Shown here: positions 1-64,000 of the stretch, piece by piece
Position numbering within the stretch: the first letter of the stretch is position 1
Layout of the letters: every line of letters begins with the position of its first letter
From: Terriglobia bacterium
GTDB taxonomy: Bacteria; Acidobacteriota; Terriglobia; 20CM-2-55-15
Assembly: GCA_963664115.2 (NCBI GenBank)
Contig: CAXWPJ010000012.1
Span: 525,356 to 589,355 of the forward strand
Reading direction: 5' to 3'
Length of the DNA stretch: 64,000 nucleotides
Translations under genes and position numbers: made by a program
The notes under the pieces: model-generated
Database searches by the model: none
What the model was told of the DNA's origin: nothing
Seen by the model: only the letters and a program-made list of their open reading frames with translations

Positions 1-1827
1 AGCCACTTCAGCACCACGGACCTGACGATCGCCTCGGTGTACGAGAACACGTTCTGCCCGGGCGGCCCATGTGGCGTCACCTACTGGCAACCCGATACGA
101 ACCAGTTCCGGTGCTACGGTTATTCCAGTGGAGCCATGACAGGTGTGGACATCAACCAGTCGGCCCCGGTCGTGACCGATGGCGGGGGGCAGGTCTTCCA
201 GCCCGGTGACACCTGGCTCTTCAAGAGCAGTTTCAGGTCGCTGGGCTCGGACCCGACACCAGGTTGCAGCGGCGCCTGCTCCCTCACCGTGCACTTCAAG
301 GGTACAGACAAATTCCGATCGTGGGAAGCCGGTACCGGCGTTCTGGGTGGGAAAGTGAACCAGGTGACGGGCGAGGTCTGGTATGCGGATCAGGGTCCGG
401 GTGTTGTGGGGCTTTTCAAGCCCCTGGACAATAAGGTTCTGCGCTGGGCCACGGGAGGCACGCCTCAGTTCATCGTGACGGACGACCTTGGCCGTGCTTA
501 TGTAACGAACGGAACACAGGATGCCGTTGTCCGCATCGATCCCATTACGAACGAAGTCAGGACCTGGGTTGCGCCCGGTCTTGGACTTCGAGGTAGCGCG
601 TCATTTTTCAACGCGGATGGAATTACGATCGACGCCGACGGCAACATCTGGTTCAGCGAAACCGATACAAGCCAGATTGCCCGTTTGAATCCCGTGAGCA
701 ACGAGATCTGCGAATACACGAATAGTGAGGTTGGCGAGCCACGTAAAATCGCGGTGTCCGGCAGCACTGTGGGCCTCGACAAGCAGGTATTTTTCACCAA
801 CGGCTTCAACGACGGCATTGGACCTGCGCCTGCCCCTCCTGCGCCTGCCTCTCCTGGCGCCGTTAGCATATTGACCGAGCCTGAAGCCGACTTGTTAGGT
901 GCGGCGAATCGTGTCTGCACACCAGTTACTCCGACGATTGCAACGATTGCTCCCACCTTGACGGACCTTCCTTTCTTCGATCGCCTTCAAACGGCGGCGG
1001 TCAAAGAGATTACGCCGACAACGGCCACGGTTACGGGAACCGACGGAGGCATAGCCGGAAGTGGGGCAACTGTGACCGATCCCGGCGGCCTTTCTATTCC
1101 GCCGATCCTTAGATTCGAGATTCCGAGTCCGCACTACAATCCGATCGGTATGACCGAGGTCGCGGCAGCGAGCACGGTTTTTGGTAGTTTGATCGGTTCG
1201 GACGATCAGTTCCAGATGACCAGCAGCGCCATCATCGCGCCGCCGACCGACACGGACACCGATGACGATGGTATCCCGGACGACGAAGATAACTGTCCGT
1301 TGACGCCAAACCCCTTGCAGGTGGACCTTGACGGGGATGGTGTCGGCGATGATTGTGATAATTGTCCCACGACAGCCAATGCGGACCAGTTGGATCTGGA
1401 TGGCGACGGCTTTGGCGACGATTGCGATCTGTGTAAATTCGATCCGGACAACGACGCCGATGGTGACTCAATTTGCGGAGATACTGACATCTGTGCGGCG
1501 ACGGCTATTCCCGAAAGCGTCCCGACAGACAGGCTGGGTACGAACCGATTCGCCCAGACCGACGCAAGCCCGGCATTCGAAACGACCGCGCCGAAGGGCG
1601 GTGGGAAGGGTCCGCGGAAGTCGTTCAGCATCGCCGATACCCGCGGATGCAGTTGCGAGCAGATCATCACGGTTCTGGATCTCGGCAACGGTCACACCAA
1701 GTTCGGCTGCAGTATCAGTGCGATGGAAGACTTTGTCGCCCTGGTGGATGCCGGCACCTTTGATGACAAGTTGGGTGGGGAAGAACTCACCTTGACCGAA
1801 TTGATGTTCTGCGCGGCCAGCCACTGA
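1..1827 (+). CDS. Secreted/surface protein with Vgb-like beta-propeller and thrombospondin type-3 Ca-binding repeats (5' end outside window)
   Basis: Frame is open from the window start. Shows GITIDADGNIWFSE-type propeller blades and DTDDDGIPDDEDNCP / DLDGDGVGDDCDNCP repeats. Confidence 0.7.
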   Translation, partial: SHFSTTDLTIASVYENTFCPGGPCGVTYWQPDTNQFRCYGYSSGAMTGVDINQSAPVVTDGGGQVFQPGDTWLFKSSFRSLGSDPTPGCSGACSLTVHFKGTDKFRSWEAGTGVLGGKVNQVTGEVWYADQGPGVVGLFKPLDNKVLRWATGGTPQFIVTDDLGRAYVTNGTQDAVVRIDPITNEVRTWVAPGLGLRGSASFFNADGITIDADGNIWFSETDTSQIARLNPVSNEICEYTNSEVGEPRKIAVSGSTVGLDKQVFFTNGFNDGIGPAPAPPAPASPGAVSILTEPEADLLGAANRVCTPVTPTIATIAPTLTDLPFFDRLQTAAVKEITPTTATVTGTDGGIAGSGATVTDPGGLSIPPILRFEIPSPHYNPIGMTEVAAASTVFGSLIGSDDQFQMTSSAIIAPPTDTDTDDDGIPDDEDNCPLTPNPLQVDLDGDGVGDDCDNCPTTANADQLDLDGDGFGDDCDLCKFDPDNDADGDSICGDTDICAATAIPESVPTDRLGTNRFAQTDASPAFETTAPKGGGKGPRKSFSIADTRGCSCEQIITVLDLGNGHTKFGCSISAMEDFVALVDAGTFDDKLGGEELTLTELMFCAASH

Positions 1828-1849
1828 CATTTTCGTTGGTTGGTTCGTG

Positions 1850-1901
1850 AAAAACAGGGGAGGGACGGGTTTTAGTCGGCCCGTGCTTCCCCTTTGTTTT
1901 C
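1850..1901 (+). terminator. Probable intrinsic terminator
   Basis: Long imperfect hairpin AAAACAGGGGAG...CTTCCCCTTTGTTTT after the stop codon. Confidence 0.5.
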
Positions 1902-1928
1902 GGTCGACGATTTCTTACGATCAAGGGC

Positions 1929-3284
1929 GTGATGAATTATTCCTCTAGAAACGTCGCCACCTCTCTGCAGGTGGTCGTTCTTTCAGTGTTAACGGTTTTT
2001 TTCGCGGGCAGTTCACTCATGCCGGCGAGCATGGGCCGGCAGGGGCCCGATCAAGTGGCCGCGCCGGTCCCCCCGTTCACCGCCCCCGTCCTCCTGATGG
2101 ACACGGAAAGCGCCGAACCCCTTCTGGAAGACCTGTCGGTGCGTTTCGTGGACGCCCGGGATCCATTCGAGTACCAGCGGGGCCACCTTCCCGGCGCTGT
2201 CAGTCTTCCGGTGAGCGCCTTTGTCAATACCGAGAGTCGTATCCGGGGCGAGTTGATGTCTGCCGAAAGGCTCGCTTTGCGAATCGCAGTACGCGGCATC
2301 GGCCGCGACGCGCACGTTGTCGTCTACGATGCCCAGGGAGGGCGCCTGGCGGCTCGCATCGTGTGGATACTTCATTACCTCGGGCATCCGCTCGTAAGTG
2401 TACTGGAGGGCGGTCTGACGAAATGGCAGGCCGAAGGGCGTCGGGTCACACAAGAAATCTTCCCTATCGAACGGGAATCCTTCCCCGTGGATCTTGTGCC
2501 GAGACGGATTGCGAACGCCGATTGGGTTCTGGATCACCTCGATGATCCGGATGTGGTCCTCATCGATGCGCGGACGGAAGATCTTTTTGACCGGGATCAT
2601 ATCCCGGGTGCCGTCAACCTGTTCTGGCAGCGTTTTCTGAATCCCGAGATGACGTGGTGGCAACCGACCGAGGTACTCGAGGCGATGCTGGAAGAGGCGG
2701 GTGTCACTAAGGACAAAGAAATCGTGATCTATTCGGAGATCGGTGAAACAAATGCGCTGCCCTACCTCGTCCTTCGAGCGATGGGTTACCCACGTGTCCG
2801 AAGTTACGAACGCGGTTGGGCCGAGTGGGAAACTGACGTGTCGCTTCCTCGCGCTGGAAAGGCGTCCCCTCCGGTGCAGCTCCTGCGTGCGGCTTTCCGC
2901 GCCAACCGGTGCGCGAACTGTCATCGATTGTTACCGCGGGCCGACTTCATGCGGCCGCGGCCGCGTGGTGAAATCCAAACGTGTTCCTCCGCCTGCCATA
3001 CGCTTCCCTCTTCTGCAGCTCCCAGTCAGCTTGTGTTCGAGGAGGCCGTGGCGTCTGCCAGGTCGGGAACCGGCTGTAGCTTGCTCATGGGCAAGATCGG
3101 AACGATGGCCACGATGGAACCCCATGCGGCGGAACTGGCGATGGACGCTTTTGTGGACCATGGGTGTGCGCGGTGTCACGAGACTGGGAGTGGGAATGCG
3201 ACCGACGCGAAGTTGAACGCGATCGGTCTGGGATTTCAGGACCAGAATCTGGATTGTCTGGACATGATGTTCGTAATGAATTGA
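1929..3284 (+). CDS. Tandem-domain rhodanese/sulfurtransferase fused to a C-terminal c-type heme domain, exported
   Basis: VDARDPFEYQRGHLPGA and IDART..DHIPGAVNL..YERGWAEW rhodanese motifs, N-terminal hydrophobic segment, and CANCH, CSSACH, CARCH motifs. Confidence 0.75.
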   Translation: MMNYSSRNVATSLQVVVLSVLTVFFAGSSLMPASMGRQGPDQVAAPVPPFTAPVLLMDTESAEPLLEDLSVRFVDARDPFEYQRGHLPGAVSLPVSAFVNTESRIRGELMSAERLALRIAVRGIGRDAHVVVYDAQGGRLAARIVWILHYLGHPLVSVLEGGLTKWQAEGRRVTQEIFPIERESFPVDLVPRRIANADWVLDHLDDPDVVLIDARTEDLFDRDHIPGAVNLFWQRFLNPEMTWWQPTEVLEAMLEEAGVTKDKEIVIYSEIGETNALPYLVLRAMGYPRVRSYERGWAEWETDVSLPRAGKASPPVQLLRAAFRANRCANCHRLLPRADFMRPRPRGEIQTCSSACHTLPSSAAPSQLVFEEAVASARSGTGCSLLMGKIGTMATMEPHAAELAMDAFVDHGCARCHETGSGNATDAKLNAIGLGFQDQNLDCLDMMFVMN

Positions 3285-3315
3285 CGCGAAGTAGAAAACG
3301 AGAGGAGATGGTAGG

Positions 3316-4329
3316 ATGACCGGCCTGAAGAATAGATTCTCCTGCGTGGCCTTGATCGCGTCTATGGTTCTTGCCACTACAGTTTCGATGCCGGCGAAGT
3401 CTTTCGCCCAAGGGGGATGTGGCGCCTTTTGTCTCCCTCAGGAACTGTTCAATCAGGGCGGGTCCGCTTCGGACTTCAGTCGGTTTCGGTTTCTCCTCAA
3501 CAACGAATACGTGGATCTGGACGGCTACTACGAGGGATCCGATCCGATCGCGAACCCCAGTCAAGCTGCCGCGATCATCAATATAACGACATTCGATGTG
3601 AACGTCGCATTGACCGAGCGATGGTCGGTTGATGCTCTTGTGCCGTGGATCCGGAAGACTCAGAACAATCGCCGTTTTGGACAGCGTCGTGCCGATGGTG
3701 TGGGTGATATTGCGATAATCAACAATATTTCACTGGTGGCTCCGCTCTCCGCCGACCGGATTTCCGTACGAGTGGGCCTTAAGTTCGCCACCGGGGACAT
3801 TGAAGAGCCCAGCGCGACCAATAAGCTGCCGAATCCGTTCCAGACGGGTTCCGGCGCTGAAGACTTCCTTGTCGGGTTGAACTATTTCCGGTCGCTGGGG
3901 CGTGTGCGCGTCTACGGAAATTGGATGTCCCGATTGCCGCTCACCGAGAACAAGTTCTATTACACATTTGGAAACGAGCATCGCATTCAGGGTGGAGTCG
4001 AGATTCCCCTGGCACAGACCACACGTGCAGGGTTTGAAGCACTCCTCGGAATTGCAACGAACTTCATGGGTCACGACCAGACTCAGAGTGGCGACGTTCC
4101 TGCGCGCTTGCTCGACGGAGAAACCGTGTTGAACACCGGAGGGAACTGGGTGGATTTCACGCCGGGACTTCGTGTGAATCTGGCAAGAGGGTGGTTTGCC
4201 CAGGGCCGGGTCCACATTCCGATGTACGAAGACTGGCATGGAGAGCGGTCCCGTGGTGTGGGCCAGGTTCGGCCTGGCAGCCGATTGCAATTGACGGTTG
4301 GCCTTGACCTCAGGCCGTCGCAACGTTAA
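3316..4329 (+). CDS. Outer-membrane beta-barrel 'transporter' (MetA-pathway/SphA-like)
   Basis: Signal peptide, GVGDI / GLKFATG / QTGSGA motifs, alternating beta strands, N-terminal CGAFC. Confidence 0.6.
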   Translation: MTGLKNRFSCVALIASMVLATTVSMPAKSFAQGGCGAFCLPQELFNQGGSASDFSRFRFLLNNEYVDLDGYYEGSDPIANPSQAAAIINITTFDVNVALTERWSVDALVPWIRKTQNNRRFGQRRADGVGDIAIINNISLVAPLSADRISVRVGLKFATGDIEEPSATNKLPNPFQTGSGAEDFLVGLNYFRSLGRVRVYGNWMSRLPLTENKFYYTFGNEHRIQGGVEIPLAQTTRAGFEALLGIATNFMGHDQTQSGDVPARLLDGETVLNTGGNWVDFTPGLRVNLARGWFAQGRVHIPMYEDWHGERSRGVGQVRPGSRLQLTVGLDLRPSQR

Positions 4330-4335
4330 GTAGGG

Positions 4336-5269
4336 GTGAGGGATATGCCTAGAGGTTCCGTTATGTGTATGGACAGGAATTGGAATACGTTGCTGTGGGG
4401 CCTTGTCCTGGCGCTTGTCGCACCTGTGCTTGCTTATGGCCAGGAGGCCCATATAGAAGACGCGTTCGGGATTGATGTGAATGCACCTGAACTCACCCCG
4501 GAGGAGATGCGGGCGGTCGAGTACCTCCAGGAAGATTGGGACAGGGAATTCAGAGTGACAGCTGTCGATCAGGCGATGGGCGCGGTGGGTTTGCCGCCGT
4601 CTGCGGAAACCCGATTTCGAATTGGCGATTATCTTCGAGCTCACCCGGAGACACACAAGGCCCTGAGGGACTGGGGATGGATGACGATCGTACTGACGCC
4701 GCACGAAAAATTGATTGCACGACTTACGATCGATGCAGAACGGACCGGAGGGGACTTTCCGAGTCTCACATATCTAGCTGATTTAATCGGAATTGAAGAG
4801 GGCGCAGTGTCTGACGGCTTCGCGATGCTCGAACGCTGGGGCATGCTGAAACGAGACGCGAGTTTGCCGGCCCCGGGGGTATCGTGCCACTTCCGAAAGC
4901 TATCTGAACTGGGAACCTCGCCTGGATTTTCTCTACCACACCGTCCAGCGCTCCGACGGAACAGCATTCAATATATTCTGTGCCGGTGACTTCATGATAC
5001 TGGCCGTAAACGAATTGTCTGAAGAGCGGCTGGTGATTGAGGATTCTTCGCTGCTTGACGGACGACCGATTCGTATCGAAATCGACCGGGGCGAACTTGT
5101 CAATCTCGAACCCCGGGCGACGGTGATCTTCCTGGGTGGTGGCTGAGGGTTTACGAACCTCTTCAGTTCTGAAGGGGCATTGAGACAGTGGCTCCTACGG
5201 AATCCCGACCTTGAGGAAATGCCGTTCTTTCCGGTCCAAAGAGTGTTCCAGTTTCTCTTGAACCCGTAA
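4336..5269 (+). CDS. MerB (organomercury lyase)-like protein, probable selenoprotein, with apparent +1 frameshift in G-run 4875-4879
   Basis: The second frame reads FNIFCAGD...GRPIRIEI...LEPRATVIFLGGG(TGA 5144-5146)GFTNLFSSEGALRQWLLRNP to TAA 5267-5269. A hairpin lies at 5158-5177. Confidence 0.55.
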
Positions 5270-5342
5270 GTTAGATTTAGACTTCAGAGGAACAACGGCT
5301 GTCCCGTTTCGGACGCCCAGCCGTTTGTGTCGTACGCCGCGC

Positions 5343-5588
5343 TTATCGACGACGAACTGGACTTGAACCGACAAGAGAAGTAACGGCGCCGTTGCCGTCA
5401 AGACGCTGCATGATGAAGCCCTCACCACCGAATAGTCCTGCGCCCAGCCGTCGCCGGAACGCAATGCCATTCGACACACCCTTCGCTGCGGCAAGAAACG
5501 TGTCCTTTTGCGTGATGAATTGGCCGGCGAACGTACCATCCCAAAATATATAGACCTCAATATTGATACTGCTACCGGCCTGTCGCAT
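5343..5588 (-). pseudogene. AIM24/TIGR00266-family fragment
   Basis: QKDTFLAAAKGV..GIAFRRRLGAGLFGGEGFIMQRLDGNG motif. Both ends are missing. Confidence 0.6.
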
Positions 5589-6188
5589 CGCCTTGAGTTC
5601 GGCGGGATAAAACGTTCCACCGTCGGTGAGTGTAGCCCGTCATGCGTCGGGTAATGGCACGGCTCACAGTGGCGCGGAAAATTGCCCCGATTCGTTAGTC
5701 ATGTGGAAGAAACGAGACCCGTTTAGTCCGAAGACACTGAACTGGGTGGCATAGCCGTTTCGAGACTTCTGCCGGCAGCGCGATGACTTCGACAGCTCGT
5801 CGTTGGTGCGTTTCGGATCAATACTTTCAAGGGTGAGGATCCGATAAGCGGTTGGCACACGGCTTTGGCCGAAGGCCCATCAAATACTTTACCCCCCCTC
5901 GCACGACCTGGAAAAGCGATAGCCCTCGAGGCTCAGATAGAACCGTGGTCGGCAACACACGACCCCATTGCGCTTTTCAGTTTCTCTAAACTCAACTACG
6001 TGGTGACCGTGGATCGAATTCTCTGCGACGCAGGATCAACAGTTAGTTTCAACGGAGACAGGGGCTCGCTGCCACACAGTATGTCGGCACTGGCGGCTCG
6101 TTCGGCGGAGAGCTGTTTTTCTTGACAACCCCTTCCATAGAACCGCTGATCCGCGATTCCAGCGTTGGACAATGTTGGTGATTTGGGA

Positions 6189-6221
6189 AAAAAGGCCTGC
6201 TTCGCAAGGAGCAGGCCTTTA
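6189..6221. terminator. Bidirectional intrinsic terminator
   Basis: AAAAGGCCTGCTTC-GCAA-GGAGCAGGCCTTTT. Confidence 0.7.
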
Positions 6222-6264
6222 TTGCCTTCATCTATAAACTACTGCGTACGGTATCACTCGCTTA

Positions 6265-7593
6265 TCAGTGAAAGTTACCACTCGCCAGATTGAACACATG
6301 TTTAAAGGGACCCATGTCAATATCGAACGTGCTGACAAACGATCCGGTGCCGTCGCCAAACATCACTCGGACATTGTGGTGTCGGATGGACAAGTCAAAA
6401 TTACTGAAAGCAAGATCCTTGATGCCATCTTCATTCCAATCGACCACGACAACTTCGTTAGGCGCTGTGCTAAGCGGTATAAAATCAGCCGGGTAGTCGG
6501 TGGCAACAAAGTTGCCCACGCCATCGTTGAGATGAACCACAACAAACGAAATACTGATTCCGTCATGGCTGACAGTCACGAGGTCCGCGTCGCCATCCCC
6601 GTCCAGGTCACTTGCGAGTTGCAAGAACTCACTCCGGGTGCCATTCGGAGTTGCAAGAACTCACTCCGGGTGCCAACGAGTGTGGGCGGTGTGAACGTGC
6701 CGTCTCCATTGCCCCAGAACAGACGGAGACTGCTGAAGCCTAGGGAGCCACTGGCAATATCAAGATTACCATCGCCGTTAAAGTCACCGACCTGAGCGCC
6801 GTTCGTACCAATGCCAATGTTAGTTGGACCTCCGAATGTACCTGAATTTACGCCCAAATTTTCGAAATAGCGTAACTCGTTGCAGCAGCCTACACCCGCG
6901 TGTGCCGCAAGGTCCACGTCGCCATCATTGTCGAAATCACCCGACGTGATGTCGCGCGACCCACCGACGTTGACATGTTGCTGAGACAAGGCGCCACCGG
7001 CCCCATCACCCAGTACAACTGTCAGATGGTGTGCGCGTGTGACTGCATAATCCACATTGCCGTCTCCGTTGAAATCGTCCACGGTCATGTCCCAGGCCCA
7101 GGAATTGGGAATTTCATTACACTCTCGATTCAATACACCTCCACCGGAGAGGTCAATGAAGAGATCTATGAAAGGTAGACCGGTAAAGATACCTGTCCCG
7201 TCATTGATGAAAGCCCTGATCTGTAGGTCGATTAAAGCTGAAGCAGGTCCGATTATCGCCCGCAAACATGACAACATAATCGTCTATGCCATCTTTGTTA
7301 ACGTCCACCACCCGGGTTTCCGCTGCGAAAAAATCCCCTGAGAAGGCCTGGGGAATGTTGCTGAAAACACCGCCAGACCCATCACCCAGAATGACACTCA
7401 AATCGTCAGCGCCCAGGTAATGGAAACCCCTGCCGGGACTCGCTACCAGGTCAGTCCCCACGACCTCACCAGAACCCGCACAGTGCGGATTCTTTTCCGG
7501 CGCCTTACCCTGGGAGACTTCGCAGGCCGGCACGGAGTGTTCATGACCCTTCGCTTTACCCTTCCCGTTTCCCTGTGCAAATGCCGTAGTAAC
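6265..7593 (-). pseudogene. FG-GAP/VCBS-repeat protein, frameshifted and 5'-truncated by IS
   Basis: DFNGDGNVDYAV, DFDNDGDVDLA and DLDGDGDADLV repeats are spread over three frames. A 28-bp duplication (6616-6643 / 6648-6675) shifts the frame. Confidence 0.7.
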
Positions 7594-8190
7594 TGTAGCC
7601 CGTCAGAGCATTTCGTACGAAATACCCTAAAAAACTAAGAGACACTTTTCTAATCAGAACGATCTGAAGGAGGATCGAATGAAAGAGAAAGTGTCGGCAG
7701 AGAATCGGGTACGAGAGATTCGTCGAAAGACGCGCAAGAAGTACTCGTCTGAGGAGAAAGTGCGGATCGTGTTGGAAGGGTTGCGAGGCGAAGAGAGCAT
7801 CGCAGAACCGTGCCGACGCGAAGGGATTCTGTCAAATCTGTATTACCGGTGGAGCAAGGACTTCCTGGAGGCCGGAAAGAAACGACTGGCCGGGGACACG
7901 AAGCGGGAAGCCACGTCGAGTGAAGTCACCGAATTGCGCCAGGAGAACGACCAGTTGAAGCAGGTGGTGGCCGAAATACTGCTGAAGAATCGTTTTCTAA
8001 AAAAAACGCTGAACGTAGTGGACTCCGAGAGCATCGATATATGAGGCAATCGGGATCTGAGAAGCTGGAGACGATCCGGCTGGTCGAAGACTCGGAGTTG
8101 TCGGTGACAGCGACCCTCCGGGAGCTGGGCGTCCCCCGCAGCACGTTCTACGGTTGGTATCGACGATACAAAGAGCGTGGCGCAGCCGGC
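7594..8190 (+). mobile_element. IS3-like element, left part only, cut by a second copy
   Basis: TGTAGCCCGTCAGAG left end, orfA 7679-8044 and the start of orfB, followed directly by a new left end at 8191. Confidence 0.9.
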
Positions 8191-9680
8191 TGTAGCCCGT
8201 CAGAGCATTTCGTACGAAATACCCTAAAAAACTAAGAGACACTTTTCTAATCAGAACGATCTGAAGGAGGATCGAATGAGTGAGAAAGTGTCGGCAGAGA
8301 ATCGGGTACGAGAGATTCGTCGAAAGACGCGCAAGAAGTACTCGTCTGAGGAGAAAGTGCGGATCGTGTTGGAAGGGTTGCGAGGCGAAGAGAGCATCGC
8401 AGAACTGTGCCGACGCGAAGGGATTCCGTCAAATCTGTATTACCGGTGGAGCAAGGACTTCCTGGAGGCGGGGAAGAAACGGCTGGCTGGGGACACGAAG
8501 CGGGAAGCGACATCGAGCGAAGTCACCGAGTTGCGGCAGGAAAACGATCAGTTGAAGCAGGTCGTGGCCGAAATACTGCTAAAGAATCGTTTTCTGAAAA
8601 AAACGTTGAACGTAACGGACTCCGAGAGCATCGATATATGAGGCAATCGGGATCTGAGAAGCTGGAGACGATCCGAGTGGTGGAAGACTCGGAGTTGTCG
8701 GTGACAGCGACCCTCCGGGAGCTGGGCGTCCCCCGCAGCACGTTCTACGGTTGGTATCGACGATACAAAGAGCGTGGCGCAGCCGGCTTGTTAGATCGGC
8801 ATTCCGGCCCCGGCTTCTGCTGGAACCGGATTCCGGGACCGGTGCGGGAACAGGTGGTCGAAACCGCGTTGAACCACCCGGAAGCCTCACCGCGGGAACT
8901 GGCCTGGCAGATCACCGACACCCAGGACTACTTCATCTCCGAATCCAGCGTGTATCGGATTCTGAAGAGATGCGACCTGATCACCAGTCCCGCATACATC
9001 GTGATGACGGCCAGCGATCACTTCCAGCAGCCAACCCGGCGTGTGAACGAACTCTGGCAAACTGATTTCACTTACTTCAGGGTCGTCGGTTGGGGTTGGT
9101 ACTACCTGTCGACCGTGCTGGACGATTACTCTCGCTACATCATCGCCTGGAAGCTCTTTCAAACCATGGCCGCATCTGACGTTCAGGACACGCTGGACGT
9201 TGCACTACAGGCGACAGATGTCGGACAAGTACAAGTCCGGCACCGACCGCGATTGTTGAGCGACAACGGCCCCTGCTACGTATCGCACGAACTCAAAGAC
9301 TATTTACAACGTCGTGGTATGGAACACACCCGGGGTGCGCCCTATCACCCGATGACACAGGGCAAGATCGAACGCTATCACCGTTCGATGAAGAACGTGG
9401 TCAAGTTGGAACACTACTATTATCCGTGGGAACTTGAGCAGGCGATCGCGCAATGGGTCGAACACTACAACCACCATCGGTATCACGAATCTCTGAACAA
9501 CGTGACACCGGCTGACGTGTTCTTCGGGAGGGATCAGCAGATCCTTGCACGTCGTGACCAGATCAAAAGAAAAACGCTGGCTCGACGCAAAATCGAGAAC
9601 CTTAGGATTGGAGTGGTATAACTTCAAAACCGTCTCTTAGCTAAATGGTCTTTTTGTCCGAATTATTCTGACGACGTACA
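8191..9680 (+). mobile_element. IS3-like element (1490 bp, TGT...ACA ends), orfA 8276-8641 plus DDE orfB to 9621
   Basis: Inverted ends TGTAGCCCGTCAGA / TCTGACGACGTACA, HTH orfA, A7 slippery run, and WQTDFT..LSDNG..GKIERYH integrase core. Confidence 0.95.
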
Positions 9681-10276
9681 TAGAGTTTGCAGTTGCGAAT
9701 CAGTTTTTGCTTATTGCCAACAAATTCGATCAAAACGTTTACGAGTTAATCTCAATGGCGAACTCCAACTATCCGCGTGGGACGATCGCGTCCCCCGGTC
9801 TTACGGCCGGTACGTGCTTGCGGAAGGACTTCGGAATGATCAACGAGCTCGTGCCAACGCCGGATCTGATGCTGTCCGCCTGGAAAGTCAACGAATACAT
9901 TCCCTATCATATAGTCGAGACCGCCTTGAACAAGACTGAACTGTATGGGAAACAAATCGCCGTGCTCGGCTATACGTACAAGAAGAATTCCGACGATACA
10001 AGGGACAGTCTCGTGCCGAAACTAATCCGATACATCGAACGCCAGACACCTAGTAACATTACGGTCTGCGAGCCCCACATAAAGTCTGATGCGATCGGCG
10101 AATATCTCAACGTCGATATGCCTAAGTGTCTCGAGTCCGCCGAAGTGATCTTCATCGCCGTCAATCACGACTGTTTCAGTGACCCCGCCGCTTTTCGCGG
10201 GATGGCACAGCCGGGAGCATGGGTGATCGATGTCTGGAATTGCCTTGGAACCGGGCATATAGTTCAACGAATTTGA
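9681..10276 (+). pseudogene. UDP-glucose/GDP-mannose dehydrogenase family, C-terminal half (5' removed at IS)
   Basis: PGLTAGTCLRKD and IAVLGYTYKKNSDDTRDS motifs. Confidence 0.8.
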
Positions 10277-10279
10277 CCA

Positions 10280-11269
10280 ATGACGACGATGCGCAAAGCG
10301 GTTGTGACTGGCGGGGGAGGGTTTATTGGTCGTTCTCTCGTACGGGTTCTAGCCTCCCGATTCCACGAGGTTGTTGCTCTCGACAACAACCAGCGAGGAT
10401 CACTTGATTCCGTAGACGACGCTGGGGGGAAGGTATCCCGCGTCGAGTGCGACGTTTTGAACCTGAGTGATGTGACGGATCTGTTGCGAGACGTAGACCA
10501 TGTTTATCACCTAGCGAGCGTGAACGGCACGGAAAATTTCTACAAAGATCCTGCGCGCGTGCTTGAGGTAGCCATTCTTGGCACACACAACGTGCTGAGG
10601 GCATGCATTGAGAACGCCGTAGGTTCGATATGCATAACTTCAACGTCGGATGAGGGCGAGGTCTACAATTTTCCATCCGTGATTCCGACACCGGAAACCG
10701 TTGAGTGTCGAATACCGGATATGTCCAATCCTCGTTTCTCGTATGCAGGGGGTAAAATCGCTGCTGAACTAATGACGATTAACTATCTCCGGGACACTGG
10801 CATCAAATACACGATCGTCAGACCACACAACGTGTACGGCCCCAACATGGGATTCGAACATGTAATTCCAAACATCGTTCAAAAACTCTTTCTCGCGAAA
10901 CGCAACAATGGGTCGGGGCCGTTGCGAATCGACATTCAGGGCTCAGGGAAGGAAACCCGCGCGTTTATCTTCGTTGATGATGCCGTCCGTGCCATCGCAC
11001 TCTGTTCACTGCCCGAACATCCGACCGGCATCTATCACATCGGAACGGAAAACGAGATTTCCGTCGTCGAACTTGTCCAGCAGATAGGTATTGCGCTCGG
11101 AGTCGACGTCGATGTCAGAGGCGGTATGCTTACAGAAGGCAGTCCGTTACGGCGCTGTCCGGACACGCAAAAGTTACGCTCCTTGGGTTTTGAGCCCGCA
11201 ACCTCAATGCTGGAAGGACTAAGGCAAACGGTCACTTGGTACTGGCGCTACTACTCGTCAGGGCATTGA
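10280..11269 (+). CDS. NAD-dependent epimerase/dehydratase
   Basis: TGGGGFIG, YAGGK, RPHNVYGP and ETRAFIFVDD motifs. Confidence 0.9.
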   Translation: MTTMRKAVVTGGGGFIGRSLVRVLASRFHEVVALDNNQRGSLDSVDDAGGKVSRVECDVLNLSDVTDLLRDVDHVYHLASVNGTENFYKDPARVLEVAILGTHNVLRACIENAVGSICITSTSDEGEVYNFPSVIPTPETVECRIPDMSNPRFSYAGGKIAAELMTINYLRDTGIKYTIVRPHNVYGPNMGFEHVIPNIVQKLFLAKRNNGSGPLRIDIQGSGKETRAFIFVDDAVRAIALCSLPEHPTGIYHIGTENEISVVELVQQIGIALGVDVDVRGGMLTEGSPLRRCPDTQKLRSLGFEPATSMLEGLRQTVTWYWRYYSSGH

Positions 11270-11567
11270 CAGTCACGCGACCGAAAATCGCAATTCATCA
11301 CACACGTGAATGCTCACCATTGCTGACCGCCGACAGGAAAGAAAGCCTTCCTTGCAAGCCATGTGCTCTGACGGGATACAGTTCTCTTCTCATCTTTCGG
11401 CAGCTATAGGGAATACCTCGCAGGCCGTCGCACTATCGGAAAGGGCAGAAGGAGCGTCTGCTTGCCGGTCCATGCAGGGGATTTCTCGTGCCGCAGTTGT
11501 AGAGAGGCACACGGAGATGTAGAGACGTTCGGCAGGACCAACATTGGAACGACTCCGAAAATTCGAA

Positions 11568-12614
11568 TCATGGCGAGAGAAACCGGAAGAGATTCGGAAG
11601 GTAATAACGACTCTGCTCGAATTCGAGCCGAAGGGCCAACGCATTTGGATAAAACAGCCGCAGCCAAGCCATGGCACAGCAATTCACAAGAAGTCCAGGT
11701 GCTAACGCCACGAGAAGAGCTATGACACGGTTGTATCCACTAATAGTCTGTGATCTTAAGTGCTGATTATATTCACGAATTGAGTATGCTCCCTTCGCTC
11801 GGAATTTGACCAATTCCCGAATACGCCGCCATGGAGCTGGGTCCGCGACCAATCGTTTTTCAGCATCCGACAAAGTCGTAAGGCTCCAAATTATCCCGGG
11901 CCAGTTAAACATCCACATCCTAAAGCCCCGCCCGGTCCAGTGCGCGTTCCCATAGCGAATGCGAATATAGGGGCGCGCAAATACATATGTCGACGCGGGC
12001 AAGATGGATTGGAAAATAACTCCGATATGAACAAATTCAGTTCCGAAGTATTTTTCTGAGTTTCGAGAACACCAGATATCTCTTCGAATAATCACTCCGC
12101 CAATAAACGAAAGATGAGCACCCACAGTCACGAATAGATCCCCGAACTCGTCTGGAGTGTAAATGCGGTCAGTAGCTAACTGAATTCGTCTTTCCTCCAA
12201 TACCTGGTTCAACTCGAGATCGCGCACTTCGGCATTCACCACCAATAATGCATAGTCACCCTCCGCGACCGTCAGAATTGAAGAGACCGCCCCATCAAGA
12301 ACAATGTCATCATCCGTCATTAACCAGCAATATCTTCCGGACGAGAGCCTGACAACAACATCGTAGTCATGATCGACACCTTGGGGAATTTTTCGATGGT
12401 AATGCAAGGCAGGAAATCGCTCTATGAAACCATTCACTATATCCTCGGTAGTATGATCCTCAGAGCCGTCTAACACAACAATCTCAACCTGCTCATCAGA
12501 CTGCTGCACAATACTTTCAAGGGTTTCGCTAATGAAACCGGATCGATTCATCGTGGCAATACAAATTGAGAGGAGGGGATTTTGTGCTTTTAACTTGGCG
12601 TCCACGATTTCCAA
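11568..12614 (-). CDS. Glycosyltransferase family 2
   Basis: LLSICIATMNR, IVVLDGSED and YCWLMTDDD motifs. Confidence 0.85.
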   Translation of the reverse strand: MEIVDAKLKAQNPLLSICIATMNRSGFISETLESIVQQSDEQVEIVVLDGSEDHTTEDIVNGFIERFPALHYHRKIPQGVDHDYDVVVRLSSGRYCWLMTDDDIVLDGAVSSILTVAEGDYALLVVNAEVRDLELNQVLEERRIQLATDRIYTPDEFGDLFVTVGAHLSFIGGVIIRRDIWCSRNSEKYFGTEFVHIGVIFQSILPASTYVFARPYIRIRYGNAHWTGRGFRMWMFNWPGIIWSLTTLSDAEKRLVADPAPWRRIRELVKFRAKGAYSIREYNQHLRSQTISGYNRVIALLVALAPGLLVNCCAMAWLRLFYPNALALRLEFEQSRYYLPNLFRFLSP

Positions 12615-12624
12615 CGCATCTCGG

Positions 12625-13563
12625 TCAGTTCGAGATCTTTCGAGATATAAGGATCCGAGCCCGACCCTTTAGCAATCCGCTGCGAACCAAGATCTTGTCC
12701 AGGTTGATTAGGCTCCAGGCCAGGCGATAACGGAACCAACTGGGCCCCGAAATTTTGAGGGCAGGAGCGAGGGAAAACGCGCCAAACGGAAAGTCTTCAA
12801 TCAAATCATACTGTTCGCGCCAGACGTTCTCAATATCTTCAACGGTCGAGTACTTCGCCTGTTCCATTGGAGAAAATACTTCCGGAACATCGACAGTGGT
12901 CCCTGACAGACGTCGCATCACTGCTCTCACTTTATCAACATAGCTTCGATCAGCCGTCGGAAGCAGTAAGCCGAACAGCCGTCCCAGGTACATCTCTACC
13001 GGGTCCACCTCGTAGTCGTCCAAAGTCGCAATTACCCCACTGGGTCTCAAAGCGCGCCTAACTTTAGACATGAATCCGAAAAAATCGGGCAAGTGGTGAA
13101 AGGCGGACCATCCGGACACCGCATCGTATGTGTCTTCTCCCAAATCGACTGTCGAGACGTCCTTCAGGTGATAGGTAACACTCCCAAATCCATCTGTGTA
13201 CGGGTTCTCCTTCAGCATCCTCTCCGCAATATCAATCGCAAGAGGAGAAAGATCATATGCATCCACATGCTGACCTCGGCGGCCCAACTCCAACGCTAGC
13301 CATCCTGGCCCACAACCGATGTCTAGCACGCGTCCACCCGGTTTGTGGGCAACCAGTTCAAGGTAACGATCACGATAATACTTCTGCTGCATATCAAATA
13401 TCGCAGGATCTATCGGCTCAAAGCCTGGACGCCCAACAACACGGGTCGCCCTTCTTATATCTGCCGACATTGGGATTGCGTTGTTCAGAGATCGACGACG
13501 TGCCGATTCGTTGAAGAACTCTGCTTCAGCCTGTTGAAGCTGATCGATATTTGATTCGTTCAT
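12625..13563 (-). CDS. Class I SAM-dependent methyltransferase
   Basis: VLDIGCGPG and AFHHL..ALRPSG motifs. Confidence 0.85.
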   Translation of the reverse strand: MNESNIDQLQQAEAEFFNESARRRSLNNAIPMSADIRRATRVVGRPGFEPIDPAIFDMQQKYYRDRYLELVAHKPGGRVLDIGCGPGWLALELGRRGQHVDAYDLSPLAIDIAERMLKENPYTDGFGSVTYHLKDVSTVDLGEDTYDAVSGWSAFHHLPDFFGFMSKVRRALRPSGVIATLDDYEVDPVEMYLGRLFGLLLPTADRSYVDKVRAVMRRLSGTTVDVPEVFSPMEQAKYSTVEDIENVWREQYDLIEDFPFGAFSLAPALKISGPSWFRYRLAWSLINLDKILVRSGLLKGRARILISRKISN

Positions 13564-13582
13564 CTACCTCGAGCCAAGGTTG

Positions 13583-14128
13583 TCCTATTGATCTGGTCAC
13601 GACGCGAAATGACCCGCTGATTCCTCCCGAAGAACATGTCGTCCGGTGTCACGTTATTGAGAGATTCGTGATACTGATGGCGGTTGTAGTGTTCGAGCCA
13701 TTGCTCGATCGCCTGATTGAGTTCCCACGGATAGTAATAGTGTTCCAGTTAGACCATGTTCTTCATCGAACAGTAGTAGCGTTCGATCTTGGCCTAGGTC
13801 ATCGGGTTGTAGGGCGCACCCCGAGTGTGTTCCAACCCGCGACGTTGTCATAGCCTTTGAACTCGTACGACACGTAACAGGGCCCATTGTCGTTCAACAG
13901 TCGCGGTCGGCGGCGGACCTGTACCTTGGCCTCGACAGAGCTCTGCGATGCTCTCTTCGCCCCTCAGTCCTTCCAACACGATCCGCACTTTCTCTTCCGA
14001 CGAATCTCCCGTACCCGATTTTCTGCCGACACTTTCTCCTCCATTCGACCTCCTTCAGATCGTTCCGATTAGAAAAGTGTCTCTTAGTTTTCTTGAGAAT
14101 TCTGTCCGAAATGCTCTGACGGGCTACA
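13583..14128 (-). mobile_element. Degenerate, internally deleted inverted copy of the IS3-like element
   Basis: Reverse-complement left end finishes at 14128, with decayed orfA and orfB fragments. Confidence 0.8.
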
Positions 14129-14188
14129 CCTAGTTCAGTCAGCTCCGGATATAAGATCAGTTTGAAACCGCCTGCTCGCACATGCTGA

Positions 14189-15979
14189 TCAAAGCGGCTT
14201 ATTGTTCATTTTTTTAGATCCCGCTTTTGCATATTCGTATTCGTTCATCACTTGATCGGGAGTATCAATCATCCTAAGCCTTCCTTTTTCTATCCAGACC
14301 AAAAAGTCGCATTCCATGATGGTGCTCACACGGTGAGCGATGATTATCAATGTATGCGTACCTTTGAGACTATAGATCGTGTCTTGAATCGCCCTCTCAC
14401 TCTTCGAGTCCAGAGAACTGGTAGCTTCATCATCAAAAATTATTACGTCTGGCATTGTGTAGAGCGCCCGGGCGATGGCGACACGCTGCTTTTCTCCACC
14501 TGAAAGCCGCGCACCACGCTCTCCGATTTCCGTATCGATTCCCCTCGGCAAACTGTCCACCAACTCCTTCATGTAAGCCATCCGACAGCACTCTCGGACG
14601 AGTTCTCGATCTATATCTGTTTCTTCAACACCAAACGCGACATTCCCGGCTAAAGTTCCATCGAATATATAAGGAGATTGCGGCACATATCCTACAGTCG
14701 ACATCCACGCATTCCGTGATTCCCTGTCGAGTACGCGGTCATCGATCGCGATGTCCCCATTACGAGGGGGCAAGAGCCCAATTAAAATATCAACGATCGT
14801 GCTCTTGCCCGCGCCCGAACTACCCACGATACCCACGGTTTGGCCCTTCTCGATGCGAAAACTCATGTCCCGTATCGCGTGCGTCGCTTTATTGCTGCTA
14901 TAGGAAAACGAAATATTGTTCACATTGATTTCTCTGTGAAATTCAAGTCTCCCAGGTCGCTCCAAACCCCTGTCGGACTTGACGTCAGACATTGTCTCGA
15001 TCTCTCTTAAGTACCGAATCTCATTTTTCGTATAGGGCAGTATGCTTCTAATCGAGGTAAGGCTCCCAAGTATCCTGTTCATAGCTGGGAGAACCCGCCA
15101 TGCGGCGACCGCCAACAAAGTCGCGATACCAGTGACCTGTTCCGTCGAGAAATCCAAGAGAACAAGCATCAAACAAACTGTGCCTGAGAGCAGGAGAAAG
15201 CCTACCGTCTCGAGGAGTCCGACTGGCAAGACGAGATAAAAATTCTGCAATCCCCGAAATTGAGCCAGCGGATATGCGTCTTTTCTGAAATAGCTCAAGA
15301 ACGTTGGGATGCGACCAGACACTTTCAGGTCCTTAATCCCATGAATTCCTTTCGTCACATGTCGGTTGATCGATTGGTCATATTTACGGCACTGGTCCGC
15401 AGCATTCTCTTGCAGAACCTGCATACTTGAATAAATAAAGTATGCAGTACACCCGAGGACGAAAATGAGTCCGATCGAAATAACTGGTTGAGCCACAAGC
15501 AATATCAGCAACAAAAATGCCACCATCAAACTATCACTCAATATTTGGAAACTTGCCTTGATGAGACTACTACCCAAAAAAATACGCCACTCTACGGCGA
15601 GAACAATATCCGCACTGTTCTGTGAGAGATGCCATTCATACGGCATGTTGAGGAAGCCATTGAAAAGCTTGGCACCCAGCAATTCATCAATCAGGTAGGA
15701 AAATCGCGTAATCTGATATCTCACCAGAACCTGACTGGTGTTTTTTAGAGCAATCAGCAGCACTACCAATATACTCACTGACACAATTAGGTTCTGCGAA
15801 GAATCAAGAAAATCAAGCGCCAAAATCCGTCGCGCGTAGAGCACGTATTGGGACTCCAACACTTCTTCGGGAGACGATACGGTAGAAGCAAAAAAGGCGA
15901 TCCCGACTGTCGCGACGGTCTCTAAAAAAGCAACAGCCACCACCGCGGCAAACAGAATCCAGAATTGCTTTCGGCGACG
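14189..15979 (-). CDS. ABC transporter permease/ATPase (polysaccharide-locus, PglK/HepA-like), 5'-truncated by IS
   Basis: TM domain, GSSGAGKS Walker A and LSGGEKQR signature. The frame runs into the IS end at 15980. Confidence 0.85.
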   Translation of the reverse strand, partial: RRRKQFWILFAAVVAVAFLETVATVGIAFFASTVSSPEEVLESQYVLYARRILALDFLDSSQNLIVSVSILVVLLIALKNTSQVLVRYQITRFSYLIDELLGAKLFNGFLNMPYEWHLSQNSADIVLAVEWRIFLGSSLIKASFQILSDSLMVAFLLLILLVAQPVISIGLIFVLGCTAYFIYSSMQVLQENAADQCRKYDQSINRHVTKGIHGIKDLKVSGRIPTFLSYFRKDAYPLAQFRGLQNFYLVLPVGLLETVGFLLLSGTVCLMLVLLDFSTEQVTGIATLLAVAAWRVLPAMNRILGSLTSIRSILPYTKNEIRYLREIETMSDVKSDRGLERPGRLEFHREINVNNISFSYSSNKATHAIRDMSFRIEKGQTVGIVGSSGAGKSTIVDILIGLLPPRNGDIAIDDRVLDRESRNAWMSTVGYVPQSPYIFDGTLAGNVAFGVEETDIDRELVRECCRMAYMKELVDSLPRGIDTEIGERGARLSGGEKQRVAIARALYTMPDVIIFDDEATSSLDSKSERAIQDTIYSLKGTHTLIIIAHRVSTIMECDFLVWIEKGRLRMIDTPDQVMNEYEYAKAGSKKMNNKPL

Positions 15980-17469
15980 TGTAGCCCGTCAGAGCATTTC
16001 GTACGAAATACCCTAAAAAACTAAGAGACACTTTTCTAATCAGAACGATCTGAAGGAGGATCGAATGAGTGAGAAAGTGTCGGCAGAGAATCGGGTACGA
16101 GAGATTCGTCGAAAGACGCGCAAGAAGTACTCGTCTGAGGAGAAAGTGCGGATCGTGTTGGAAGGGTTGCGAGGCGAAGAGAGCATCGCAGAACTGTGCC
16201 GACGCGAAGGGATTCCGTCAAATCTGTATTACCGGTGGAGCAAGGACTTCCTGGAGGCGGGGAAGAAACGGCTGGCTGGGGACACGAAGCGGGAAGCGAC
16301 ATCGAGCGAAGTCACCGAGTTGCGGCAGGAAAACGATCAGTTGAAGCAGGTCGTGGCCGAAATACTGCTAAAGAATCGTTTTCTGAAAAAAACGTTGAAC
16401 GTAACGGACTCCGAGAGCATCGATATATGAGGCAATCGGGATCTGAGAAGCTGGAGACGATCCGAGTGGTGGAAGACTCGGAGTTGTCGGTGACAGCGAC
16501 CCTCCGGGAGCTGGGCGTCCCCCGCAGCACGTTCTACGGTTGGTATCGACGATACAAAGAGCGTGGCGCAGCCGGCTTGTTAGATCGGCATTCCGGCCCC
16601 GGCTTCTGCTGGAACCGGATTCCGGGACCGGTGCGGGAACAGGTGGTCGAAACCGCGTTGAACCACCCGGAAGCCTCACCGCGGGAACTGGCCTGGCAGA
16701 TCACCGACACCCAGGACTACTTCATCTCCGAATCCAGCGTGTATCGGATTCTGAAGAGATGCGACCTGATCACCAGTCCCGCATACATCGTGATGACGGC
16801 CAGCGATCACTTCCAGCAGCCAACCCGGCGTGTGAACGAACTCTGGCAAACTGATTTCACTTACTTCAGGGTCGTCGGTTGGGGTTGGTACTACCTGTCG
16901 ACCGTGCTGGACGATTACTCTCGCTACATCATCGCCTGGAAGCTCTTTCAAACCATGGCCGCATCTGACGTTCAGGACACGCTGGACGTTGCACTACAGG
17001 CGACAGATGTCGGACAAGTACAAGTCCGGCACCGACCGCGATTGTTGAGCGACAACGGCCCCTGCTACGTATCGCACGAACTCAAAGACTATTTACAACG
17101 TCGTGGTATGGAACACACCCGGGGTGCGCCCTATCACCCGATGACACAGGGCAAGATCGAACGCTATCACCGTTCGATGAAGAACGTGGTCAAGTTGGAA
17201 CACTACTATTATCCGTGGGAACTTGAGCAGGCGATCGCGCAATGGGTCGAACACTACAACCACCATCGGTATCACGAATCTCTGAACAACGTGACACCGG
17301 CTGACGTGTTCTTCGGGAGGGATCAGCAGATCCTTGCACGTCGTGACCAGATCAAAAGAAAAACGCTGGCTCGACGCAAAATCGAGAACCTTAGGATTGG
17401 AGTGGTATAACTTCAAAACCGTCTCTTAGCTAAATGGTCTTTTTGTCCGAATTATTCTGACGACGTACA
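15980..17469 (+). mobile_element. IS3-like element, full copy
   Basis: Appears identical to 8191-9680. Confidence 0.95.
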
Positions 17470-17569
17470 GTTGCACGGCAGCTCAACGAGCGGCCACGCA
17501 AGACTCTGGAGTTCGCAACTCCGGCAGAAACATTTAATGCTTGTGTTGCATCGACCGGTTGATCTGAAT
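17470..17569 (+). mobile_element. IS30-family right-end remnant
   Basis: Encodes VARQLNERPRKTLEFATPAETFNACVASTG*. Its end GTGTTGCATCGACCGGTTGATCTGAAT matches the end of the IS30 at 21812-21838. Confidence 0.85.
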
Positions 17570-17918
17570 TGATTTATCAGGACTTGACCCGTCATCTCTG
17601 TCTCCGCCAACTTCCCCGAAGCCGACTTCTGGGTCTCTAATACCGACCATTCCTAAACACAAGGCGACTAGGGAGGAGTAATCGGGTGTTCTGCTTCGTG
17701 CCCCTCGACATAACACCCATGCCGCGACACTGTCTGCGCTCCGATCGTCTTCAGACCCTTCTTATTCCGCTTATCCGCCGTATTTTTTTGATTCTTTTAT
17801 GATGAAGGATCTTTCCCTTGCATTCGATAAATGCCTTTGATGCAACAAAAAGTTCTTTTACCATGCACCTGTTGGAACTGGTGTGATTCTTAAAGGTTTT
17901 GTGCACAAATATTAAATA

Positions 17919-18500
17919 GTGAGGAATTTTTATTTTCTTATGAGAGGCATAGTTGCTGCGACGTTACTCACGGTTCTTATGGCAGGTACTGCAAGGGCGC
18001 AAGAGCCTGTTCCAGAGGATTTTTCTTTCTATTATTCTGTAAACAGCATGGGTTCCGAGCGTAGCTACGATAGCAGCGAAAATATGCGGAGATTGCCGTT
18101 GCCATGTTTTGATGATTATTTTTTTTATGCGCGGTTAACGCCTGTGCAAAAAGGGGAGATGGAGCGCCAAGAGGTCCTCGACGTGTTGCATAGTTATGAC
18201 GCAATAATGAAAAATGACCTTTTGTCTGTGAGAAGAGATCTCACACAACCTCCTGATGGTTCTCCTGAAGGGGCTTTGGGATTGCCTTTGGCTGTGACAA
18301 GCATCGGATCGAGCAGGATCAGCTGAACTGTTCAAGGTCAATTTGGGTTTGCGGTCAATGGAATGAGGATGTTTCTCAACTTTAATGAAAAAACTCGTGA
18401 TGCTAAATGGAGGGATGTGCACCAAGTTGTTCGCGGCGTGTTACAGCAGGTAGATGGTGCATATGAGTTTCCAGATAATGAGTGTTCAGGTGACCAGTAA
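17919..18500 (+). pseudogene. Low-GC secreted hypothetical protein with internal TGA at 18324-18326
   Basis: Signal peptide (TARA-Q). The frame stays open past the TGA to TAA at 18500. Confidence 0.5.
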
Positions 18501-18918
18501 TTCGCAAACTTTCTCTGAACGTTGCCAGTATCATTAATAGTGCAAACCCCAAGCGGTACTCTAAAAATCAGAGAGCGCCGCGCGACGGCCTGCGGCCGCG
18601 CGCGGGTTGAAATAACACTCATACGACGACATTGCCAGCGCTGACATAGTCGTCAGACCCTGCTTGTATCGCTTATCCGCCTCGCAGCCCTCCGAGAGTT
18701 AAACCTCGACAAACGCCGTTTCGTTTACCGATCCAAATTCAACGTCCCAGAAGTCGGCTTCTGGCAACCAGTTCTAGCTTTGGAACGAGTGGATTGGAAG
18801 CAATGATTGAATCAGCGGGATTCTCAACGTCCGAGAAGATGATTTGTCAGGACTTGAGACGGCAGAGAAGATTTCGTAGTGGCCAAGTTAGGTCACGGAT
18901 CGCATTGGATGAATGCGA

Positions 18919-19491
18919 CTACAGCTGGAATTTCAGTCTTGTTTGGAGGCGGCGCGGAAGGTGCCCGACGTCGTTGTAAGTGACAAGCACGATCCTCCCG
19001 TCTGACTTGATTACGACCTCGCTGATCCCACAGTTGTCTGTTCCCAGCCGGGTCCAGTTGTTACCAGAGTCAGCAAGGAGTCGGGAAACGAGGAAACGGA
19101 TCAGGTTACCGTGAGAGACTATGATCTCGTGCTTGTCGCGCCCGCGTGCCGGACGCAGAAAACTGGAGAAAGCAGCCGCGGCTTGCTTCTGCCCAGCCTG
19201 CAAATATTCCACGGGTACATCCTTGAAGACACGACTTGGAAGAAAGCATTCTCGAAGAATTCTCCTCCTCGTATACGGAACACCATCAAGATTTCGACGG
19301 ATGATCTCGGCAGTTTCAACCGCACGGATCAGGTCACTGGAATAGATAGCAGTTACTGGCAGAGAACGAAGTCTCTTCGCGGTTAGCTGCGCCTGCTTTT
19401 TTCCACGGGGAGTCAGACGCTTGAGCGAGGGAGGCTGAGCTTGCAAGTGATACTCGCCATGGCGGACGAAGTAGATTGTACGTGTCGCCAC
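18919..19491 (-). CDS. Histidine phosphatase family protein
   Basis: IYFVRHGE, YSSDLIRAVETA and IVSHGNLI motifs. GGAGG RBS precedes GTG 19491. Confidence 0.9.
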   Translation of the reverse strand: MATRTIYFVRHGEYHLQAQPPSLKRLTPRGKKQAQLTAKRLRSLPVTAIYSSDLIRAVETAEIIRRNLDGVPYTRRRILRECFLPSRVFKDVPVEYLQAGQKQAAAAFSSFLRPARGRDKHEIIVSHGNLIRFLVSRLLADSGNNWTRLGTDNCGISEVVIKSDGRIVLVTYNDVGHLPRRLQTRLKFQL

Positions 19492-19620
19492 TGAGCCTCC
19501 GACCTCGGTTAAGCGGTAGCCACAGGGTACGACACCAAGCTCCAGCAGCCTGAACAAGAATGTGCGGCTTAAGTCCTGCGCAGTCCACATCGTGGACAAG
19601 AGTGACCTGTCTCCGTTAGG

Positions 19621-21003
19621 ATGCCGCTGATGTCCTCAATCTCACGACGTTCCGTCTTGCAGGCATTCGTGGCGTCAGCATTCGCAGCGAGAACCGCACT
19701 GGGACAGACGCCTTCGCGGCCCAGGCCTTTGGCGAGCGACGCCGTCACCAGCGATTGGCCGACCTTTCTTGGGCCGACGCACGACGGTGTGTCCACGGAG
19801 ACGAGGCTGAACCGGGAGCTGCCTCCTCCCCTGATCTGGGAGTTTGCCAGGGGGACCGGATACACGTCACCGGTTGTTGTCGGCGAGCGCCTCGTGCTCG
19901 TTCATCGAATCGGGGAAGAGGAGATCATCGAATGTCTGCATGCGGAGACAGGGGCGAGCCAATGGCAATTTCGATACACGACCGCCTTTGAGGATCGGTA
20001 CGGGTACAACAACGGGCCACGGTCGAGTCCCATTATCGACGGCGAGCGGGTCTACACAATGGGGGCCGAAGGGAAGATGCATTGCCTGGAGCTCGCATCG
20101 GGAGAGGTGATGTGGAACCGCGACCTGCGTGCGGAATACGCGGTGACACAGGACTTTTTTGGGACCGCATCCACTCCGCTCGTGGAAGGTCAGCTCCTGA
20201 TTGTCAACGTGGGTGCGCCAGGCGGGCCGTCGGTGGTGGCATTCGACAAGACGACGGGAGACGAGATATGGCGCGCCGGCACCGAATGGGGCCCCAGCTA
20301 CGCGTCGCCGGTTCCTGCGTTGGTGCACGGAAGACGCCGCGTCTTTGTCTTCGCCGGTGGAGAGTCTGCCCCTCCGACTGGCGGCCTGATGTCGATCGAT
20401 CCGGCGACGGGACGTGTCGATTTCACGTTCCCCTGGCGGAGCCGCAGCTTCGAGTCGGTAAATGCATCCTGTCCGGTGGTGTTCGACAATAAGGTGTTCA
20501 TTTCTGCGAGCTACCGCAGGGGAAGTGCGCTCGTGGAAGTGCTGCCGGACTTCACGCACAGAGTTGCCTGGACGACCCAGGATTTCGGACTCCATTTCAA
20601 TACGGCGATCCATCGCAATGGATACCTGTACGGATTCGATGGCCGGAACGAAGGGGATGCCTCGCTGGCATGCGTGGACGCGGCAACGGGAAGAGTCGTG
20701 TGGCGCGAGACGCCGGAGTGGACGGAGACCATCGAGACGCGAACCGTGATCGCAGGAACATACCGCGGATCGTTAATGGCTGTCGATGGGGCGTTCCTGT
20801 GCCTTGGGGAGTTGGGGCACCTGCTATGGTTGGACCTGACCCCCGAGGGTTATGAGGAGGTGTCGAGGGCGTGGCTGTTCGCGGCGCGCGAGTCCTGGGT
20901 CCTGCCGGTGCTCAGCCGCGGCCTGCTGTATGTCGCGCAGAACGCGCGGGACTTCTTGCAGGATACGGATCCGCGGCTGCTCTGTTATGACCTCAGGGCG
21001 TAG
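19621..21003 (+). CDS. PQQ-binding-like beta-propeller protein with Tat-type signal
   Basis: SRRSVL leader, DWPTFLGP, and repeated W..GY.SP.V / CL...TG...W blades. Confidence 0.85.
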   Translation: MPLMSSISRRSVLQAFVASAFAARTALGQTPSRPRPLASDAVTSDWPTFLGPTHDGVSTETRLNRELPPPLIWEFARGTGYTSPVVVGERLVLVHRIGEEEIIECLHAETGASQWQFRYTTAFEDRYGYNNGPRSSPIIDGERVYTMGAEGKMHCLELASGEVMWNRDLRAEYAVTQDFFGTASTPLVEGQLLIVNVGAPGGPSVVAFDKTTGDEIWRAGTEWGPSYASPVPALVHGRRRVFVFAGGESAPPTGGLMSIDPATGRVDFTFPWRSRSFESVNASCPVVFDNKVFISASYRRGSALVEVLPDFTHRVAWTTQDFGLHFNTAIHRNGYLYGFDGRNEGDASLACVDAATGRVVWRETPEWTETIETRTVIAGTYRGSLMAVDGAFLCLGELGHLLWLDLTPEGYEEVSRAWLFAARESWVLPVLSRGLLYVAQNARDFLQDTDPRLLCYDLRA

Positions 21004-21282
21004 CAGGCCCTGACGATCAGGAAGCGTACCCAAGATGAATTTGCCTAAAATCGAAGGCGATAGAAGCGGTTTCCGCAATTCCTGTAGCGAAAGGGGAGTA
21101 CGAAGAACAGGAGAAGCCGTTCGAGCCAGCGCCGACGAGACCGGTGAATCTCTTTCGAGCTGCATCGGGGGCATTGCTCTCAATTTCCGACAAGATGATT
21201 TCTCAGGACTTGACCGCGAAAAATTACGGCGTCGGCACCCGATGCTTCAGTTCTAAAATCAGTTCAGGCCGATGTTGATTTA

Positions 21283-21382
21283 GCTCGACGCACGACCGAT
21301 GACTTAGGACTGGAGTGATATAACTAAAAAACCGTCTCTTAGAAATACGGTCCTTTTGTCCAAATTATTCTGACGACGTACA
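21283..21382 (+). mobile_element. Solo right end of the IS3-like element
   Basis: Diverged match to the IS 3' end, ending CTGACGACGTACA. Confidence 0.8.
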
Positions 21383-21397
21383 GTGAAGGAGGCTTTT

Positions 21398-21703
21398 ATG
21401 CTCGTGGTTGCAGGAACACTTCCTATCAAGGCGGAGCGTTGGGCAGACGCGCAAGCCATGTCGAAAAACATGGTGGCGGCCACGCTCAAGGAGTCGGGCT
21501 GTATTAGTTATCAGTTCCACACGGCAACCGGCGCGGACAATACCTTTTTCCTGTTCGAGGAATGGGAATCCGAACAAGCGCTGGCCGCCCACTTCCAGAC
21601 GGAACACCTACAGGCCTTCCTCAAAGAGGCGCCGAACCTGTTGGCCGGGCCACTCAATGTGAAGAAGTACACGGTCGAAAAAGTCGAGCCCCTGAACCCG
21701 TAG
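21398..21703 (+). CDS. Antibiotic-biosynthesis (ABM)/quinol monooxygenase family
   Basis: ESGCISYQF..FFLFEEWESEQALAAHFQTEH motif and AAGGAGG RBS. Confidence 0.9.
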   Translation: MLVVAGTLPIKAERWADAQAMSKNMVAATLKESGCISYQFHTATGADNTFFLFEEWESEQALAAHFQTEHLQAFLKEAPNLLAGPLNVKKYTVEKVEPLNP

Positions 21704-21811
21704 CAGGAGAGCCGAGAATCCGCTGTTCGCCCTTTCGATTTGAAGTCGTTCTCAGCGCGGTAGAAACACGGCAGAAAACAGAAATTACAGTCCTCAACGT
21801 CCGAGAAGATG

Positions 21812-23063
21812 ATTCAGATCAACCGGTCGATGCAACACCTGCGTTTAATGTCTCTGCCGGATTAGCGAAGTCCAGCGTCTCACGAGGTCGCCCGTTGAGC
21901 TTCCTTGCGATCATATCCAAATGCTCCTGTGAGTGAACCGACAAGTCCGTACCTTTAGGGAAATACTGTCGGAGCAAACCGTTCGTGTTTTCGTTCGAAC
22001 CCCGTTGCCAGGGACTCCTCGGATCGCAAAAGTAAACGGCAATGTCGGTGGCCAGAGTGAACCGTTTGTGATTGGCCATTTCCAATCCGCGATCCCAGGT
22101 CAGTGTTTTATAGAGTTCGGTCGGGAGTTTGTCTGCGTGTTCGATCAGCGCGTTGATGACGGTTTCGGTTTCCTTATTCGGAACCTTCACCCGCATCACG
22201 TACCGGGAGAAACGTTCGACCAATGTCGCAATGTAGGTGTTGTTCGAACCCGCTATGAGATCCCCTTCCCAGTGTCCGGGGACCGCGCGATCTTCAACCG
22301 AAGCCGGGCGCTCACGGATCGATATCAGATCCGGGATCTGCCCGCCACCCCGGCCTTTGCGACTGGCATGCTGGGACCGGCGAATCGTGCGTTTGGTCCG
22401 TAGATGCTGTGTCAGTTCTTTCTTCAGAGCCCCGCGGGCCTGGATGAAAAGGCTGCGATAGATCGTTTCGTGTGACACGTAAAGTGACTCGTCGTCTGGA
22501 TATTCGCGTTTCAGCCAACCCGCAATCTGTCGCGGTGCCCAATCCTCCCGGAGCTTCTCTTCGACGATCCCGCGTAAGCTGGGATAGCGGATCAGTCGAC
22601 ATCTCTTCGGGCGGTGAGCCCGTTCCCATGCGCGTTCATCCGCCTCCAACGCTCGATAGTTATCATAGCCCCCATTGCGACCGATCTCCCGACTGACTGT
22701 GGAGGGTGTACGCGACAGCGACTCGGCAATTGAACGGATCGATCCCTTGGCGGCAATGCCTCGGGAAATCTCTTCACGCTCGGCGAGGGTCAGCGCCCGC
22801 TTAGAGCGGCATCGTGTCCTGGGACAGATTCCACCATACGGTGCGATCTGACCATAAACCGAAGAGCCCTCCTTTCCGAACACACGTCCGATCGCTTTCA
22901 GACTCTCTCCCCGCTGCCAGCGAATCCACACCTCGTCTATATCGGCGAGTGTGTAGCCTCGCCGCACCCGGTCTTTACTCTGTTTCTTCCGTCGTTTCTT
23001 ACGCATACACTCCACCTCCTCCTTTTAGGTACAGTGTTGCATCGATCTGTTGAGACCACCTCG
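21812..23063 (-). mobile_element. IS30-family element (transposase 21819-23015) inserted in the centre of a 40-bp repeat
   Basis: GHWEGDL, TWDRGLE and PWQRGSNENTNGLLRQY motifs. Inverted repeats TCAACnGnTCGATGCAACAC. The flanks rebuild the repeat. Confidence 0.92.
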
Positions 23064-23155
23064 TTTCTCAGGACTTGACCTCGCTTTTCGTTCCAGGTTC
23101 GGTGACCTAATGGATGGTGGCTCACTTGCGGTGGGCACTCATTCAGAAACAGCGG

Positions 23156-23317
23156 CTACTTCTTCTTAGCCCTCTTGACGGAGGGCCGCTTGGGAAAGCA
23201 CTGCCCATGGTAGACCTTGTCATCGGCAGCAGCCTGGTCTTCATTGGGTGAGATTCGAACGCGACAGTGTTGACACCAGACGCGAACGTCCGGGGTCGTC
23301 TCTTTCTTCGCTTTCAC
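23156..23317 (-). CDS. 53-aa basic protein with CxxC...HxxC putative Zn site (absent from ORF track)
   Basis: AGGAGG RBS, GTG start, sequence VKAKKETTPDVRVWCQHCRVRISPNEDQAAADDKVYHGQCFPKRPSVKRAKKK. It is the only ORF between two repeats. Confidence 0.6.
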   Translation of the reverse strand: MKAKKETTPDVRVWCQHCRVRISPNEDQAAADDKVYHGQCFPKRPSVKRAKKK

Positions 23318-23614
23318 CTCGACCTCCTGAGGGGGGCCACTTAACCCCCTGGTGGATTTCTCAAGGTCCGAGAAGATGATTTCTCAGGACTTGAGAATCA
23401 TTTTCACGGTTGAAGGCTCAGAGCCCTTTTGTCATTCGATAGCTTCATTCTCTCCCACTCTGAAATCTCTTCCCTCCCCGCACGGTCCGTTGCAATAATT
23501 ACGTCCTGTTGAACTGAAAGGTTGAATGGACTGAAGCGAGGAAGCATCTCAAGATCCTGAAGGATGATGTTGGGCTGACAATAACCATAGTAAGCTCAAC
23601 GATGAGAGGAGGAC

Positions 23615-24754
23615 ATGGTGGCCGCGTTCTGGAAATGGTTCCAATTGTTCTGGTGTTCCTTGATCAACACCCTCCGACTCTTTCTCGGTAGGCCCCCCTC
23701 GATGTCGTGTTGGTTGAAAAGCCATCCGAAGGTCGCAAACAGCATCAAATGGCAGTTCATGTTTCAAGGCTCGGCCTATGACATTCCTGAAACAGCCAAG
23801 CGGGCATGGCCGAACTGGTCTTCTCAAGAAAAGTCTCGGCTGATTACTGCCTTCAATGAGATGTGGCAGTGGATGAAGGCTCAGTCCGGAACTTTCTCGG
23901 CCGGCGGAGAAGGCATGGTTTACCCGCCTATCAACGTCAGGGATACTACGAACGATAACGGTTCTCCGTGGACCGGAGTCAGCCAGGATTACGCCTGGGA
24001 CCTGTTTGTTCGATGGATTGCACTTGAACTTGTCGTAGAAATCAGCAGCTACGTTTCCTGGTCGGTTACGGCCTATGACGAGGAGCAACTTCAAGTGCTG
24101 TTCGACAGCGTTGCGATCATGTCGCGGTTGTCAGATAACAGCTTCACGCTTGCTACCGGGAGTCCAGGGCACTCTAACTATGTCAAGCGCAAGGACAATC
24201 TCGGCACATCCCTAATCGCGCCGCCGCAGTATACTTACGCTTTTCTCGTCAATAGAAATATCGTCGGTGCTTCCCGGATAGAAACTATCGGGAATCTTCT
24301 GCAATGGGTCTCCGACAGTCTGGCCCACTATTACGGGGCCTTCGTGTACCAGGAGACCGAAAACCACTGGCAGTATCGGGGCATCCCTCCGATTACCCGT
24401 ATCATAGAGGGAACAACTAATCCTACTGTCGGTTCGGGCGGACAATTCGATCATTGGACCGCGGGTTGCCACGGCACGACCGGACTCATCCGCAACGTAT
24501 TGAGAGCGCTAAATATTCCGGTACACATCTCGACTGTGTGCGGTCACTCGCAGGCGTTCTTCATCACCGAAGGCCTTTACCTCGACCATGGTGATAACCC
24601 CTACAACATCACCTTCAAGAACACCGGCCAGCCGGCATCCGCTCTACTAATCGATCGCGGCACCTATGTCTCATGGTTTGGAACAAGCACCGACAATCGT
24701 AGCAATGGATGCGACAAGATCGGACATCAAGTAGACGTGCTGGCTGGAAATTGA
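23615..24754 (+). CDS. Hypothetical protein, possible transglutaminase-like Cys-His-Asp domain
   Basis: 379-aa ORF with RBS and the motif AGCHGTT..LRALNIP..GHS..LYLDHGD. Confidence 0.55.
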   Translation: MVAAFWKWFQLFWCSLINTLRLFLGRPPSMSCWLKSHPKVANSIKWQFMFQGSAYDIPETAKRAWPNWSSQEKSRLITAFNEMWQWMKAQSGTFSAGGEGMVYPPINVRDTTNDNGSPWTGVSQDYAWDLFVRWIALELVVEISSYVSWSVTAYDEEQLQVLFDSVAIMSRLSDNSFTLATGSPGHSNYVKRKDNLGTSLIAPPQYTYAFLVNRNIVGASRIETIGNLLQWVSDSLAHYYGAFVYQETENHWQYRGIPPITRIIEGTTNPTVGSGGQFDHWTAGCHGTTGLIRNVLRALNIPVHISTVCGHSQAFFITEGLYLDHGDNPYNITFKNTGQPASALLIDRGTYVSWFGTSTDNRSNGCDKIGHQVDVLAGN

Positions 24755-24986
24755 GGTCCTCAGACTCGTGGTCCGATTGTCGTTAAATCAAGTTTCTTCG
24801 CGCAAAGTGTCTGAGTCATCCGGAGTCTCTATTCCGTTGAACAACTAACCCGCGAAATCTCTTCCCTCGCCGCACGGTCCGTTGCAATAATTACGTCTTG
24901 TTGAAGGGAGGGAGAATATGGTCGAGGAAGAGTCTTCGGTCCCACAAGGTGGTGGGAGCATCAGGTGGACATAAAGAGAGCAGAGC

Positions 24987-25400
24987 GTGAATCTATTTCT
25001 AGCTTCTCCAAGTGCGATAGTAAGTCAGAGGTACGATCGTCTCACCATCGTCTGCTTTGGGATTGTTTGGGCAGTCTACGCTTACCTGCCGCACGTTGCG
25101 ACGCGCTTCCTACGTCCCGAGGAACAACCACCGCCCGGCGATATTAGGTGGTTATGGGCTCCCGCCTGTGCCGTTACTCTTATCTATATCTGTTTCCCTA
25201 TCATTCTCCGACTAGACAAACTTTGGAAGATATTCACTTTCATTTCAGTGGGCTTGGCAATGTATCTGGCCCACGTCGGCGTTGCAGGTTTCGGCATAAT
25301 CGATTTGTCATGGTTCGGGTTCTATTACGGCAGTCTCGGCATGATTCTGCTTCTTTGGAATTCCCCCGATAAACCAGACGATTCAGTTAGATTTGTTTAG
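24987..25400 (+). CDS. Small 4-TM membrane protein
   Basis: Four hydrophobic segments. Start codon uncertain. Confidence 0.5.
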   Translation: MNLFLASPSAIVSQRYDRLTIVCFGIVWAVYAYLPHVATRFLRPEEQPPPGDIRWLWAPACAVTLIYICFPIILRLDKLWKIFTFISVGLAMYLAHVGVAGFGIIDLSWFGFYYGSLGMILLLWNSPDKPDDSVRFV

Positions 25401-25748
25401 TTTGCAGGGCTGACAGCAACCAGCCGCAAATTCCGTCGCCCCCCTCAATTTTTGAGTCAGAAATTTTTTGAGTCCCGTACTTCGATAACTACTTTATGGA
25501 GGCTCAATCGTTTGGTTCCATCCGACACCCTTGTCGATTTTCCCGTCAGGTTTTTTTCCTACGGTTTTTTGCTTGGGTTTTTTTTGATTGAAACTACATA
25601 CACGTCGACGCTATCGAGGTGCTGTCATCAAGGGTTGATTCTCGCTTTTTGGTCGTCCCGACGGCTGAGTCTTGTGGTTGGATTCTGTCGTTGATCGAGA
25701 GAACGGAAATGTTTTGCATGAAAACGCATAGCATAAGCGTATGTAGAT

Positions 25749-26279
25749 ATGAAGTCGATGACGCGAACCGAATTTGAATCGATTGTGAGTGAACACCAGG
25801 CCATGGTCTACAGCATCGCTTACAATTTTTCCGGTGATGCCTCTGCGGCCGAGGAAATTGCACAAGAGGTGTTTCTACAATTGTTCAAAGTCAGCGACCA
25901 ACTCGGGACACTGGCACACGTGAAACACTGGCTTCGCCGTACTACGACCCACCGGTCGATTGACCAACTTCGGCGGAAGGGCCGTCGTGGCGAGGTGCCG
26001 ATGGACGCCCTTCCCGAAATATCGGTGCCCAACCGCGAACGCGACCCCCTGATCACCCAAAGGCTCCAGCGATTGGTTCGTGCGTTGCCCGAGAAGCCGC
26101 GGGCCGTCGTTCTTCTTCGTTACGGCGAAGATATGGATGTGGAAGAGATCGGAGAGATTCTGGAGATGCCTGTAGCGACAGTATGGAGCCATCTCAAGCG
26201 CAGCATTGCGATGCTGCGAGACAAATTCAGCCTCGACACGGAGGAGAAACATGAACGAGTTCGAACGGAATCTTCGTGA
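25749..26279 (+). CDS. ECF RNA polymerase sigma-70 factor
   Basis: AEEIAQEVFL region 2, and LPEKPRAVVLLRY..EEIGEILEMPVATV region 4. Confidence 0.9.
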   Translation: MKSMTRTEFESIVSEHQAMVYSIAYNFSGDASAAEEIAQEVFLQLFKVSDQLGTLAHVKHWLRRTTTHRSIDQLRRKGRRGEVPMDALPEISVPNRERDPLITQRLQRLVRALPEKPRAVVLLRYGEDMDVEEIGEILEMPVATVWSHLKRSIAMLRDKFSLDTEEKHERVRTESS

Positions 26280-26580
26280 CGCACTGGCGCGACGTTCCCC
26301 GAGGGAAGGTTTCACCGACAGGGTTCTGGACCAGGCCAAGCATTCCCGTTTGCAGCACAGTTCCCGTCGATGGGTCCGTTGGGCGGTCGCCGCTGCGGCG
26401 ATTCTGGTTCTGACCGCGGCTCTGTTGATCCGTTCTGATCGGATCGAACGTGCCCGTGGCCAGCAGGCTAAGGAAGAGGTGCTGCTGGCGCTGAGAGTGG
26501 TAGGTCGAACGCTGAACCAGGTAGAGGAACGCGTCCGGCAGGCCCAGCCCTTACGCGTCGGGCAACCGGACAACAACTAA
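26251..26580 (+). CDS. Single-TM anti-sigma factor
   Basis: Overlaps the sigma 3' end and shows P.GFTDRV followed by WAVAAAAILV TM segment. Confidence 0.75.
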   Translation: MNEFERNLRDALARRSPREGFTDRVLDQAKHSRLQHSSRRWVRWAVAAAAILVLTAALLIRSDRIERARGQQAKEEVLLALRVVGRTLNQVEERVRQAQPLRVGQPDNN

Positions 26581-26595
26581 AGTTGAGGAGGTTTC

Positions 26596-27192
26596 ATGCA
26601 CCCATTAATTCTGACTTGCATGCTTATCTTTGGTGTACCGCTTGGGGCACAGACGATCGACCTTTCGTCTCTGGAGGGCCTGAGGGAAAATGCGGATAAC
26701 GTCGTTTCGGTGAGTATCGGTCCGGAACTATTGGCGTTCGCAAACGCCTTCTTGTCCGATGAAGACGAGGAAGAGGCCGCGGCACTCCAAGTCACCGAGC
26801 GCCTTAAAGCCATCGGGGTTCGCGTTTTCGAGTTCAACGAGCCGGGGCAATACGACACTGAAGATCTCGACGCCGTCTGGAAACAGTTGGACGCTGACGG
26901 CTGGAATCGAATCGTTGAAATCGACCAAGAAGACTCCCAAACTGGTGTTTGGATGTACATGGAACCGGAAGTGGCAAGGGCCTCAGAAACGGTAGGTGGT
27001 ATGGCTGTATTGGTCGAGGAAGACGATAAAATCGTTCTAGTCAATATCGTTGGGTCCATCAGTCCCGCGGATCTCGCCGCTCTGGGTGCACAATTCGACT
27101 TGAACGACTTAGCTGATCTCGCTGATCTTGGGAACGACGATGAGGAAAATGATGAAGACGACGATGCTGATGGTGACAATGAGAATGATTGA
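26596..27192 (+). CDS. DUF4252-like periplasmic protein
   Basis: Signal peptide, IVLVNIVGSISP.DL..LG motif, and the usual position after a sigma/anti-sigma pair. Confidence 0.75.
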   Translation: MHPLILTCMLIFGVPLGAQTIDLSSLEGLRENADNVVSVSIGPELLAFANAFLSDEDEEEAAALQVTERLKAIGVRVFEFNEPGQYDTEDLDAVWKQLDADGWNRIVEIDQEDSQTGVWMYMEPEVARASETVGGMAVLVEEDDKIVLVNIVGSISPADLAALGAQFDLNDLADLADLGNDDEENDEDDDADGDNEND

Positions 27193-27352
27193 CGATTCTG
27201 TCGTTATATCTGGCAGGCAGGAACGCCGTACAACCTCGACTCTAAGTCGTAGGGTTTAGAGGACCACTCAACGGACTCGATGGTTCCTTCCAGAGAATGT
27301 GAATTCTCAACTTCCGACAAGATTTATCAGGACTTGAGAACTATTTTCACGA

Positions 27353-27646
27353 TCATCTCTTTGGAATTTCACGATTCAATTCTCTGAAAGTACCGCGGCG
27401 GTTTATCAAATCAATATCGGTCCACTGGCCGTCAATCTCAACGACAACCCTGCCTTGGGGACCACCTGTGCCCGACCCAAGTCTGGTGATCAGGATACCG
27501 GCCCGACCAGAGAGTGGTATCCAAGACTCTTCGCTGACACCCGGAGGCATCGCGGGTTCCGTTTGCGCCAGTGTGGCGCGTGCGGGGTTCAGCAAGACGA
27601 CAGCTACCAGTGCTACCATCAAAACAGCCAAGAAAAGAGATTTCAT
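27353..27646 (-). CDS. Small secreted hypothetical protein (single-gene unit between repeats)
   Basis: GGAGG RBS and signal peptide. Fills the 400-bp unit 27304-27704. Confidence 0.7.
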   Translation of the reverse strand: MKSLFLAVLMVALVAVVLLNPARATLAQTEPAMPPGVSEESWIPLSGRAGILITRLGSGTGGPQGRVVVEIDGQWTDIDLINRRGTFRELNREIPKR

Positions 27647-28176
27647 TGTTATCCTCCGTTGCTTGATTAAGCAGTTAGACAGCAGGGGGCAGGATCGGTT
27701 TAATTCTCAACGTCCGAGAAGATGATTTGTCAGGACTTGACCCAGGGGAATTAGGGAACCGGCACACGTTCCTTCAGTTCGGTGGCGCCGGCGATGGCCG
27801 TTTGGCGTGCCCTCATACGAAAACAACAACCATAACGGAGGCTCCGTCCCTTGAGACTCCGGCCACCCTCTATCCGTTCGGCCTCTGAATTTCCTCGTGC
27901 GGAATTCTTTCGAGCAATTTTTTCAACTTCAGTAAAGGGATCATGGCGAAGTTGAAAAGCCTCTACATTCGGTTGATGGCCTGCGAAAGAAAGTGCTTCC
28001 CGACCCGAAAAGACCCCCCCAAAAAAAACTGGACGAATTACAGATATTAGGGATATTGTTTCAATCACAAATAACAGAATCTTTCCAATGTACAAATTTC
28101 TGAACGTATTCCGGCCGGAATTACGTCCTGTTTGGTTCATAGGAGCGTCGACAAACGCGAGTCTAAGGAGGACCCT

Positions 28177-29809
<1,633 letters not shown>

Positions 29810-31299
29810 TGTAGCCCGTCAGAGCATTTCGCACAGAATCCGCTGAAAAACTAAGAGACACTTTTCTAATCAGAACGATCTGAAGGAGGATCGAATGAGT
29901 GAGAAAGTGTCGGCAGAGAATCGGGTACGGGAGATTCGTCGGAAGACGAGGAAGAAGTACTCGTCGGAAGAGAAAGTGCGGATTGTGTTGGAAGGACTGC
30001 GAGGTGAAGAGAGCATCGCAGCGCTGTGCCGACGCGAAGGGATTCCGTCAAATTTGTATTACCGGTGGAGCAAGGACTTCCTGGAGGCGGGGAAGAAACG
30101 GCTGGCTGGGGACACGAAGCGGGAAGCGACATCGAGCGAAGTCACTGAATTACGCCAGGAGAACGAACAGCTGAAGCAGGTGGTAGCTGAAATACTGCTA
30201 AAGAATCGTTTTCTGAAAAAAACGTTGAACGTAACGGACTCCGAGAGCATCGATATATGAGGCAATCGGGATCTGAGAAGCTGGAGACGATCCGAGTGGT
30301 GGAAGACTCGGAGTTGTCGGTGACAGCGACCCTCCGGGAGCTGGGCGTCCCCCGCAGCACGTTCTACGGTTGGTATCGACGATACAAAGAGCGTGGCGCA
30401 GCCGGCTTGTTAGATCGGCATTCCGGCCCCGGCTTCTGCTGGAACCGGATTCCGGGACCGGTGCGGGAACAGGTGGTCGAAACCGCGTTGAACCACCCGG
30501 AAGCCTCACCGCGGGAACTGGCCTGGCAGATCACCGACACCCAGGACTACTTCATCTCCGAATCCAGCGTGTATCGGATTCTGAAGAGATGCGACCTGAT
30601 CACCAGTCCCGCATACATCGTGATGACGGCCAGCGATCACTTCCAGCAGCCAACCCGGCGTGTGAACGAACTCTGGCAAACTGATTTCACTTACTTCAGG
30701 GTCGTCGGTTGGGGTTGGTACTACCTGTCGACCGTGCTGGACGATTACTCTCGCTACATCATCGCCTGGAAGCTCTTTCAAACCATGGCCGCATCTGACG
30801 TTCAGGACACGCTGGACGTTGCACTACAGGCGACAGATGTCGGACAAGTACAAGTCCGGCACCGACCGCGATTGTTGAGCGACAACGGCCCCTGCTACGT
30901 ATCGCACGAACTCAAAGACTATTTACAACGTCGTGGTATGGAACACACCCGGGGTGCGCCCTATCACCCGATGACACAGGGCAAGATCGAACGCTATCAC
31001 CGTTCGATGAAGAACGTGGTCAAGTTGGAACACTACTATTATCCGTGGGAACTTGAGCAGGCGATCGCGCAATGGGTCGAACACTACAACCACCATCGGT
31101 ATCACGAATCTCTGAACAACGTGACACCGGCTGACGTGTTCTTCGGGAGGGATCAGCAGATCCTTGCACGTCGTGACCAGATCAAAAGAAAAACGCTGGC
31201 TCGACGCAAAATCGAGAACCTTAGGATTGGAGTGGTATAACTTCAAAACCGTCTCTTAGCTAAATGGTCTTTTTGTCCGAATTATTCTGACGACGTACA
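29810..31299 (+). mobile_element. IS3-like element, full copy with variant orfA allele
   Basis: 1490 bp with the same ends as the other copies. Confidence 0.95.
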
Positions 31300-32673
31300 C
31301 ACGTGAGTGTGAACAAAAAGGAGTCCGAGATGAAGAATAAGACGATTGCAGTCGATCTGGCAAAGAATGTTTTTCAAATTGGTGTTTCAGATCGCCCCGG
31401 GCATGTAGAGAAAACCTATCGTTTAAGTCGGGCAAAGTTTCTGGGGTTCTTTGCGAACCAGGAGCTGGCGACCGTGGTGATGGAAGCCTGCGGATCCGCC
31501 CATTACTGGGGCCGGAAGATCCGGGAACTGGGACACACGGTCGTTCTGATCTCGCCGCAGTATGTGACGCCCTACGTCAGGCGCAACAAGACCGACCGTA
31601 CGGATGTGAAGGGATTGTTGGAAGCCTATCGCGACAGCGATATTCATCCGGTCCCGATCAAGACGCTGGCCCAACAGCAACTGACCTCATTGCATCGAAT
31701 CCGTTCGGCGTGGATGCGAACCCGAACCGCACGGATCAATACGGTGCGGGGGTTGTTACGGGAGTTTGGCTACGTGATCCCGACCGGAGCGGATCATCTG
31801 GTGCCGGGGGTAATGGAGCTGATCGAAGATGCAGATGTCGTCATCCCCAGTGTCGTTCGGGAGATGTTTCACCAGGTGTGTGGCGAGATCCGTGAATTGG
31901 AATCTCGCATGCGATCGGTGGAACAAGAGTTGAAGACGCTGGCTCGGCAGATGCCTGAGGTCGCGCGTCTGACGTCGATTCCCGGCATCGGCCTGTTAAC
32001 GGCAACGGCAATGGTGGGGTTTGTTGAAAACATCAAACGATTCCGAACGTCCCGCCATTTTGCCAGTTATCTGGGACTCACACCCCGGGAACATTCCAGT
32101 GGCAACCAGCGACGCATGGGCCGGATCAGTAAGCAAGGCGATCGTTACCTCCGGATGCTGTTGGTTCATGGGGGCCGTTCCCTGTTGTGGAGTGCCCATC
32201 GAGAGGGCGCCACACCGACACCTCTCCAGCAATGGGGTCTCCAGAAACACGAGTTCCGCGGACACAACAAGGCAATCGTTGCACTGGCCAACAAGTTGGC
32301 GCGTCGCGTGTGGGCGGTTTGGAACCGTGACTGTGACCATCAGGCCCGGTATCAGGCGGCCTGACCCGGAACAGTCGGAATATCTTTTCAGCGAGCTGCG
32401 ATGAGGTTCGAGATGATGGCGTACCGGTCAGACCGGCGCGGGGCAACGCCGACAAGTCCTTTGGCCCTTAGAGGCCGTTATTTTATCGGTTGGCTCCCCG
32501 CGCGCAAATTTCCATCATGGCCCGGAACAATACAGTTCCACTTTTGAGGCCGAAGATACGGGTGCAGTCGACTAGCTACTCACCTCGTAACTTCTAGTCA
32601 GTCCTGCTGAATGCATTTTGCCGAAGAAAGCTGACGGGAGAGCTGCGCCTACTTGACAGAGGAGTCCAGATAC
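31300..32673 (+). mobile_element. IS110 family, IS1111 group (transposase 31330-32364), left end lost, inserted in a 40-bp repeat
   Basis: IAVDLAK/VMEACG/KTDRTD RuvC-like motifs, SIPGIG and GLTPREHSSG motifs, long 3' non-coding end finishing TTGACAGAGGAGTCCAGATA, joined to CAGGACTTGA. Confidence 0.9.
32390..32575 (+). ncRNA. Putative bridge/seek RNA of the IS1111 element
   Basis: Structured 3' non-coding region. CAAGTCCT (32453) and TTTATC (32482) match the target repeat, and AGATAC (32554) matches the IS end. Boundaries are approximate. Confidence 0.65.
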
Positions 32674-32744
32674 AGGACTTGAGCGGTTAGATCATCTACC
32701 GTGCGGACTGACTTCCCGTAGTCCAGTTCTAGGAATTGTCTCGG

Positions 32745-33654
32745 TCACGACTCTATCGCGAAGTCCATCCCCAATAAGCTCTCGCGCAGGAGAGCAGTGT
32801 CGCCAATATCATCGCCATATAGGACACCAATGACGGCGGCGTGGAGAGCACGAAATCGCGCCATGATTTGGATCGGCTTTTCGACCGCTCCATAGCTATC
32901 CCAAAATACTTCGCGACCCTCGGGTGGCAGAAAACCGAACGCAATAGCCAAATCCATACTGGGGCTTCCTAGGTGGATGTCGCCCCAGTCAATCACGCCG
33001 CTTGGCAGTCCAAAGTTGTCCACAAGGATATGCTCCGCTGAAAAATCGCCGTGTGACAATGTGTTCAACCGCGGTTGAAAGTCCGATGACATCTGTTCAA
33101 CGATCCGTTCCCAAGGTGAAACGTCAGCAACCAATCCCTTTCCTCGAATCGTCAGAAGACTTGAGAGCAACTGTGGAATACGTTTTCCCATGTCAGCTCG
33201 GCCAAATTTATCTCCCGGAATTTCCAGATCTCCCGGATCAATGGCATGTAGAGTTGCTAAGAAATTCGCTAAGGGAGCAGCAAGTTCCTTCCTCTGCTCT
33301 CGCGTCAATCCAACACTCAGTGCCGTGGTGCCTGGAAGAAAGCGATAGCCCGCAAACGGCCAATCATACTCTTGTGTTGGCTTACCAACCCATCTTGGTA
33401 CTGGGATAGGGAAAGGCAACTGAGCTGCAATTCGAGGAAGGACGCGAGTTTCCGTCTGCAGCAGTTCCACCGCTATCTCTCGGCGAGGAAACCGGAAAAC
33501 CCAAGTCCTGTTCACTACGTAGGCCGTATTGTCCCAACCCTCACCTAGAAGTTGGATATGCGCAGGTCGAAGCTCCGGGAATTGGCTTTCGATCAGACGA
33601 ACGGCCGCATCTGGCATCACGATATGCTCAGGTAGCCAAGGTTTACCGGTAGGC
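32745..33654 (-). CDS. Aminoglycoside phosphotransferase (APH)-family kinase
   Basis: LGEGWDN..VFRFPR, HGDFSAEHIL and GVIDWGD motifs. Start uncertain. Single-gene unit between repeats. Confidence 0.88.
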
Positions 33655-33775
33655 ATTACTGAAGAGAGTACCAGTCTGGAGTTCAACGTCCGAGAAGATG
33701 ATTTCTCGGGACTTGAGAATCATTTTCAAGGTCGGCAAATGGATTCGGCCAGATCAATCCGCCCCTTCCTGTTGG

Positions 33776-34012
33776 TCAAAACCCTTGAGCAGATCCTTGA
33801 AACTTTTTCAGACGTTCAGCGAGGCTGAGCGAATGGTCCGCACACAGGAAGTATCCTTGATTGATAACCTCAGCTCGGTGGCTGGGTTCCTCGCTCGAAG
33901 GAACGAAAGCGACATCACAGCAGATGGGCTTGTCGCAATCTGAGCAGACGACCGTATTGTCACGGAGACGTGTTTCCTCCCCACGGGAAGAGCAATGGCA
34001 GTAACGGTCCAT
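33776..34012 (-). CDS. Small Cys-rich hypothetical protein
   Basis: MDRYCHC...CSDCDKPICC...LCADH. Only ORF between repeats 33680 and 34343. Confidence 0.4.
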   Translation of the reverse strand: MDRYCHCSSRGEETRLRDNTVVCSDCDKPICCDVAFVPSSEEPSHRAEVINQGYFLCADHSLSLAERLKKFQGSAQGF

Positions 34013-34459
34013 TTCTTGGACTCCGATATTGCATATTGCTGTCCATGATCGAATTGAACCGTAACCGCTTGATATCGTGAGTGATCCTGCATTAGTAGGT
34101 GGCGGGCACATAGTCATGGTTTTGACGAAATCGCAGGTATTCGTCAGGGCCGCAACATTTTGACTGAATCTGGCGCCTTAAAACTGGCCAAAACCGTGAC
34201 CCGGGCGGATGCTCGGCAGCGTGACGGCAGGACACGTCGCATTTTACTGTTTCAGTTGATGGACCGTGGCTTGGGCCTCGCACTTCCACAGTCGGAATTT
34301 TAGTTTCCTTCCGTCAAAGAACGAGAATTACCCTGAGTTCAATTCTCAAGGTCCGCGAAGATGATTTCTCGGAACTTGACCTCGGAAATCAGGGTACGGG
34401 CACCCGATCCTTCAGTTCTTCAAACCAGTTGAGGACGATGTTGATTTCGCCCGACTCAG

Positions 34460-34549
34460 AATCGAGAACCTTAGGGCTGGAGTGGTATAACTTGAAATCC
34501 GTCTCTTAGAAAGACAGCCCTTTTGTCCGAATTACTCTGACGACGTACA
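34460..34549 (+). mobile_element. Solo right end of the IS3-like element
   Basis: Diverged match ending CTGACGACGTACA. Confidence 0.8.
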
Positions 34550-34586
34550 AGCCTCCGAATCACCAAGCCGAACGTGGAGAACCGAA

Positions 34587-34983
34587 ATGAACGACCAATT
34601 TGTACCGACAGACGATTTTGCCGAAATCGAAGAAATCGCCAATAGCGACAATGACAGACCGGTCCTGATGGTTAACTTGAACAAATATTTCGGAGGAGAA
34701 TATCCAAACGGGACTATCTATAAAGATTACATGAAGGCATTGGATGTCTTGTTGGAACAACACCTTCGGTCGAAAATACTTTAGCGAACGCCAGTTTATG
34801 GCACACCCCTTGGCACACAGCCTTTAGATGAGATTCTCGGTATATGGTATCCGTCCCACAAGGCATTTCTTGCTCTAAAGGGTCAGGGAAAGGCTTCAGA
34901 AGAAAACTTCCGCTTGCGTAATTTGGCTGTGGAAAATGCCGTCGTTCATAGATGCCCAGAGGATGGTATTCCCAAGCCATAGT
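34587..34983 (+). pseudogene. DUF1330-like protein with premature TAG (34782-34784)
   Basis: PVLMVNLNKY and, after the stop, DEILGIWYPSHKAFL motifs in the same frame. Confidence 0.6.
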
Positions 34984-35208
34984 TAGCGAAAAGTTGAAGC
35001 GGTAGCCGCTGTCACGGTTGATAAAGGATTCGACGCCGCTAAACTTGACAAGGTGACGACTTGGGAATTGGATTACTGCCGCCTATCAAATTCTCAATGT
35101 CCGAGAAGATGATTTCTCGGGACTTGACACCGCCGTCATCGCAAGTGCCAAGCGTTGAAACGAAGAAATGCAGATAGGATGGTACGGTTTCTCAGCCGGA
35201 GCATCGCC

Positions 35209-35754
35209 GTGGCACTGACCGCAACCATCTACACCTTCTCTATCGAGCTGGCCGACGCTGATCGCGGGGTCTACGAGACGCTCGAACTCCGCCTCGCCCG
35301 CCATCCGTCGGAAACAGAGGACTATCTGGTCACACGCGTACTCGGGTACTGCCTGGCCTATGAGGAAGGCATCAGCTTCTCGAAGGGACTCCCCGACTCG
35401 GAAGAACCCCCCATCACGGTGCGCGACCTGACTGGCGCTCTGCGGGTGTGGATCGACATCGGGGCGCCCGCCGCGGCGCGTCTGCACAGGGCGAGCAAGG
35501 CCGCCCCCCGCGTTGTGGTCTTCACGCACAGGGATCCCGTGCGGCTCGTCCGCCAGTGGTCCGGCGAACGAATTCACCGCGCAGCGGAACTGGAGCTGTA
35601 CAGTTTCGATCGAACGCTGATCGCCGCGATCGTGGCTCGACTGAAGCGTCGGATGTCGCTTGGGTTGTCGGTGACCGGAGGACATCTGTACGTCGCAATC
35701 GACGACGAGTCAGTGGATGGAGTCGTGGAGCAGCACGCACTTCCTACGGAGTAA
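35209..35754 (+). CDS. yaeQ: YaeQ family protein
   Basis: ALTATIY..LADADRG.Y..LARHPSET and SKGL....EP....DLTG....WIDIG motifs. Confidence 0.9.
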   Translation: MALTATIYTFSIELADADRGVYETLELRLARHPSETEDYLVTRVLGYCLAYEEGISFSKGLPDSEEPPITVRDLTGALRVWIDIGAPAAARLHRASKAAPRVVVFTHRDPVRLVRQWSGERIHRAAELELYSFDRTLIAAIVARLKRRMSLGLSVTGGHLYVAIDDESVDGVVEQHALPTE

Positions 35755-36113
35755 TGTGCAGAGCCCCGACGAAATCGTCATGGAAGCGCTGTCAAGTTAA
35801 GCTGACTGGTGGCGTTTTGGCCCCCCTCCACCACTTCTAACTTGCGTACTGAGTCTGAAAGGCAAGAGTTAGAGGCAATGAGCGGGTCAAGTGCTGCCAA
35901 ACGACCTTCCCGTCATCTGACCAACGCGCCTTGTTTCGGCCATTTGCCAAATGACGCCAAGATGATTTATCAGGACTTGAACTCGAAAACCAGGGGATCG
36001 GCTCCCGTTCCTTCAATTCCTAGAACCAGTTTTTGCCCCTCCATGGAGGTGGGGTTCCGGGAGCGCCAATTAAGATTGCGTCATTTGCTCGATAGGCAGC
36101 TAAATTAAGAGTC

Positions 36114-36962
36114 ATGAAATTCGGGATTTCGATTTTTGATACCGATTATGCGATCCGGATCGACGAGGTGGCGCACGCAGTCGAAGAACGCGGTTTTGAG
36201 TCACTCTGGGTCCCGGAGCACACTCACATCCCCAAGAGCCGCCGGAGTCCCTGGCCCGGCGGGGCCGAGCTACCTAAAGAGTACTGGCACACGCATGATC
36301 CTTTTGTATCGCTCGCCGTAGCGGCTGCTGCCACAACCCGGCTGAAGATCGCTACCGGGGTCTGCCTAGTTGTGGAGCGCGACCCGATCACATTGGCGAA
36401 GGAGGTGGCAAGTCTGGATTTCCTCTCCGGCGGCCGGTTCATCTTTGGGATAGGCGGCGGCTGGAATGCGGAGGAGATGGAAAACCATGGCACGGACTTC
36501 GGGAAACGATGGCACGTCCTCCGCGAGCGGATCCTGGCCATGAAGGAAATTTGGATGAACGAGGAAGCAGAATTCCACGGCGAGTTCGTCAACTTCGAGC
36601 CGATCTGGTCCTACCCTAAGCCTGTCCAGAAGCCCCATCCACCAATACTCTTGGGCGTTAACAAGCCTGCGGGGCGCCAGCATGTTGTCGACTACTGCGA
36701 CGGTTGGCTCCCGCTAGCCGCACGAGCAGGCCGCTTGTCCGACGGCATCGTGGACCTGCGACAGAGAGCGGAGAAGGCCGACCGGGATGCGGCAACACTC
36801 TCGGTATCCGTGTACGGTGCCAGGCCTGACAAGGCCGCGGTTGAGGAATACGTGGCTGCGGGCGCCGAGCGTATTATCTTCACGCTGCCCGCGGCCGACC
36901 GCGATACCGTGCTGCCGATTTTGGATAATTGGAGGAAGCTGATTCAGGAACACGCGGGGTAA
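36114..36962 (+). CDS. LLM-class F420-dependent oxidoreductase
   Basis: GFESLWVPEHTHIP, LAKEVASLDFLSGGR and PKPVQKPHPP motifs. Confidence 0.92.
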   Translation: MKFGISIFDTDYAIRIDEVAHAVEERGFESLWVPEHTHIPKSRRSPWPGGAELPKEYWHTHDPFVSLAVAAAATTRLKIATGVCLVVERDPITLAKEVASLDFLSGGRFIFGIGGGWNAEEMENHGTDFGKRWHVLRERILAMKEIWMNEEAEFHGEFVNFEPIWSYPKPVQKPHPPILLGVNKPAGRQHVVDYCDGWLPLAARAGRLSDGIVDLRQRAEKADRDAATLSVSVYGARPDKAAVEEYVAAGAERIIFTLPAADRDTVLPILDNWRKLIQEHAG

Positions 36963-37006
36963 AAGGCAGAATCAAAACTAGCCTCGTTATGACGGAGGTT
37001 CAGAAA

Positions 37007-37275
37007 TCACGGCACCGGCACTCGTTCCTTCAGTTCTTCAAACCAGACTTCATGAGTGGGCGCTCACCCCGAATGATGAAAATCCCGTTTTGCGCCCTAA
37101 ACACCCAGAAGGGAGCAAAACGCCCGTACTGAATCTAAAGAACTTACCCCATATTTTCGTAACAGTTCAGGACGATGTTGATTTGGGGGCGGGCGGGTGC
37201 AATTACTTCGGTTCGGTCTGCCGCGAAGGCCATCAAGAACTGTTCGCCGTCGGGCGTGATGTCGTAGTCGCGATA
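37007..37275 (-). pseudogene. 3' remnant of a Ser/Thr kinase-PD40 propeller gene, interrupted by a 116-bp insert
   Basis: YDITPDGEQFLM...QINIVLN[insert]WFEELKERVPVP*. Confidence 0.75.
37047..37162. mobile_element. Short non-coding insert (MITE-like), copy 1 of 3
   Basis: ACTTCATGAGTGGGCGCTCAC...ACTTAC...TTTTCGTAA flanked by a duplicated CAG. Homologues at 52676-52797 and 60117-60229. Confidence 0.65.
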
Positions 37276-37849
37276 GCTGATCTCCACCGTGAACTCTTCG
37301 ATGGGAAACGTGGTTTCGTTCGTGAACCTGACACCCACGGAATTGCTTTACCTGTGCGGGATCCCCACAGCCGCCGGGATTGCAGCCCGGGCGCACTCAG
37401 CGGCCCCATGGGAGGGATGCTGCCCAACGTTCGGCAACACCGGAGAAGTTCTAACTGGAAGCTGGCCTCAAATTGCCTGTTGCGCAGACTGACGACGCGA
37501 TCCGCCACGCCCGCATTACGACAGGGAATCAGGCGATAACTACATCCATGAAGGAAGCCTTGCTCAAATCCTGCGCCGCCTCTCCAACAACGTATTGATC
37601 GCACGTGCTGCGTCGTCGGGATCACCAAACTTGCAGGGCTCGGTGTCGATAACAGTTTCATCGTAAAGCATAGTGAAGCCGGTCATGTTTCTGCCGAAGG
37701 CAAACATAGGATGGACCATCAACCAGCGCCCCATTTCTGTCCAAGCCTCAAGCAGTGGTGGGTGTTCCATGTCAATGGGCCTGGCCAGCCAACCGAACCA
37801 AGCCGCGAGGGTCAACCAGGCACGGGCAGCGCCGATAGGACGTGATTTC

Positions 37850-38359
37850 TCAGCGAAACTCGGCCACGACGCCATCCCGAATAACTACAATAGTCCCGCC
37901 GAAGATCAGCTTTTCCGACTGCCTGCTGACAACTTGTGCGTCGGGTCTTCCGAAACGCTCAATCACGTCGGCCCGAGGGGAACCCACCAGAATCTGCCCA
38001 GTACCCGAGCTGTTGCCTCTAGAGGGCCGCGTCGCTATGGCTAGTCGGTCTGAACGCTCGACGATCCCGGTGCCGTAATACCCTGTACCGTAGCCGTCAC
38101 CGTAGTACCTGCCAGGAAAGAAACCCCGATTCCCCAGTGTGACTATGCCGATCACTTGGGTCGCTGTGCGGGGCTCAAATCCAGGTGCGACCTTCACGGC
38201 CCGTGGACCAACGAGAATCACTGTAGGACCGACGCCAACCGGATAGCCCAGAACACCCGGATAACCCAGGACCTCGGGATAGATAAGGTGCTGGGCGGCC
38301 AGGGCCGCAGGGAACACGATCAACGTTGCCAGAGCTGCAATGACTGCTTTACTCTTCAT
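37850..38359 (-). CDS. Secreted hypothetical protein
   Basis: GGAGG RBS, signal peptide and C-terminal VIERFGRPD motif. Confidence 0.65.
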   Translation of the reverse strand: MKSKAVIAALATLIVFPAALAAQHLIYPEVLGYPGVLGYPVGVGPTVILVGPRAVKVAPGFEPRTATQVIGIVTLGNRGFFPGRYYGDGYGTGYYGTGIVERSDRLAIATRPSRGNSSGTGQILVGSPRADVIERFGRPDAQVVSRQSEKLIFGGTIVVIRDGVVAEFR

Positions 38360-38460
38360 ACCCGTTACCCCTCCACGGTTTGCGTGGAAAGGGACTCCTT
38401 TACCCTATCAGACGAGCGCAAGCTGTGAAAACGTTGGGTGGTCCAGAATGTCAACGTCCG

Positions 38461-39135
38461 GTCGAGTAGACCCGGGGAATTTCACCCCGAGTCCCTCACA
38501 GAACCGTGCTTGAACCTCTCGATTCACACGGCTCTTGCCAGCCGTTCGCCGACCACCTCACGGTGGGGGGCCGACACCCGATGAATCCGGCTCCTCCCGC
38601 TTGCGCGGTTGGCCAGTTCCAAAGAGCGAGCTGGCTCATCCCCTTCGCTCCCCTCCCATTACAAGAGGTTCATCACTACTACAGGATGATCCGCCCCTGA
38701 ACTCCGCATCCGTACTCTCGCCCTCGTGGTTCTGGCCACTTGTGGCTTCTCCGTTAGCATCGAAGTTCAGGTTCCCACGTTCCGCTCAACCGCCTCTTGG
38801 TAAGCTCAGGCCACCTCTCATGCCGGAGGCCACTCCGCCCGTAAACAGGTTCCGTCGGAGCTCGTCCCGCAGTATCTTCTCCCTGCGGTTTTGGCCATCG
38901 TCTTTAAATTTTCGACACTTCAACAGTGGTTCCCTTTCGGTCCTCTTCTTACCAGTCACCTGACCCAGTCATCGCCGGGCCTTTTCCTTCTGCGCTCACG
39001 ACCATGGCTTTTGACCACAGCCGCCAGAGGTGGTTTGAAACCGACGCCTGTACGCCGGCTCCGAGGGGCCCTCCCTCATCAGTTGAGTAGTTACGCACTC
39101 GATGACCTTGCGGCCCCCGAGCACTCGTGGCACAC
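38461..39135 (-). ncRNA. ORF-less group II intron (675 nt) inserted in a 40-bp repeat
   Basis: 5' GTGTGCC end, domain V GAGCCGTGTGAATCGAGAGGTTCAAGCACGGTTC, domain VI ending TCTACTCGAC. Removal restores TCAACGTCCG|AGAAGATGATTTATCGGGACTTGA. Confidence 0.9.
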
Positions 39136-39171
39136 AGAAGATGATTTATCGGGACTTGACCTTGAAAATCA

Positions 39172-40772
39172 GAGTTATAACCGAATCTGGTGTTTGAGGG
39201 ATTGAATAAGAGCGGCGTATCTGGTTGATTTGTTGTGACAAAACTTCAAAGCAACCATAGGAGATACGCCACTGTGAGCAAGAGTAACGTGAATGGACCG
39301 GAAGGTCGAGAAACGATTGAGGATCCAGTAACAGAACTACTACGAGTTGGGGCACAGCAACTGATCCAACGCGCAGTGGAAGCCGAATTGGCAGAGCTGC
39401 TATCCCAGCACGGTGGCCGGCGAACTGAGACAGGAAACGCCGGGGTGGTACGCAACGGTTATCTGCCGGAACGCGAACTGCAGACGGGATTGGGTCCGGT
39501 AACAGTCCAAATCCCGAAGGTCCGTGCCAAGACGGGCGAAGCTGTGACGTTCCGATCGGCCCTGGTACCACCGTACATTCGGAAGACGAAGTCGCTGGAA
39601 GCAGCGGTGCCGTGGTTGTATTTGAAAGGCGTTTCCAGCGGCGAGATGGGTGAGGCCCTAAAAGTTCTTGTCGGTCCCCAGGCGCAGGGTCTGTCGGCGA
39701 GCACGGTATCGCGGTTGAAACAGGTTTGGGGCGAACAGTACCGCCTCGGATGCGAGGAGCGTTTGGATGCAGATCGCTGGGTCTATGTCTGGGCCGACGG
39801 CATCTACAGCGGACTTCGGGCGGAACAAACCAAGTTGTGTGCATTGGTCGTGATCGGCGTGAATGAACGCGGAGAGAAGCGTTTCCTGGCGATCGAAGAC
39901 GGTGTACGGGAATCGACACAGAGTTGGCGCGAGGTCTTGTTGAAGCTGAAGTCCCGTGGGATGAATGTTCCGAAGTTGGCCATCGGTGACGGTGCGATGG
40001 GGTTCTGGGCCGCACTGGAGGAAATCTATCCCGAGACACGTCAACAACGTTGCTGGATGCACAAAGTCATGAACGTCCTCAACTGCCTGCCCAAGTCGGT
40101 CCAGGCGAAGGCGAAACAGGCCCTGCACTCGATCTGGCAGGCCGAGACGAAGGCAGACGCCGAGAAGGCATTCGACTTGTTCATTGAAACCTATGAACCG
40201 AAGTATCCGAAAGCCACACTCTGCCTGCAGAAAGACAGAGAGGAACTGCTGGCCTTTTACGACTTTCCGGCCAAGCACTGGCAGAGCATCAGAACGACGA
40301 ATCCCATTGAGTCGACCTTTGCCACCATTCGACACCGAACGAAGCGATCCAGAGGTTGCCTGACACGGGATGGCATGCTGCACATGATGTTCAAACTGGG
40401 CCAGTGCGCTGAGAACAATTGGCGACGATTACGAGGATTCGATGATCTGAGCAGAGAGTAACTGCTGGCCTTTTACGACTTTCCGGCCAAGCACTGGCAG
40501 AGCATCAGAACGACGAATCCCATTGAGTCGACCTTTGCCACCATTCGACACCGAACGAAGCGATCCAGAGGTTGCCTGACACGGGATGGCATGCTGCACA
40601 TGATGTTCAAACTGGGCCAGTGCGCTGAGAACAATTGGCGACGATTACGAGGATTCGATGATCTGAGCAAGGTAATCATCGGAGTGAAATTCAACGATGG
40701 TGTCGAAGCGACACAAGTCGATCAGGCCGCCGCTTGAATCAATCTCCTAAACACCACTTTTGACAATAACTC
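39172..40772 (+). mobile_element. IS256-family element with internal ~215-bp tandem duplication
   Basis: RNGY, WADGIY, IGDGAMG and RTTNPIES motifs. Ends GAGTTATAACCG / TTGACAATAACTC with 9-bp TSD TGAAAATCA. Confidence 0.92.
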
Positions 40773-40919
40773 TGAAAATCAGGGAACCGGAAATCTAAGG
40801 ATATGCAGGAGGTTCGCTATATTGCCGGGGCAAGTGCGTATCCACTGTCTCGTAAGCTTCCCTGTCAAGGAGATAGAAAAGCTTACAAGATCAGTACGAG
40901 TGTCAGCTCAGGTTCCGTA

Positions 40920-41759
40920 CTACTGCAGCGCAGGCAGGTTCCTGCCGCCTGTCGCGACGAAGCTGACGCAGTCTCCCTGATTCTTGAAGACGCCGAAATC
41001 CTGCCATCCGCCCCTCTTGCACTGGTTCGCATTAGTGGGCAGCGTTGGCGGCGGTGGCAGCACTCGCTCGAACGCCACGGTATAGGTGGCTTGGCCTTCA
41101 CCCCGGTCGGTATTGTCCCCAGAAGGGCGGGACGCCTGAAAAAAGGTCACCGTATAGGACTGGCCCGCGACTAGGGACAGGGCATCGACCGTTTTGATGT
41201 TAGGAAGAGGGGGGGGAGGGGAACCGAAGGCCTGCAAGAAACCGCGCTGGGTTCCCTGTGGAGGGGTCCAATCTCCAACATCACCACCCCAAGGGCCGGA
41301 GTTGCCCTCAATCACGCCGCCGAAGTTGGTATAGGTCCAAGGGAGTACCAGGGGTGACCCCGCCAGGTACTGAAACGCGCCGCTTGTTAAGTCCGGAACT
41401 TCGAATCCATCCTGAAATAACACCGTATTCGTCGCATCGTGCTCAACCACCACGGCGTCGAGAAAGATCGTGGCGTCGACCCCGCCGCCGGGTTGGCCAG
41501 CGATGGGGGCGTCCGTCATGTTGAAGTTCAGCGTGTAGTCACCCGTTTGCGTTGGGACGAACCCTGCTGAGTACGGATTGTTTGGCCAGAGTTCCCCGGT
41601 GGCGGTGGTGCGCGTAAAGATTACCTCCGCCTGTGCCAACGCCTGAGGTGAGGCGAATAGTATCGCGCAGATCGCTACCAACGCTGCATTTGCAAGAAAG
41701 CTGTGCCTAAAACTCGACGAAAAGTTCGTAAGGGTCTTCGCGATTCTGACAGTGTTCAT
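40920..41759 (-). CDS. Secreted hypothetical protein with C-terminal CKxGGW...FKNQGDCVS domain
   Basis: Signal peptide, AAGGAG RBS and the conserved-looking Cys tail. Confidence 0.7.
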   Translation of the reverse strand: MNTVRIAKTLTNFSSSFRHSFLANAALVAICAILFASPQALAQAEVIFTRTTATGELWPNNPYSAGFVPTQTGDYTLNFNMTDAPIAGQPGGGVDATIFLDAVVVEHDATNTVLFQDGFEVPDLTSGAFQYLAGSPLVLPWTYTNFGGVIEGNSGPWGGDVGDWTPPQGTQRGFLQAFGSPPPPLPNIKTVDALSLVAGQSYTVTFFQASRPSGDNTDRGEGQATYTVAFERVLPPPPTLPTNANQCKRGGWQDFGVFKNQGDCVSFVATGGRNLPALQ

Positions 41760-42242
41760 TCCACACTCCTTGTGTGTTTACAGTGATCGTTTCCTACGAC
41801 ATCATGAGGGGGCAACTGGATCCCGCCCCAGATCGATAATGCTCGGGCCGCAGTTCAATACCTGCTACCTTACCCATGACATTCATCGCTCAAGTGGCTG
41901 TTTTCGGGAACCAGATCGAGGGCCTAGTGTGGCGCTTGCAGAAGGTTTGCAGTTCTCACTGTGTGAGTTTCCTACTCTCGCAGCCCACAGCAAACAACTC
42001 GTGGGTTCCGCTGACTCCCTGTCAAGCGTTCCAATGTCACACTAATGAGTGTAACGCCTAGGAATGTAGCGGAAGCTGTGTCTGTAGTGCAACTAGGAAA
42101 ATAGCGAACGAGCCCGATTTGCGGATAAGCGGTTCAAGCATGGGCTGACGACTACGGCGGCGCTGACATTGTCGTAGTATGTTACTTAACCTGCCACTTT
42201 CAACTCGGGCACCTCGCCATCTCAACCATAACAAAGTCCACC

Positions 42243-42307
42243 ATTCCTCCCTTACCCAGGAGTGTCCCGATCTCGTAGTGACCGAGTTTGGTGCCCGATT
42301 GCATCAT
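42243..42307 (-). pseudogene. 5' remnant of a Ser/Thr kinase gene
   Basis: MMQSGTKLGHYEIGTLLGKGGM. Leader is shared with 48985 and 57750. Confidence 0.7.
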
Positions 42308-42728
42308 TAAAGTGTGTCGCTGGAAATACCGAGAAAAACTCTGCAAAGGATACTAAGGGAGGAAGTTAGGCGCTATTAAATTCTCAGGTCAAACGTTAGA
42401 TTCTTATCGGGAGTAACCCGGCGAGAGGCGAGGGGGACAAGTGGTGATGAATGACCGGGTTACTTTCGATGAGGGCGTTTGAAGGAAGCCGCCCACAGGT
42501 CAGGCGGCTATGTAGTTTGAAAGCGGTTTCGGGTATCGACGACGTGGAGGTGGACCGAGTAAGCGCCCCGGTTGAAACCAAAAGGTCGGTTTGAAGCTGG
42601 GGATTTGAGACTCACCGTATCTGAGAATGATGACTGAAACACTGTTGTCGTGGTGAATTTGGGCAACCAGACGCACGTCGGCTGAACGTGCCCGAGCACG
42701 TCGCCAGTTCCAATGGAATGGGGGGGTG

Positions 42729-43910
42729 TCAGGAAGAATCGAATCCCCTCCTTTCAAGTGGCCACCGGATCTGGGCCGCGGTGAGCCGCTCCCCGATCGT
42801 CATGGCCGCGCCGCAGTTGGGACAGCGCCAGGAGTTGGGGCGTGCATCGGTCGATCGTTCAGATGTCTGAGTCGCAGTAGCACCTCCTAACCAATGCCGG
42901 CACAAAGGCAGCAGTGAACCACGATGGCGGGCTGAGAGAAAACCAAAGAACCGGATGCGGACGAAGCGGCGCGGCAAGGTGTGGGTGAGAAAGCGGATGA
43001 GAAACTGTTCAGCCGGAAGCGTCATGTTGCGGGGTGCGTGCTTGTGCCGGGAGTCTTTCCAGCGAAACGTAACCTGACCGTCCTGGAGATCGACGAGGCG
43101 GTGGTTGGAGATGGCGACCCGATGTGTGTAACGGGCCAGATAGTGGAGTACGTGTTTGGGCCCGCCGAATGGACGCTTGGAGTAGACGACCCAGTCGATG
43201 TGATGGAGCGGGCCGATAAAGGCCGCGAATCGTTTCGGGTCGTTTAATGGGGCCAGATCGCCATAGAAACGTAGCTCTCCCCGCTTGAACGATCGCCGAA
43301 GCCGGTCCAGAAACTTACCCCGAAACACTTCACTGAGCACCTTCACTGGAAGGAAGAACCGATGGCGGGCCCGAATCCATCGGGTGTGGTCGCCCGACAG
43401 GCCACCGGCAGGAACGACACAATGGATGTGGGGATGATGACCCAGCGTCTGACTCCAGGTATGGAGCACGCTGAGCACGCCAATCTGGGCGCCCAGATGT
43501 TTCCCGTTGGCGGCCACTTCCTGCAACGTGGCCGCGCTGGCCCCAAACAGCAGGGCATAGATCACACGTTTGTTCTGATAAGCCAACCGCGCCAGGGGTT
43601 GGGGCAGGGTGAAAACGACATGCACGTAGCGAGTCGGCAGTAACTCCCCGGTGCGATCCGTCACCCACTGGTCACGGGCACGGGTCTGACACTTCGGGCA
43701 ATGCCGATTGCGGCACGAGTTGTAGGAGAGGGCGCGATAGTCGCAGTTCGATTCCGAGCATCGGTCCCGGTGGCCTCCCAGCGCCGCGGTGCGACACTGC
43801 TGAATAGAGTTGAGGACGCGCAACTGACCGCCATCGAGCCGGCGATGCGCCACCAGGTCGGAACCATGACGACGGATGATGTCGGCCACCTCAAGGGTGG
43901 GCCGGGTCAC
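42729..43910 (-). CDS. IS91-family (Y2 HUH) transposase
   Basis: YNSCRNRHCPKCQ, HPHIHC and YLARYTHR motifs. Confidence 0.92.
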   Translation of the reverse strand: MTRPTLEVADIIRRHGSDLVAHRRLDGGQLRVLNSIQQCRTAALGGHRDRCSESNCDYRALSYNSCRNRHCPKCQTRARDQWVTDRTGELLPTRYVHVVFTLPQPLARLAYQNKRVIYALLFGASAATLQEVAANGKHLGAQIGVLSVLHTWSQTLGHHPHIHCVVPAGGLSGDHTRWIRARHRFFLPVKVLSEVFRGKFLDRLRRSFKRGELRFYGDLAPLNDPKRFAAFIGPLHHIDWVVYSKRPFGGPKHVLHYLARYTHRVAISNHRLVDLQDGQVTFRWKDSRHKHAPRNMTLPAEQFLIRFLTHTLPRRFVRIRFFGFLSARHRGSLLPLCRHWLGGATATQTSERSTDARPNSWRCPNCGAAMTIGERLTAAQIRWPLERRGFDSS

Positions 43911-44791
43911 CGCAACCCGACTTCGCTTGAATCCAATAGCGGGATCTGATCCAGCGGATTCTTTATGGCCTGTAAGTGCCGGTTCGACAGATGCAGATAC
44001 AGCGTGGTGTGCTTCAGGTCAGCGTGGCCCAACAGGAGTTGAATCGTGTAGAGATCGGTCCCGTCTTCCAACAGGTGCGTTGCGTAGCTGTGTCGCAGGC
44101 TGTGAGGTGAGATCCGCTTGCGGAGAATCGCGCGCTCACGCGCTTCCCGGCAAGCGCGCCACACCATCTTCGTGGAGATCGGTGCATCGACCCGACGGCG
44201 CCGTTTCATGCCCGGAAACAGGTAGGTCTTCGGCTTCATCCAGCGCGCGTACTGGCGCAATGTCTCCAGTAGTCGTGGACTCAGCGGCACGGCCCGGTCC
44301 CGTCCGCGTTTCCCACCCCGGATCTGAATCACCATCCGTGCGCTGTCGATGTCCTCTATTTTGAGGCACACCAGTTCACCGCGACGCATCCCGGTGCCGT
44401 AGAGCGTCATCAGCATCGCCCGCTGCATCAACGTGCGACACCCATCGATCAATCGGGCCACTTCCCCACGAGAGAGCACGACCGGCAATCGCCGATCCTG
44501 TTTCGGCATCGGTGTGTGTTCGAGCAGATAGGTCCGATTCAGTGTCTTAACGAAGAAGAAGCGTAATGCCGAGACGTGTTGCGCCACTGTCCGGGCCGAC
44601 AACCCCCGATCTCGAAACAGGTGCACCTGGTACTGCCGGATCTCGTCGGCTCCCAATCGGTCCGGCGCTCGGCGGAAATGTCGGGCAAAGTTCCCCAGGA
44701 TTCTCAGGTAGGTCTGTACCGTTCTCGGAGCGTAATTACGTCGCTGGAGCTCGTCCAGCATCAACCTGCGGTTGGGCGTCATTCGGATCAT
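43907..44791 (-). CDS. Tyrosine recombinase/integrase
   Basis: YGTGMR..E, GKRGRDR, HSLRHSYATHLLE and LLGH..TT.Y motifs. Confidence 0.92.
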   Translation of the reverse strand: MIRMTPNRRLMLDELQRRNYAPRTVQTYLRILGNFARHFRRAPDRLGADEIRQYQVHLFRDRGLSARTVAQHVSALRFFFVKTLNRTYLLEHTPMPKQDRRLPVVLSRGEVARLIDGCRTLMQRAMLMTLYGTGMRRGELVCLKIEDIDSARMVIQIRGGKRGRDRAVPLSPRLLETLRQYARWMKPKTYLFPGMKRRRRVDAPISTKMVWRACREARERAILRKRISPHSLRHSYATHLLEDGTDLYTIQLLLGHADLKHTTLYLHLSNRHLQAIKNPLDQIPLLDSSEVGLR

Positions 44792-44983
44792 AGAGATATC
44801 CCTCCTGTATCTCTACAACCCGATACCCTCCCTCAGTCAGGCCCGGTCCTTCACCACGCACGCAAAGCGTCCGCCGCGCCAGCGGCTTAGTTCAAACGAC
44901 ATTGTCGGACGTTGAGAAAAGGCCTGGGAAATGGGGGTTCTCAAGGTCCGAGAAGATGATTTATCAGGACTTGAACTCGAAAA

Positions 44984-45118
44984 TCACGGCATCGGCACCC
45001 GCTCCTTCAGTTCTTCAAACCACTTCAGGACGATGTTGATCCGGGACCGCCTCGCCCCACCGATGTCAGCTCTGCCAGCTGGAACAATCGTGATGAATTC
45101 TTCGCCGGCTGGGTGATG
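44984..45118 (-). pseudogene. 3' remnant of a Ser/Thr kinase-PD40 gene
   Basis: ...EEFITIVPAG...RINIVLKWFEELKERVPMP*. Similar tails start at 21224, 27751, 34389, 35990, 40779, 49143, 50826, 52636, 57931 and 60076. Confidence 0.75.
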
Positions 45119-45125
45119 CCCACTT

Positions 45126-46253
45126 CTAACGAGCCGGATCACGGACTACGTTGCGCAGGTCCTCGTACGTTCCGACATCGCCATGAATGCCAACGATTGT
45201 TTGCACGTTCAAATTCAATGCCTCGATGCCTTCGAGGAGCTCGCGCGGCAACTCGCCCGGCCGTATGCTCCCCCCCTCGCGAGGGCTGACATGGTCCGCC
45301 TCGATCAGAATGCGTTCTCCTGGAAGATAAATGATCTGGTAATCGTCCGCGTGCGATGTCGCATATGGGTAAATTTCAATTTGTCGGCTCCCGTCGGTCA
45401 GGATCTTCGGTTCCGTGATCCCTTCGACGACGGCTGCATCCCGGCTCTGTTCCAAACGCTCCGCCCGGATGGTGTGCGGTGCTCTGGCGATGCGCTCATA
45501 GTGTGCTGCACTGATCGCCGGCGCGACAATCGTTGCCCCCGCTTCCGTGTATGTCCGTATGCCGCCTGAGTGATCGTTGTGGAAATGGGTTGGAATAACG
45601 TAGCGGATCGGCTTCGTTGGAAAGCGCTGTCTGATCGCCGCGAGAACGCTTTCTGAACGCTCTTCATAGAGCGGCGCCTCAACGACCACAAGATGGTCCT
45701 GAAACTCGATGAGCACGCTGTTGTGCGACGTTCCCCGGATATGAATGACGCCGTCGGCGAGCGGCACGAACTCCACCGGTATGTCCCTGCCAAAATCCAG
45801 GTAGCTGACATTCATCGCCAGACGGCGCAAGAGCCATTGCGAGGGGATCGGCTCTCCTTCGATGTCTTGACGCCGTAGGGCCTCAGGCACCAGGAACGTT
45901 TCGGGCGAGAGCTCAACATTGTGGCGCACGGACTGGAGGCGTTCGCTCTGAAGCAGTTTCCCGTTGATTTCATGTCGCAGGTCGAAAGGCACCATGATGC
46001 CATCCACAGACTGCCAGTCTGCGTAACGCAGGGTGTACCGGCTATCCCCGTAGATGGGGTCGTGTTCGAGGATGTCGACTTGTGTAAGGAGCTTAGTCCG
46101 GACATCCAGGTAGATTTGAAATTCCTCACCGTCGTTGTCAAAGCTCAGGACGCGCTGTGGCAGCCCCTCCACTTCGGTATCGGGGAGCCGCGTCAGGCTC
46201 GCCCGTCCCAGCGCCGTGAGCACGAGGGCATTGGCTGAACGCTGTTCTTCCCG
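45126..46253 (-). CDS. MBL-fold metallo-hydrolase, 5'-truncated by IS
   Basis: THFHNDHSGG and GIHG motifs. Confidence 0.85.
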   Translation of the reverse strand, partial: REEQRSANALVLTALGRASLTRLPDTEVEGLPQRVLSFDNDGEEFQIYLDVRTKLLTQVDILEHDPIYGDSRYTLRYADWQSVDGIMVPFDLRHEINGKLLQSERLQSVRHNVELSPETFLVPEALRRQDIEGEPIPSQWLLRRLAMNVSYLDFGRDIPVEFVPLADGVIHIRGTSHNSVLIEFQDHLVVVEAPLYEERSESVLAAIRQRFPTKPIRYVIPTHFHNDHSGGIRTYTEAGATIVAPAISAAHYERIARAPHTIRAERLEQSRDAAVVEGITEPKILTDGSRQIEIYPYATSHADDYQIIYLPGERILIEADHVSPREGGSIRPGELPRELLEGIEALNLNVQTIVGIHGDVGTYEDLRNVVRDPAR

Positions 46254-47743
46254 TGTAGCCCGTCAGAGCATTTCGCACAGAATCCGCTGAAAAACTAAGA
46301 GACACTTTTCTAATCAGAACGATCTGAAGGAGGATCGAATGAGTGAGAAAGTGTCGGCAGAGAATCGGGTACGGGAGATTCGTCGGAAGACGAGGAAGAA
46401 GTACTCGTCGGAAGAGAAAGTGCGGATTGTGTTGGAAGGACTGCGAGGTGAAGAGAGCATCGCAGCGCTGTGCCGACGCGAAGGGATTCCGTCAAATCTG
46501 TATTACCGGTGGAGCAAGGACTTCCTGGAGGCGGGGAAGAAACGGCTGGCTGGGGACACGAAGCGGGAAGCGACATCGAGCGAAGTCACTGAATTACGCC
46601 AGGAGAACGAACAGCTGAAGCAGGTGGTAGCTGAAATACTGCTAAAGAATCGTTTTCTGAAAAAAACGTTGAACGTAACGGACTCCGAGAGCATCGATAT
46701 ATGAGGCAATCGGGATCTGAGAAGCTGGAGACGATCCGAGTGGTGGAAGACTCGGAGTTGTCGGTGACAGCGACCCTCCGGGAGCTGGGCGTCCCCCGCA
46801 GCACGTTCTACGGTTGGTATCGACGATACAAAGAGCGTGGCGCAGCCGGCTTGTTAGATCGGCATTCCGGCCCCGGCTTCTGCTGGAACCGGATTCCGGG
46901 ACCGGTGCGGGAACAGGTGGTCGAAACCGCGTTGAACCACCCGGAAGCCTCACCGCGGGAACTGGCCTGGCAGATCACCGACACCCAGGACTACTTCATC
47001 TCCGAATCCAGCGTGTATCGGATTCTGAAGAGATGCGACCTGATCACCAGTCCCGCATACATCGTGATGACGGCCAGCGATCACTTCCAGCAGCCAACCC
47101 GGCGTGTGAACGAACTCTGGCAAACTGATTTCACTTACTTCAGGGTCGTCGGTTGGGGTTGGTACTACCTGTCGACCGTGCTGGACGATTACTCTCGCTA
47201 CATCATCGCCTGGAAGCTCTTTCAAACCATGGCCGCATCTGACGTTCAGGACACGCTGGACGTTGCACTACAGGCGACAGATGTCGGACAAGTACAAGTC
47301 CGGCACCGACCGCGATTGTTGAGCGACAACGGCCCCTGCTACGTATCGCACGAACTCAAAGACTATTTACAACGTCGTGGTATGGAACACACCCGGGGTG
47401 CGCCCTATCACCCGATGACACAGGGCAAGATCGAACGCTATCACCGTTCGATGAAGAACGTGGTCAAGTTGGAACACTACTATTATCCGTGGGAACTTGA
47501 GCAGGCGATCGCGCAATGGGTCGAACACTACAACCACCATCGGTATCACGAATCTCTGAACAACGTGACACCGGCTGACGTGTTCTTCGGGAGGGATCAG
47601 CAGATCCTTGCACGTCGTGACCAGATCAAAAGAAAAACGCTGGCTCGACGCAAAATCGAGAACCTTAGGATTGGAGTGGTATAACTTCAAAACCGTCTCT
47701 TAGCTAAATGGTCTTTTTGTCCGAATTATTCTGACGACGTACA
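46254..47743 (+). mobile_element. IS3-like element, full copy with variant orfA allele
   Basis: 1490 bp, near-identical to 29810-31299. Confidence 0.95.
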
Positions 47744-48835
47744 GTGCACCCCTACGGAGTTGCCATAGATGCTGCTGGAAATATCATAGTAGGCGATGTA
47801 GGCAATGCAGGCACAGGTAGCATCATAAGTGTGAATCCGGCTACCGGCGTCCAGAATCTCATTTCCTTTAATGGGTGGATTGATGCTCCAGTGGCTGTAG
47901 CGATAGATGCCTCCGGCGACATCATCGTGGGAGATGTCGCAACCCACGCCATCATCAGGGTAAACCCGTTGACCGGCGCCCAGGAGCTCATCACCGGGGG
48001 TATCGCTAATCCTTCGGGTATAGCCATTGACACCTCCGGTCACATCATTGCGACTAACAACACCGAAATAATCAGTGTGAATCCAGTCACGGGCGCCCAA
48101 ACGGTCCTCCCTATTCCCGCGGCTGGGTCATTATTCGTCAATCTCGAAGGTGTAGCCATAGATGGCGCTGGTAATCTTATCGTTGGCAACGGGGGCGTTT
48201 CGGGCACCCTGCCTCGCATCATCAGTGTGAATCCAGTCACGGGCGCCCAAACGGTGATTTCTTCGAATCCATGCTGTGCAACACAGGGTAACCACTTCTG
48301 GAATCCCTTTGGTGTCGCGATTGACGCCGCCGGAGATATCATCGTTTCCGATTGGAGCTCTAATAAAATCGTAAAGGTGGATCCTGTTAGCGGTGTCCAA
48401 ACGCTGATTTCTTCTGGTGGTGTATTTAATGATCCCTTGGGCATAGCCATCGTCCCCCCTCTCGTGGAGACCGTCGTGACCATCGACATCAAGCCGGGAA
48501 CTGATCAAAATTCCATCAATCTCAAGAGCAAAGGTGTGATCGCCGTCGCCATACTTTCGGAAGGTGATTTCGATGCGGTTGCAGAGATAACCCCTGAAAA
48601 TGTTTCAGGAATCCTCTTTGGTCCGAGTGAAGCTTCCCCAGCGCACGACCCTGCGGGCCATGTGGGAGATGTTGACGGTGACGGCGATGTGGACGTTGTA
48701 CTGCATTACCGAACCCAGGAAACCGGAATCAGCGACGGAGACGACGAAGCGTGTATTTCCGTCAGTGGCGAGATATTGGCCTGCGATTCGATCCTCATCA
48801 CACCCGGCAGTAGCAAGGGTGGGGGCAGAAGGTAG
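47744..48835 (+). CDS. NHL-like beta-propeller protein with C-terminal IDIKPG domain, 5'-truncated by IS
   Basis: P.GVAIDAAG.IIV / VNPVTGAQT repeats. The ORF begins exactly at the IS end. Confidence 0.75.
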   Translation: MHPYGVAIDAAGNIIVGDVGNAGTGSIISVNPATGVQNLISFNGWIDAPVAVAIDASGDIIVGDVATHAIIRVNPLTGAQELITGGIANPSGIAIDTSGHIIATNNTEIISVNPVTGAQTVLPIPAAGSLFVNLEGVAIDGAGNLIVGNGGVSGTLPRIISVNPVTGAQTVISSNPCCATQGNHFWNPFGVAIDAAGDIIVSDWSSNKIVKVDPVSGVQTLISSGGVFNDPLGIAIVPPLVETVVTIDIKPGTDQNSINLKSKGVIAVAILSEGDFDAVAEITPENVSGILFGPSEASPAHDPAGHVGDVDGDGDVDVVLHYRTQETGISDGDDEACISVSGEILACDSILITPGSSKGGGRR

Positions 48836-48859
48836 TACTCAACTAATTCTGATCGAAGA

Positions 48860-48888
48860 GGCTCGTCCATGTGGCGGGCCTTTTTTCT
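48860..48888 (+). terminator. Probable intrinsic terminator
   Basis: GGCTCGTC-CATGT-GGCGGGCC-TTTTTT. Confidence 0.55.
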
Positions 48889-48949
48889 TGTGTCTCCTGG
48901 CCCCTAAAGACCGCAACTCGACTCGTCCACCATCACCAACCACGAAAAA

Positions 48950-48985
48950 GATCTCGTAACGGCCTAATTTGGTGCCGGGTTCCAT
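48950..48985 (-). pseudogene. 5' remnant of a Ser/Thr kinase gene
   Basis: MEPGTKLGRYEI with the shared leader CATGTTTAAAGTGTG (+ strand). Confidence 0.6.
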
Positions 48986-49196
48986 GTTTAAAGTGTGACG
49001 CTAAGTGGAACAGCGAAATTCTGGTAAGTCTATCTACATGGGAGGGATATTGGCAAGGAAAGGGTCAACTCCCGAAACTTGGCAAATTCTCAACGTCCGG
49101 GAAGATGATTTCTCAGGACTTGAGAATCATTTTCATGGTCATTTAGGGCACCGGCACAACACAAGTTTTCTCTCAGGCGCGCAATTGTACGTGGAC

Positions 49197-49532
49197 TCAC
49201 GAGACAATCGGTCGGGGATCGAAGAATGCCCTAACTTCGACGATGCTACCATTCGAGACCCGAAAGTAGTCACACACCTCGATCACTTCGCCGGCGGCAA
49301 CAAACTGGAAGAGGACGCACGCGTGCTCCCCCTGCACAATCTGTTGCTTGACTCGAATGTCGGTCATTTGATGGGCTACCTGAGTAAGAGTTTCGACCAC
49401 AACTGCTCTCCCTACCAACTGCTCTAACACCGGTCCGTCGAACGGGATGCGTGAAGTTGTTGGTACATGCGTGAAGTTGTTGGCCTGAAGACCCTCAATA
49501 TATCGAACGGCGCATTCTGCTGTGTTTGACAC
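49197..49532 (-). CDS. SnoaL/NTF2-like protein
   Basis: VCDYFRVSNGSIVEVRAFFDPRP C-terminus. Single-gene unit between repeats 49087 and 49590. Confidence 0.75.
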   Translation of the reverse strand: MSNTAECAVRYIEGLQANNFTHVPTTSRIPFDGPVLEQLVGRAVVVETLTQVAHQMTDIRVKQQIVQGEHACVLFQFVAAGEVIEVCDYFRVSNGSIVEVRAFFDPRPIVS

Positions 49533-49736
49533 TCGGTGGCATCCTCCGAAGTAAAAGCGTCAAGAGCTTGGTACAACCCAACCGTGCAATTCTCAACGTC
49601 CGGGAAGATGATTTGTCAGGACTTGAGAATGGATTGCAGCGGTAGACAGAGACGGACGGCCCACTTTACGGTGCTTCTTCAAGTTCCTACATCCGTTTCT
49701 GGCAATAGATGTTGGCGTCGCGTCCGGACGCGGGGT

Positions 49737-50576
49737 TCAGGACCGCTTCGTCCGAACCAATGCTGGCGCACGCTCGGCGACGGCAGAAATAAGGGAACCC
49801 ATCTTCGGATGATCTGGCTCGAGGTCGACCTGAAGGCCGTGTCGTTTAATGGCAATGCTACAGATCGGGCCGATCGACGCGACCAGGACGTCTTGAAAGG
49901 CCAATCTCAGGGAGTCGGCCACTTCTGGTCCGGCAACCTGGAAGAGGTGATCCACCTGAATCGCGCTCATGAACAGCGCGATGTCGATCTTGCCCTCGAG
50001 AATCTGCTGGATCGCCTCGTGCAGAGGCCTCAGATTCTCGGGAAGAGCCCAGCGGTAAACCGGTACGGTCAACACTTCTGCGCCGCGCTCTCGCAGGCCC
50101 GCTAGCAGCTCCGGATTCCGTTGGCCATATTCCTGCACTGCGACTCGCTTGCTGGGCAGCTCAACCCGTTCGTCCAAAGTCGCCAGCAGTTCCCGCCAAG
50201 TGTTCGGCTCAGGAACAGATATCGTGGGTTTCAAGCCGAGCTCGCGGAGCGCGGCCACTGGCTTCGGTCCTCGTGTCACGGTAGTTGCAGAGGCAAGGGC
50301 AGCAATGAATTCCTCTCGATCCATCTGCTCGAAAACCGCTTGCGCGAGAAATCGGGTCCCGACTCCTGTCAGAAGAACCACTATATCGATCTCGCCGCGA
50401 CACAACGCGCGCGCAAACTCGACCGCCGGCTCGTTTTTAGATAGTGGCACTTCCTGTAGAGCGGGCGCGCTCATCGGCTCTCCTCCCTGTCGGCGTATCA
50501 GCTCCGAGACCTCATTCGCGCGCCGACTTTCGAACGTGACTAGACACAGCCCGCTCAGTCTTCCAGAATCGCTCAT
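49737..50576 (-). CDS. hemD: Uroporphyrinogen-III synthase
   Basis: ESRRA.E, LTGVG, RGPKP, VYRWALP and ASIGP motifs. Single-gene unit. Confidence 0.85.
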   Translation of the reverse strand: MSDSGRLSGLCLVTFESRRANEVSELIRRQGGEPMSAPALQEVPLSKNEPAVEFARALCRGEIDIVVLLTGVGTRFLAQAVFEQMDREEFIAALASATTVTRGPKPVAALRELGLKPTISVPEPNTWRELLATLDERVELPSKRVAVQEYGQRNPELLAGLRERGAEVLTVPVYRWALPENLRPLHEAIQQILEGKIDIALFMSAIQVDHLFQVAGPEVADSLRLAFQDVLVASIGPICSIAIKRHGLQVDLEPDHPKMGSLISAVAERAPALVRTKRS

Positions 50577-50911
50577 CGTGAAAACGTCCTACAGCAGACA
50601 GGTCCGGACAGAGTGTCAAGTACTTCAGCACTGTCTGCCAGAATGAGTCCGAATCGCTTTTTATCTCCCAGCCATTGAACCTTTTAACCAGCGAAGACTC
50701 CTTCCAACTACAGTAAATCAGAAGGCCATGGCAGTCCACTTGGACGTATATTTGGCTTATCGGAAAGTGGTGGGTTCAATTCTCAATGTCCGCGAAGATG
50801 ATTTATCAGGACTTGAACTCAGAAATCAGGGCACGGGCACCCGCTCCTTCAGTTCTTCAAACCAGTTGAAGTGTATAACGGCTCGCTCTTCCCGTCTTAG
50901 CTTCACGTATC

Positions 50912-52417
50912 TTATAGCTGCGCGCACACCGCCTTCACCTCGGTGTAGAGCTCAAGAGCGTCATGCCCCATTTCACGACCCCACCCTGATTGCTTATATC
51001 CTCCGAAGGGGAGCGCCGCATCGAAAATATTGTGGCAATTGATCCAGACCGTTCCAGCTCTAAGTTGAGCCGCAATACGATGGGCCTTGTTGATATCTTT
51101 CGTCCAGATTGCAGCGGCTAATCCAAAAATGCTGTCATTGGCCTTGGTGATGACATCTTCAAGATCTGTAAAGGGTTCGGCGCACACAACGGGTCCAAAG
51201 ATTTCTTCCTGAATGACCTTCATGTTTTGATTGGTATTGACCAATACGGTGGGTTCGACGAAGTATCCTTTGTCACCCAACCGGTTTCCCCCGACCACAG
51301 CTTTGGCACCTTCGGTCATCCCCGACTCCAAGTACGCTAATACACGTCGCTGCTGTTCATCAGATACCAGCGGGCCCATCTGTGTGCTGGTATCCATTCC
51401 TGGACCAACCTTAATCTGTTTCGCTTGATCAGCGACCCCCGCCACAACCGTGTCGAAAATTGCTTTTTCAACATACAGGCGTGACCCAGCACAGCAACAC
51501 TGTCCATGATTGAAGAAGATCGCACTGGCCACGCCTGGAATGCTCAAATCTAAATCTGCATCGGGCAATACCAGGCTTGGAGATTTTCCACCCAGTTCGA
51601 GTGATACTTTCTTCAAGTTTCCGCCAGCCGCATTCAGGATCAGTTTGCCAACTTCAGTGGAACCGGTGAAGGCCACTTTGTCGACATCCGGATGTTCGGC
51701 TAAGGCAGCCCCGGCAGTTTCCCCGAACCCTGTGACAACGTTCACGACGCCCGGTGGGAATCCCGCTTCACAGAAAAGTTCACCGAGCAGAAGCGCAGAC
51801 AACGGCGTCTGTTCAGCTGGCTTCAACACAACCGCACACCCTGCAGCTAGAGCCGGCCCTAACTTCCAAGCAGCCATCAACAGCGGAAAATTCCACGGAA
51901 TAATTTGTCCGACCACGCCAACAGGCTCACGCAGGGTATAGGCATGAAATTGTGCTCCCGGTGCGTAGGGAACAGAAATGGGAATGGTGTTACCTTCGAT
52001 CTTCGTAGCCCAGCCGGCCATGTAACGGAATAAATCAGCCGCTAGAGGCACATCGGCAGCGCGGGCCACACCGACTGGTTTTCCGTTATCCAACGACTCC
52101 AGCTGAGCGAGTTCCTCTGTTTTAGCCTCTATCAGATCAGCCAGTTTCCAGATGAGTTTCCCACGTTCAGAGGGAGTCATTGTCCGCCAAGGGCCTGTTT
52201 CGAATGCAGCTCGTGCAGCCTTCACCGCCAGATTTATATCTTCCTTTTGTCCATCTGGGATTTGGGACATGACCTCCCCGGTGGCCGGATTAAAAGTAGA
52301 AAATGTTGTCCCAGAAATGGCATCAACCCACTTGCCATCTATTAGCATCTTACGAGTAGAAGAAAGAAATTGTTGGACGTATGGAGTCACGGCTGTTTCA
52401 GTGGTCGCAACGCTCAT
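50912..52417 (-). CDS. Aldehyde dehydrogenase
   Basis: IIPWNFP, FTGSTEVG, LELGGKS, GQCCCAG and EEIFGPV motifs. Confidence 0.95.
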   Translation of the reverse strand: MSVATTETAVTPYVQQFLSSTRKMLIDGKWVDAISGTTFSTFNPATGEVMSQIPDGQKEDINLAVKAARAAFETGPWRTMTPSERGKLIWKLADLIEAKTEELAQLESLDNGKPVGVARAADVPLAADLFRYMAGWATKIEGNTIPISVPYAPGAQFHAYTLREPVGVVGQIIPWNFPLLMAAWKLGPALAAGCAVVLKPAEQTPLSALLLGELFCEAGFPPGVVNVVTGFGETAGAALAEHPDVDKVAFTGSTEVGKLILNAAGGNLKKVSLELGGKSPSLVLPDADLDLSIPGVASAIFFNHGQCCCAGSRLYVEKAIFDTVVAGVADQAKQIKVGPGMDTSTQMGPLVSDEQQRRVLAYLESGMTEGAKAVVGGNRLGDKGYFVEPTVLVNTNQNMKVIQEEIFGPVVCAEPFTDLEDVITKANDSIFGLAAAIWTKDINKAHRIAAQLRAGTVWINCHNIFDAALPFGGYKQSGWGREMGHDALELYTEVKAVCAQL

Positions 52418-52675
52418 GGCAAACCTCCAGATTCATCATTCAGCACTGAAGTGTACACACCTTTAACTATGGCAAAGAATTATGACGTGCTTGCTCGTGT
52501 GACTTCAACTCAACTTCATCATATGGGCAGGCGATTGGATCTGGGTAGTTCCGGGATGTCGGTCAGCTCTTCGCCCTGGCTCGTCGGAACTTGAGAATTG
52601 ATTGGCAGGCTGGTTCCGCCAGAGAAGCCGCTTTACTACGGCACCGGCACCCGTTCCTTCAGTTCTTCAAACCAG

Positions 52676-52797
52676 ACGTCCATGAGTGGGCGCTCACGCA
52701 AACAATGAAAAACCGGCATTTTCGTGGTCCCGATACTACGGAAGAAGGCCCGAACTGCCTGGACTGATTCTAAGGGACTTACGCTAAGTTTTCGTAA
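52676..52797. mobile_element. Short non-coding insert, copy 2 (diverged)
   Basis: Same ends and same CAG site in a kinase tail as 37047-37162. Confidence 0.6.
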
Positions 52798-52856
52798 CAG
52801 TTGAGGACCAAGATGACGTCGAGACTAGATCACTCATACCGTCTCGAGGCCGCTTT

Positions 52857-54548
52857 TTAATCGTTACGATAAACGACGCGGCCGCCGACTACAGTCATCA
52901 CCACATCGATGTCTTTGATCCGGTTCTCCGGGACTGTCAGGATATCCTCGGACAGGACTACGAAATCGGCCAGTTTGCCCGCCTCAAGCGAACCCTTGAT
53001 GTCTTCTTCGAAGGTCAATTCGGCGTTCCCGATGGAACTGAGCCGCAGAGCTTCCTCCGGTTGTAGTTTCTGCTCTGGACCCACCACACCCGCGCTGATG
53101 GTATCTCGCGTAATGAAGTGATAGAGCACTGTGATCGGGGAATAAGGGATCACGGGGGCGTCCGTACCCAGCGAGACGGACAAGCCCGCATCTAGATAGG
53201 AGCGGACCGGCGTCAGACTGTCAGCCCGAGTCGCTCCCCAGTATTTTCGAACGCTTGGCGCAGCGACATAGAGGTGGTTTTGCGCGGAAATGTGGAGTCC
53301 TAGTTGCTTCATCCGCGGCAGTTGATCCGGTTGCGGAACGAATCCATGTTCGATAGTCCACCGCTTGCCGGCGAGCGGTGAGTCCGCATCCGCCACTTCA
53401 TAACCCTCCAACACTAGGTCGATCGCCGCGTCGCCCACCGCATGTGTAGCGACACGCCAACCCCGTTGGTTCAGAGCGCGGACCAGCGCGACATAAGACT
53501 CGGTCGGAAACGTCTGAAGGCCTCTGAAATCTCCACCCTGTGCGAACGGCTCGGCGTAGGGTTCTCGCATCCACCCGGCTTCAAAGCCGCCATCGACTCC
53601 CAGCTTGACACCCCCGACACGTACCCATTCATCTCCTTGTTCAGGACCAATACCCCATTCCCGAAGGGTTTGGTCAAGATTGGACAGGTCGGTCGACGGC
53701 CTCAGCCGAAAGAGAACACTCGTCCGGATGTTCAGCAACCCGCGCTCTTTCATGTCGACCAGCACTGAGTAAAGATCTGGGGATGCGCCTCCATAGCGAA
53801 TGCTGGTCAGACCTGCAGCGTTGAGTTTTCGGTGTTCCTCGACCGTTGCCAGGATGCGTGCTTCATAGTCCGGCTGCTGAGGAGCTGTCAGCTGAACCAG
53901 ATCCTTCGCACGGTCGATGAGCTCACCGTTCAGCCGACCATCGGAATACCGTCCGAAGGCTCCGCCTTCGGGCTCAATACTCGCCTGGTCGATCCCCCAT
54001 CGCGCCAGAGCCACGCTATTCAAGACATACTCGTGTCCACCGCGAACGACCACCACGGGGTGATCGCTCACGGCGCGGTCCAGATCGTCGCGATATGGTA
54101 GTCGTTGCTCGGTGAGCTGACCTTCGTGCCAGTCGCTGTTGGTAACGATCACCTCTCCGTCTTCAGTCTGATCCGCTCGCCTGGCGATGGCGTCGAGCAC
54201 CTCCTGAATCGTGCGCGTTTGCGACAGGTCCACGCCAGGCCCGCCGCCCGCGCTGTGGAAGTGGTTGTCAGCCAGCCCTGGGACGGCCGTGCGGCCGGTC
54301 AGATCTATTCGTTCGGTTTGATCGTCGACGAGCGCGAGGATCTCCTCGTTCGTTCCTGTGCTGAGGACCCGGCCTTCACGTACCGCAAAGGCCTCGACGA
54401 CAGACGAGTCGGAATCGAGCGTAACGATGTGCCCGTTGTATACGATGAGGTCAGGGTCTGGCTCAGGTGGTGCAGGAGTGCTACAAGACACCAGAAACGG
54501 AGCGCAGGCCAGAGCGACTCCGGCAATTCGGTTCAGGTGTTTGTTCAC
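52857..54548 (-). CDS. YtcJ-like amidohydrolase, probable lipoprotein
   Basis: PGLADNHFH, HAVGD, IEH, GTDAP and GSLEAGKLAD motifs, plus LVSC lipobox. Confidence 0.9.
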   Translation of the reverse strand: MNKHLNRIAGVALACAPFLVSCSTPAPPEPDPDLIVYNGHIVTLDSDSSVVEAFAVREGRVLSTGTNEEILALVDDQTERIDLTGRTAVPGLADNHFHSAGGGPGVDLSQTRTIQEVLDAIARRADQTEDGEVIVTNSDWHEGQLTEQRLPYRDDLDRAVSDHPVVVVRGGHEYVLNSVALARWGIDQASIEPEGGAFGRYSDGRLNGELIDRAKDLVQLTAPQQPDYEARILATVEEHRKLNAAGLTSIRYGGASPDLYSVLVDMKERGLLNIRTSVLFRLRPSTDLSNLDQTLREWGIGPEQGDEWVRVGGVKLGVDGGFEAGWMREPYAEPFAQGGDFRGLQTFPTESYVALVRALNQRGWRVATHAVGDAAIDLVLEGYEVADADSPLAGKRWTIEHGFVPQPDQLPRMKQLGLHISAQNHLYVAAPSVRKYWGATRADSLTPVRSYLDAGLSVSLGTDAPVIPYSPITVLYHFITRDTISAGVVGPEQKLQPEEALRLSSIGNAELTFEEDIKGSLEAGKLADFVVLSEDILTVPENRIKDIDVVMTVVGGRVVYRND

Positions 54549-54635
54549 GGGGCCACCTCGTTTGCGACTCGATTCCGTAGTCGTTGTTGGATCTCTGCGG
54601 AAAGCTCGCCAAAAGGTACTAAACGACGGCATTAG

Positions 54636-54810
54636 TGTACCCCGTGAGAGTGTTTCGCACAGAATTGCTCGAAAAACTAACGGACACTTTTCGGATCGGA
54701 ACGACCTTGATGAATATCAGTAGACAGAAAAAGTGGCTGGAGTAGTCGAGTAGGGAGAGGTGTCCGTCACGAAGACAGCGCTTCTGTCCGAATTATTCTG
54801 ACGAGGTATA
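54636..54810 (+). mobile_element. 175-bp internally deleted derivative of the IS3-like element
   Basis: TGTACCCCGTGAGAG...TCCGAATTATTCTGACGAGGTATA. Both ends are retained and degenerate. Confidence 0.7.
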
Positions 54811-55191
54811 GATGTCCCCTCCTCTCTTCTCAAGAAGATCTCGGAGAATCGATCGATGACACTGCATTTCGTTTTCGCAATAACATCCGATAGAAAAGTT
54901 GGTCTGATGAGAAAGCGCGGCAAGTATATCCAGATCCCGAGCGGGTCCAGCTTGTTTCATTTCCCCGAGGAAACGTCGCTTGAATGTTTGCCACCGTTTT
55001 TCGTTGCTGATGGGAAAGAATTCCTTTAACAGTGATTCGCTTGGAGAAAGGTTTGGGAACCAAACATCATAGATGTTCTTTGACGCGTATTCTGCCTTGC
55101 GCATGCCCCTGGGTGGTCGTCGCACTGTTCCGATTCGTAGTCCCTCTTCAGTTTCTCGGTCACTACCGAGTCGTTTGATTCTGATGGCCAT
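54793..55191 (-). CDS. DUF488 family protein
   Basis: GLRIGTVRRPPRG, DVWFPNLSPS and CYCENEMQCHRS motifs. Confidence 0.85.
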   Translation of the reverse strand: MAIRIKRLGSDRETEEGLRIGTVRRPPRGMRKAEYASKNIYDVWFPNLSPSESLLKEFFPISNEKRWQTFKRRFLGEMKQAGPARDLDILAALSHQTNFSIGCYCENEMQCHRSILRDLLEKRGGDIYTSSE

Positions 55192-55593
55192 CTCAGGGAA
55201 CTCTCGCGGCTGTGGTGGCTCGTTAGGCGGCCTGGCGTTCAGGACCTAGCGGGTTGCTCAACAGTTTCGCCAATCGCCGCTCTTTGTCAATGCGGTCCTT
55301 AACCCCGACGTCGCCGTATTGAACTACCCCGCAGCACAGCCCATGCCGGTCTTGGCGAGGAGGCTCAGTCTTCGTAGTGGCTAAGTTTGGAACCGGCTGC
55401 ATTGGATGAATGAGACTACAGGTCGGATGTCAGGTCAATGAAACAGTCACATTGACGGTTTGGGGACCATACAGGAGTTAGGAGCAATGGGCCCTCAATT
55501 TCCGAGTGCCGCCAGCGAGGCGCCTCGACGCCCCAGATGTGGAACTTATTTCGGTCAGCATCCTGAAGGTCCCGGTGCGCAGGAAGCCATCGG

Positions 55594-57474
55594 TCAAGGG
55601 ACCGGTGACGTCGTCTGGAGGCGACGCCACACCGGAATCAGCGCCACGCCGACCACGATCCAGCCGGCTCGCCACACGCCCGCAGGCAGGCCGAAGGGCG
55701 TGGGGCTGCCGACGAGCCAGGAGCCGAGGCCCACGATGAGCGCAAAGACGCTGCCGGCGGCCACGAAGGTCGCCGCCAGACCCACCCAGAAGAGGCGGGC
55801 GGGGGTTGCGGGCGCCTCATCACAGCGGGTAGCGATAGCGGACCAGGCACCCGGCGGTCGAATGCGCCGGTAGAAGTCGTCGAGGTGCTGCGCATCGACC
55901 GCCGGCGTGAGCAGCGAGGCGGCGACCGAGGCCAGTGTCGCGATGAGCGTCATCGCCACCATTCGCACCGCTTCATCGCCCGGCGCGGGGAGCGCGTAGA
56001 GCAGCACCGGCGCGGCGACCAGGGAGATCGCGATCGGGGCCAGCTCACCCCAGGCGTTCTGCCGATGCCAGAACCACCGCAGGAGCAGGGGGATCCCCAT
56101 CCCGGCGCCGAAGAGCAGGCTCGTGGTCCACGCCTCCTGGATCGAGCCGAGCCGCGACATGATGGCGAGGGCGATCACGAGGATCACGATGTTGGAGAGG
56201 CGGGCGATCCACACGAGGCGGCGGGGGTCTGCCTTGTGGCCACGAATCCGCTGGCAGTAGAGGCGGTCGTAGAGATCGTTAGTCCAGTAGCCGGCGCCCC
56301 AGTTGAGGTGGGTGTCGATGGTGGACGCGAGCGCGGCGAGCATCCCGACCAGCATCAAGCCGAGCGCGCCGGGGGGGAGGTGGTCGCGGATTCCGAGCAC
56401 GAAGGTCGCCTCGCGCTCCGCCACCGCCGCGCCGGTGATCTCACCGGTCGCCGGGTAGAGCACCATCAAGCCGACGACGATCGGCAGCCAGAGCAGGGTG
56501 CGCAGCAGGCTCTGGGTGTACGTGAACACAACCGCCGCGCGTTGGGCATCCTGGTCGCTTCGGCAGGCCATCGAACGCTGGGCGAGATAGCCGGTGCCGT
56601 CGCTGTTGGCTTGCGCGATCCATTGCAGTCCGAGAATGGCGAGCACCGAGAGAGCGCCTGCGGCGCCCTCGGTGGGGCTGAAGCTCAGCATCTCGGCGGC
56701 GCGCTCGGTGCCGTAAAGGGATTCGAGTCTGCTTCCGATCGCCCCGAGCCCCCCGATCTCGTCGGTCACCACCCACGCATACGCGAAGGTCGCGAGCAAG
56801 GCGATGAAGAGCTGCACCACGTCGGTGTTGATGACGCTGCGCAGGCCCCCGGTCGCCGAATAGAGGGTCGTGAAGGCGACGATGAGGAAGATCGAGAGGA
56901 GGTTGGAGGCGCTGAGCAGCCACACCTCCGGCGCGCCGACGTTGACCGTGAAAGGCGTGCCCACCCACTGCACCGCCGCGGCCAACGGGGCGAGCATCCC
57001 GTCGGGCAACCAGAGGTGCCAGGTCAGGAAGGGCTCGGTGATCCGGGTGGCCGCGAGCAAGACCATCGCGAGCACCACGCAGTTGATCACGGTGCCGAAG
57101 TAGATCGCCTTCACGTAGCGCAGCAGCTCTGCCGCCCGGCCACTGTAGCGTTGCTCGCACAGCTCGGCGTCGGTCAGGATCGATGCGCGCCTCCACGCAG
57201 GGGCGAGCAGGAAGCCCATGAGCAGAAACGCGAGGGAGTAGACCCAGAAGCGCCACAGCGCGAAGATGCCCGCGGTCGCGATCAGCCCCGTGACCACCAG
57301 CGGGGTGTCGGCCGCGTACTGGGTGGCGGCCATCGAGAGCCCCGCCTTCCAACCCGAGATTCTGCGCCCGGCCAGGAAGTATTCCTCAGGGCCCTGCGAG
57401 GCGTCCTTGCGTGCCGTAAACCCGGACCACAGGGCATACGTGACGAAGGCGAGCACCAGCAGGAGATCGATCAC
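55594..57474 (-). CDS. Sodium:solute symporter family protein (markedly GC-rich)
   Basis: EYFLAGR, SMAATQYAADTP and GGLRSVINTD motifs with many TM helices. Confidence 0.9.
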   Translation of the reverse strand: MIDLLLVLAFVTYALWSGFTARKDASQGPEEYFLAGRRISGWKAGLSMAATQYAADTPLVVTGLIATAGIFALWRFWVYSLAFLLMGFLLAPAWRRASILTDAELCEQRYSGRAAELLRYVKAIYFGTVINCVVLAMVLLAATRITEPFLTWHLWLPDGMLAPLAAAVQWVGTPFTVNVGAPEVWLLSASNLLSIFLIVAFTTLYSATGGLRSVINTDVVQLFIALLATFAYAWVVTDEIGGLGAIGSRLESLYGTERAAEMLSFSPTEGAAGALSVLAILGLQWIAQANSDGTGYLAQRSMACRSDQDAQRAAVVFTYTQSLLRTLLWLPIVVGLMVLYPATGEITGAAVAEREATFVLGIRDHLPPGALGLMLVGMLAALASTIDTHLNWGAGYWTNDLYDRLYCQRIRGHKADPRRLVWIARLSNIVILVIALAIMSRLGSIQEAWTTSLLFGAGMGIPLLLRWFWHRQNAWGELAPIAISLVAAPVLLYALPAPGDEAVRMVAMTLIATLASVAASLLTPAVDAQHLDDFYRRIRPPGAWSAIATRCDEAPATPARLFWVGLAATFVAAGSVFALIVGLGSWLVGSPTPFGLPAGVWRAGWIVVGVALIPVWRRLQTTSPVP

Positions 57475-57598
57475 CTGCGCTTTATATCACAGCCCACCAG
57501 TGCTATTGGGGGCGCGGAGATTTCCACGAGATGACTGCCCCCAACGATCGACCGCGCCGCACCTTCACAATCATCTCGCACCCCGATGCGGGCAAGAC

Positions 57599-57750
57599 GA
57601 TCAGCATCCTTCGCAAACTCTTCGGGCAAAGTCTTAAATAGCGACTTCCCGTCCCAGTTTCATATCCCGCGCACGCCACACCTCACCCATACCGCCCTTG
57701 CCCAGAAGGCTCAGGATCGCGTAGTGACCGAGTTTGGTGCCTGTTTTCAT
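57599..57750 (-). pseudogene. 5' remnant of a Ser/Thr kinase gene
   Basis: [38 protein letters not shown], a frameshift, then KTLPEEFAKDAD. Confidence 0.85.
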
Positions 57751-57953
57751 GTTTAAAGTGTGTCGCTGAAAATACCGTGAAAAACTCGGTAAAAGATACT
57801 AGATGAGGGAGTTAGGCGCTATCAAATTCTCAAGTCCCTGCAAACGACCTTCTCGGACTCTGAGAAAAGGCCCTAAAAACGGGATTCTCAAGGTCCGAGA
57901 AGATGATTTCTCAGGACTTGACCCGGAGAATTAAGGCACAGGCACCCGTTCCT

Positions 57954-58589
57954 TCAGCTCTTCAAACCCGATTTGGACGATTCTGTGTTGAGAGCCTCAG
58001 AGTTCAATCTCCATTCCTGCAACCGTCGGCGACAGGTGCAGTGTTTTCCCAGATGGTACAAACCGACAAGATCGGCAGTAAAGGAGAACGGCTGCACTGG
58101 GATCTCGTTCCGACCGACGCCGAGGGTGACATGGGGGTCATACCTGTCGAAGCTCGCGGCTTCCCGATATTCGGAAACGTATTCGATCTCCCAGCCCTGA
58201 ACGCTCTGTCCTTGTGAGAAGAAGGCACTGCCGTCACCCCGCGACTTGGACAGCCCCGCTAAGGCGTTCACCAGATCGTCGTGAATCTGCCTTAACGCTT
58301 TTGTTTTCGCAATGCGGAGATACGTTGTAGTTCCGGCGAAAGCTGTTTCTAACGCCTGTAGTCGCAACGGGGATCGGCCCTTCAAGACTTTCCCTACTTC
58401 ACTGCATAGCGCGGCTAGGTTCGATTTCAAGACGAACTGCTGAACTAACGTAACGTGAGGAAAGTGAGTTGAGTCAAAAGCAAAACCTGTGGGGCCATCC
58501 TGCACCAGAGCCGTGTTGATTTGTTTGCAGAGTTCGTTTGTTTCCTCTGGTAGCAGCAGAGCAACATCAACGGCGAGCAGTTCTTTCAT
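57954..58589 (-). CDS. 2H phosphoesterase (2'-5' RNA ligase family)
   Basis: Two PHVTL motifs. Confidence 0.85.
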   Translation of the reverse strand: MKELLAVDVALLLPEETNELCKQINTALVQDGPTGFAFDSTHFPHVTLVQQFVLKSNLAALCSEVGKVLKGRSPLRLQALETAFAGTTTYLRIAKTKALRQIHDDLVNALAGLSKSRGDGSAFFSQGQSVQGWEIEYVSEYREAASFDRYDPHVTLGVGRNEIPVQPFSFTADLVGLYHLGKHCTCRRRLQEWRLNSEALNTESSKSGLKS

Positions 58590-58667
58590 TCGGGGGCGGC
58601 AACGCGGCGATCTACGCCATGACGAGCTTGATAACTAGTGACAGTCGATTTCGTTTTCACGGGAGAG

Positions 58668-60055
58668 GAGTTATAACCGAATCTGGTGTTTGAGGGATTG
58701 AATAAGAGCGGCGTATCTGGTTGATTTGTTGTGACAAAACTTCAAAGCAACCATAGGAGATACGCCACTGTGAGCAAGAGTAACGTGAATGGACCGGAAG
58801 GTCGAGAAACGATTGAGGATCCAGTAACAGAACTACTACGAGTTGGGGCACAGCAACTGATCCAACGCGCAGTGGAAGCCGAATTGGCAGAGCTGCTATC
58901 CCAGCACGGTGGCCGGCGAACTGAGACAGGAAACGCCGGGGTGGTACGCAACGGTTATCTGCCGGAACGCGAACTGCAGACGGGATTGGGTCCGGTAACA
59001 GTCCAAATCCCGAAGGTCCTGGGTGCCAAGACGGGCGAAGCTGTGACGTTCCGATCGGCCCTGGTACCACCGTACATTCGGAAGACGAAGTCGCTGGAAG
59101 CAGCGGTGCCGTGGTTGTATTTGAAAGGCGTTTCCAGCGGCGAGATGGGTGAGGCCCTAAAAGTTCTTGTCGGTCCCCAGGCGCAGGGTCTGTCGGCGAG
59201 CACGGTATCGCGGTTGAAACAGGTTTGGGGCGAACAGTACCGCCTCGGATGCGAGGAGCGTTTGGATGCCGATCGCTGGGTCTATGTCTGGGCCGACGGC
59301 ATCTACAGCGGACTTCGGGCGGAACAAAGCAAGTTGTGCGCATTGGTCGTGATCGGCGTGAATGAACGCGGAGAGAAGCGTTTTCTGGCGATCGAGGATG
59401 GTATCCGGGAATCGACACAGAGTTGGCGTGAGGTCTTGTTGAAGCTGAAGTCACGTGGAATGAATATCCCGGAGTTGGCCATCGGTGACGGTGCGATGGG
59501 GTTCTGGGCCGCACTGGAGGAAATCTATCCCGAGACACGTCAACAACGTTGCTGGATGCACAAAGTCATGAACGTCCTCAACTGCCTGCCCAAGTCGGTC
59601 CAGGCGAAGGCGAAACAGGCCCTGCACTCGATCTGGCAGGCCGAGACGAAGGCAGACGCCGAGAAGGCATTCGACTTGTTCATTGAAACCTATGAACCGA
59701 AGTATCCGAAAGCCACACTCTGCCTGCAGAAAGACAGAGAGGAACTGCTGGCCTTTTACGACTTTCCGGCCAAGCACTGGCAGAGCATCAGAACGACGAA
59801 TCCCATTGAGTCGACCTTTGCCACCATTCGACACCGAACGAAGCGATCCAGAGGTTGCCTGACACGGGATGGCATGCTGCACATGATGTTCAAACTGGGC
59901 CAGTGCGCTGAGAACAATTGGCGACGATTACGAGGATTCGATGATCTGAGCAAGGTAATCATCGGAGTGAAATTCAACGATGGTGTCGAAGCGACACAAG
60001 TCGATCAGGCCGCCGCTTGAATCAATCTCCTAAACACCACTTTTGACAATAACTC
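58668..60055 (+). mobile_element. IS256-family element, intact transposase ending at 60020
   Basis: Same ends as 39172-40772. No clean 9-bp TSD. Confidence 0.93.
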
Positions 60056-60116
60056 GAGAGGAGCCGTAAACACTACTAACGGCACCGGCACCCGTTCCTT
60101 CAGTTCTTCAAACAAG

Positions 60117-60229
60117 ACTTCATGAGTGCCGCTCACCCCGAATGATGAAATTTCGTTTTGCGCCTAAACACCCAGAAGGGAGCAAGACGCCCGTACTCAA
60201 ATTAAAGAACTTACGCCATATTTTCGTAA
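60117..60229. mobile_element. Short non-coding insert, copy 3
   Basis: Close homologue of 37047-37162, at the same position in a kinase tail. Confidence 0.65.
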
Positions 60230-60573
60230 CAGTTCAGGACGATGTTGATTTGGGGTCATGCGACCTCGCCGCTATCGGCCTGGTCGGCGGGCCGAAACGG
60301 GTTGAGACTCGACACCGCCTCGGTTCACCGCCTCGAATCTACACTGGGGATGACTCGACGGACTCGGCCTACTTCGCCACAGATCCCAGGAGGGCGACGT
60401 CACGGGGCGCACTCAAGTTAAATGACCCCCGGCAAAGCCGGGGGCTTAATTTTGTTAGCCCCTCAAAAGGGCCGGTCAAGAGCCGCCTGAAGGCGGCGAA
60501 TTCGCCCACGGTATGTTCAACTGCTCCACAATTCTTCGTCCGTCGGTACTTCGGTACGGACACCGCGTGACAC

Positions 60574-63138
60574 TAGTGTAGCCCGTCGAAATTAATGTAA
60601 CGTAATTGCTTTTCCAACGTCAAATGTTGGTATGAGAAAAGCAGCAACGATTGAATTGGATAACGAACAGCGCAAGGAATTGAAACGACTGAGTCGAAGC
60701 CGGAGTACGACGGTACGGTTGGCAGAACGATCCCGAATTATCTTACTGGCCGACGAAGGGCTGAATAATCAGGATATCGCAGCCCGGCTGAAGATTACGC
60801 GCCAGAAGGCCGGGCGATGGCGCGATCGTTTTGTGCGACATGGACTGGCAGGGATCGAAAAGGACGCGCACCGAAGTGGACGAATTCCCTCGATCAGCGC
60901 CCGGAAGCGGGCCCGGATCGTGAAGAAGACGATTGAAGAGAAGCCCCCCAACGCGACGCATTGGAGCCGGTCTTTGATGGCGGCGGCGACCGGAGTCAGC
61001 GATGCGACAGTCGGAAGGATTTGGCGGGCCCCTGGACTGAAGCCACATCTGTCACGCACATTCAAACTGTCCAACGACAAACAATTTGCCGAGAAGCTGG
61101 AGGATGTGGTCGGTCTGTATCTGAGTCCGCCGGAAAACGCCATCGTCTTATCCTGCGATGAGAAGAGCCAGATGCAGGCCCTGGATCGTACGCAACCCGG
61201 GTTACCTTTGAAGAAGGGGCGCGGTGGCACCATGACCCACGATTACAAGCGCAATGGAACGACCACGTTGTTCGCCGCGCTCAATACCCTGGACGGTTCA
61301 GTGATTGGGACCTGCATGCCCAAGCATCGGCATCAGGAGTGGATTCGGTTTCTCAATACAATCAAACGCTCCGTGCCCAAAGACAAGCAGATCCATATCA
61401 TCTGCGACAACTATGCGACGCACAAACACCAGAAAGTCGTCAACTGGCTCAAGCGCAACTCACGATTTCATGTGCAGTTGGCTTCACGCCAACCAGCGCA
61501 TCCTGGCTCAACATGGTTGAACGCTTCTTCCGGGATCTTTCTGAACAACGGCTTCGGCGTGGGGTATTCTGCTCTGTTCCGGAGTTAATAAGGGCCGTGG
61601 AAAACTACGTCGCCGGCCATAACCAGGAGTTATTGTCAAAAGTGGTGTTTAGGAGATTGATTCAAGCGGCGGCCTGATCGACTTGTGTCGCTTCGACACC
61701 ATCGTTGAATTTCACTCCGATGATTACCTTGCTCAGATCATCGAATCCTCGTAATCGTCGCCAATTGTTCTCAGCGCACTGGCCCAGTTTGAACATCATG
61801 TGCAGCATGCCATCCCGTGTCAGGCAACCTCTGGATCGCTTCGTTCGGTGTCGAATGGTGGCAAAGGTCGACTCAATGGGATTCGTCGTTCTGATGCTCT
61901 GCCAGTGCTTGGCCGGAAAGTCGTAAAAGGCCAGCAGTTCCTCTCTGTCTTTCTGCAGGCAGAGTGTGGCTTTCGGATACTGAAGCAATCGGTTCATAGG
62001 TTTCAATGAACAAGTCGAATGCCTTCTCGGCGTCTGCCTTCGTCTCGGCCTGCCAGATCGAGTGCAGGGCCTGTTTCGCCTTCGCCTGGACCGACTTGGG
62101 CAGGCAGTTGAGGACGTTCATGACTTTGTGCATCCAGCAACGTTGTTGACGTGTCTCGGGATAGATTTCCTCCAGTGCGGCCCAGAACCCCATCGCACCG
62201 TCACCGATGGCCAACTTCGGAACATTCATCCCACGGGACTTCAGCTTCAACAAGACCTCGCGCCAACTCTGTGTCGATTCCCGTACACCGTCTTCGATCG
62301 CCAGGAAACGCTTCTCTCCGCGTTCATTCACGCCGATCACGACCAATGCACACAACTTGGTTTGTTCCGCCCGAAGTCCGCTGTAGATGCCGTCGGCCCA
62401 GACATAGACCCAGCGATCTGCATCCAAACGCTCCTCGCATCCGAGGCGGTACTGTTCGCCCCAAACCTGTTTCAACCGCGATACCGTGCTCGCCGACAGA
62501 CCCTGCGCCTGGGGACCGACAAGAACTTTTAGGGCCTCACCCATCTCGCCGCTGGAAACGCCTTTCAAATACAACCACGGCACCGCTGCTTCCAGCGACT
62601 TCGTCTTCCGAATGTACGGTGGTACCAGGGCCGATCGGAACGTCACAGCTTCGCCCGTCTTGGCACGGACCTTCGGGATTTGGACTGTTACCGGACCCAA
62701 TCCCGTCTGCAGTTCGCGTTCCGGCAGATAACCGTTGCGTACCACCCCGGCGTTTCCTGTCTCAGTTCGCCGGCCACCGTGCTGGGATAGCAGCTCTGCC
62801 AATTCGGCTTCCACTGCGCGTTGGATCAGTTGCTGTGCCCCAACTCGTAGTAGTTCTGTTACTGGATCCTCAATCGTTTCTCGACCTTCCGGTCCATTCA
62901 CGTTACTCTTGCTCACAGTGGCGTATCTCCTATGGTTGCTTTGAAGTTTTGTCACAACAAATCAACCAGATACGCCGCTCTTATTCAATCCCTCAAACAC
63001 CAGATTCGGTTATAACTCCATAACCAGAATCCCAAGCCGTTCATCTGGACCGTTATTCAAGCTTCCGACATCCTTGAAAAAGTCCAACGCGCTCGCAAGA
63101 GCCTCAATAAGGTACAGTCTGTTTGACGGGGACCACTA
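60574..63138 (+). mobile_element. IS630-family element (transposase from 60632, frameshifted), interrupted by IS256
   Basis: DEKSQMQAL, THDYKRNGTTTLFAAL, DNYATHK and SASWLNMVER motifs, with CTAG-bounded inverted ends. Confidence 0.9.
61627..63018 (-). mobile_element. IS256-family element, frameshifted near 61985
   Basis: Inverted copy with 9-bp TSD CATAACCAG (61618-61626 / 63019-63027). Confidence 0.93.
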
Positions 63139-63301
63139 GCAATCCCATGTCGTGTGCAATAGGCTTTGGCAGTCTTTCGTTACGTCCTCCTTGTTCGAAA
63201 GTTGGCGCTTCCAAGGAGGAGTTCCTTATTTACTGCCGCTTTCGGTCAAACCTCTGCGAGTCGCCCCGGCAGAGCCGGGGCTTTACCTGTTGGAATTAGC
63301 C

Positions 63302-64000
63302 CTAGCTTCCACTGCCATCCGTTGTGCTGCCACCACCAAGGTCACTCACAAAGGACTGGAGCATGGTGGTGAACTCCATGGGGAATATGAACTTGGTGGC
63401 GGCACCTTCTCCGAGTCGCTTCAGCGTCTCAAAGTATTGCAGGCTCATAGTTCGGGCGTCTGCGGTCCGGGCAACCGTGTTGATCTGAGTGAGGGCGTTG
63501 CTGAACCCTTCCGCGTTGAGAATAGCGGCCTGGCGAGTCCCCTCAGCACGGAGCATGGCGGCCTGCCGCTCACCCTCAGCTTTAAGGATGGCCGCCTGCT
63601 TTTCCCCCTCGGCTCGGTTTATTTGGGCCTGGCGTTGTCCTTCCGACTCTGTGATATCGGCCGTCTTGATGGCCTCCGCCGACTTCTCCCTCTCCATGGC
63701 GTTCTTCACCCCGTCGGGTGGGTCGATCTCGTTGATTGCGGCCCCGCGGACCTTGACCCCCAGCGGCCCGTATTTTCGTCCAGCGCAATCTGGAGCTGAC
63801 TTTGTATCTGCTCCCGTTCGCTTAGCGCCGCGGCCAGAGTTATATTGCCAATGATGGACCTGAGCTCTGCCACGGCCAGGTTCCGCACCGCCAGGCGGTG
63901 GTTCGCCACCTCGAGGACCGATTTCTCCGCTTGATCCGGTAGGACGCGGTAATAGAGTACAAAGTCCATGTCCACAACCACGTTGTCCTTGGTGATGTAC
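63302..64000 (-). CDS. SPFH/band-7 (paraslipin-like) protein, partial, with a frameshift near 63760
   Basis: ITKDNVVV.MD, LRSIIGN and AEG.KQAAIL.AEG repeats. Confidence 0.85.
   Translation of the reverse strand, partial: VHHQGQRGCGHGLCTLLPRPTGSSGEIGPRGGEPPPGGAEPGRGRAQVHHWQYNSGRGAKRTGADTKSAPDCAGRKYGPLGVKVRGAAINEIDPPDGVKNAMEREKSAEAIKTADITESEGQRQAQINRAEGEKQAAILKAEGERQAAMLRAEGTRQAAILNAEGFSNALTQINTVARTADARTMSLQYFETLKRLGEGAATKFIFPMEFTTMLQSFVSDLGGGSTTDGSGS

Follow-up and report, generated by a model that had tools for sequence, protein, structure and literature searches.

Sequence comparison indicates that, in a Terriglobia bacterium, gene units which have moved within the genome and between species have their breakpoints at a repeated site. 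Segments shared between species end on a site in both genomes at 25 of 264 ends (null mean 0.37, maximum 3), and none of the 132 shared segments crosses one. We consider it fairly probable, though far from assured, that a single-subunit tyrosine recombinase resembling Xer proteins acts on the site as double-stranded DNA; no cognate enzyme was found in these assemblies. If the site is, as seems likely, where a recombinase docks, the system is separate from integrons and from the Xer modules known so far. The reading that we prefer is a cassette system resembling dif modules that grew from a kinase module.

Structure and distribution of the site

The window, by which we mean the whole 64-kb stretch of DNA analysed, holds one array of the site. 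The original prediction described this array alone, but a PWM scan of the genome (G000) found 176 intact copies in 43 clusters on 9 of 12 contigs and no match in the shuffled genome. The site total is about 180, with dozens more split by insertion sequences, and clusters of at least four sites cover 393 kb, about 8% of the chromosome. The site occurs in two sister Terriglobia genera (47-60 copies in genome G003). A search of 400 further genomes from the phylum found no copy, nor did searches of viral contigs, plasmids and phages. Fourteen of the 43 clusters have a tRNA or tmRNA no more than 15 kb away, against a rough chance estimate of about 12. No published description of the site turned up in the openly accessible literature that was searched.

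Within a 40-bp frame, the conserved core comprises positions 4-37, that is, 34 bp arranged 14-6-14, and the sequence at positions 1-3 and 38-40 tracks the flanks. The predicted arms of 17 bp with the form TTCTC-N7-GAGAA are therefore too long, and the motif holds for the consensus alone because positions 14-15 and 26-27 are highly variable. The arms, conserved over 14 bp on each side, are nearly symmetric, with G or C as the fifth innermost base in 171 and 169 of the 176 sites. Arm variants are linked within arms (4 of 6 pairs at p<0.01), whereas pairs on opposite sides of the spacer show no linkage (0 of 9 at p<0.05, pooled), although two such pairs reach p=0.02-0.03 in per-genome subsets. 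Damage also falls in the spacer: three of its bases are missing from seven sites, and two sites consist of left arms fused to each other at that point.

Two spacer classes can be distinguished: class A, with GATGAT (131/176 sites), and class B, with for example GGTCGT or TGTCGT. Adjacent class A sites are in direct orientation in 100 of 106 pairs, and 21 of 22 class B sites face an opposed class A site. Back-to-back A/B pairs number 28, and 28 of 279 class A sites have a B partner; most units nonetheless lie between direct A sites.

Fourteen intact sites lie in the window, 13 on the + strand and one variant on the - strand; the 21 or so copies first claimed are reached (21-23 loci) only when halves are counted, but their single orientation, save for two variants, was correctly read. 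PWM-detected class A sites on the + strand are located at 18821..18860 (68.5 bits), 21177..21216, 23358..23397, 27704..27743, 33680..33719, 34343..34382, 35091..35130, 49087..49126, 49590..49629, 50780..50819 and 57885..57924, with two more at 44938..44977 and, with a degenerate left arm, at 35944..35983 (36 bits). The site at 57885 stands 18 bp back to back with the class B site at the array head (57827..57866, -, spacer GGTCGT). A further class A copy at 27304..27340 (+) has a 3-bp spacer deletion and is intact, with GAT restored, in contigs of three of four runs; a degenerate site lies at 52558..52597 (+).

The remaining window loci are half-sites left by insertion sequences, at 17574, 21791/23065, 32673, 39137 and 44894/42380. 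An IS30-family element occupies the spacer of the site at 21791..23081 (+; left half 21791-21814, right half 23065-23081), and a right half-site follows an IS30 end at 17574..17590 (+). An IS110-family element (31298..32684, +) ends in a site's right arm, leaving the remnant 32673-32684, and at 39137..39162 (+) the end of a repeated element replaces the left arm, with spacer and right arm preserved. Finally, an element encoding an IS91-family transposase and a tyrosine recombinase (42394..44893, -) has split a class B site into its left arm and spacer (TGTCGT; 44894..44918, -), 19 bp back to back with the class A site at 44938, and a remainder followed by a promoter block and a kinase 5' fragment (42238..42393, -). 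Several types of insertion sequence hit fixed positions within the site (7/7, 7/8, 11/12 and 5/8 cases), and attC and pdif sites are likewise targeted (PMC11187229, PMC10132070). An Rfam scan of the window returned group II intron domains only.

Gene units, their movement and a kinase family

The cargo is functionally unrelated by Pfam, as predicted, and uses both strands (32 versus 13). Six of the proposed one-gene intervals were borne out: a 97-aa ORF without a Pfam match (27341..27703, -), an APH-family phosphotransferase (32685..33679, -, in an interval from 32684), YaeQ (35131..35943, +, opened by the site at 35091), a SnoaL-like protein (49127..49589, -, with a 90% match in G002), HemD (49630..50779, -, opened by the site at 49590) and an aldehyde dehydrogenase (50820..52557, -, with the degenerate site behind it). 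A seventh, 23080-23357, has no complete ORF of at least 70 aa.

Evidence from across species and from within the genome supports the idea that the site bounds units which change place and order, breaking at the site itself. The YaeQ and HemD units are 96.5% and 98.4% identical in G001. Within G000, a 1249-bp site-to-site unit occurs at 99.8% identity in contigs C2 and C6 and a 349-bp one at 96.8% in C10 and C6, in each case in new neighbourhoods; the unit 23398-27303, opened by the site at 23358, recurs at C10:212478 (99.7%). There is also an inversion-type junction inside two opposed class A sites; for the C6/C11 junction, an assembly or strain-mixture effect is possible. Shared units are 88-98% identical, compared with 77-87% for the xerC/xerD loci, and therefore indicate recent transfer. 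No circles or empty junctions were seen in the assembled contigs and unitigs, which break at repeats; joints with short sides and intervening letters were set aside as evidence. Copies are clustered and polarised rather than scattered, and breakpoints that vary between strains and species coincide with them, the opposite of the two outcomes that would have refuted the original prediction.

The sites are also tied to a family of Ser/Thr kinase-PD40 genes, a link absent from the original prediction. A class B site precedes the promoter and 5' end of the kinase gene, an inverted class A site directly follows its stop codon, and a short linker joins this class A site back to back with the next class B site. 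Most class A sites, however, form direct arrays around unrelated cargo, often retaining scraps of kinase ends. The link was counted at 137 of 302 class A sites and, among 60 class B sites, at 38 (an adjoining sigma-70-like promoter) and 31; a promoter block was found to the right of 0 of the 302 class A sites. In the window, kinase 3' relics follow the sites at 21177 (decayed, family D14), 27704 (ending in ELKERVPVP and a stop), 34343, 44938 and 50780, and another lies at 52638, after the degenerate site. At the array head, a candidate sigma-70-like promoter, TTGATA-18-TAGTAT (57796..57825, -; a consensus match only, one found versus 0.1 expected), adjoins the class B site, and a frameshifted 5' fragment of a Ser/Thr kinase gene lies at 57600..57750 (-). 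Outside genera g1 and g4, the site was present at 0 of 22 kinase loci (30 loci examined in all).

Explanations for the site

These results suggest a model in which the ancestral unit, a kinase module flanked by sites, alternated with a linker module, much as the C and D types do among dif modules. Once the B site was lost and other DNA had replaced the interior of the kinase, units between two direct A sites with the same spacer would have been left, and recombination between A sites would then excise, insert, copy or invert units; DNA from related species would enter by the same reaction. Strand exchange would start in the spacer. Since inner arm variants follow neither flank, the junction may migrate through the arms before resolution. 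One difficulty for the model is how 176 compatible sites escape large deletions.

A conserved recombinase adjoining the sites, which the original prediction suggested looking for, was not seen: the sites form 43 clusters, and the searches found no conserved recombinase beside them. No shared site-linked enzyme emerged from PF00589 searches (27 hits in G000; 39 in G002/G003 and 45 in G001/G004, with 30 loci examined for each pair), from a custom HMM run over all G000 ORFs and the array loci, or from searches for PF02899 and RAYT PF01797. No XerS-class protein exceeded the NF003462 cut-off in five genomes (the model is not XerH-specific), and serine resolvases (PF00239), although present, were not among the proteins shared near sites. 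The best named candidate is a 316-aa recombinase flanked by two B sites (G000:C5:52189-53139). It was not found in G002-G004, and its homologues (in 10/60 relatives, 2/150 phylum genomes and one viral contig) are in no case accompanied by this site.

Much less probable, though the strongest of the rivals, is a reaction of host XerC, with or without XerD, at a non-canonical site, possibly aided by an activator or accessory factor. A single strand exchange would be finished by host resolvases, as at cer, and the whole would be a far-diverged chromosomal dif-module system. XerC and XerD are indeed the only tyrosine recombinases common to the site-rich genomes G000, G002 and G003, and in 118 of 176 sites the left arm agrees with the XerC arm of host dif at 7-8 of 11 positions; in other Terriglobia the XerC arm is GTCCGATAA or GTCTGATAA. 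XerC-only exchange completed by outside resolution, as described for cer (PMC5357621), would explain the decoupled arm variants, and XafT provides a precedent for Xer acting on non-canonical XerD arms (PMC9226527). However, the host dif arms are non-members on the site matrix, scoring -1.1 (XerC arm) and -10.8 (XerD arm) bits versus medians of 18 and 20. Neither TTATG nor CATAA occurs in any of the 176 sites, and a recognisable XerD arm with its inner ATAA/TTAT motif is absent. The fifth innermost base, reported to be crucial (PMC9226527), is reversed relative to host dif on both arms; conservation extends over 14 bp per arm, and the XerC/XerD recognition helices carry no change specific to the site-bearing genera.

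We think it rather improbable that the site belonged to the kinase genes as an operator, or as some other sequence bound by protein, with shuffling arising incidentally when 34-bp repeats in IS-rich islands underwent homologous recombination or slippage. Such a role would suit the promoter beside class B sites and the failure to find a recombinase. Crossovers, moreover, are spread over the core, with positions 14-15 and 26-27 mismatching near-randomly whichever flank is shared, and ordinary homologous recombination in the repeat could also yield this pattern. Yet an operator needs neither the invariant asymmetric spacer and strict polarity nor a copy just behind the stop codon. Linkage is interrupted at the spacer but extends over equal distances inside an arm, damage is concentrated in the spacer, and the site is kept around cargo that lacks the kinase promoter.

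A single-stranded substrate is very improbable, whether a hairpin of the site or of an A/B pair, like attC or CTX attP, or a target cut by an HUH enzyme as in REP/REPIN. Good copies do fold, as predicted (z -4.6 at 23358, but -0.9 at 44938), an A/B pair folds into a 98-nt stem interrupted by a bubble at its centre (z -4.2), and both an integron integrase and RAYT-like genes are present in the genome. The attC-like hairpin itself finds no support in covariation: no compensatory change occurs within sites (pair 15-26 is paired in 35%, versus 34% in shuffles), and A/B partners covary at 1 of 40 positions only, most A sites having no such partner. None of the 176 sites has the attC boxes RYYYAAC and GTTRRRY, confirming that the site is not attC. 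The integrase (C9:714590) lies 195 kb from the nearest site, and the array loci examined contain no intI or attI, which alone is not decisive because CALINs lack intI too. Of 10 RAYT-like loci, a single one has a site, which lies next to the remnant of a tRNA att; orthologues in G001-G004 have none.

Least probable is that the integrase of IS91-linked elements, which are common near the arrays, drives shuffling. Sites in G000 and G002 do have such elements within or next to them, and in five genomes the elements are found close to sites, but the 19 G001 copies examined were at other GTT-type targets and none in this site, only 2 of 9 G000 ends fall in a site, and G003, with its many sites, has no such integrase among 12 family hits; the IS91-linked recombinase in the window is a passenger, not the cognate enzyme.

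Relation to known systems

In organisation, with inverted two-spacer sites and fused direct units, the system is nearer to dif modules than to an intI-attI-attC integron. The predicted lack of resemblance to dif does not hold: the dif-type geometry of two arms, a 6-bp spacer and AA-N6-TT is present, and the arms look difH-like by eye. The dif modules (pdif) of Acinetobacter, on plasmids and in chromosomal 'dif module islands' (PMC13141974, PMC12907356, PMC11705084), share this two-arm, 6-bp-spacer plan, genes between inverted sites, module types that alternate by spacer, seen here at B/A pairs, fused units between direct sites, identical-spacer rearrangements, no recombinase aboard and targeting by insertion sequences. 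They differ in their host XerC/XerD-type TTATG arm, where ours are 14 bp and nearly symmetric, and in that direct units, the exception there, dominate here. Our sites, some 180 in all, are tied to a kinase gene family and fall into 43 clusters on the chromosome.

Sedentary chromosomal integrons and CALINs likewise have long polarised arrays of small unrelated mobile units, the same unit at different positions and sites targeted by IS110-type elements. Unlike integrons (attC features, PMC7439510), our site has no boxes, no covariation and a fixed length and sequence, its arrays have no intI/attI beside them, and cargo lies on both strands. The sites of difH/XerH and difSL/XerS (PMC2731167, PMC5357621) share the 40-bp frame, the 6-bp centre, a G or C as fifth innermost base and, in the same register, a single additional base in one of the arms; H. 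pylori difH matches 21 of 34 arm positions, by eye and with no null. Those, however, are single terminus sites, usually beside their gene, whereas here the site is multicopy and the host has normal dif and XerCD, with no XerS/XerH-class gene found. A canonical dif is present in G000, and dif matches occur in 27 of 34 family genomes. IMEX sites (CTX attP fold-back, TLC attP) and cer also place inverted sites with different centres back to back, and they offer precedents for Xer reactions in which the XerD arm is poor or a single strand exchange is made (PMC5357621, PMC9226527). IMEX integrate at a single dif, whereas here neither a phage context nor A/B covariation was found. REP/REPIN sequences with RAYT, too, resemble our site. 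They are short, multicopy, intergenic and often post-stop, with paired inverted copies, and are targets of insertion sequences. Our site differs from them in its invariant asymmetric spacer, its polarised arrays, the synteny breaks at every site and the lack of a link to RAYT loci.

To our knowledge, only integrons and Acinetobacter dif modules build arrays of exchangeable units from a repeated recombination site. We tentatively propose, as a possibility that may well prove wrong, that the system described here joins integrons and XerCD dif modules as a third kind of bacterial gene-cassette system. If so, a Terriglobia lineage would have made a mobile Ser/Thr kinase module into a chromosome-wide platform for capture and shuffling, with a 34-bp site of its own, served either by a recombinase of its own or by an old one acting in a new mode. 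Its superintegron-scale arrays would trade cassettes between species while invisible to annotation tools, and a new recombinase-site pair would serve as a tool. About 8% of the chromosome is organised by this previously unrecognised site, and its units cross species boundaries.

Anatomy, copy number and distribution of the site

The repeat is real, was previously undescribed and delimits mobile gene units across the chromosome. Its conserved 34-bp core (14-6-14) occupies positions 4-37 of the 40-bp frame used here and reads TCAA-N-GTCC-GANAA, six bases, TTNTC-A-GGAC-TTGA. The outermost bases of the frame follow the neighbouring DNA: positions 1-3 track the left flank (mismatch 0.03 vs 0.33 random; 22 pairs sharing a left flank) and positions 38-40 the right flank (0.04 vs 0.61; 17 pairs sharing a right flank). 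A matrix made from the repeat gave 186 matches of at least 18 bits in the 4.89-Mb source assembly (G000), and none in two shuffled genomes. With a spacer-neutral matrix the assembly contains 176 sites, 131 of which have the class A spacer GATGAT; class B has NNTCGT, mainly TGTCGT or GGTCGT. These sites form 43 clusters, with 130 of them in clusters of at least four, and a further 57 left and 38 right arms occur as orphans. Adjacent class A pairs are almost always direct (100 of 106), and 21 of 22 class B sites face an A site of opposite orientation. Back-to-back B partners were found for 28 of 279 A sites, at distances of 17-20, 28-30 or 108 bp.

The matrix found 14 intact copies in the window. 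Half-site scans added one copy lacking 3 bp of the spacer, five loci that insertion sequences have truncated or split, and one copy that is degenerate, in agreement with the roughly 21 copies of the original prediction. Six of the seven one-gene intervals proposed between them were confirmed; the seventh (23080-23357) has no complete ORF of at least 70 aa. Within another array interval lies a 560-aa protein with collagen-like Gly-X-Y repeats (28132-29814). A group II intron remnant recognised by two Rfam domains (38461-39077) adjoins both a truncated site and an element of the IS256 type.

Named records carrying the site are Terriglobia MAGs. The pattern is present in eight of 60 relatives and confined to two genera of the family, namely all four relatives in its own genus (89, 47, 14 and 2 copies) and four of five in one other (1-6 copies each). 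It was found in 14 metagenome contigs, in none of 400 further genomes from the phylum, and in none of the viral contigs, plasmids and phages searched. A literature search, with subscription papers and supplements outside its reach, returned no description of it. In one relative, G004, class A-like sites with the spacer CCGGAT follow kinase genes and are repeatedly broken by IS30 elements (loci L144 and L354-L356), which gives the impression of a system in decay.

Mobility of site-bounded units

Comparison of sequences supports mobility at the site well. Several of the 199 site-to-site units reappear with homology bounded by the sites but with different neighbours; the remaining pairs, being duplicated blocks of the assembly, are left out of this count. 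Examples are a 1249-bp unit on contigs C2 and C6 (99.8% identity), a 349-bp unit on C10 and C6 (96.8%), a 675-bp unit shared by G000 and its relative G001 (90.5%), and the window unit 23398-27303, also on C10 (99.7%). The same units had been expected in other orders elsewhere, and site-bounded units do recur with new neighbours, both within G000 and in G001.

A further comparison covered 60 loci from the relatives G001-G003, picked around sites and with multicopy DNA removed. As anticipated, breakpoints coincided with the repeats: 25 of 264 segment ends lay on a site in both genomes, compared with a mean of 0.37 and a maximum of 3 in 200 random shifts, and none of the 132 shared segments crossed a site. 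Since these segments are 88-98% identical, whereas the xerC and xerD loci of the same genomes are only 77-87% identical, the sequences point to recent transfer of units between species.

On contig C11, the left side of C6:27116(+) meets the right side of C6:39774(-) within the site, a junction that an inversion would be expected to produce; an assembly or strain effect may instead explain it. Separately, C6:1-46165 and C11:1-83160 contain near-identical blocks in differing order, which suggests two strain haplotypes in the assembly. No circular form of a unit appeared in the public sequencing runs, which took the form of unitigs broken at the repeats.

Proposed strand exchange, candidate enzymes and known systems

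A good copy of the site folds into a hairpin and others do not; bases 15 and 26 can pair in 35% of class A sites vs 34% of shuffles. Compensatory change within sites was absent, one of 16 pairs being marginal (class A), and A/B partners covary at one of 40 positions. The site therefore looks double-stranded, judged from its variation. Among 243 pooled sites, variants are linked within arms (four of six block pairs, p<0.01) and none of nine block pairs across the spacer reached p<0.05, with the caveat that related sites are not independent; in subsets, two across-spacer pairs gave p=0.02-0.03. Three spacer bases are missing from seven sites, and in two others a left arm is fused to a left arm at the spacer. 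The inner variable positions track neither flank, with mismatch rates of 0.43-0.47 for positions 14-15 and 0.34-0.47 for positions 26-27 against 0.47-0.48 at random; this argues against a fixed crossover, and even in the 99.8% identical unit the arms differ on both sides. A junction could form at the spacer and then migrate through the arms before resolution, as reported for cer (PMC5357621). Homologous recombination between repeats would fit the inner-position mismatches too. Summed over the candidate enzymes, we regard site-specific recombinase chemistry as quite likely.

G000 encodes XerC and XerD, both above TIGRFAM cut-offs, and has a canonical dif (ACGTCGCATAA TGAGTA TTATGTCAAGT) with a match in 27 of 34 genomes of the family. 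The arms of this dif score as non-members on the site matrix. Neither TTATG nor CATAA occurs in any of the 176 sites, and the fifth innermost base is G on one arm in 171 and C on the other in 169 of them, the reverse of dif. H. pylori difH shares this base and a one-base arm offset with the site; the reversed site agrees with difH, as given in PMC2731167, at 21 of 34 arm positions, aligned by eye with no null. No XerS-class gene exceeded the cut-off in five genomes, and G000, G002 and G003 have no tyrosine recombinases in common other than XerC and XerD. A 316-aa recombinase of G000 (C5:52189-53139) is flanked by two B sites and was not found in G002-G004. The cognate enzyme may therefore lie outside the bins, have been lost, be too diverged, or be host Xer acting in an unusual mode.

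Several further observations concern recombinases and their sites. The XerD proteins of the family (L290-L306) have Gly, Ala or Met in place of the glutamine of the usual recognition motif, TRQ, in site-bearing and site-free genera alike. Upstream of a C5:52189 recombinase homologue in G040 is a nearly perfect 11-6-11 Xer-like palindrome (L039:1363-1390), which was not found at 14 further homologous loci. Two dif-like remnants in G000 (C2:111513 and C2:750681), one of them 3.4 kb from dif, combine the host XerC arm and spacer with an altered XerD arm, and are possible traces of dif-integrating elements. Integron integrases lie far from all copies of the site, at C9:714590-715759 in G000 and at L058 of G002.

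By analogy, the system would work like dif modules, with alternating module types, a spacer-identity rule and fused units between direct sites (PMC13141974, PMC11705084 and PMC12907356). In scale and polarity it resembles an integron array. The site fails the XerD-arm test for pdif and the defining tests for XerH/XerS systems and for integrons, the attC features being those of PMC7439510. That it forms a class of its own is a tentative placement, somewhat short of even odds.

Insertion sequences and kinase genes

Insertion sequences target fixed points within the site. Two elements, which we take to be IS110-like from an N-terminal motif, occupy fixed site positions in seven of seven and seven of eight copies, and an NCBIfam-confirmed IS110 lies in the site in 11 of 12. 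The corresponding figures are 5/8 and 3/8 for IS30 ends, 2/9 for the IS91-integrase element and 1/28 for IS481. Copies of a multicopy IS481/IS3-like element (a 121-aa ORF plus a 327-404-aa ORF) lie at window positions 7592-9680, 15978-17469, 29808-31299 and 46252-47743, with partial ends at 21282, 34449 and 54634. A recombinase resembling integron integrases precedes an IS91-family transposase at 42394-44893 of the window, on contigs C1, C2, C3 and C12 of G000, and at L232-L259 of G001. This integrase was rejected as the site's own enzyme and is a passenger. The element begins GAAC and, instead of the usual IS91 target, uses insertion points of the G|TT type; many of the 19 IS91-linked copies examined in G001 are found at one end of hairpins that belong to a different, attC-like repeat family.

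A link to kinase genes, absent from the original prediction, was found at both site classes. A promoter-like conserved block follows 38 of 60 B sites and none of 302 A sites, and a Ser/Thr kinase gene starts after 31 of the 60; the last codons of the same kinase family, on the other strand, abut 137 of the 302 A sites. This Pkinase-PD40 family is expanded across the class, and sites flank its genes in the two site-bearing genera only. The sister genus (L349-L352; G026 and G029) carries them in long tandem operons without sites, the stop codon of one gene overlapping the start codon of the next, which is a second route of expansion. Of the 30 kinase starts in G000, 26 belong to fragments and 18 have a site at most 340 bp upstream; one full-length gene (C10:248430-251286) is bracketed by two direct A sites. 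Following the direction of the kinase gene, we read the ancestral order as inverted A, linker, B, promoter, kinase, inverted A. Degraded remains of B and the promoter persist in many left flanks, and the cargo units would have arisen when B was lost and the interior of the kinase gene was replaced.

Follow-up and report, generated by a model that had tools for sequence, protein, structure and literature searches.

Kinase gene remnants, cargo genes and 40-bp sites: a probable cassette system in the chromosome of an uncultured acidobacterium

To our knowledge, there is little documentation, for integrons or for dif modules, of how genes come to be placed between recombination sites. The window analysed here, a stretch of 64,000 nucleotides from an uncultured group of Acidobacteria (Terriglobia), raises the question at a single locus, where starts and ends of a Ser/Thr kinase gene lie beside a repeated 40-bp site with unrelated genes between them. 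We directly observed the architecture of this site, its polarity to the kinase gene, intact kinase genes flanked by it, units re-found in new neighbourhoods, scattered junctions and foreign elements within sites. On balance, we consider it probable that this is a chromosomal site-specific cassette system in which a membrane kinase/PD40 gene between two inverted 40-bp sites was the founding cassette, and in which cargo cassettes formed inside the kinase gene by sloppy, often microhomology-assisted joining that left ends and sites behind. The system likely resembles dif modules in its working, yet is neither dif nor an integron.

The kinase gene and the two classes of site

The first-pass annotation had recognized about 12 minus-strand gene tails of the NWFEELK type and attributed them to kinase-PD40 proteins. 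The attribution was borne out by the domains of intact genes carrying this head and tail, which scored 165 bits for PF00069 and 83 bits for PF07676, above the Pfam cut-offs (Hanks kinase and PD40); head and tail sequences co-occur in the same ORFs. Ten of the 12 tails agreed with the final 30 nt of an intact kinase apart from at most seven mismatches, and 200 shuffles of the window gave no match. Those at 40779 and 49143 comprise only the last three to five codons (PVP*) and are believable only by their position beside a site. The proposed distance of 6–16 bp from the repeat, measured to the site arm, held for nine tails, in the case of 40779 only after discounting an IS256 copy with its 8-bp duplication; the tails at 37007 and 60076 are site-less, and a decayed arm lies some 37 bp away from that at 52636. 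The three kinase heads with a shared leader reported at 42307, 48985 and 57750 are real (profile scores 114, 84 and 112), and two further weak heads, at about 55340–55400 and at 18861–18919, had been missed. The window holds no intact kinase, as had been stated, because catalytic-loop, DFG and APE-region motifs are absent from all six frames.

A prediction set beforehand, that intact kinase genes elsewhere would be flanked by the repeat, was confirmed in the source genome and its relatives. The source genome (G000) encodes five full-length kinases, one with an internal stop. In three of these, both flanking sites are whole or one of the two is split by IS30; a fourth combines an intact head-side site with a damaged tail-side site, and the fifth has only half a site, at the tail. 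Flanked full-length kinases also occur in G001 and G003, which both contain clean B-kinase-A units (site classes below). Tail substitutions, for which this test had been suggested, are mostly synonymous (242 synonymous, 118 replacement and 8 stop, against 24:66 for the possible single changes), and the tails derive from many diverged paralogs. The Ser/Thr kinase paralogs of Solibacter are likewise multi-copy, under purifying selection and located beside many integrase genes and short repeats, but a flanking site, cassette behaviour and hollowed units are not described in the accessible text of that report (PMC3174227). A cassette history could be a reason for the large expansion of this kinase family in Acidobacteria.

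The site has a 17-6-17 layout with the 40-bp consensus TTCTCAA...TTGAGAA and occurs in 178 copies over 9 of the 12 contigs of the source genome; a shuffled contig yielded none. Its spacer reads GATGAT in 131/178 copies and TGTCGT or GGTCGT in 21/178, and spacers are better conserved than arm positions 8, 14, 15 and 26. Two spacer classes were tied to the two ends of the gene, B lying before the kinase promoter, 1–2 bp upstream of a sigma-70-like -35 box, and A behind the kinase stop codon, where an inverted copy of the site follows after 6 bp. In the source genome, the right arm of A sites is joined by a tail in 74/144 cases and never by a head, while that of B sites is joined by a head in 24/28 cases and never by a tail; in relatives, the corresponding counts are 57/112 (A and tail) and 17/23 (B and head). 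A kinase-type downstream flank was present at 98 of 147 A sites, compared with 0.13% expected by chance. Of the units counted, 79 are direct (A-A) and 19 inverted (A-B). A parallel 15-6-15 family (C-type) in other genomes shows the same two-class layout, with the spacers GGCGAC and GGCGGT.

Among 61 genomes, sites were detected in 11 and the kinase family in 50. The site had no match among 72,556 plasmid records, and a search of viral contigs, plasmids and metagenome contigs returned zero, zero and one short match, respectively. In the literature searched, we found no description of the site or system. Contigs from all four public runs examined (four studies, one possibly of the source sample) span both a C-type site at 55445 and a head/cargo junction at 57601, and one public contig spans 40746–42420 with zero differences; these junctions are therefore not assembly artefacts.

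Units in the window and their movement between sites

The array begins with an A-site right half that follows an IS30-type end (17571..17590, plus strand, as are all sites and composites in this paragraph unless stated). An A site with spacer GATGAT follows at 18821..18860, its right arm abutted by the kinase-start fragment 18861–18919 (minus). At 21177..21282, an A site (21177–21216) is joined to a tail (21224–21282, minus), an arrangement that recurs at 27704..27780 (short tail 27751–27780, minus), at 34343..34448 (tail 34389–34448, minus) and, with a decayed site, at 35944..36031 (tail 35990–36031, minus). The tail at 37007..37187 (minus strand) is accompanied by no site and carries a repeat of about 110 bp between INIVLN and WFEE.

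Several units of the window could be followed into other contexts. A 4.0-kb cassette (23358..27340, plus), running from an A site to a second one whose spacer is 3 bp shorter, was found again at C10:212430-217816 (99.7% and 97% identity) with other neighbours on both sides. At the A site 33680..33719 (plus), 977 bp upstream are common to the C6 and C11 copies (99.6%) and the downstream sequence differs; at the A site 35091..35130 (plus), 661 bp downstream are common to G001, where the upstream flank differs. Overall, in 30 site pairs at least 150 bp of flank were shared at 93% identity or higher on just one side, and the match stopped at the site; 14 of the 30 involved a locus of a relative. 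Whole cassettes, and the same units with different neighbours, were re-found within and between species. These patterns are what one would see if the 40-bp sites are recombination points, which we regard as likely. Neither an excised circle nor an empty site could be demonstrated; joints in public contigs are explained by other genomic copies.

In the mechanism that we propose, a tyrosine recombinase would exchange strands between sites of the same spacer class (A with A, B with B, and likewise in the C-type family), so that B-gene-A units would swap like dif modules. Loss of the B site could convert a unit with its short linker into a direct A-to-A unit, able to leave and re-enter the chromosome in a single step, and this would build the long arrays. 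In favour of this reading, polymorphisms within the left arm are weakly linked to one another (p 0.002–0.008) and unlinked across the spacer (p 0.3). Outer site bases go with their flank, and positions 8–27 go faithfully with neither (position 15 mismatched at 0.47 in both sets of pairs versus 0.47 in the background), a pattern that strict spacer exchange does not predict.

This last behaviour, as if crossovers fell anywhere in positions 8–27, would suit an alternative that we judge unlikely, namely that the palindrome serves as an operator or has another regulatory role and spread as a kinase family expanded, that units are shuffled by homologous recombination or gene conversion among the 34–40-bp repeats and the kinase ends, and that the remnants reflect decay in an IS-rich island. 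The place of the B site against the -35 box is consistent with an operator, no dedicated recombinase is common to all carriers, and hairpin-forming repeats, recombining or not, draw IS110, IS30 and introns. An operator leaves unexplained, however, the inverted copy behind the stop codon, the tie of two spacer classes to two gene ends in two separate site families, and cassettes in which the common sequence is bounded by a site at either end; nor does it sit well with a kinase family so much more widely distributed than the sites. Duplication of the site upon insertion, as with REP/RAYT or MITE-like elements, was rejected because adjacent sites resemble each other no more than randomly paired ones do (2.38 versus 2.49 mismatches) and the flanks are kinase-derived. 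REP/REPIN-RAYT systems and MITEs share with the sites that they are short high-copy palindromes, some in inverted pairs 18–20 bp apart, but the sites here are strictly oriented towards one gene, fall into spacer classes and have units of kilobase size moving between them.

Elements inserted in the sites and candidate recombinases

Tyrosine-recombinase/Y2 elements, IS30, IS110 and a group II intron were all found inserted inside sites. In the window, an IS30 element occupies a spacer at 21791..23081 (plus; left arm and GATGAT at 21791, CGT and right arm at 23062), and the end of an IS110 element (31296..32683, plus) abuts the remnant of an A-site right arm; genome-wide, seven of eight matches to the IS110 left end lie directly behind a site spacer. 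An ORF-less group II intron (38460–39136, minus) splits the left arm of the A site 38440..39165 (plus), and its three copies in the genome all take this same A-site position. A tyrosine recombinase gene (43907–44791) and a Y2/IS91-type transposase gene (42729–43910) make up an element in a B-site spacer (42391..44898, minus) with CGTTT at both ends. Beyond it lie, at 44896..45045 (plus), the left half of the split B site (minus), a 19-bp linker, an A site (44938–44977) and a tail (44984–45045).

These recombinase/Y2 elements match NF033538 and PF00589 and resemble the IS91-family elements with a tyrosine recombinase in ISfinder, which we take to be the same pairing of recombinase and Y2 transposase. 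Here, in contrast, they lie in a site spacer, each end has a 5-bp core, and no GAAC/CAAG target follows the element; the pattern resembles integration by a recombinase. For 'IS91-like' elements that carry a tyrosine recombinase, this points to the recombinase as the integrating enzyme, of which we found no account in the literature searched. A fold of the element's end junction gave hairpins, but the predicted end-to-end pairing was absent. All eight full copies in the source genome (six judged by eye) lie at the 3' half of the spacer, as do 10 of 11 copies of the family in G026 and G029. The eight copies examined of the G001/G017 family are all at no recognisable site, and recombinase/Y2 elements may therefore be mere parasites. 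Their recombinase was present in 10/11 site-bearing genomes versus 6/50 others, a comparison made among kin and confounded by assembly quality. The candidate in the window clusters loosely with IntI (support 84/91).

A second candidate, a 316-aa recombinase, is encoded between two B sites at C5 and lies head-to-head with kinase starts in G000, G007 and G040. It was demoted to a minor candidate, being carried by 4 of the 11 site-bearing genomes and 7 of the 50 others, with eight other homologues lacking a kinase nearby. G003 has 62 sites, yet neither the recombinase/Y2 nor the 316-aa candidate was found in its assembly, and among the site-rich genomes examined no recombinase besides XerC and XerD was common to all; these two are the sole recombinases shared by G000–G004. 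Serine recombinases were also present. Tentatively, we favour as the enzyme the IntI-related recombinase that the resident recombinase/Y2 elements encode, which would act in trans; some other enzyme may perhaps be responsible, host XerCD is an unlikely choice, and the 316-aa recombinase a still less likely one.

The shared XerC and XerD bear on the improbable alternative that this is a true dif-module system, in which host XerC/XerD act on diverged dif-like chromosomal sites. The 6-bp spacer lies between AA and TT, the left arm matches the XerC arm of the host dif at 8/11 positions, and inverted sites with spacer classes are known from the plasmid dif (pdif/XerCD) modules of Acinetobacter, where the inverted sites alternate (PMC13141974, PMC10132070). 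The right arm, however, matches the XerD arm at only 5–6/11, the canonical host dif is located elsewhere, at the GC-skew switch of C2, and two site families with different arms (14- and 15-bp cores) share one genome; moreover, the sites are mostly in direct repeat, unlike alternating dif modules, and have no plasmid match. That the site is itself the chromosomal dif, hinted at by single copies in G007 and G029, was likewise rejected, given that a canonical dif is present at another place and that the repeat is absent from most family members.

Our preferred reading, a cassette system of its own, keeps the resemblance. The two papers describe asymmetric two-arm sites with a 6-bp spacer whose identity classes define partners, genes between inverted sites, fused modules between direct sites, and site-hunting IS elements (PMC13141974, PMC10132070). 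The sites of dif modules are 28 bp long, close to host dif and carried on Rep_3 plasmids, whereas ours are 40 bp, distinct from host dif, chromosomal and mostly in direct repeat, and here the modules hold remnants of one founder gene.

An integron was rejected too: IntI (TIGR02249, 440 bits) is encoded at C9:714608, 196 kb from the nearest site, and was found in 2/5 genomes. Integron attC sites have RYYYAAC...GTTRRRY ends and measure 57 bp or longer, and the 40-bp site has no such ends. IS110-family elements invade attC sites, much as they invade the sites here. Integron arrays and CALINs also share the long direct-repeat arrays of palindromic sites and the varied accessory cargo. They differ from the system here, which has multi-gene cassettes in both directions and no compensatory pairing in the site hairpin (60/147 paired versus 60.2 in shuffles). 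Integrons recombine a folded single-stranded site; of the sites here, A folds (z -4.6), B weakly and C not. Invasion of attC by group II introns, again a likeness, is described in PMC8876359. Taken further, and with somewhat more doubt than belief, this could be a natural gene-cassette system of a third kind, next to integrons and dif modules. It would have site families of its own and borrow its recombinase from resident recombinase/Y2 elements, and a mobile sensor-kinase gene would have been hollowed so that its promoter, ends and sites frame captured genes. Its spacer classes would provide a new set of incompatible recombination sites useful for cassette-exchange tools.

Hollowed units and their junctions

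The first-pass annotation listed three units that keep both kinase ends around unrelated genes. Only that at 39137–42390 is simple: the unit (39172..42390, minus) contains IS256, the PVP* tail (40779), a 279-aa orphan gene as cargo (40920–41759), a kinase head (42240–42307) with its leader and a B-site right-arm remnant. The region 44938–49087 is composite, with an IS3 copy lacking a target duplication; its unit (45126..49087, minus) carries an MBL-fold gene cut by this IS3 (46252–47745), an NHL gene (plus) and a head (48926–48985) with leader, and at C2:766452 and in G002 the MBL gene retains an in-frame kinase head that belongs to it. The region 52580–57866 proved to be two units, divided by a related C-type site (55445..55486, plus, 15-6-15, spacer GGGGAC) and a fourth head. 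The first (52580..55444, minus) holds a decayed right arm, the tail 52636 with a 110-bp insert, an amidohydrolase gene, an IS3 fragment, a DUF488 gene and the degenerate head at about 55340–55400. The second (55487..57866, minus) holds a sodium:solute symporter gene as cargo, a prfC fragment, a head (57601–57750) joined to the cargo via about 10 bp of microhomology, a leader with a sigma-70-like promoter at 57825–57796, and a B site (57827–57866); identity to its G002 copy starts at the spacer of the C-type site.

The earlier idea of an amplified kinase template refilled by internal replacement stood in part. Site-flanked intact kinases and tail remnants agree with it; a single template and a single step do not, given the many paralogs, the scattered breakpoints and the retention of both ends in only 20/98 units (11/19 among A-B units), 38/98 having neither head nor tail. 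Head and tail are weakly associated (p=0.08 in the source genome, 0.65 in relatives). The 91 heads break at scattered points, each into different DNA, and a multi-copy element abuts 9/46 head and 1/60 tail junctions. A search of breakpoints for microhomology found 8–10 bp at three junctions and none at two junctions with a donor-like copy. Each kinase/cargo junction would have arisen independently, either through a deletion or through capture, and in some cases at the end of an IS. Units span 0.4 to 9 kb, compared with the constant spacer length expected of a CRISPR array. The chromosomal homologues of the cargo are only about 63–90% identical, and the cargo is therefore foreign. Intact founder, half-eroded and cargo-filled cassettes stand side by side in several genomes, making the route traceable and testable.

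Cargo genes are co-oriented with the kinase in 117 cases and opposite in 68 (p 0.0004), and one is fused in frame to a kinase head; the kinase promoter may favour co-oriented cargo. A dedicated one-step replacement of the kinase interior, for instance by template switching during reverse transcription or by a programmed double cut, is very improbable: this bias, the in-frame fusion, the two-ended A-B units and the presence of group II intron reverse transcriptases, with an intron that targets the site, would fit it, but 37% of cargo genes are opposite, breakpoints are scattered, head and tail are nearly independent, and IS-made composites mimic the anatomy. RNA-mediated capture of cargo was rejected because the orientation bias is too weak, and NHEJ or competence found no support as a hollowing route, Ku being present in 2/5 genomes and ComEC in 4/5, with neither in G000.

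Shorter intervals complete the array. A sites at 49087, 49590 and 50780 (49087..50870, plus) enclose one small cargo gene per interval, with tails at 49143 (final codons only) and 50826. An A site lies back to back with the B site of the symporter unit, 18 bp away, and is joined to the tail 57931–57988 (minus) (57885..57988, plus), and the site-less tail at 60076..60253 (minus), beside IS256, again carries the 110-bp insert.

Kinase gene ends and the 40-bp site

The array of 40-bp repeats runs from about 17.5 kb onward in the window (C12:525356-589355; C1-C12 are the contigs of the source genome G000, a 4.9 Mb, 12-contig assembly), and its copies are separated by accessory genes and numerous IS elements. 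Left of it, positions 9707-15943 hold sugar-nucleotide, glycosyltransferase, methyltransferase and ABC-transporter genes interrupted by IS3 copies. A profile search revealed 178 copies of the site in G000 and none in a shuffled contig. Each comprises a left arm (TTCTCAAnGTCCGAGAA), a 6-bp spacer and a right arm (TTCTCAGGACTTGAGAA). The spacer defines two classes, A (GATGAT) and B (TGTCGT or GGTCGT), and its steadier part in G000 and relatives is the 3' half (GAT or CGT). Polarity relative to the ends of a Hanks kinase/PD40 gene is strict: the right arm carries the C-terminal gene end (tail) at 74 of 144 A sites and the N-terminal end (head) at none, and at B sites it carries the head in 24 of 28 cases and never the tail. 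The head leader lies on the left arm of another 32 A sites. One of four kinase-type 12-mers follows 98 of 147 A sites (0.13% expected by chance), and a sigma-70-like promoter lies just downstream of the B site. A recurring variant has the spacer GAT instead of GATGAT (window 27304-27340, C2:255636, C2:757907, C9:1129190 and locus L084).

A second, 15-6-15 family, with spacers GGCGAC/GGGGAC and GGCGGT/GGGGGT, is likewise arranged in two classes around kinases in the compared genomes G001, G004, G007 and others, and also occurs at 55445. Either or both families were detected in 11 of 61 genomes, which belong to three genera of one family (a count that leaves out one 3-mismatch match in G019); the kinase family is present in 50 of the 61. 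No compensatory pairing in a hairpin was detected across sites, and adjacent sites are no more alike than random pairs.

G000 has five full-length kinase genes, four intact and one interrupted by a single stop, which encode Pkinase, a membrane segment and PD40. They lie between two A sites (C10:248476), between B and A (C5:155791) and between an IS30-split B and A (C12:20624), while the remaining two have sites damaged or missing on one or both sides. B-kinase-A units also occur in G001 and G003. The first-pass annotation had proposed that an amplified kinase cassette served as template for new cassettes, an idea that intact kinases never flanked by the repeat would contradict; it holds on this point because site-flanked intact genes exist. 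It had also asked whether tail substitutions are mostly synonymous, and they are: against their consensus, the 136 G000 tails show 242 synonymous changes, 118 replacements and 8 stops, versus 24:66 possible. The tails therefore derive from many selected paralogs rather than a single master copy, and the idea of one template is not supported. Tandem operon-like runs of intact kinases without sites, in which the stop codon overlaps the next start codon or a palindromic repeat separates the genes, were also seen (loci L149 and L151 in G029 and G026; L148 and L152 in G021 and G013).

Hollowed units and their cargo

Ten of the 12 tails first reported in the window match the last 30 nt of an intact kinase with at most seven mismatches, all on the minus strand, a match absent from 200 shuffled windows; those at 40779 and 49143 retain only the last 3-5 codons. 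A site arm lies 6-16 bp away for 9 of the 12, in agreement with the proximity described. The three listed heads are real, two weaker ones had been missed, and no catalytic motifs are present, confirming that the window lacks an intact kinase. Three units had been described as hollow, with both kinase ends around unrelated genes. This description fits 39137-42390, but 44938-49087 is a composite of two unrelated halves joined by an IS3 copy without target duplication, and 52580-57866 is split into two units by the related site at 55445. Both at C2:766452 and in G002, the MBL gene of the composite still carries an in-frame fusion to its own head, as a 558-aa MBL-fold gene with a 20-residue head (C2:764776-766452, locus L056). 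Contigs of 4/4 public runs span the 55445 and 57601 junctions, and one such contig spans 40746-42420. Other observations in the window are a ~110-bp repeat inserted at the identical tail point, between INIVLN and WFEE (37047-37156, 52676-52790 and 60117-60223), a 560-aa collagen-repeat cargo gene with its 3' end cut by IS3 (28132-29814) and an IS256 copy with an internal 216-bp tandem duplication (40236-40772).

The 91 heads from G000 and relatives break off at scattered points between ~33 and 450 nt, and the DNA that follows differs each time. In two cases the head joins a tail directly, in one of them through GGTTTGAA. Comparison with uninterrupted donor-like copies revealed ~10 bp of microhomology where the head meets a prfC fragment at window 57601, 9-10 bp at C12:430942 and none at two other junctions. 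Multi-copy elements adjoin 9 of the 46 junctions at heads and 1 of the 60 at tails. Both ends survive in 20 of 98 units; 29 have just the tail, 11 just the head, and 38 have neither. Head and tail are weakly associated (p=0.08, and p=0.65 in relatives), though both ends are kept in 11 of 19 inverted A-B units. Cargo is co-oriented with the kinase in 117 cases versus 68 opposite, as counted with a home-made gene caller. Its chromosomal homologues are ~63-90% identical. Where resident copies were located, the cargo at C5:289721-290529, C2:330491-332179 and C2:256969-258402, which we take to include IscA/IscU, a sigma-70 factor and ribosomal protein S1, is 70-87% identical to them. Searches of G000 for Ku and ComEC found neither. 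On the simplest account, these units would have arisen when DNA was joined illegitimately, each time independently, within a mobile kinase unit, and erosion and IS-driven reshuffling would then have altered them. Leon and Roy reportedly made a proposal on cassette formation in 2009. A route of cassette birth, although untidy, is probably visible here, and for the recombinase there are candidates.

Probable exchange between sites and insertions within them

Units recur between sites with other neighbours: 23358-27340 on C10, C2:264298-265587 on C6 (99.6%) and C6:39774-40163 on C10. Thirty site pairs have a long flank in common on one side only (a relative's locus is involved in 14), flanks are also swapped at B sites, and the identity of a symporter unit with its G002 copy begins at the C-site spacer (C-type, the 15-6-15 family). 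Site bases 1-7 go with the upstream flank and those from ~28 onward with the downstream flank, but positions 8-27 follow neither, which speaks against a tidy model. Polymorphisms are weakly linked inside the left arm and show no linkage across the spacer. These patterns fit exchange at the spacer whose traces were obscured by branch migration, by conversion or by repeated events; they also fit ordinary homologous exchange.

Several kinds of element occur, in many copies, at fixed positions inside sites: IS30 ends, two IS110-type ends, one further unassigned end, and a group II intron that has no ORF. The spacer or arm is targeted by IS30, the two IS110-type families and the unassigned element, which has 8 matches (window 21814-23061, 31296-32683 and 17550). 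The intron (window 38460-39136, minus strand; C12:16363-17036; C12:19486-20173; locus L054) has three near-identical G000 copies, each at the same A-site position, and a relative occupies a B site in G002. IS elements hunting pdif sites (PMC10132070) and attC invaded by introns (PMC8876359) have been described.

Y2 elements, which encode a tyrosine recombinase and a Y2 (IS91-type) transposase, occupy the 3' half of a site's spacer. The copy in the window (42391-44898) interrupts a B site, with CGTTT on either side, as do its G002 relatives; it also has an inverted copy of its own 5' end ~90 nt inside its 3' end. All eight full G000 copies lie at A, B or C-like sites (six judged by eye), as do 10 of 11 copies of the G026/G029 family; a recognisable site was found at 0 of 8 copies of the G001/G017 family. 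These IS91-like elements look as though their recombinase integrated them into site spacers, one site class per family (window 42391-44898; loci L041, L045, L067, L098 and L156-L174).

Known systems and candidate recombinases

The site is not dif: the canonical dif lies elsewhere, at the skew switch of C2 (C2:108113-108141), and matches it at 8 of 11 left-arm and 5-6 of 11 right-arm positions. A second dif-like site 3.4 kb off in the same orientation (~111510-111537) possibly marks an element integrated at dif. Judged by the respective criteria, the array is neither an integron nor a set of dif modules. The latter are closest in working: PMC13141974 describes pdif sites in inverted orientation, matching of spacers, C and D modules that alternate, and modules that have fused. 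Kinase and integrase paralogs are reported in Solibacter, but no such flanking site in the available part of that paper (PMC3174227); that of PMC11322121 mentions no recombinase. Literature searches in the main text of openly available papers returned no description of the site or system. We consider it probable that the array represents a genuine cassette system, restricted to this lineage and founded on a kinase gene.

XerC and XerD are the only recombinases common to all site-rich genomes examined. We tentatively rank the Y2-element recombinase first as the enzyme of the sites. It is present in 10 of 11 site carriers versus 6 of 50 other genomes, was not found in G003 (62 sites; 30-contig assembly), groups loosely with IntI and scores 192 bits against the integron-integrase model (cut-off 265). 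C9:714608-715549 encodes a true integron integrase (440 bits against TIGR02249) and lies 196 kb from the nearest site. A 316-aa tyrosine recombinase faces kinase starts in three genera, and only 4 of 11 carriers have the gene. At L001:16190-17140 (G000 C5) it lies between two B sites that point outwards, with a kinase start after each, and this head-to-head layout recurs in G007 and G040 (loci L014 and L013).

Follow-up and report, generated by a model that had tools for sequence, protein, structure and literature searches.

The window, a 64,000-nucleotide stretch (G000:C12:525356-589355) of a 4.89-Mb Terriglobia genome, carries an IS1111-type element with copies located at a single fixed position within the right arm of a 34-bp repeat. 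Its 3' noncoding region is predicted to encode a seek/bridge RNA which likely guides the transposase to that position by base pairing; we give this reading, the best explanation, a probability of roughly nine in ten. The sequence itself shows a transposase of the DEDD-plus-serine type, sub-terminal repeats, blunt junctions, target matches in IS1111 order, the flanks of the other copies, and the covariation of guides and flanks in relatives. The element is an IS1111 element of the seek/bridge-RNA type, with the ISKpn4 group as its closest kin, and this guiding mechanism is already known. The novelty lies in the target. This genus-restricted site of 14-6-14 layout has about 150 to 185 copies and bounds duplicated gene units; it is apparently undescribed and likely a gene-cassette joint, and for the element, it is likely an abundant landing site between accessory genes. 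Our literature searches returned no description of either the repeat or the element; most subscription journals and ISfinder lay outside these searches, and a prior name is possible. Both labeled samples containing this DNA are sponge metagenomes. Pieces of the element are also present in the RNA runs X17 and X19, a presence that cannot show transcription.

The IS1111-type element and its transposase

The earlier note had placed an IS1111 element at 31300..32684. Its family assignment stands, on the transposase as well as on the noncoding region, but its bounds do not: the last letters of the element are ...GAGTCCAGATA, with 32672 as the final position, and the window copy is missing its first 83 bp, including the left sub-terminal repeat (Table 1). 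The truncated left end adjoins an IS481-like element, for which the best NCBIfam match is IS481 at 214 bits, below the cut-off of 224, and for which the IS3 model exceeds its own cut-off. This IS481-like element cuts short an open reading frame (28132-29814, + strand) for a secreted-looking protein with collagen-like G-x-y and Asn/Thr/Gly repeats.

The 344-aa transposase scores 312 bits against NF033542, with a cut-off of 140, and its motifs are intact (D9, E52, D89, and D92, followed by the serine motif GLTPREHSSG). It thus shows the features that define IS1111 family proteins, i.e., a DEDD RuvC-like domain, a C-terminal GL-P----SG motif, and a length of 330 to 350 aa. The closest named transposases in PLSDB are those of ISKpn4, ISPa62, and ISPpu24, with 46 to 47% identity over the full length. 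Genome-wide, we found eight near-full copies of the element, 98 to 100% identical, plus several remnants; one intact copy, for example, occupies C5:47879-49336. Since its left end is missing, the window copy would not be mobile by itself, by analogy with ISEc11, whose movement needs both ends according to the accessible part of PMC11187229; it could still supply protein and RNA.

Table 1. Features discussed in the text, in window positions
Feature	Position	Strand	Basis or remarks
IS481-like element adjoining the truncated left end	29810..31299	+	no target duplication
IS30-family element in the 6-bp spacer of a repeat, which it splits	about 21815-23063		
IS1111-type element, 5'-truncated copy	31300..32672	+	intact copies 1,458 bp
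Transposase/recombinase ORF, 344 aa	31330..32364	+	PF01548 and PF02371 (Pfam); NCBIfam NF033542
3' noncoding region, predicted seek/bridge RNA and right end	32365..32672	+	308 nt; folds, 17-sequence consensus
Segment identical to the element's left-end letters	32412..32419	+	predicted partner of the 5' donor guide, possible sequestering helix
Target-binding stem-loop	32437..32502	+	predicted folds; outer stem, internal loop, GGCC/GGCC hairpin 32463-32476
Target guide 1, CAAGTCCT	32453..32460	+	complementary to the top strand on the right side of the cut
Target guide 2, TTTATC	32482..32487	+	identical to the top strand on the left side of the cut; would pair with the bottom strand
Donor guide, 5' strand, CCATCAT	32512..32518	+	complement of the left end of intact copies; same register in ISKpn4
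Donor guide, 3' strand, AGATA plus scaffold C	32554..32559	+	letters equal the element's right end
Right end	32653..32672	+	TTGACA (-35-like); sub-terminal inverted repeat 32658-32668; 3-4 nt extension
Right half of the interrupted repeat (target), CAGGACTTGA	32673..32682	+	sequence
Repeat-bounded unit with APH-family phosphotransferase, and next repeat (33683-33716)	32683..33716	.	sequence
ORF-less group II intron in a repeat	38461-39135	-	Rfam RF00029, RF01999
Kinase remnants tied to repeats, examples	34343-34445, 44938-45040, 50780-50882		

Ends, junctions, and copies in the genome

In intact copies, the left ends start with TGATGGT(A)TGGACTCCTCT and the right ends close with AGAGGAGTCCAGATA, and the sub-terminal inverted repeat, 11 bp when perfect and 12 bp with one mismatch, leaves extensions of 7 nt on the left and 3 nt on the right. 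According to the accessible part of PMC11187229, such repeats, 7/3-nt extensions, a guide order with the complement of the top strand first, and insertion without duplication are hallmarks of IS1111. The right end contains TTGACA, and a consensus -10 box at 17 bp from it is absent.

The point of insertion in the repeat is TTTAT/CAGGACTTG, and the junction in the window reads blunt, TTTAT / CAGGACTTGA. The earlier note had seen the right end run into the right arm of the repeat, and the junction is indeed there; since the cut is blunt, C32673 is assigned to the target and the element ends one base before it. A shared 2-nt core of the IS621 type was rejected, as no core suits both junctions and a blunt cut does. 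In this genome, the left arm of the repeat, its 6-bp spacer, and then TTTAT precede seven of the eight left ends. Of the right ends, 10 of 12 continue into C(A/G)GGACTTGA. These are the flanks that had been predicted for other copies. The eighth left end, that of the C3 copy, lies inside an IS256 gene, where TCTAT followed by C provides a match to the left half only; insertion of IS621 at half-matches is described in the part of 10.64898/2026.08.31.748434 that was accessible. As for the remaining two right ends, one comes from a second IS1111 lineage and the other is not a true end.

TTTAT is rare among empty sites (32/149), and its presence in all seven occupied left flanks is therefore selective (p=2e-5; the guide is known to be TTTATC in six of these seven copies). 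Site and orientation are fixed and the target is not duplicated, as expected of IS1111. Among the joints of four contig sets we found no circle junction, in a kind of data, assembled contigs, that cannot show absence.

A predicted guide RNA in the 3' noncoding region

The motifs on which the earlier note relied lie where it had placed them, and the two target guides match the two sides of the insertion point as it had proposed, CAAGTCCT on the right and TTTATC on the left, the last C of the latter being conserved scaffold. Its claim that a second loop, AGATAC, matches the end of the element holds in part: AGATA corresponds to the right end, the final C is scaffold, and the other donor strand, CCATCAT (from 32512), had been missed. 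At the position of the 3' donor strand, ISKpn4 carries ATATG, which is likewise found at its own right end (ISKpn4 ends were taken from locus L129 by reading).

The noncoding region matches no Rfam family at gathering score, and on its own it folds no better than its shuffles (z -0.5). Folding of this one sequence leaves the guides partly paired, with a mean unpaired probability of 0.71 for guide 1 and 0.47 for guide 2. In the consensus of 17 sequences, they appear as variable, unpaired columns flanked by near-invariant stems, in line with the expectation that the matches would not fall in paired stems. In this consensus structure, 98.2% of the cells are paired and six pairs show double changes, a level reached by 0 of 500 shuffles and compared with 32 to 53% for slid controls.

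The 5' donor guide is predicted to be base paired inside the RNA, at odds with a simple picture of donor recognition. Its predicted partner is the segment at 32412-32419, where column pair 17/113 is G-C in 10, A-U in six, and G-U in one of the 17 sequences, and the single variable position of this guide tracks its RNA partner better than the DNA end. The helix may act as a donor-guide switch, released through RNA processing, and a short RNA with its start near 32435 would leave the donor guide free; long and short RNA forms are reported in the accessible part of PMC11187229.

From characterized IS1111/IS110 elements, it would be expected that the element leaves in circular form, that the joining of its ends creates a promoter, and that the RNA binds the transposase. 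To the right of the cut, guide 1 would then anneal to the top strand; to its left, guide 2 would anneal to the bottom strand. The second loop would bind both element ends by base pairing, and strand exchange would insert the element without duplication.

Guides and flanks in related elements

Relatives of the element were taken from 13 of 61 genomes and yielded 19 distinct guide pairs. The covariation count left out two spurious C5 anchor matches, ten loci duplicating other loci or G000 copies, and loci without an RNA anchor (L039, L040, L058, L061, L068, L092, L095, and L098). Guide 1 matches the right flank at a mean of 7.12 of 8 positions in 17 families, compared with 4.62 (maximum, 5.98) when shuffled, and guide 2 matches the left flank at a mean of 4.36 of 5 positions in 13 families, compared with 2.87 (maximum, 3.78); p=2e-4 in both cases, although these values are not fully independent, since the families are kin and several have a common target. 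Together with the copy flanks and the loop columns, this covariation bears out the view of the earlier note that the element is an RNA-guided specialist of the repeat.

Of the 19 pairs, seven are directed to the right arm of the repeat and two to its left arm, and the other ten match unrelated sites; guides in this transposase clade thus turn over fast. Among right-arm elements, the guide 2 variants TTTATC, TTTCTC, TTTAAC, and TTTGTC are tuned to a polymorphic base, and single-letter retuning is seen where guide TTTCTC goes with flank TTTCT (L063 and L078) and TTTAAC with TTTAA (L028). Exceptions are L072, with guide TTTGTC and flank TTTAT; L050, where the right flank matches at 5 of 8 positions only; and L028, whose left flank is no repeat arm. 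In the transposase tree, for which ISKpn4 was used just as a long-branch outgroup, right-arm elements fall into two subclades with good support, which share about 79% identity. The tree is compatible with a single origin of right-arm targeting (support 59/52), and with one for the two arms combined (p-AU 0.19), without demonstrating either.

It is very improbable that the guide matches arose by chance or were copied from flanking DNA, with no role in targeting. A lone 8-mer match is indeed common, being found in 3,047 of 20,000 mononucleotide shuffles of the 308-nt region, but the ordered 8+6 pair is rare (14/20,000, counting any cut point and either repeat orientation), it occupies the homologous loop of ISKpn4, and the guides change with the flank in the 17 families. 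It also seems unlikely that targeting needs a hairpin of the repeat or a protein bound to it, alongside or in place of the guide, in a dual match such as that of ISPpu10, which requires a target stem-loop according to the accessible part of 10.64898/2026.03.19.712850. The site is an imperfect palindrome, and IS30 copies, which are not RNA guided, enter its spacer as well; however, a change of guide alone redirects the same protein clade to unrelated, nonpalindromic sites, the predicted DNA hairpins of the repeat are weak (-5 to -6 kcal/mol), and its variable arm positions do not covary (p=0.37). The 14-mer defined by the guides occurs 28 times in the genome and 28/28 of these lie within repeats, so this genome cannot separate guide-only targeting from the hairpin reading.

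The 34-bp repeat

The repeat reads TCAANGTCCGAGAA-GATGAT-TTCTCAGGACTTGA, in a 14-6-14 layout. This genome holds 149 copies at no more than five mismatches, and a profile search gave 185 matches scoring 24 bits or more, grouped into 43 clusters; large, nearly identical segments duplicated at the ends of contigs (C2, C5/C9, and C6/C11; 14 kb, 11 kb, and 7-8 kb) are possible assembly overlaps and may slightly inflate these counts. Within the arrays, 116 of 142 neighbors are co-oriented, at a median spacing of 2.2 kb. The site had been deemed abundant and long-lived: the former is clear from the 149 to 185 copies, while the latter applies at the depth of the genus only, with the repeat in three of four congeneric genomes (10, 85 [G002], 38 [G003], and 0 copies) and in 0 of 300 other Acidobacteriota sampled. 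Two genomes of one sister genus have one copy each, eight loci were found in metagenomes, and searches of viral contigs gave no match.

The core consensus of attC is RYYYAAC...GTTRRRY. Such cores are present in 0 of 149 repeats, and the loose form AAC...GTT is present in 6 of 149. Nor is anchoring at tRNA genes general, as the arrays come within 6 kb of 8 tRNAs out of 53.

Among low-copy duplicated segments near the arrays, 25 of 94 ends fall within the repeat in both copies, compared with 2.2% by chance (the count includes some reciprocal rows and two junctions of introns). In addition, at least four units have a repeat at each end and are located in different arrays. The unit next to the element in the window is a case in point. 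Copies of it, 99.5% identical, are found in the C6 and C11 arrays, where the downstream neighbors differ and the upstream repeat is uninterrupted. The APH-family phosphotransferase (PF01636; 32745-33686, - strand) of this unit, which is present at three places of the genome, scores well under all named resistance-gene cut-offs.

The longest open reading frame is antiparallel to the repeat in 35 of 50 units. At 68 of the 149 sites, the repeat is followed by the 3'-end remnant of a Ser/Thr kinase gene of about 900 aa, and 5' remnants of the kinase also adjoin many sites, as if the kinase unit were a vector for new cassettes. Full genes of this kinase and beta-propeller-like family are few, and 5' and 3' stubs with unrelated genes between them are many. 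A spacer variant, TGTCGT/GGTCGT, occurs upstream of kinase starts, often back-to-back with the common type.

Other mobile elements in the repeat

Several other mobile elements reside in the same site. The second IS1111 lineage, 75% identical, carries the guides AACGTCC and TTTCTC and targets the opposite arm in the opposite orientation; 11 of 11 right flanks lie in the repeat (G002, L079-L091), and a remnant is found at G000:C10:272093. An IS110-family element of 378 aa, with 23% identity to the transposase described above (P0001), inserts in the spacer, with 8/8 and 7/7 junctions in the repeat. Its locus L195 (G000:C12:167560-169220) has sub-terminal repeats and a 3' noncoding region, in which ACAAGATG and TTTAAAT stand on either side of a hairpin; these predicted guides match the spacer region of the repeat, and the GACAA variant is found at 6 of 7 of its sites, compared with 35 of 149 overall. 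Assignment of this spacer-targeting element to IS1380 was discarded, a nested element having been misleading and the open reading frame being of the IS110 family.

An IS30 element has all seven of its near-identical copies within the repeat spacer, and further IS30-like ends adjoin other half-sites. The ORF-less group II intron occupies one left-arm junction in all three full copies, which is also the junction used by the second IS1111 lineage; inspection by eye showed a candidate EBS1 with complementarity to the 5' exon. An element with an IS91-family transposase and a tyrosine recombinase (about 42500-44900 in the window, - strand) is inserted directly after a repeat spacer, with two more junctions at C3:2858 and C10:411505, and a related multicopy element begins at GTT sites about 25 to 35 bp from the repeat in 5 of 6 copies examined. 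The IS481-like element served as a control, and since it lies in the repeat in just 1 of 18 copies, the convergence on the repeat is no mere effect of location in the arrays.

What the repeat may be

At slightly less than even odds, the repeat is where an undescribed gene-cassette system, restricted to this genus, recombines, and it is neither an integron attC nor a canonical dif. On this reading, no fewer than three RNA-guided IS110-family elements, each programmed independently, have converged on it together with an IS30 lineage and a group II intron. The units of such a system appear to be built from Ser/Thr-kinase gene ends with new genes between them, and the guide RNAs would indicate which bases of the site are stable. 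The repeat could then be a double-stranded tyrosine-recombinase site, possibly acted on by host XerC/XerD, encoded at C9:863207 and C2:150455, as with the pdif modules of Acinetobacter, a proposal that we hold with somewhat less than even confidence. A dif site consists of an 11-bp XerC arm, a 6-bp center, and a conserved 11-bp XerD arm. The breakpoints of the duplicated segments, the units with repeats at both ends, and the co-orientation of neighbors argue for this proposal, as do the dif-like AA-6bp-TT center, the left arm agreeing with the XerC arm of the host dif at 8 of 11 positions, and the finding that XerC and XerD are the sole close tyrosine-recombinase orthologues common to G000, G002, and G003. 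On the other hand, the right arm agrees with the XerD arm at 5 to 6 of 11 positions only, there is no dedicated recombinase beside the arrays, homologous recombination between 40-bp repeats could yield equal breakpoints, and the repeat variants are linked to neither flank, so that no fixed crossover point was found. With a somewhat lower probability, the repeat is instead REP-like or otherwise passive, having spread with the kinase gene family and been reshuffled by homologous recombination and insertion sequences. The kinase 3'-end remnants at so many sites speak in its favor, and REPs are frequent IS1111/IS110 targets according to the accessible parts of PMC11187229 and PMC11208160. The copies, however, are clustered and co-oriented rather than dispersed as inverted pairs, and a repeat lies within 1.5 kb in just 1 of 21 loci of Y1 transposases (RAYT-like) in six genomes. 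REP/RAYT membership, for which repeats should flank the Y1 gene, was rejected on that same count.

Among tyrosine recombinases, the integron integrase, and RAYT-like genes, we identified no enzyme for the repeat. The tyrosine recombinase at C5:52189 (P0002) was not found in G002 and G003. Its gene (L019, G000:C5:52062-53267) is flanked by two repeats that face outward, with a kinase 5' stub after each of them, and since these two are the most repeat-rich relatives it is probably cargo. The IS91-linked integrase has no close counterpart among the 12 tyrosine recombinases of G003. The integron integrase (C9:714590; TIGR02249, 440 bits) has no repeat within 1.5 kb; it is of the classical type, with adjoining attC-like sites (L012, G000:C9:712500-715873), apart from the repeat arrays. 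The dif-like site of the host, to which the left arm was compared, is at G000:C2:108138 and is conserved in five relatives.

Specialist parasites accumulate on integron attC, REP, and pdif sites, and the pile-up described here points to a fourth, uncharacterized class of site that organizes accessory genes in a sponge-associated genus of Acidobacteriota. If the site is an active cassette joint, it would provide a new gene-capture platform. The element itself offers a compact RNA-guided recombinase with readable rules, and its relatives make up an exceptionally clear natural set, with 19 guide pairs on one scaffold, single-base retuning, and a predicted helix that perhaps switches the donor guide off.

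Comparison with known systems

The nearest known elements are ISKpn4, ISPst6, and ISPa25 (the IS1111-attC group) and the ISPa62 and ISPpu24 families, on the full-length transposase identity given above. With the ISKpn4 group, the element shares left-end letters at the sub-terminal repeat and the guide order, as described in the accessible part of PMC11187229. With ISKpn4, it shares an RNA scaffold with two GGCC-closed loops, in which the donor strands match each element's own, different ends in the same register. The sites used by the element and by the group both delimit gene units, and insertion is into one arm in either case. The guides and the target differ, however, the target here being 34 to 45 bp long and lacking attC cores, and protein identity is below 50%. 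Since the repeat is no attC, the IS1111-attC group serves as an analogy and counts as kin, and membership is not implied.

The seekRNA elements ISEc11 and ISPa11 (Siddiquee et al. 2024, PMC11187229), as far as the accessible part of that report goes, have in common with our element the 3' noncoding region, the sub-terminal repeats, the 7/3-nt extensions, the lack of duplication, and natural reprogramming between close relatives. Compared with them, the second, donor-matching loop is evident here, a 5' segment is predicted to sequester the donor loop, and the two target guides are directly adjacent, with an overlap of one base at most. The IS621/ISCro4 bridge recombinases (PMC11208160, accessible part; PDB 8WT6 and 9T56) likewise have target- and donor-binding loops and a RuvC-like DEDD plus a serine domain, and sequence matches to them are weak (E about 4e-10). 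In IS621, according to the same part of PMC11208160, the RNA lies in the left end and a CT core is shared, whereas here the RNA is on the right and the junctions are blunt, with no shared core.

As regards the site, the pdif/dif modules and the IS1202 family (PMC10132070, accessible part) present a similar arrangement of accessory genes between short sites with a 6-bp center and of insertion sequences specialized on such sites. Here, in contrast, the repeat is mostly in direct orientation and has no canonical XerD arm, and action of Xer is putative; IS1202 is not RNA guided. The repeat is not attC either, and the true integron integrase of this genome is located elsewhere. Yet integron attC arrays with their group IIC-attC introns (PMC3001079, accessible part) offer a parallel, in that one cassette joint is parasitized by both IS1111 elements and group II introns.

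Follow-up and report, generated by a model that had tools for sequence, protein, structure and literature searches.

Organisation of the locus

The stretch of DNA analysed here, 64,000 nucleotides in length and hereafter called the window, corresponds to positions 525356-589355 of contig C12 in the Terriglobia genome G000, the source genome. On its minus strand (38461-39135) lies a 675-nt group II intron of IIB, class D-like type, which splits a 34-bp repeat at the junction TCAACGTCCG|AGAAGATGAT. The left part of the split repeat (38451-38460, plus strand) is the 3′ exon and holds the first seven bases of a XerC-like arm. The right part (39136-39159, plus strand) is the 5′ exon and holds IBS1 (39136-39142), IBS2 (39144-39148), the repeat spacer (39140-39145) and the right arm (39146-39156). 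An ORF-less group II intron on the bottom strand at exactly this junction had been proposed in the original prediction, and is confirmed by the sequence and by Rfam; the span given at the time, 38451-39162, encloses the intron, its remainder being the two repeat halves.

Downstream of the intron and in the same orientation is an ORF of 169 aa (37850-38359, minus strand) that matched no Pfam or NCBIfam family. On the other side, 11 bp beyond the repeat, we found an IS256-family element (39171-40461, plus strand), with an exact 216-bp tandem duplication at its end (40236-40667).

The repeat recurs along the window, where its pattern has 12 matches against 0 in 100 shuffles, and its copies can be divided by spacer into types A and B. 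Intact type A copies are found on the plus strand at 18824-18857, 21180-21213, 23361-23394, 27707-27740, 35094-35127, 49090-49123, 49593-49626 and 50783-50816. Two more have identifiable neighbours, one (33683-33716, plus strand) having on its left a phosphotransferase block that recurs on contig C6 with another right neighbour, and the other (34346-34379, plus strand) lying next to a kinase-gene 3′-end remnant. The left arm of a further type A copy (35947-35980, plus strand) has decayed. A plus-strand repeat is split at its spacer by an IS30-family element (21794-23078; gene 21819-23015, minus strand), and a type B repeat contains a recombinase-IS91 element (42394-44896, minus strand) encoding a tyrosine recombinase (43907-44791) and an IS91-type transposase (42729-43910). 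The split type B site (44897-44915) stands head to head with an intact type A copy (44941-44974, plus strand), and a doublet at 57830-57921 combines type B (57830-57863, minus strand) with type A (57888-57921, plus strand). The array also contains a gene for a 560-aa collagen-repeat protein (28132-29814).

The intron has the hallmarks of group II (IIB) introns, namely a GUGYG 5′ end, an AY 3′ end, a domain V with an AGC triad and a bulged A in domain VI; its own ends read GUGUG...CUCGAC. Rfam model RF00029 matches 38461-38536, covering domains V and VI, at 58.7 bits (cut-off 40), and RF01999 (group-II-D1D4-2) matches a minus-strand segment of domain I (38958-39077) at 106.4 bits (cut-off 36), so that both models are above their cut-offs. 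Domain V (38501-38534, minus strand) starts with GAGCCG and carries the AGC triad, and domain VI (38461-38500, minus strand) has its bulged A at 38467, seven bases from the end, and an AC 3′ end. The whole intron RNA folds better than 20 of 20 shuffles (z −4.5). No RT ORF was found in the intron, two ORFs running antisense over it had no Pfam match, and a promoter scan around it found none. In one DNA run, pieces of the intron had about three times the depth of the flanks, a figure that comes from contigs only, which break at the repeat. The RNA runs likewise consist of short contigs, and no splice junction was seen in them. Some of the run labels read sponge metagenome, which we do not use to assign a habitat.

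Probable recognition of the target by EBS1 and EBS2

A minus-strand stem-loop at 38867-38888 presents AGAAGAU (38880-38874), and its coordinates were given correctly in the original prediction. This seven-base EBS1 pairs with IBS1, AUCUUCU. EBS2, AUUUA (38905-38909, minus strand), pairs with IBS2, UAAAU; it is real, judging from covariation, but UAAAU, which had been described as adjacent to AUCUUCU, is one base apart from it.

We gathered relatives of the intron from 61 genomes, 16 of which had a match, and from a metagenome scan (at least 121 loci). Sixty-two of 137 anchor matches could be parsed, the remainder being excluded for an unparsable EBS region (45), a missing 5′ end (17), insufficient length (3) or duplication (10). 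At least 5.5 of 6 EBS1 positions paired with the intron's own exon in 39 of the 62 parsed introns, compared with 59 of 3104 swapped pairs, and at least 4.5 of 5 EBS2 positions did so in 34 of 62, compared with 274 of 3104. The loop claimed as EBS1 covaries with the 5′ exon across relatives, and the possibility that it might not sit at the EBS1 position was not borne out. EBS1 pairing was poor (3 of 6) in two copies that sit directly behind other introns. An 89%-identical copy in G000 has a different loop and a different, matching exon outside the repeat. The AGAAGAU loop itself was seen in no parsed relative from other genomes, and in G000 the copies bearing it (3 of 3) are all in the repeat.

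Of 73 occurrences of the target word in the genome, 72 are within the repeat, and 66 of 148 intact type A sites still carry it. Since a seven-base EBS1 together with EBS2 suffices to address the site, recognition of a hairpin need not be invoked. We are highly confident that the intron homes by pairing of EBS1 and EBS2 with the repeat. Many relatives of the intron target a different sequence, the YADD-coding stretch of other intron RT genes, again with matching EBS1 and EBS2 (metagenome loci L147, L148, L163, L171 and others).

Intron copies, class and candidate helper

G000 contains two further full-length copies of the intron, 98.5% and 99.1% identical to that in the window. All three split the repeat at the same base and differ in their flanks on both sides, and for one copy 114 bases of the 3′ exon match a site that has no intron. 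An intron-free allele of the exact window site was not found in genomes G001-G004. The three copies are on the G-rich strand of C12 (n = 3, one contig), as expected for lagging-template insertion, a bias described for RmInt1 (PMC5894124).

The AGC triad, the seven-base EBS1 and the covarying EBS2 bear out the earlier reading of a domain V beginning GAGCCG as unlike class C. Judging from RNA similarity and from the RTs of sister introns, the intron is IIB and class D-like; an S. meliloti intron played no part in this assignment, as its identity with RmInt1 was not established. A sister in genome G001, 88% identical to the window intron, encodes an RT, the gene for which is apparently broken. 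Five RT matches were found in G000, and the sole class D-like one among them is encoded on contig C4. This protein has 420 aa, in which Pfam finds only RT and maturase-type domains and no endonuclease domain; its C-terminus and that of the G001 sister RT are near the class D motif as described in PMC4615759, with two substitutions each. Among plasmid sequences its best matches reach about 60% identity, and many of these belong to multi-copy introns of Sinorhizobium/Rhizobium. The C4 RT's own intron RNA is 67% identical to the window intron and is interrupted after domain V by another intron. We observed separately that one RT-encoding intron inserts repeatedly just after domain V of other group II introns, ORF-less class D-like ones included, forming twintrons (G000 C4:18300-20300, C5:325800-327770 and C11:21070-23060; L007).

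By alignment, the window intron keeps a DIVa-like hairpin and a Shine-Dalgarno-like run at the start of domain IV (38591-38608, minus strand), the start codon of RT-encoding relatives being gone, and this retained hairpin region is likely to be the maturase-binding site. That a maturase must come in trans, as originally argued from the missing RT ORF, is supported. Class D introns have been documented to act in trans and to cross-complement one another (PMC4615759), and mobile ORF-less introns served by driver proteins are known (PMC2882425), which makes the C4 RT a plausible helper; we lean towards it as the candidate that serves the window intron.

Could the three copies instead descend from one old insertion that spread between repeats as DNA, by block duplication or gene conversion, the intron no longer retrohoming? 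The distance of the helper RT (67% RNA identity) and the readiness with which the arrays duplicate blocks are compatible with this, as is the fact that only three targets are filled when the matching word is available at 66 of 148 intact type A sites. We consider such a history very improbable, however, as the copies have only the intron and the repeat in common, with both flanks different in all three, as their catalytic domains are intact, and as both ORF-less mobility with driver proteins (PMC2882425) and cross-complementation among class D introns (PMC4615759) have precedents.

G002 contains an ORF-less sister with a different EBS1 and EBS2, which is located in a type B site on the opposite strand. 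No class D-like RT was found in G002 at E ≤ 1e-60 with the query used, though this sister is present. In the tree the window intron and the G002 sister are not resolved from each other (p-AU 0.26), and the two may be one retargeted lineage.

The repeat as a boundary between mobile blocks

Allowing up to six mismatches, G000 has 170 intact copies of the repeat, 148 with the type A spacer and 22 with type B, and a reversed-pattern control gave 0. At two mismatches the repeat is found in 8 of 61 related genomes (122 copies in G000, 81 in G002, 36 in G003, 8 in G001 and 1-3 in four others). Outside these near genomes the exact pattern has eight loci in GTDB, all titled as Terriglobia MAGs, and no exact match in the viral collection.

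Gene ends from one Ser/Thr kinase/PD40 family are common in the arrays (137 3′-end and 65 5′-end matches), most of them surviving as short remnants; such remnants frame unrelated cargo, in the window for instance at 34382-34430, 37000-37046, 44977-45023 and 50819-50865. In 72 of 148 cases a type A copy follows a kinase-gene stop codon at a distance of 6-39 bases, and type B copies are found about 113 bases upstream of kinase start codons; in the other 76 type A copies no kinase end was detected alongside, and unrelated flanks are joined. This placement, upstream of starts for type B and just past stops for type A, would suit an operator for a regulator of the kinase/beta-propeller family that was amplified along with gene ends. 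We regard an operator as highly improbable, because of the 76 type A copies that join unrelated flanks and because the asymmetric spacer does not vary, whereas a dimeric regulator would have no need of such constancy. Kinase-end arrays are also present in relatives with few or no repeats. Tandem, translationally coupled arrays of full-length kinase/PD40 genes occur in G026 and G029, and in G013, G021, G023 and G026 (L304-L340) kinase-gene stops are followed by other repeats, among them a GTAG-containing REP-like palindrome and a second, unrelated motif.

Two repeat-bounded blocks recur in different arrays, one of 1327 bp (99.3% identity) and one of 423 bp (95.5%). Both inner arms of the 1327-bp block differ by two bases between its copies, which does not result from a single clean spacer crossover and could reflect conversion during junction resolution. 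We also compared G000 with G002, over 370 kb of arrays with 80 sites, keeping 127 of 457 hits and dropping multi-copy ones. Twenty-four of the 254 ends of shared segments, which are not fully independent of each other, fall within 40 bp of a repeat, where 4.4 were expected, 16 of them in both genomes; the remaining 230 are away from the repeat. At one G002 site, the left flank of a C12 site is joined to the right flank of a C10 site. Pairs of sites that share the left flank have identical left arms in 6 of 17 cases (background 8%), and pairs that share the right flank have identical right arms in 4 of 16 (background 16%). A clean spacer crossover predicts that nearly all arms would go with their flanks, and these proportions count against it. 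IS copies inside sites provide a second possible route of shuffling. The orientation of the repeat relative to the replication strand is inconsistent between contigs (75 vs 47). The data nevertheless support the repeat as a boundary between mobile blocks.

Other elements that split the repeat

A second intron lineage, whose 449-aa RT is 29% identical to the C4 RT, splits the right arm of a repeat on C5 and enters at the same base twice more in G002. There may be a third lineage at a C11 repeat, although its 5′ exon does not match. Left ends are placed at a repeat arm in 7 of 7 copies of one IS110 element and 7 of 8 of another (the IS110 assignment being based partly on protein resemblance), and IS30 elements are at a repeat arm in 8 of 11 and 8 of 8 cases. 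The recombinase-IS91 element seen in the window interrupts type B sites, both in G000 and, in two instances, in G002.

Two of these groups have features of their own. An IS110 that splits the repeat (window approximately 31300-32670; G000 C5:47877-49300) contains, 3′ of the transposase, bridge/seek RNA-like matches to the repeat spacer and right arm, of 7-8 bases only. Elements that pair a tyrosine recombinase with an IS91-type transposase (window 42394-44896; loci L088, L092, L100-L109) have a long terminal hairpin and a short G|TT-type junction, like a self-encoded cassette, and number about 20 in G001 and 9 in G029.

Nature of the repeat

The repeat has two 11-bp arms and a 6-bp spacer, an 11-6-11 register fixed by the centre of the palindrome. 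A dif-geometry search returned one site, on C2 at the GC-skew switch, and we take this single dif-like 28-mer to be the dif of the genome. It is matched in 24 of 61 related genomes, once or twice in each. Occurrence as a single site at the skew switch is the behaviour of dif as described in PMC3025954.

The left arm of the repeat agrees with the dif XerC arm at 6-8 of 11 positions in 124 of 125 copies, 8 of 11 being reached at 0.08% of genomic positions. The commonest left arm agrees at 10 of 11 with the XerC arm of the sites in G048 and G056, which were found by a search that made no use of the repeat. Of 125 copies, 119 have the same spacer, and a variable pair in the stem shows no covariation (p = 0.59), which together argue for a double-stranded site rather than a hairpin. 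XerD (C2) and XerC (C9) are above NCBIfam cut-offs and are the only tyrosine recombinases common, at 80% or more, to G000, G002 and G003 (12 of 12 G003 and 18 of 27 G002 matches compared). Other sites with the exact dif XerC arm are found inside the same arrays. We also noted further 11-6-11 sites with one or two XerC-like arms and other spacers, at 18739-18772 in the window and at C9:952936, C2:750709, C2:322773 and C2:111541 in G000; two of these have the exact dif XerC arm and are in arrays, and one is 3.4 kb from dif.

Membership among Xer sites is weakened by the right arm, which agrees with the XerD arm at only 5-6 of 11 positions in 118 of 125 copies, although IMEX sites provide examples of a degenerate XerD arm (PMC6744903). 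The repeat does not preserve the inner T of the XerC arm, and conservation runs three bases past the 28-bp core on either side. Neighbouring sites form direct A-A pairs in 85 of 126 cases and inverted pairs in 40. XerC and XerD are also present in G004, where the repeat has no match at two mismatches. IS1202-type elements over the cut-off were absent from G000, G002 and G003, and those of G001 and G004 mostly have long target duplications and do not abut the repeat. With these points weighed, and judging from sequence, we put action of the host Xer proteins on the repeat at somewhat better than even.

The strongest competitor, which we consider unlikely, has the intron homing as described into a selfish, REP- or MITE-like palindrome, the arrays having been reshuffled by homologous recombination between IS copies and between kinase-gene ends. 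As an extragenic palindrome of 34-45 bp in high copy, the repeat falls within the 20-50 nt typical of REP/REPIN sequences; 72 of 148 type A copies follow closely on a kinase-gene stop (6-39 bases), and REPs are described as targets of IS1111 (PMC11187229). IS30 copies are often flanked by two halves of unlike type, A and B, which shows exchange through IS copies, the arms are poorly linked to the flanks, and relatives with few or no repeats have kinase-end arrays too. However, the consensus is missing the GTAG foot described for REPs (PMC8266576), the type A sites that were tested yielded no empty counterpart lacking the repeat, and covariation is absent from the variable stem pair (p = 0.59). 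The two RAYT-like genes of the genome are not flanked by the repeat, one decayed copy nearby being the only one; PF01797, matched in 51 of 61 relatives, does not discriminate in this respect. A selfish palindrome would also leave the likeness to the XerC arm and the fixed spacer unexplained. If the repeat is of this kind, what we describe is no more than an ordinary ORF-less class D intron that has colonised repeated DNA.

Closest to the original prediction of convergent targeting of a cassette site is a repeat that serves a dedicated recombinase other than Xer, for example as an attC-like, single-stranded cassette site for an integron-type integrase. One part of that prediction stands, since the repeat borders mobile blocks; the attC tests failed, and a double-stranded site of Xer/dif type fits better. 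Cores (RYYYAAC and GTTRRRY) were not found at both ends, 6 of 7 core bases being present on one arm in about half of the copies. Repeat-bounded blocks recurring in two arrays would agree with a dedicated recombinase, as would the integrase-like recombinase element that enters type B sites at G|TT in G000 and twice in G002. Each candidate agent was nevertheless rejected. The true IntI (440 bits) has cassettes of its own, and about 196 kb separate it from the closest repeat. The IS91-linked recombinase was not found in G003, which has 36 repeats and no IS91-type transposase match, and in G001 and G029 members of this element family have inserted where there is no repeat. Neither G002 nor G003 has a close homologue (E ≤ 1e-40) of a 316-aa tyrosine recombinase whose gene on C5 is flanked by two type B sites. 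Besides XerC and XerD, only a RIT-like protein (56-66%) is common to the three repeat-rich genomes (18 of 27 G002 matches compared). A dedicated recombinase thus appears rather improbable to us. With regard to the loci themselves, the 316-aa recombinase gene (L026:1561-2770; G000 C5:52060-53270) lies between outward-facing type B sites, each of which is followed by a kinase-gene start, and the true integron integrase, with a few co-oriented cassette-like genes, is found at L031 (G000 C9:712000-722000), apart from the repeat arrays.

Proposed model

Our preferred explanation, to which we assign a probability of roughly 0.55, is that the intron likely retrohomed into the 11-6-11 repeat through EBS1 and EBS2, with a class D-like RT encoded elsewhere as its likely helper, and that the repeat is likely a Xer (dif-like) site. 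The intron would be transcribed by read-through, would splice and would form a particle with the 420-aa C4 RT. Reverse splicing would then take place into the bottom strand of the repeat, probably while that strand is exposed as single-stranded DNA at the fork, the route of class D introns without an endonuclease. Blocks would be excised and re-inserted at the sites by host XerC, with or without XerD, and the poor XerD arm would keep the sites out of the FtsK-driven pathway. In the window the cut falls after the seventh base of the XerC-like arm, and the insertion, by breaking this arm in the DNA, would freeze the junction even if the RNA splices.

A wider and more tentative proposal, which we place short of even odds, is that this Terriglobia lineage made a XerC-type site into a chromosomal cassette system, with about 200 mostly direct sites of one spacer in integron-like arrays run by the host Xer proteins. 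The blocks would come from a kinase/beta-propeller gene with its middle replaced by cargo, and at least two group II intron lineages, two RNA-guided IS110s, IS30s and a recombinase-IS91 element would each have specialised on the site.

Comparison with known systems

ORF-less, retargeted IIB introns in repeated DNA are already known (PMC2882425, PMC4615759, PMC4424553), as are introns in attC cassette boundaries, with IIB introns near attC arrays also reported (PMC7923331), and IS elements that hunt Xer sites (PMC10132070; 10.1101/2022.12.17.520857). Our literature search, outside which most subscription papers lie, found no report of group II introns in dif-like sites or REPs, and no such arrays for Acidobacteriota. 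The novelty lies in the target, a dif-like repeat as a group II intron site, for which we found no report.

The closest intron relatives in the literature are RmInt1, RmInt2 and Sr.md.I1 (class D, IIB3; PMC4615759, PMC5894124), with which the window intron shares a IIB RNA, the use of both EBS1 and EBS2 and a one-base linker. Its relatives encode an endonuclease-less RT of about 420 aa with a class D-like tail, comparable to theirs, and in both cases the target is a multi-copy repeat; their protein can act in trans, as the helper of the window intron would have to. Unlike them, the window intron is without an ORF, and its target is a 34-bp dif-like repeat rather than an IS or inverted repeats. 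Loss of the ORF from domain IV, a driver protein (putative here) and retargeting via a new EBS are features in common with the TeI3 introns of Thermosynechococcus elongatus (PMC2882425), which however belong to another lineage, number 17 rather than three, and do not have a putative recombination site as target.

Group IIC-attC introns (PMC7923331, PMC4424553) also settle in the repeated boundary sites of an array of gene blocks. They have a CGC triad, a short EBS1 and no EBS2, whereas the window intron has an AGC triad, a seven-base EBS1 and an EBS2; its target contains no attC cores and is unlinked to IntI. They are oriented opposite to the cassette genes, in contrast to the window intron, which is co-oriented with the ORF at 37850-38359 and with the kinase-gene ends. 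The parallel is one of lifestyle and not of mechanism. Should the repeat be a Xer site, targeting would have come about by plain EBS retargeting, not by recognition of structure as in IIC-attC introns.

As for the arrays, the pdif and chromosomal dif modules of Acinetobacter (PMC13141974, PMC12907356) likewise have 11-6-11 sites with a XerC-type arm that bound shuffled small gene blocks, cluster in chromosomal islands and attract site-hunting ISs. Here there are at least 170 sites with one dominant spacer and a poor XerD arm, mostly direct where pdif sites alternate (PMC13141974), in a host of the Terriglobia (Acidobacteriota), and the blocks are often framed by kinase-gene ends. If these are Xer sites, the shuffling of dif modules would extend from Acinetobacter to another phylum, in a layout of direct repeats with one spacer and a weak XerD arm, and how a chromosome tolerates so many Xer-like sites would become a testable question. 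In IMEX sites such as difGGI (PMC6744903, PMC3025954) the XerC arm is similarly kept and the XerD arm degenerate, which blocks FtsK-driven excision; in contrast to these, the repeat is scattered over many arrays far from dif, and no phage or island core was identified.

Finally, mobile elements specialised on a repeat or recombination site of the host have been described in the IS1202/ISAba32 hunters of dif sites and in the IS1111-attC and REP-targeting IS110s (PMC10132070, PMC11187229, 10.1101/2022.12.17.520857). In the present case the elements are group II introns, IS110s, IS30s and a recombinase-IS91 element, and the site is split rather than abutted. If the repeat is a Xer site, group II introns join the hunters of chromosome-resolution-type sites, and the convergence of unrelated elements on one 34-bp site offers a usable flag for undescribed recombination sites.
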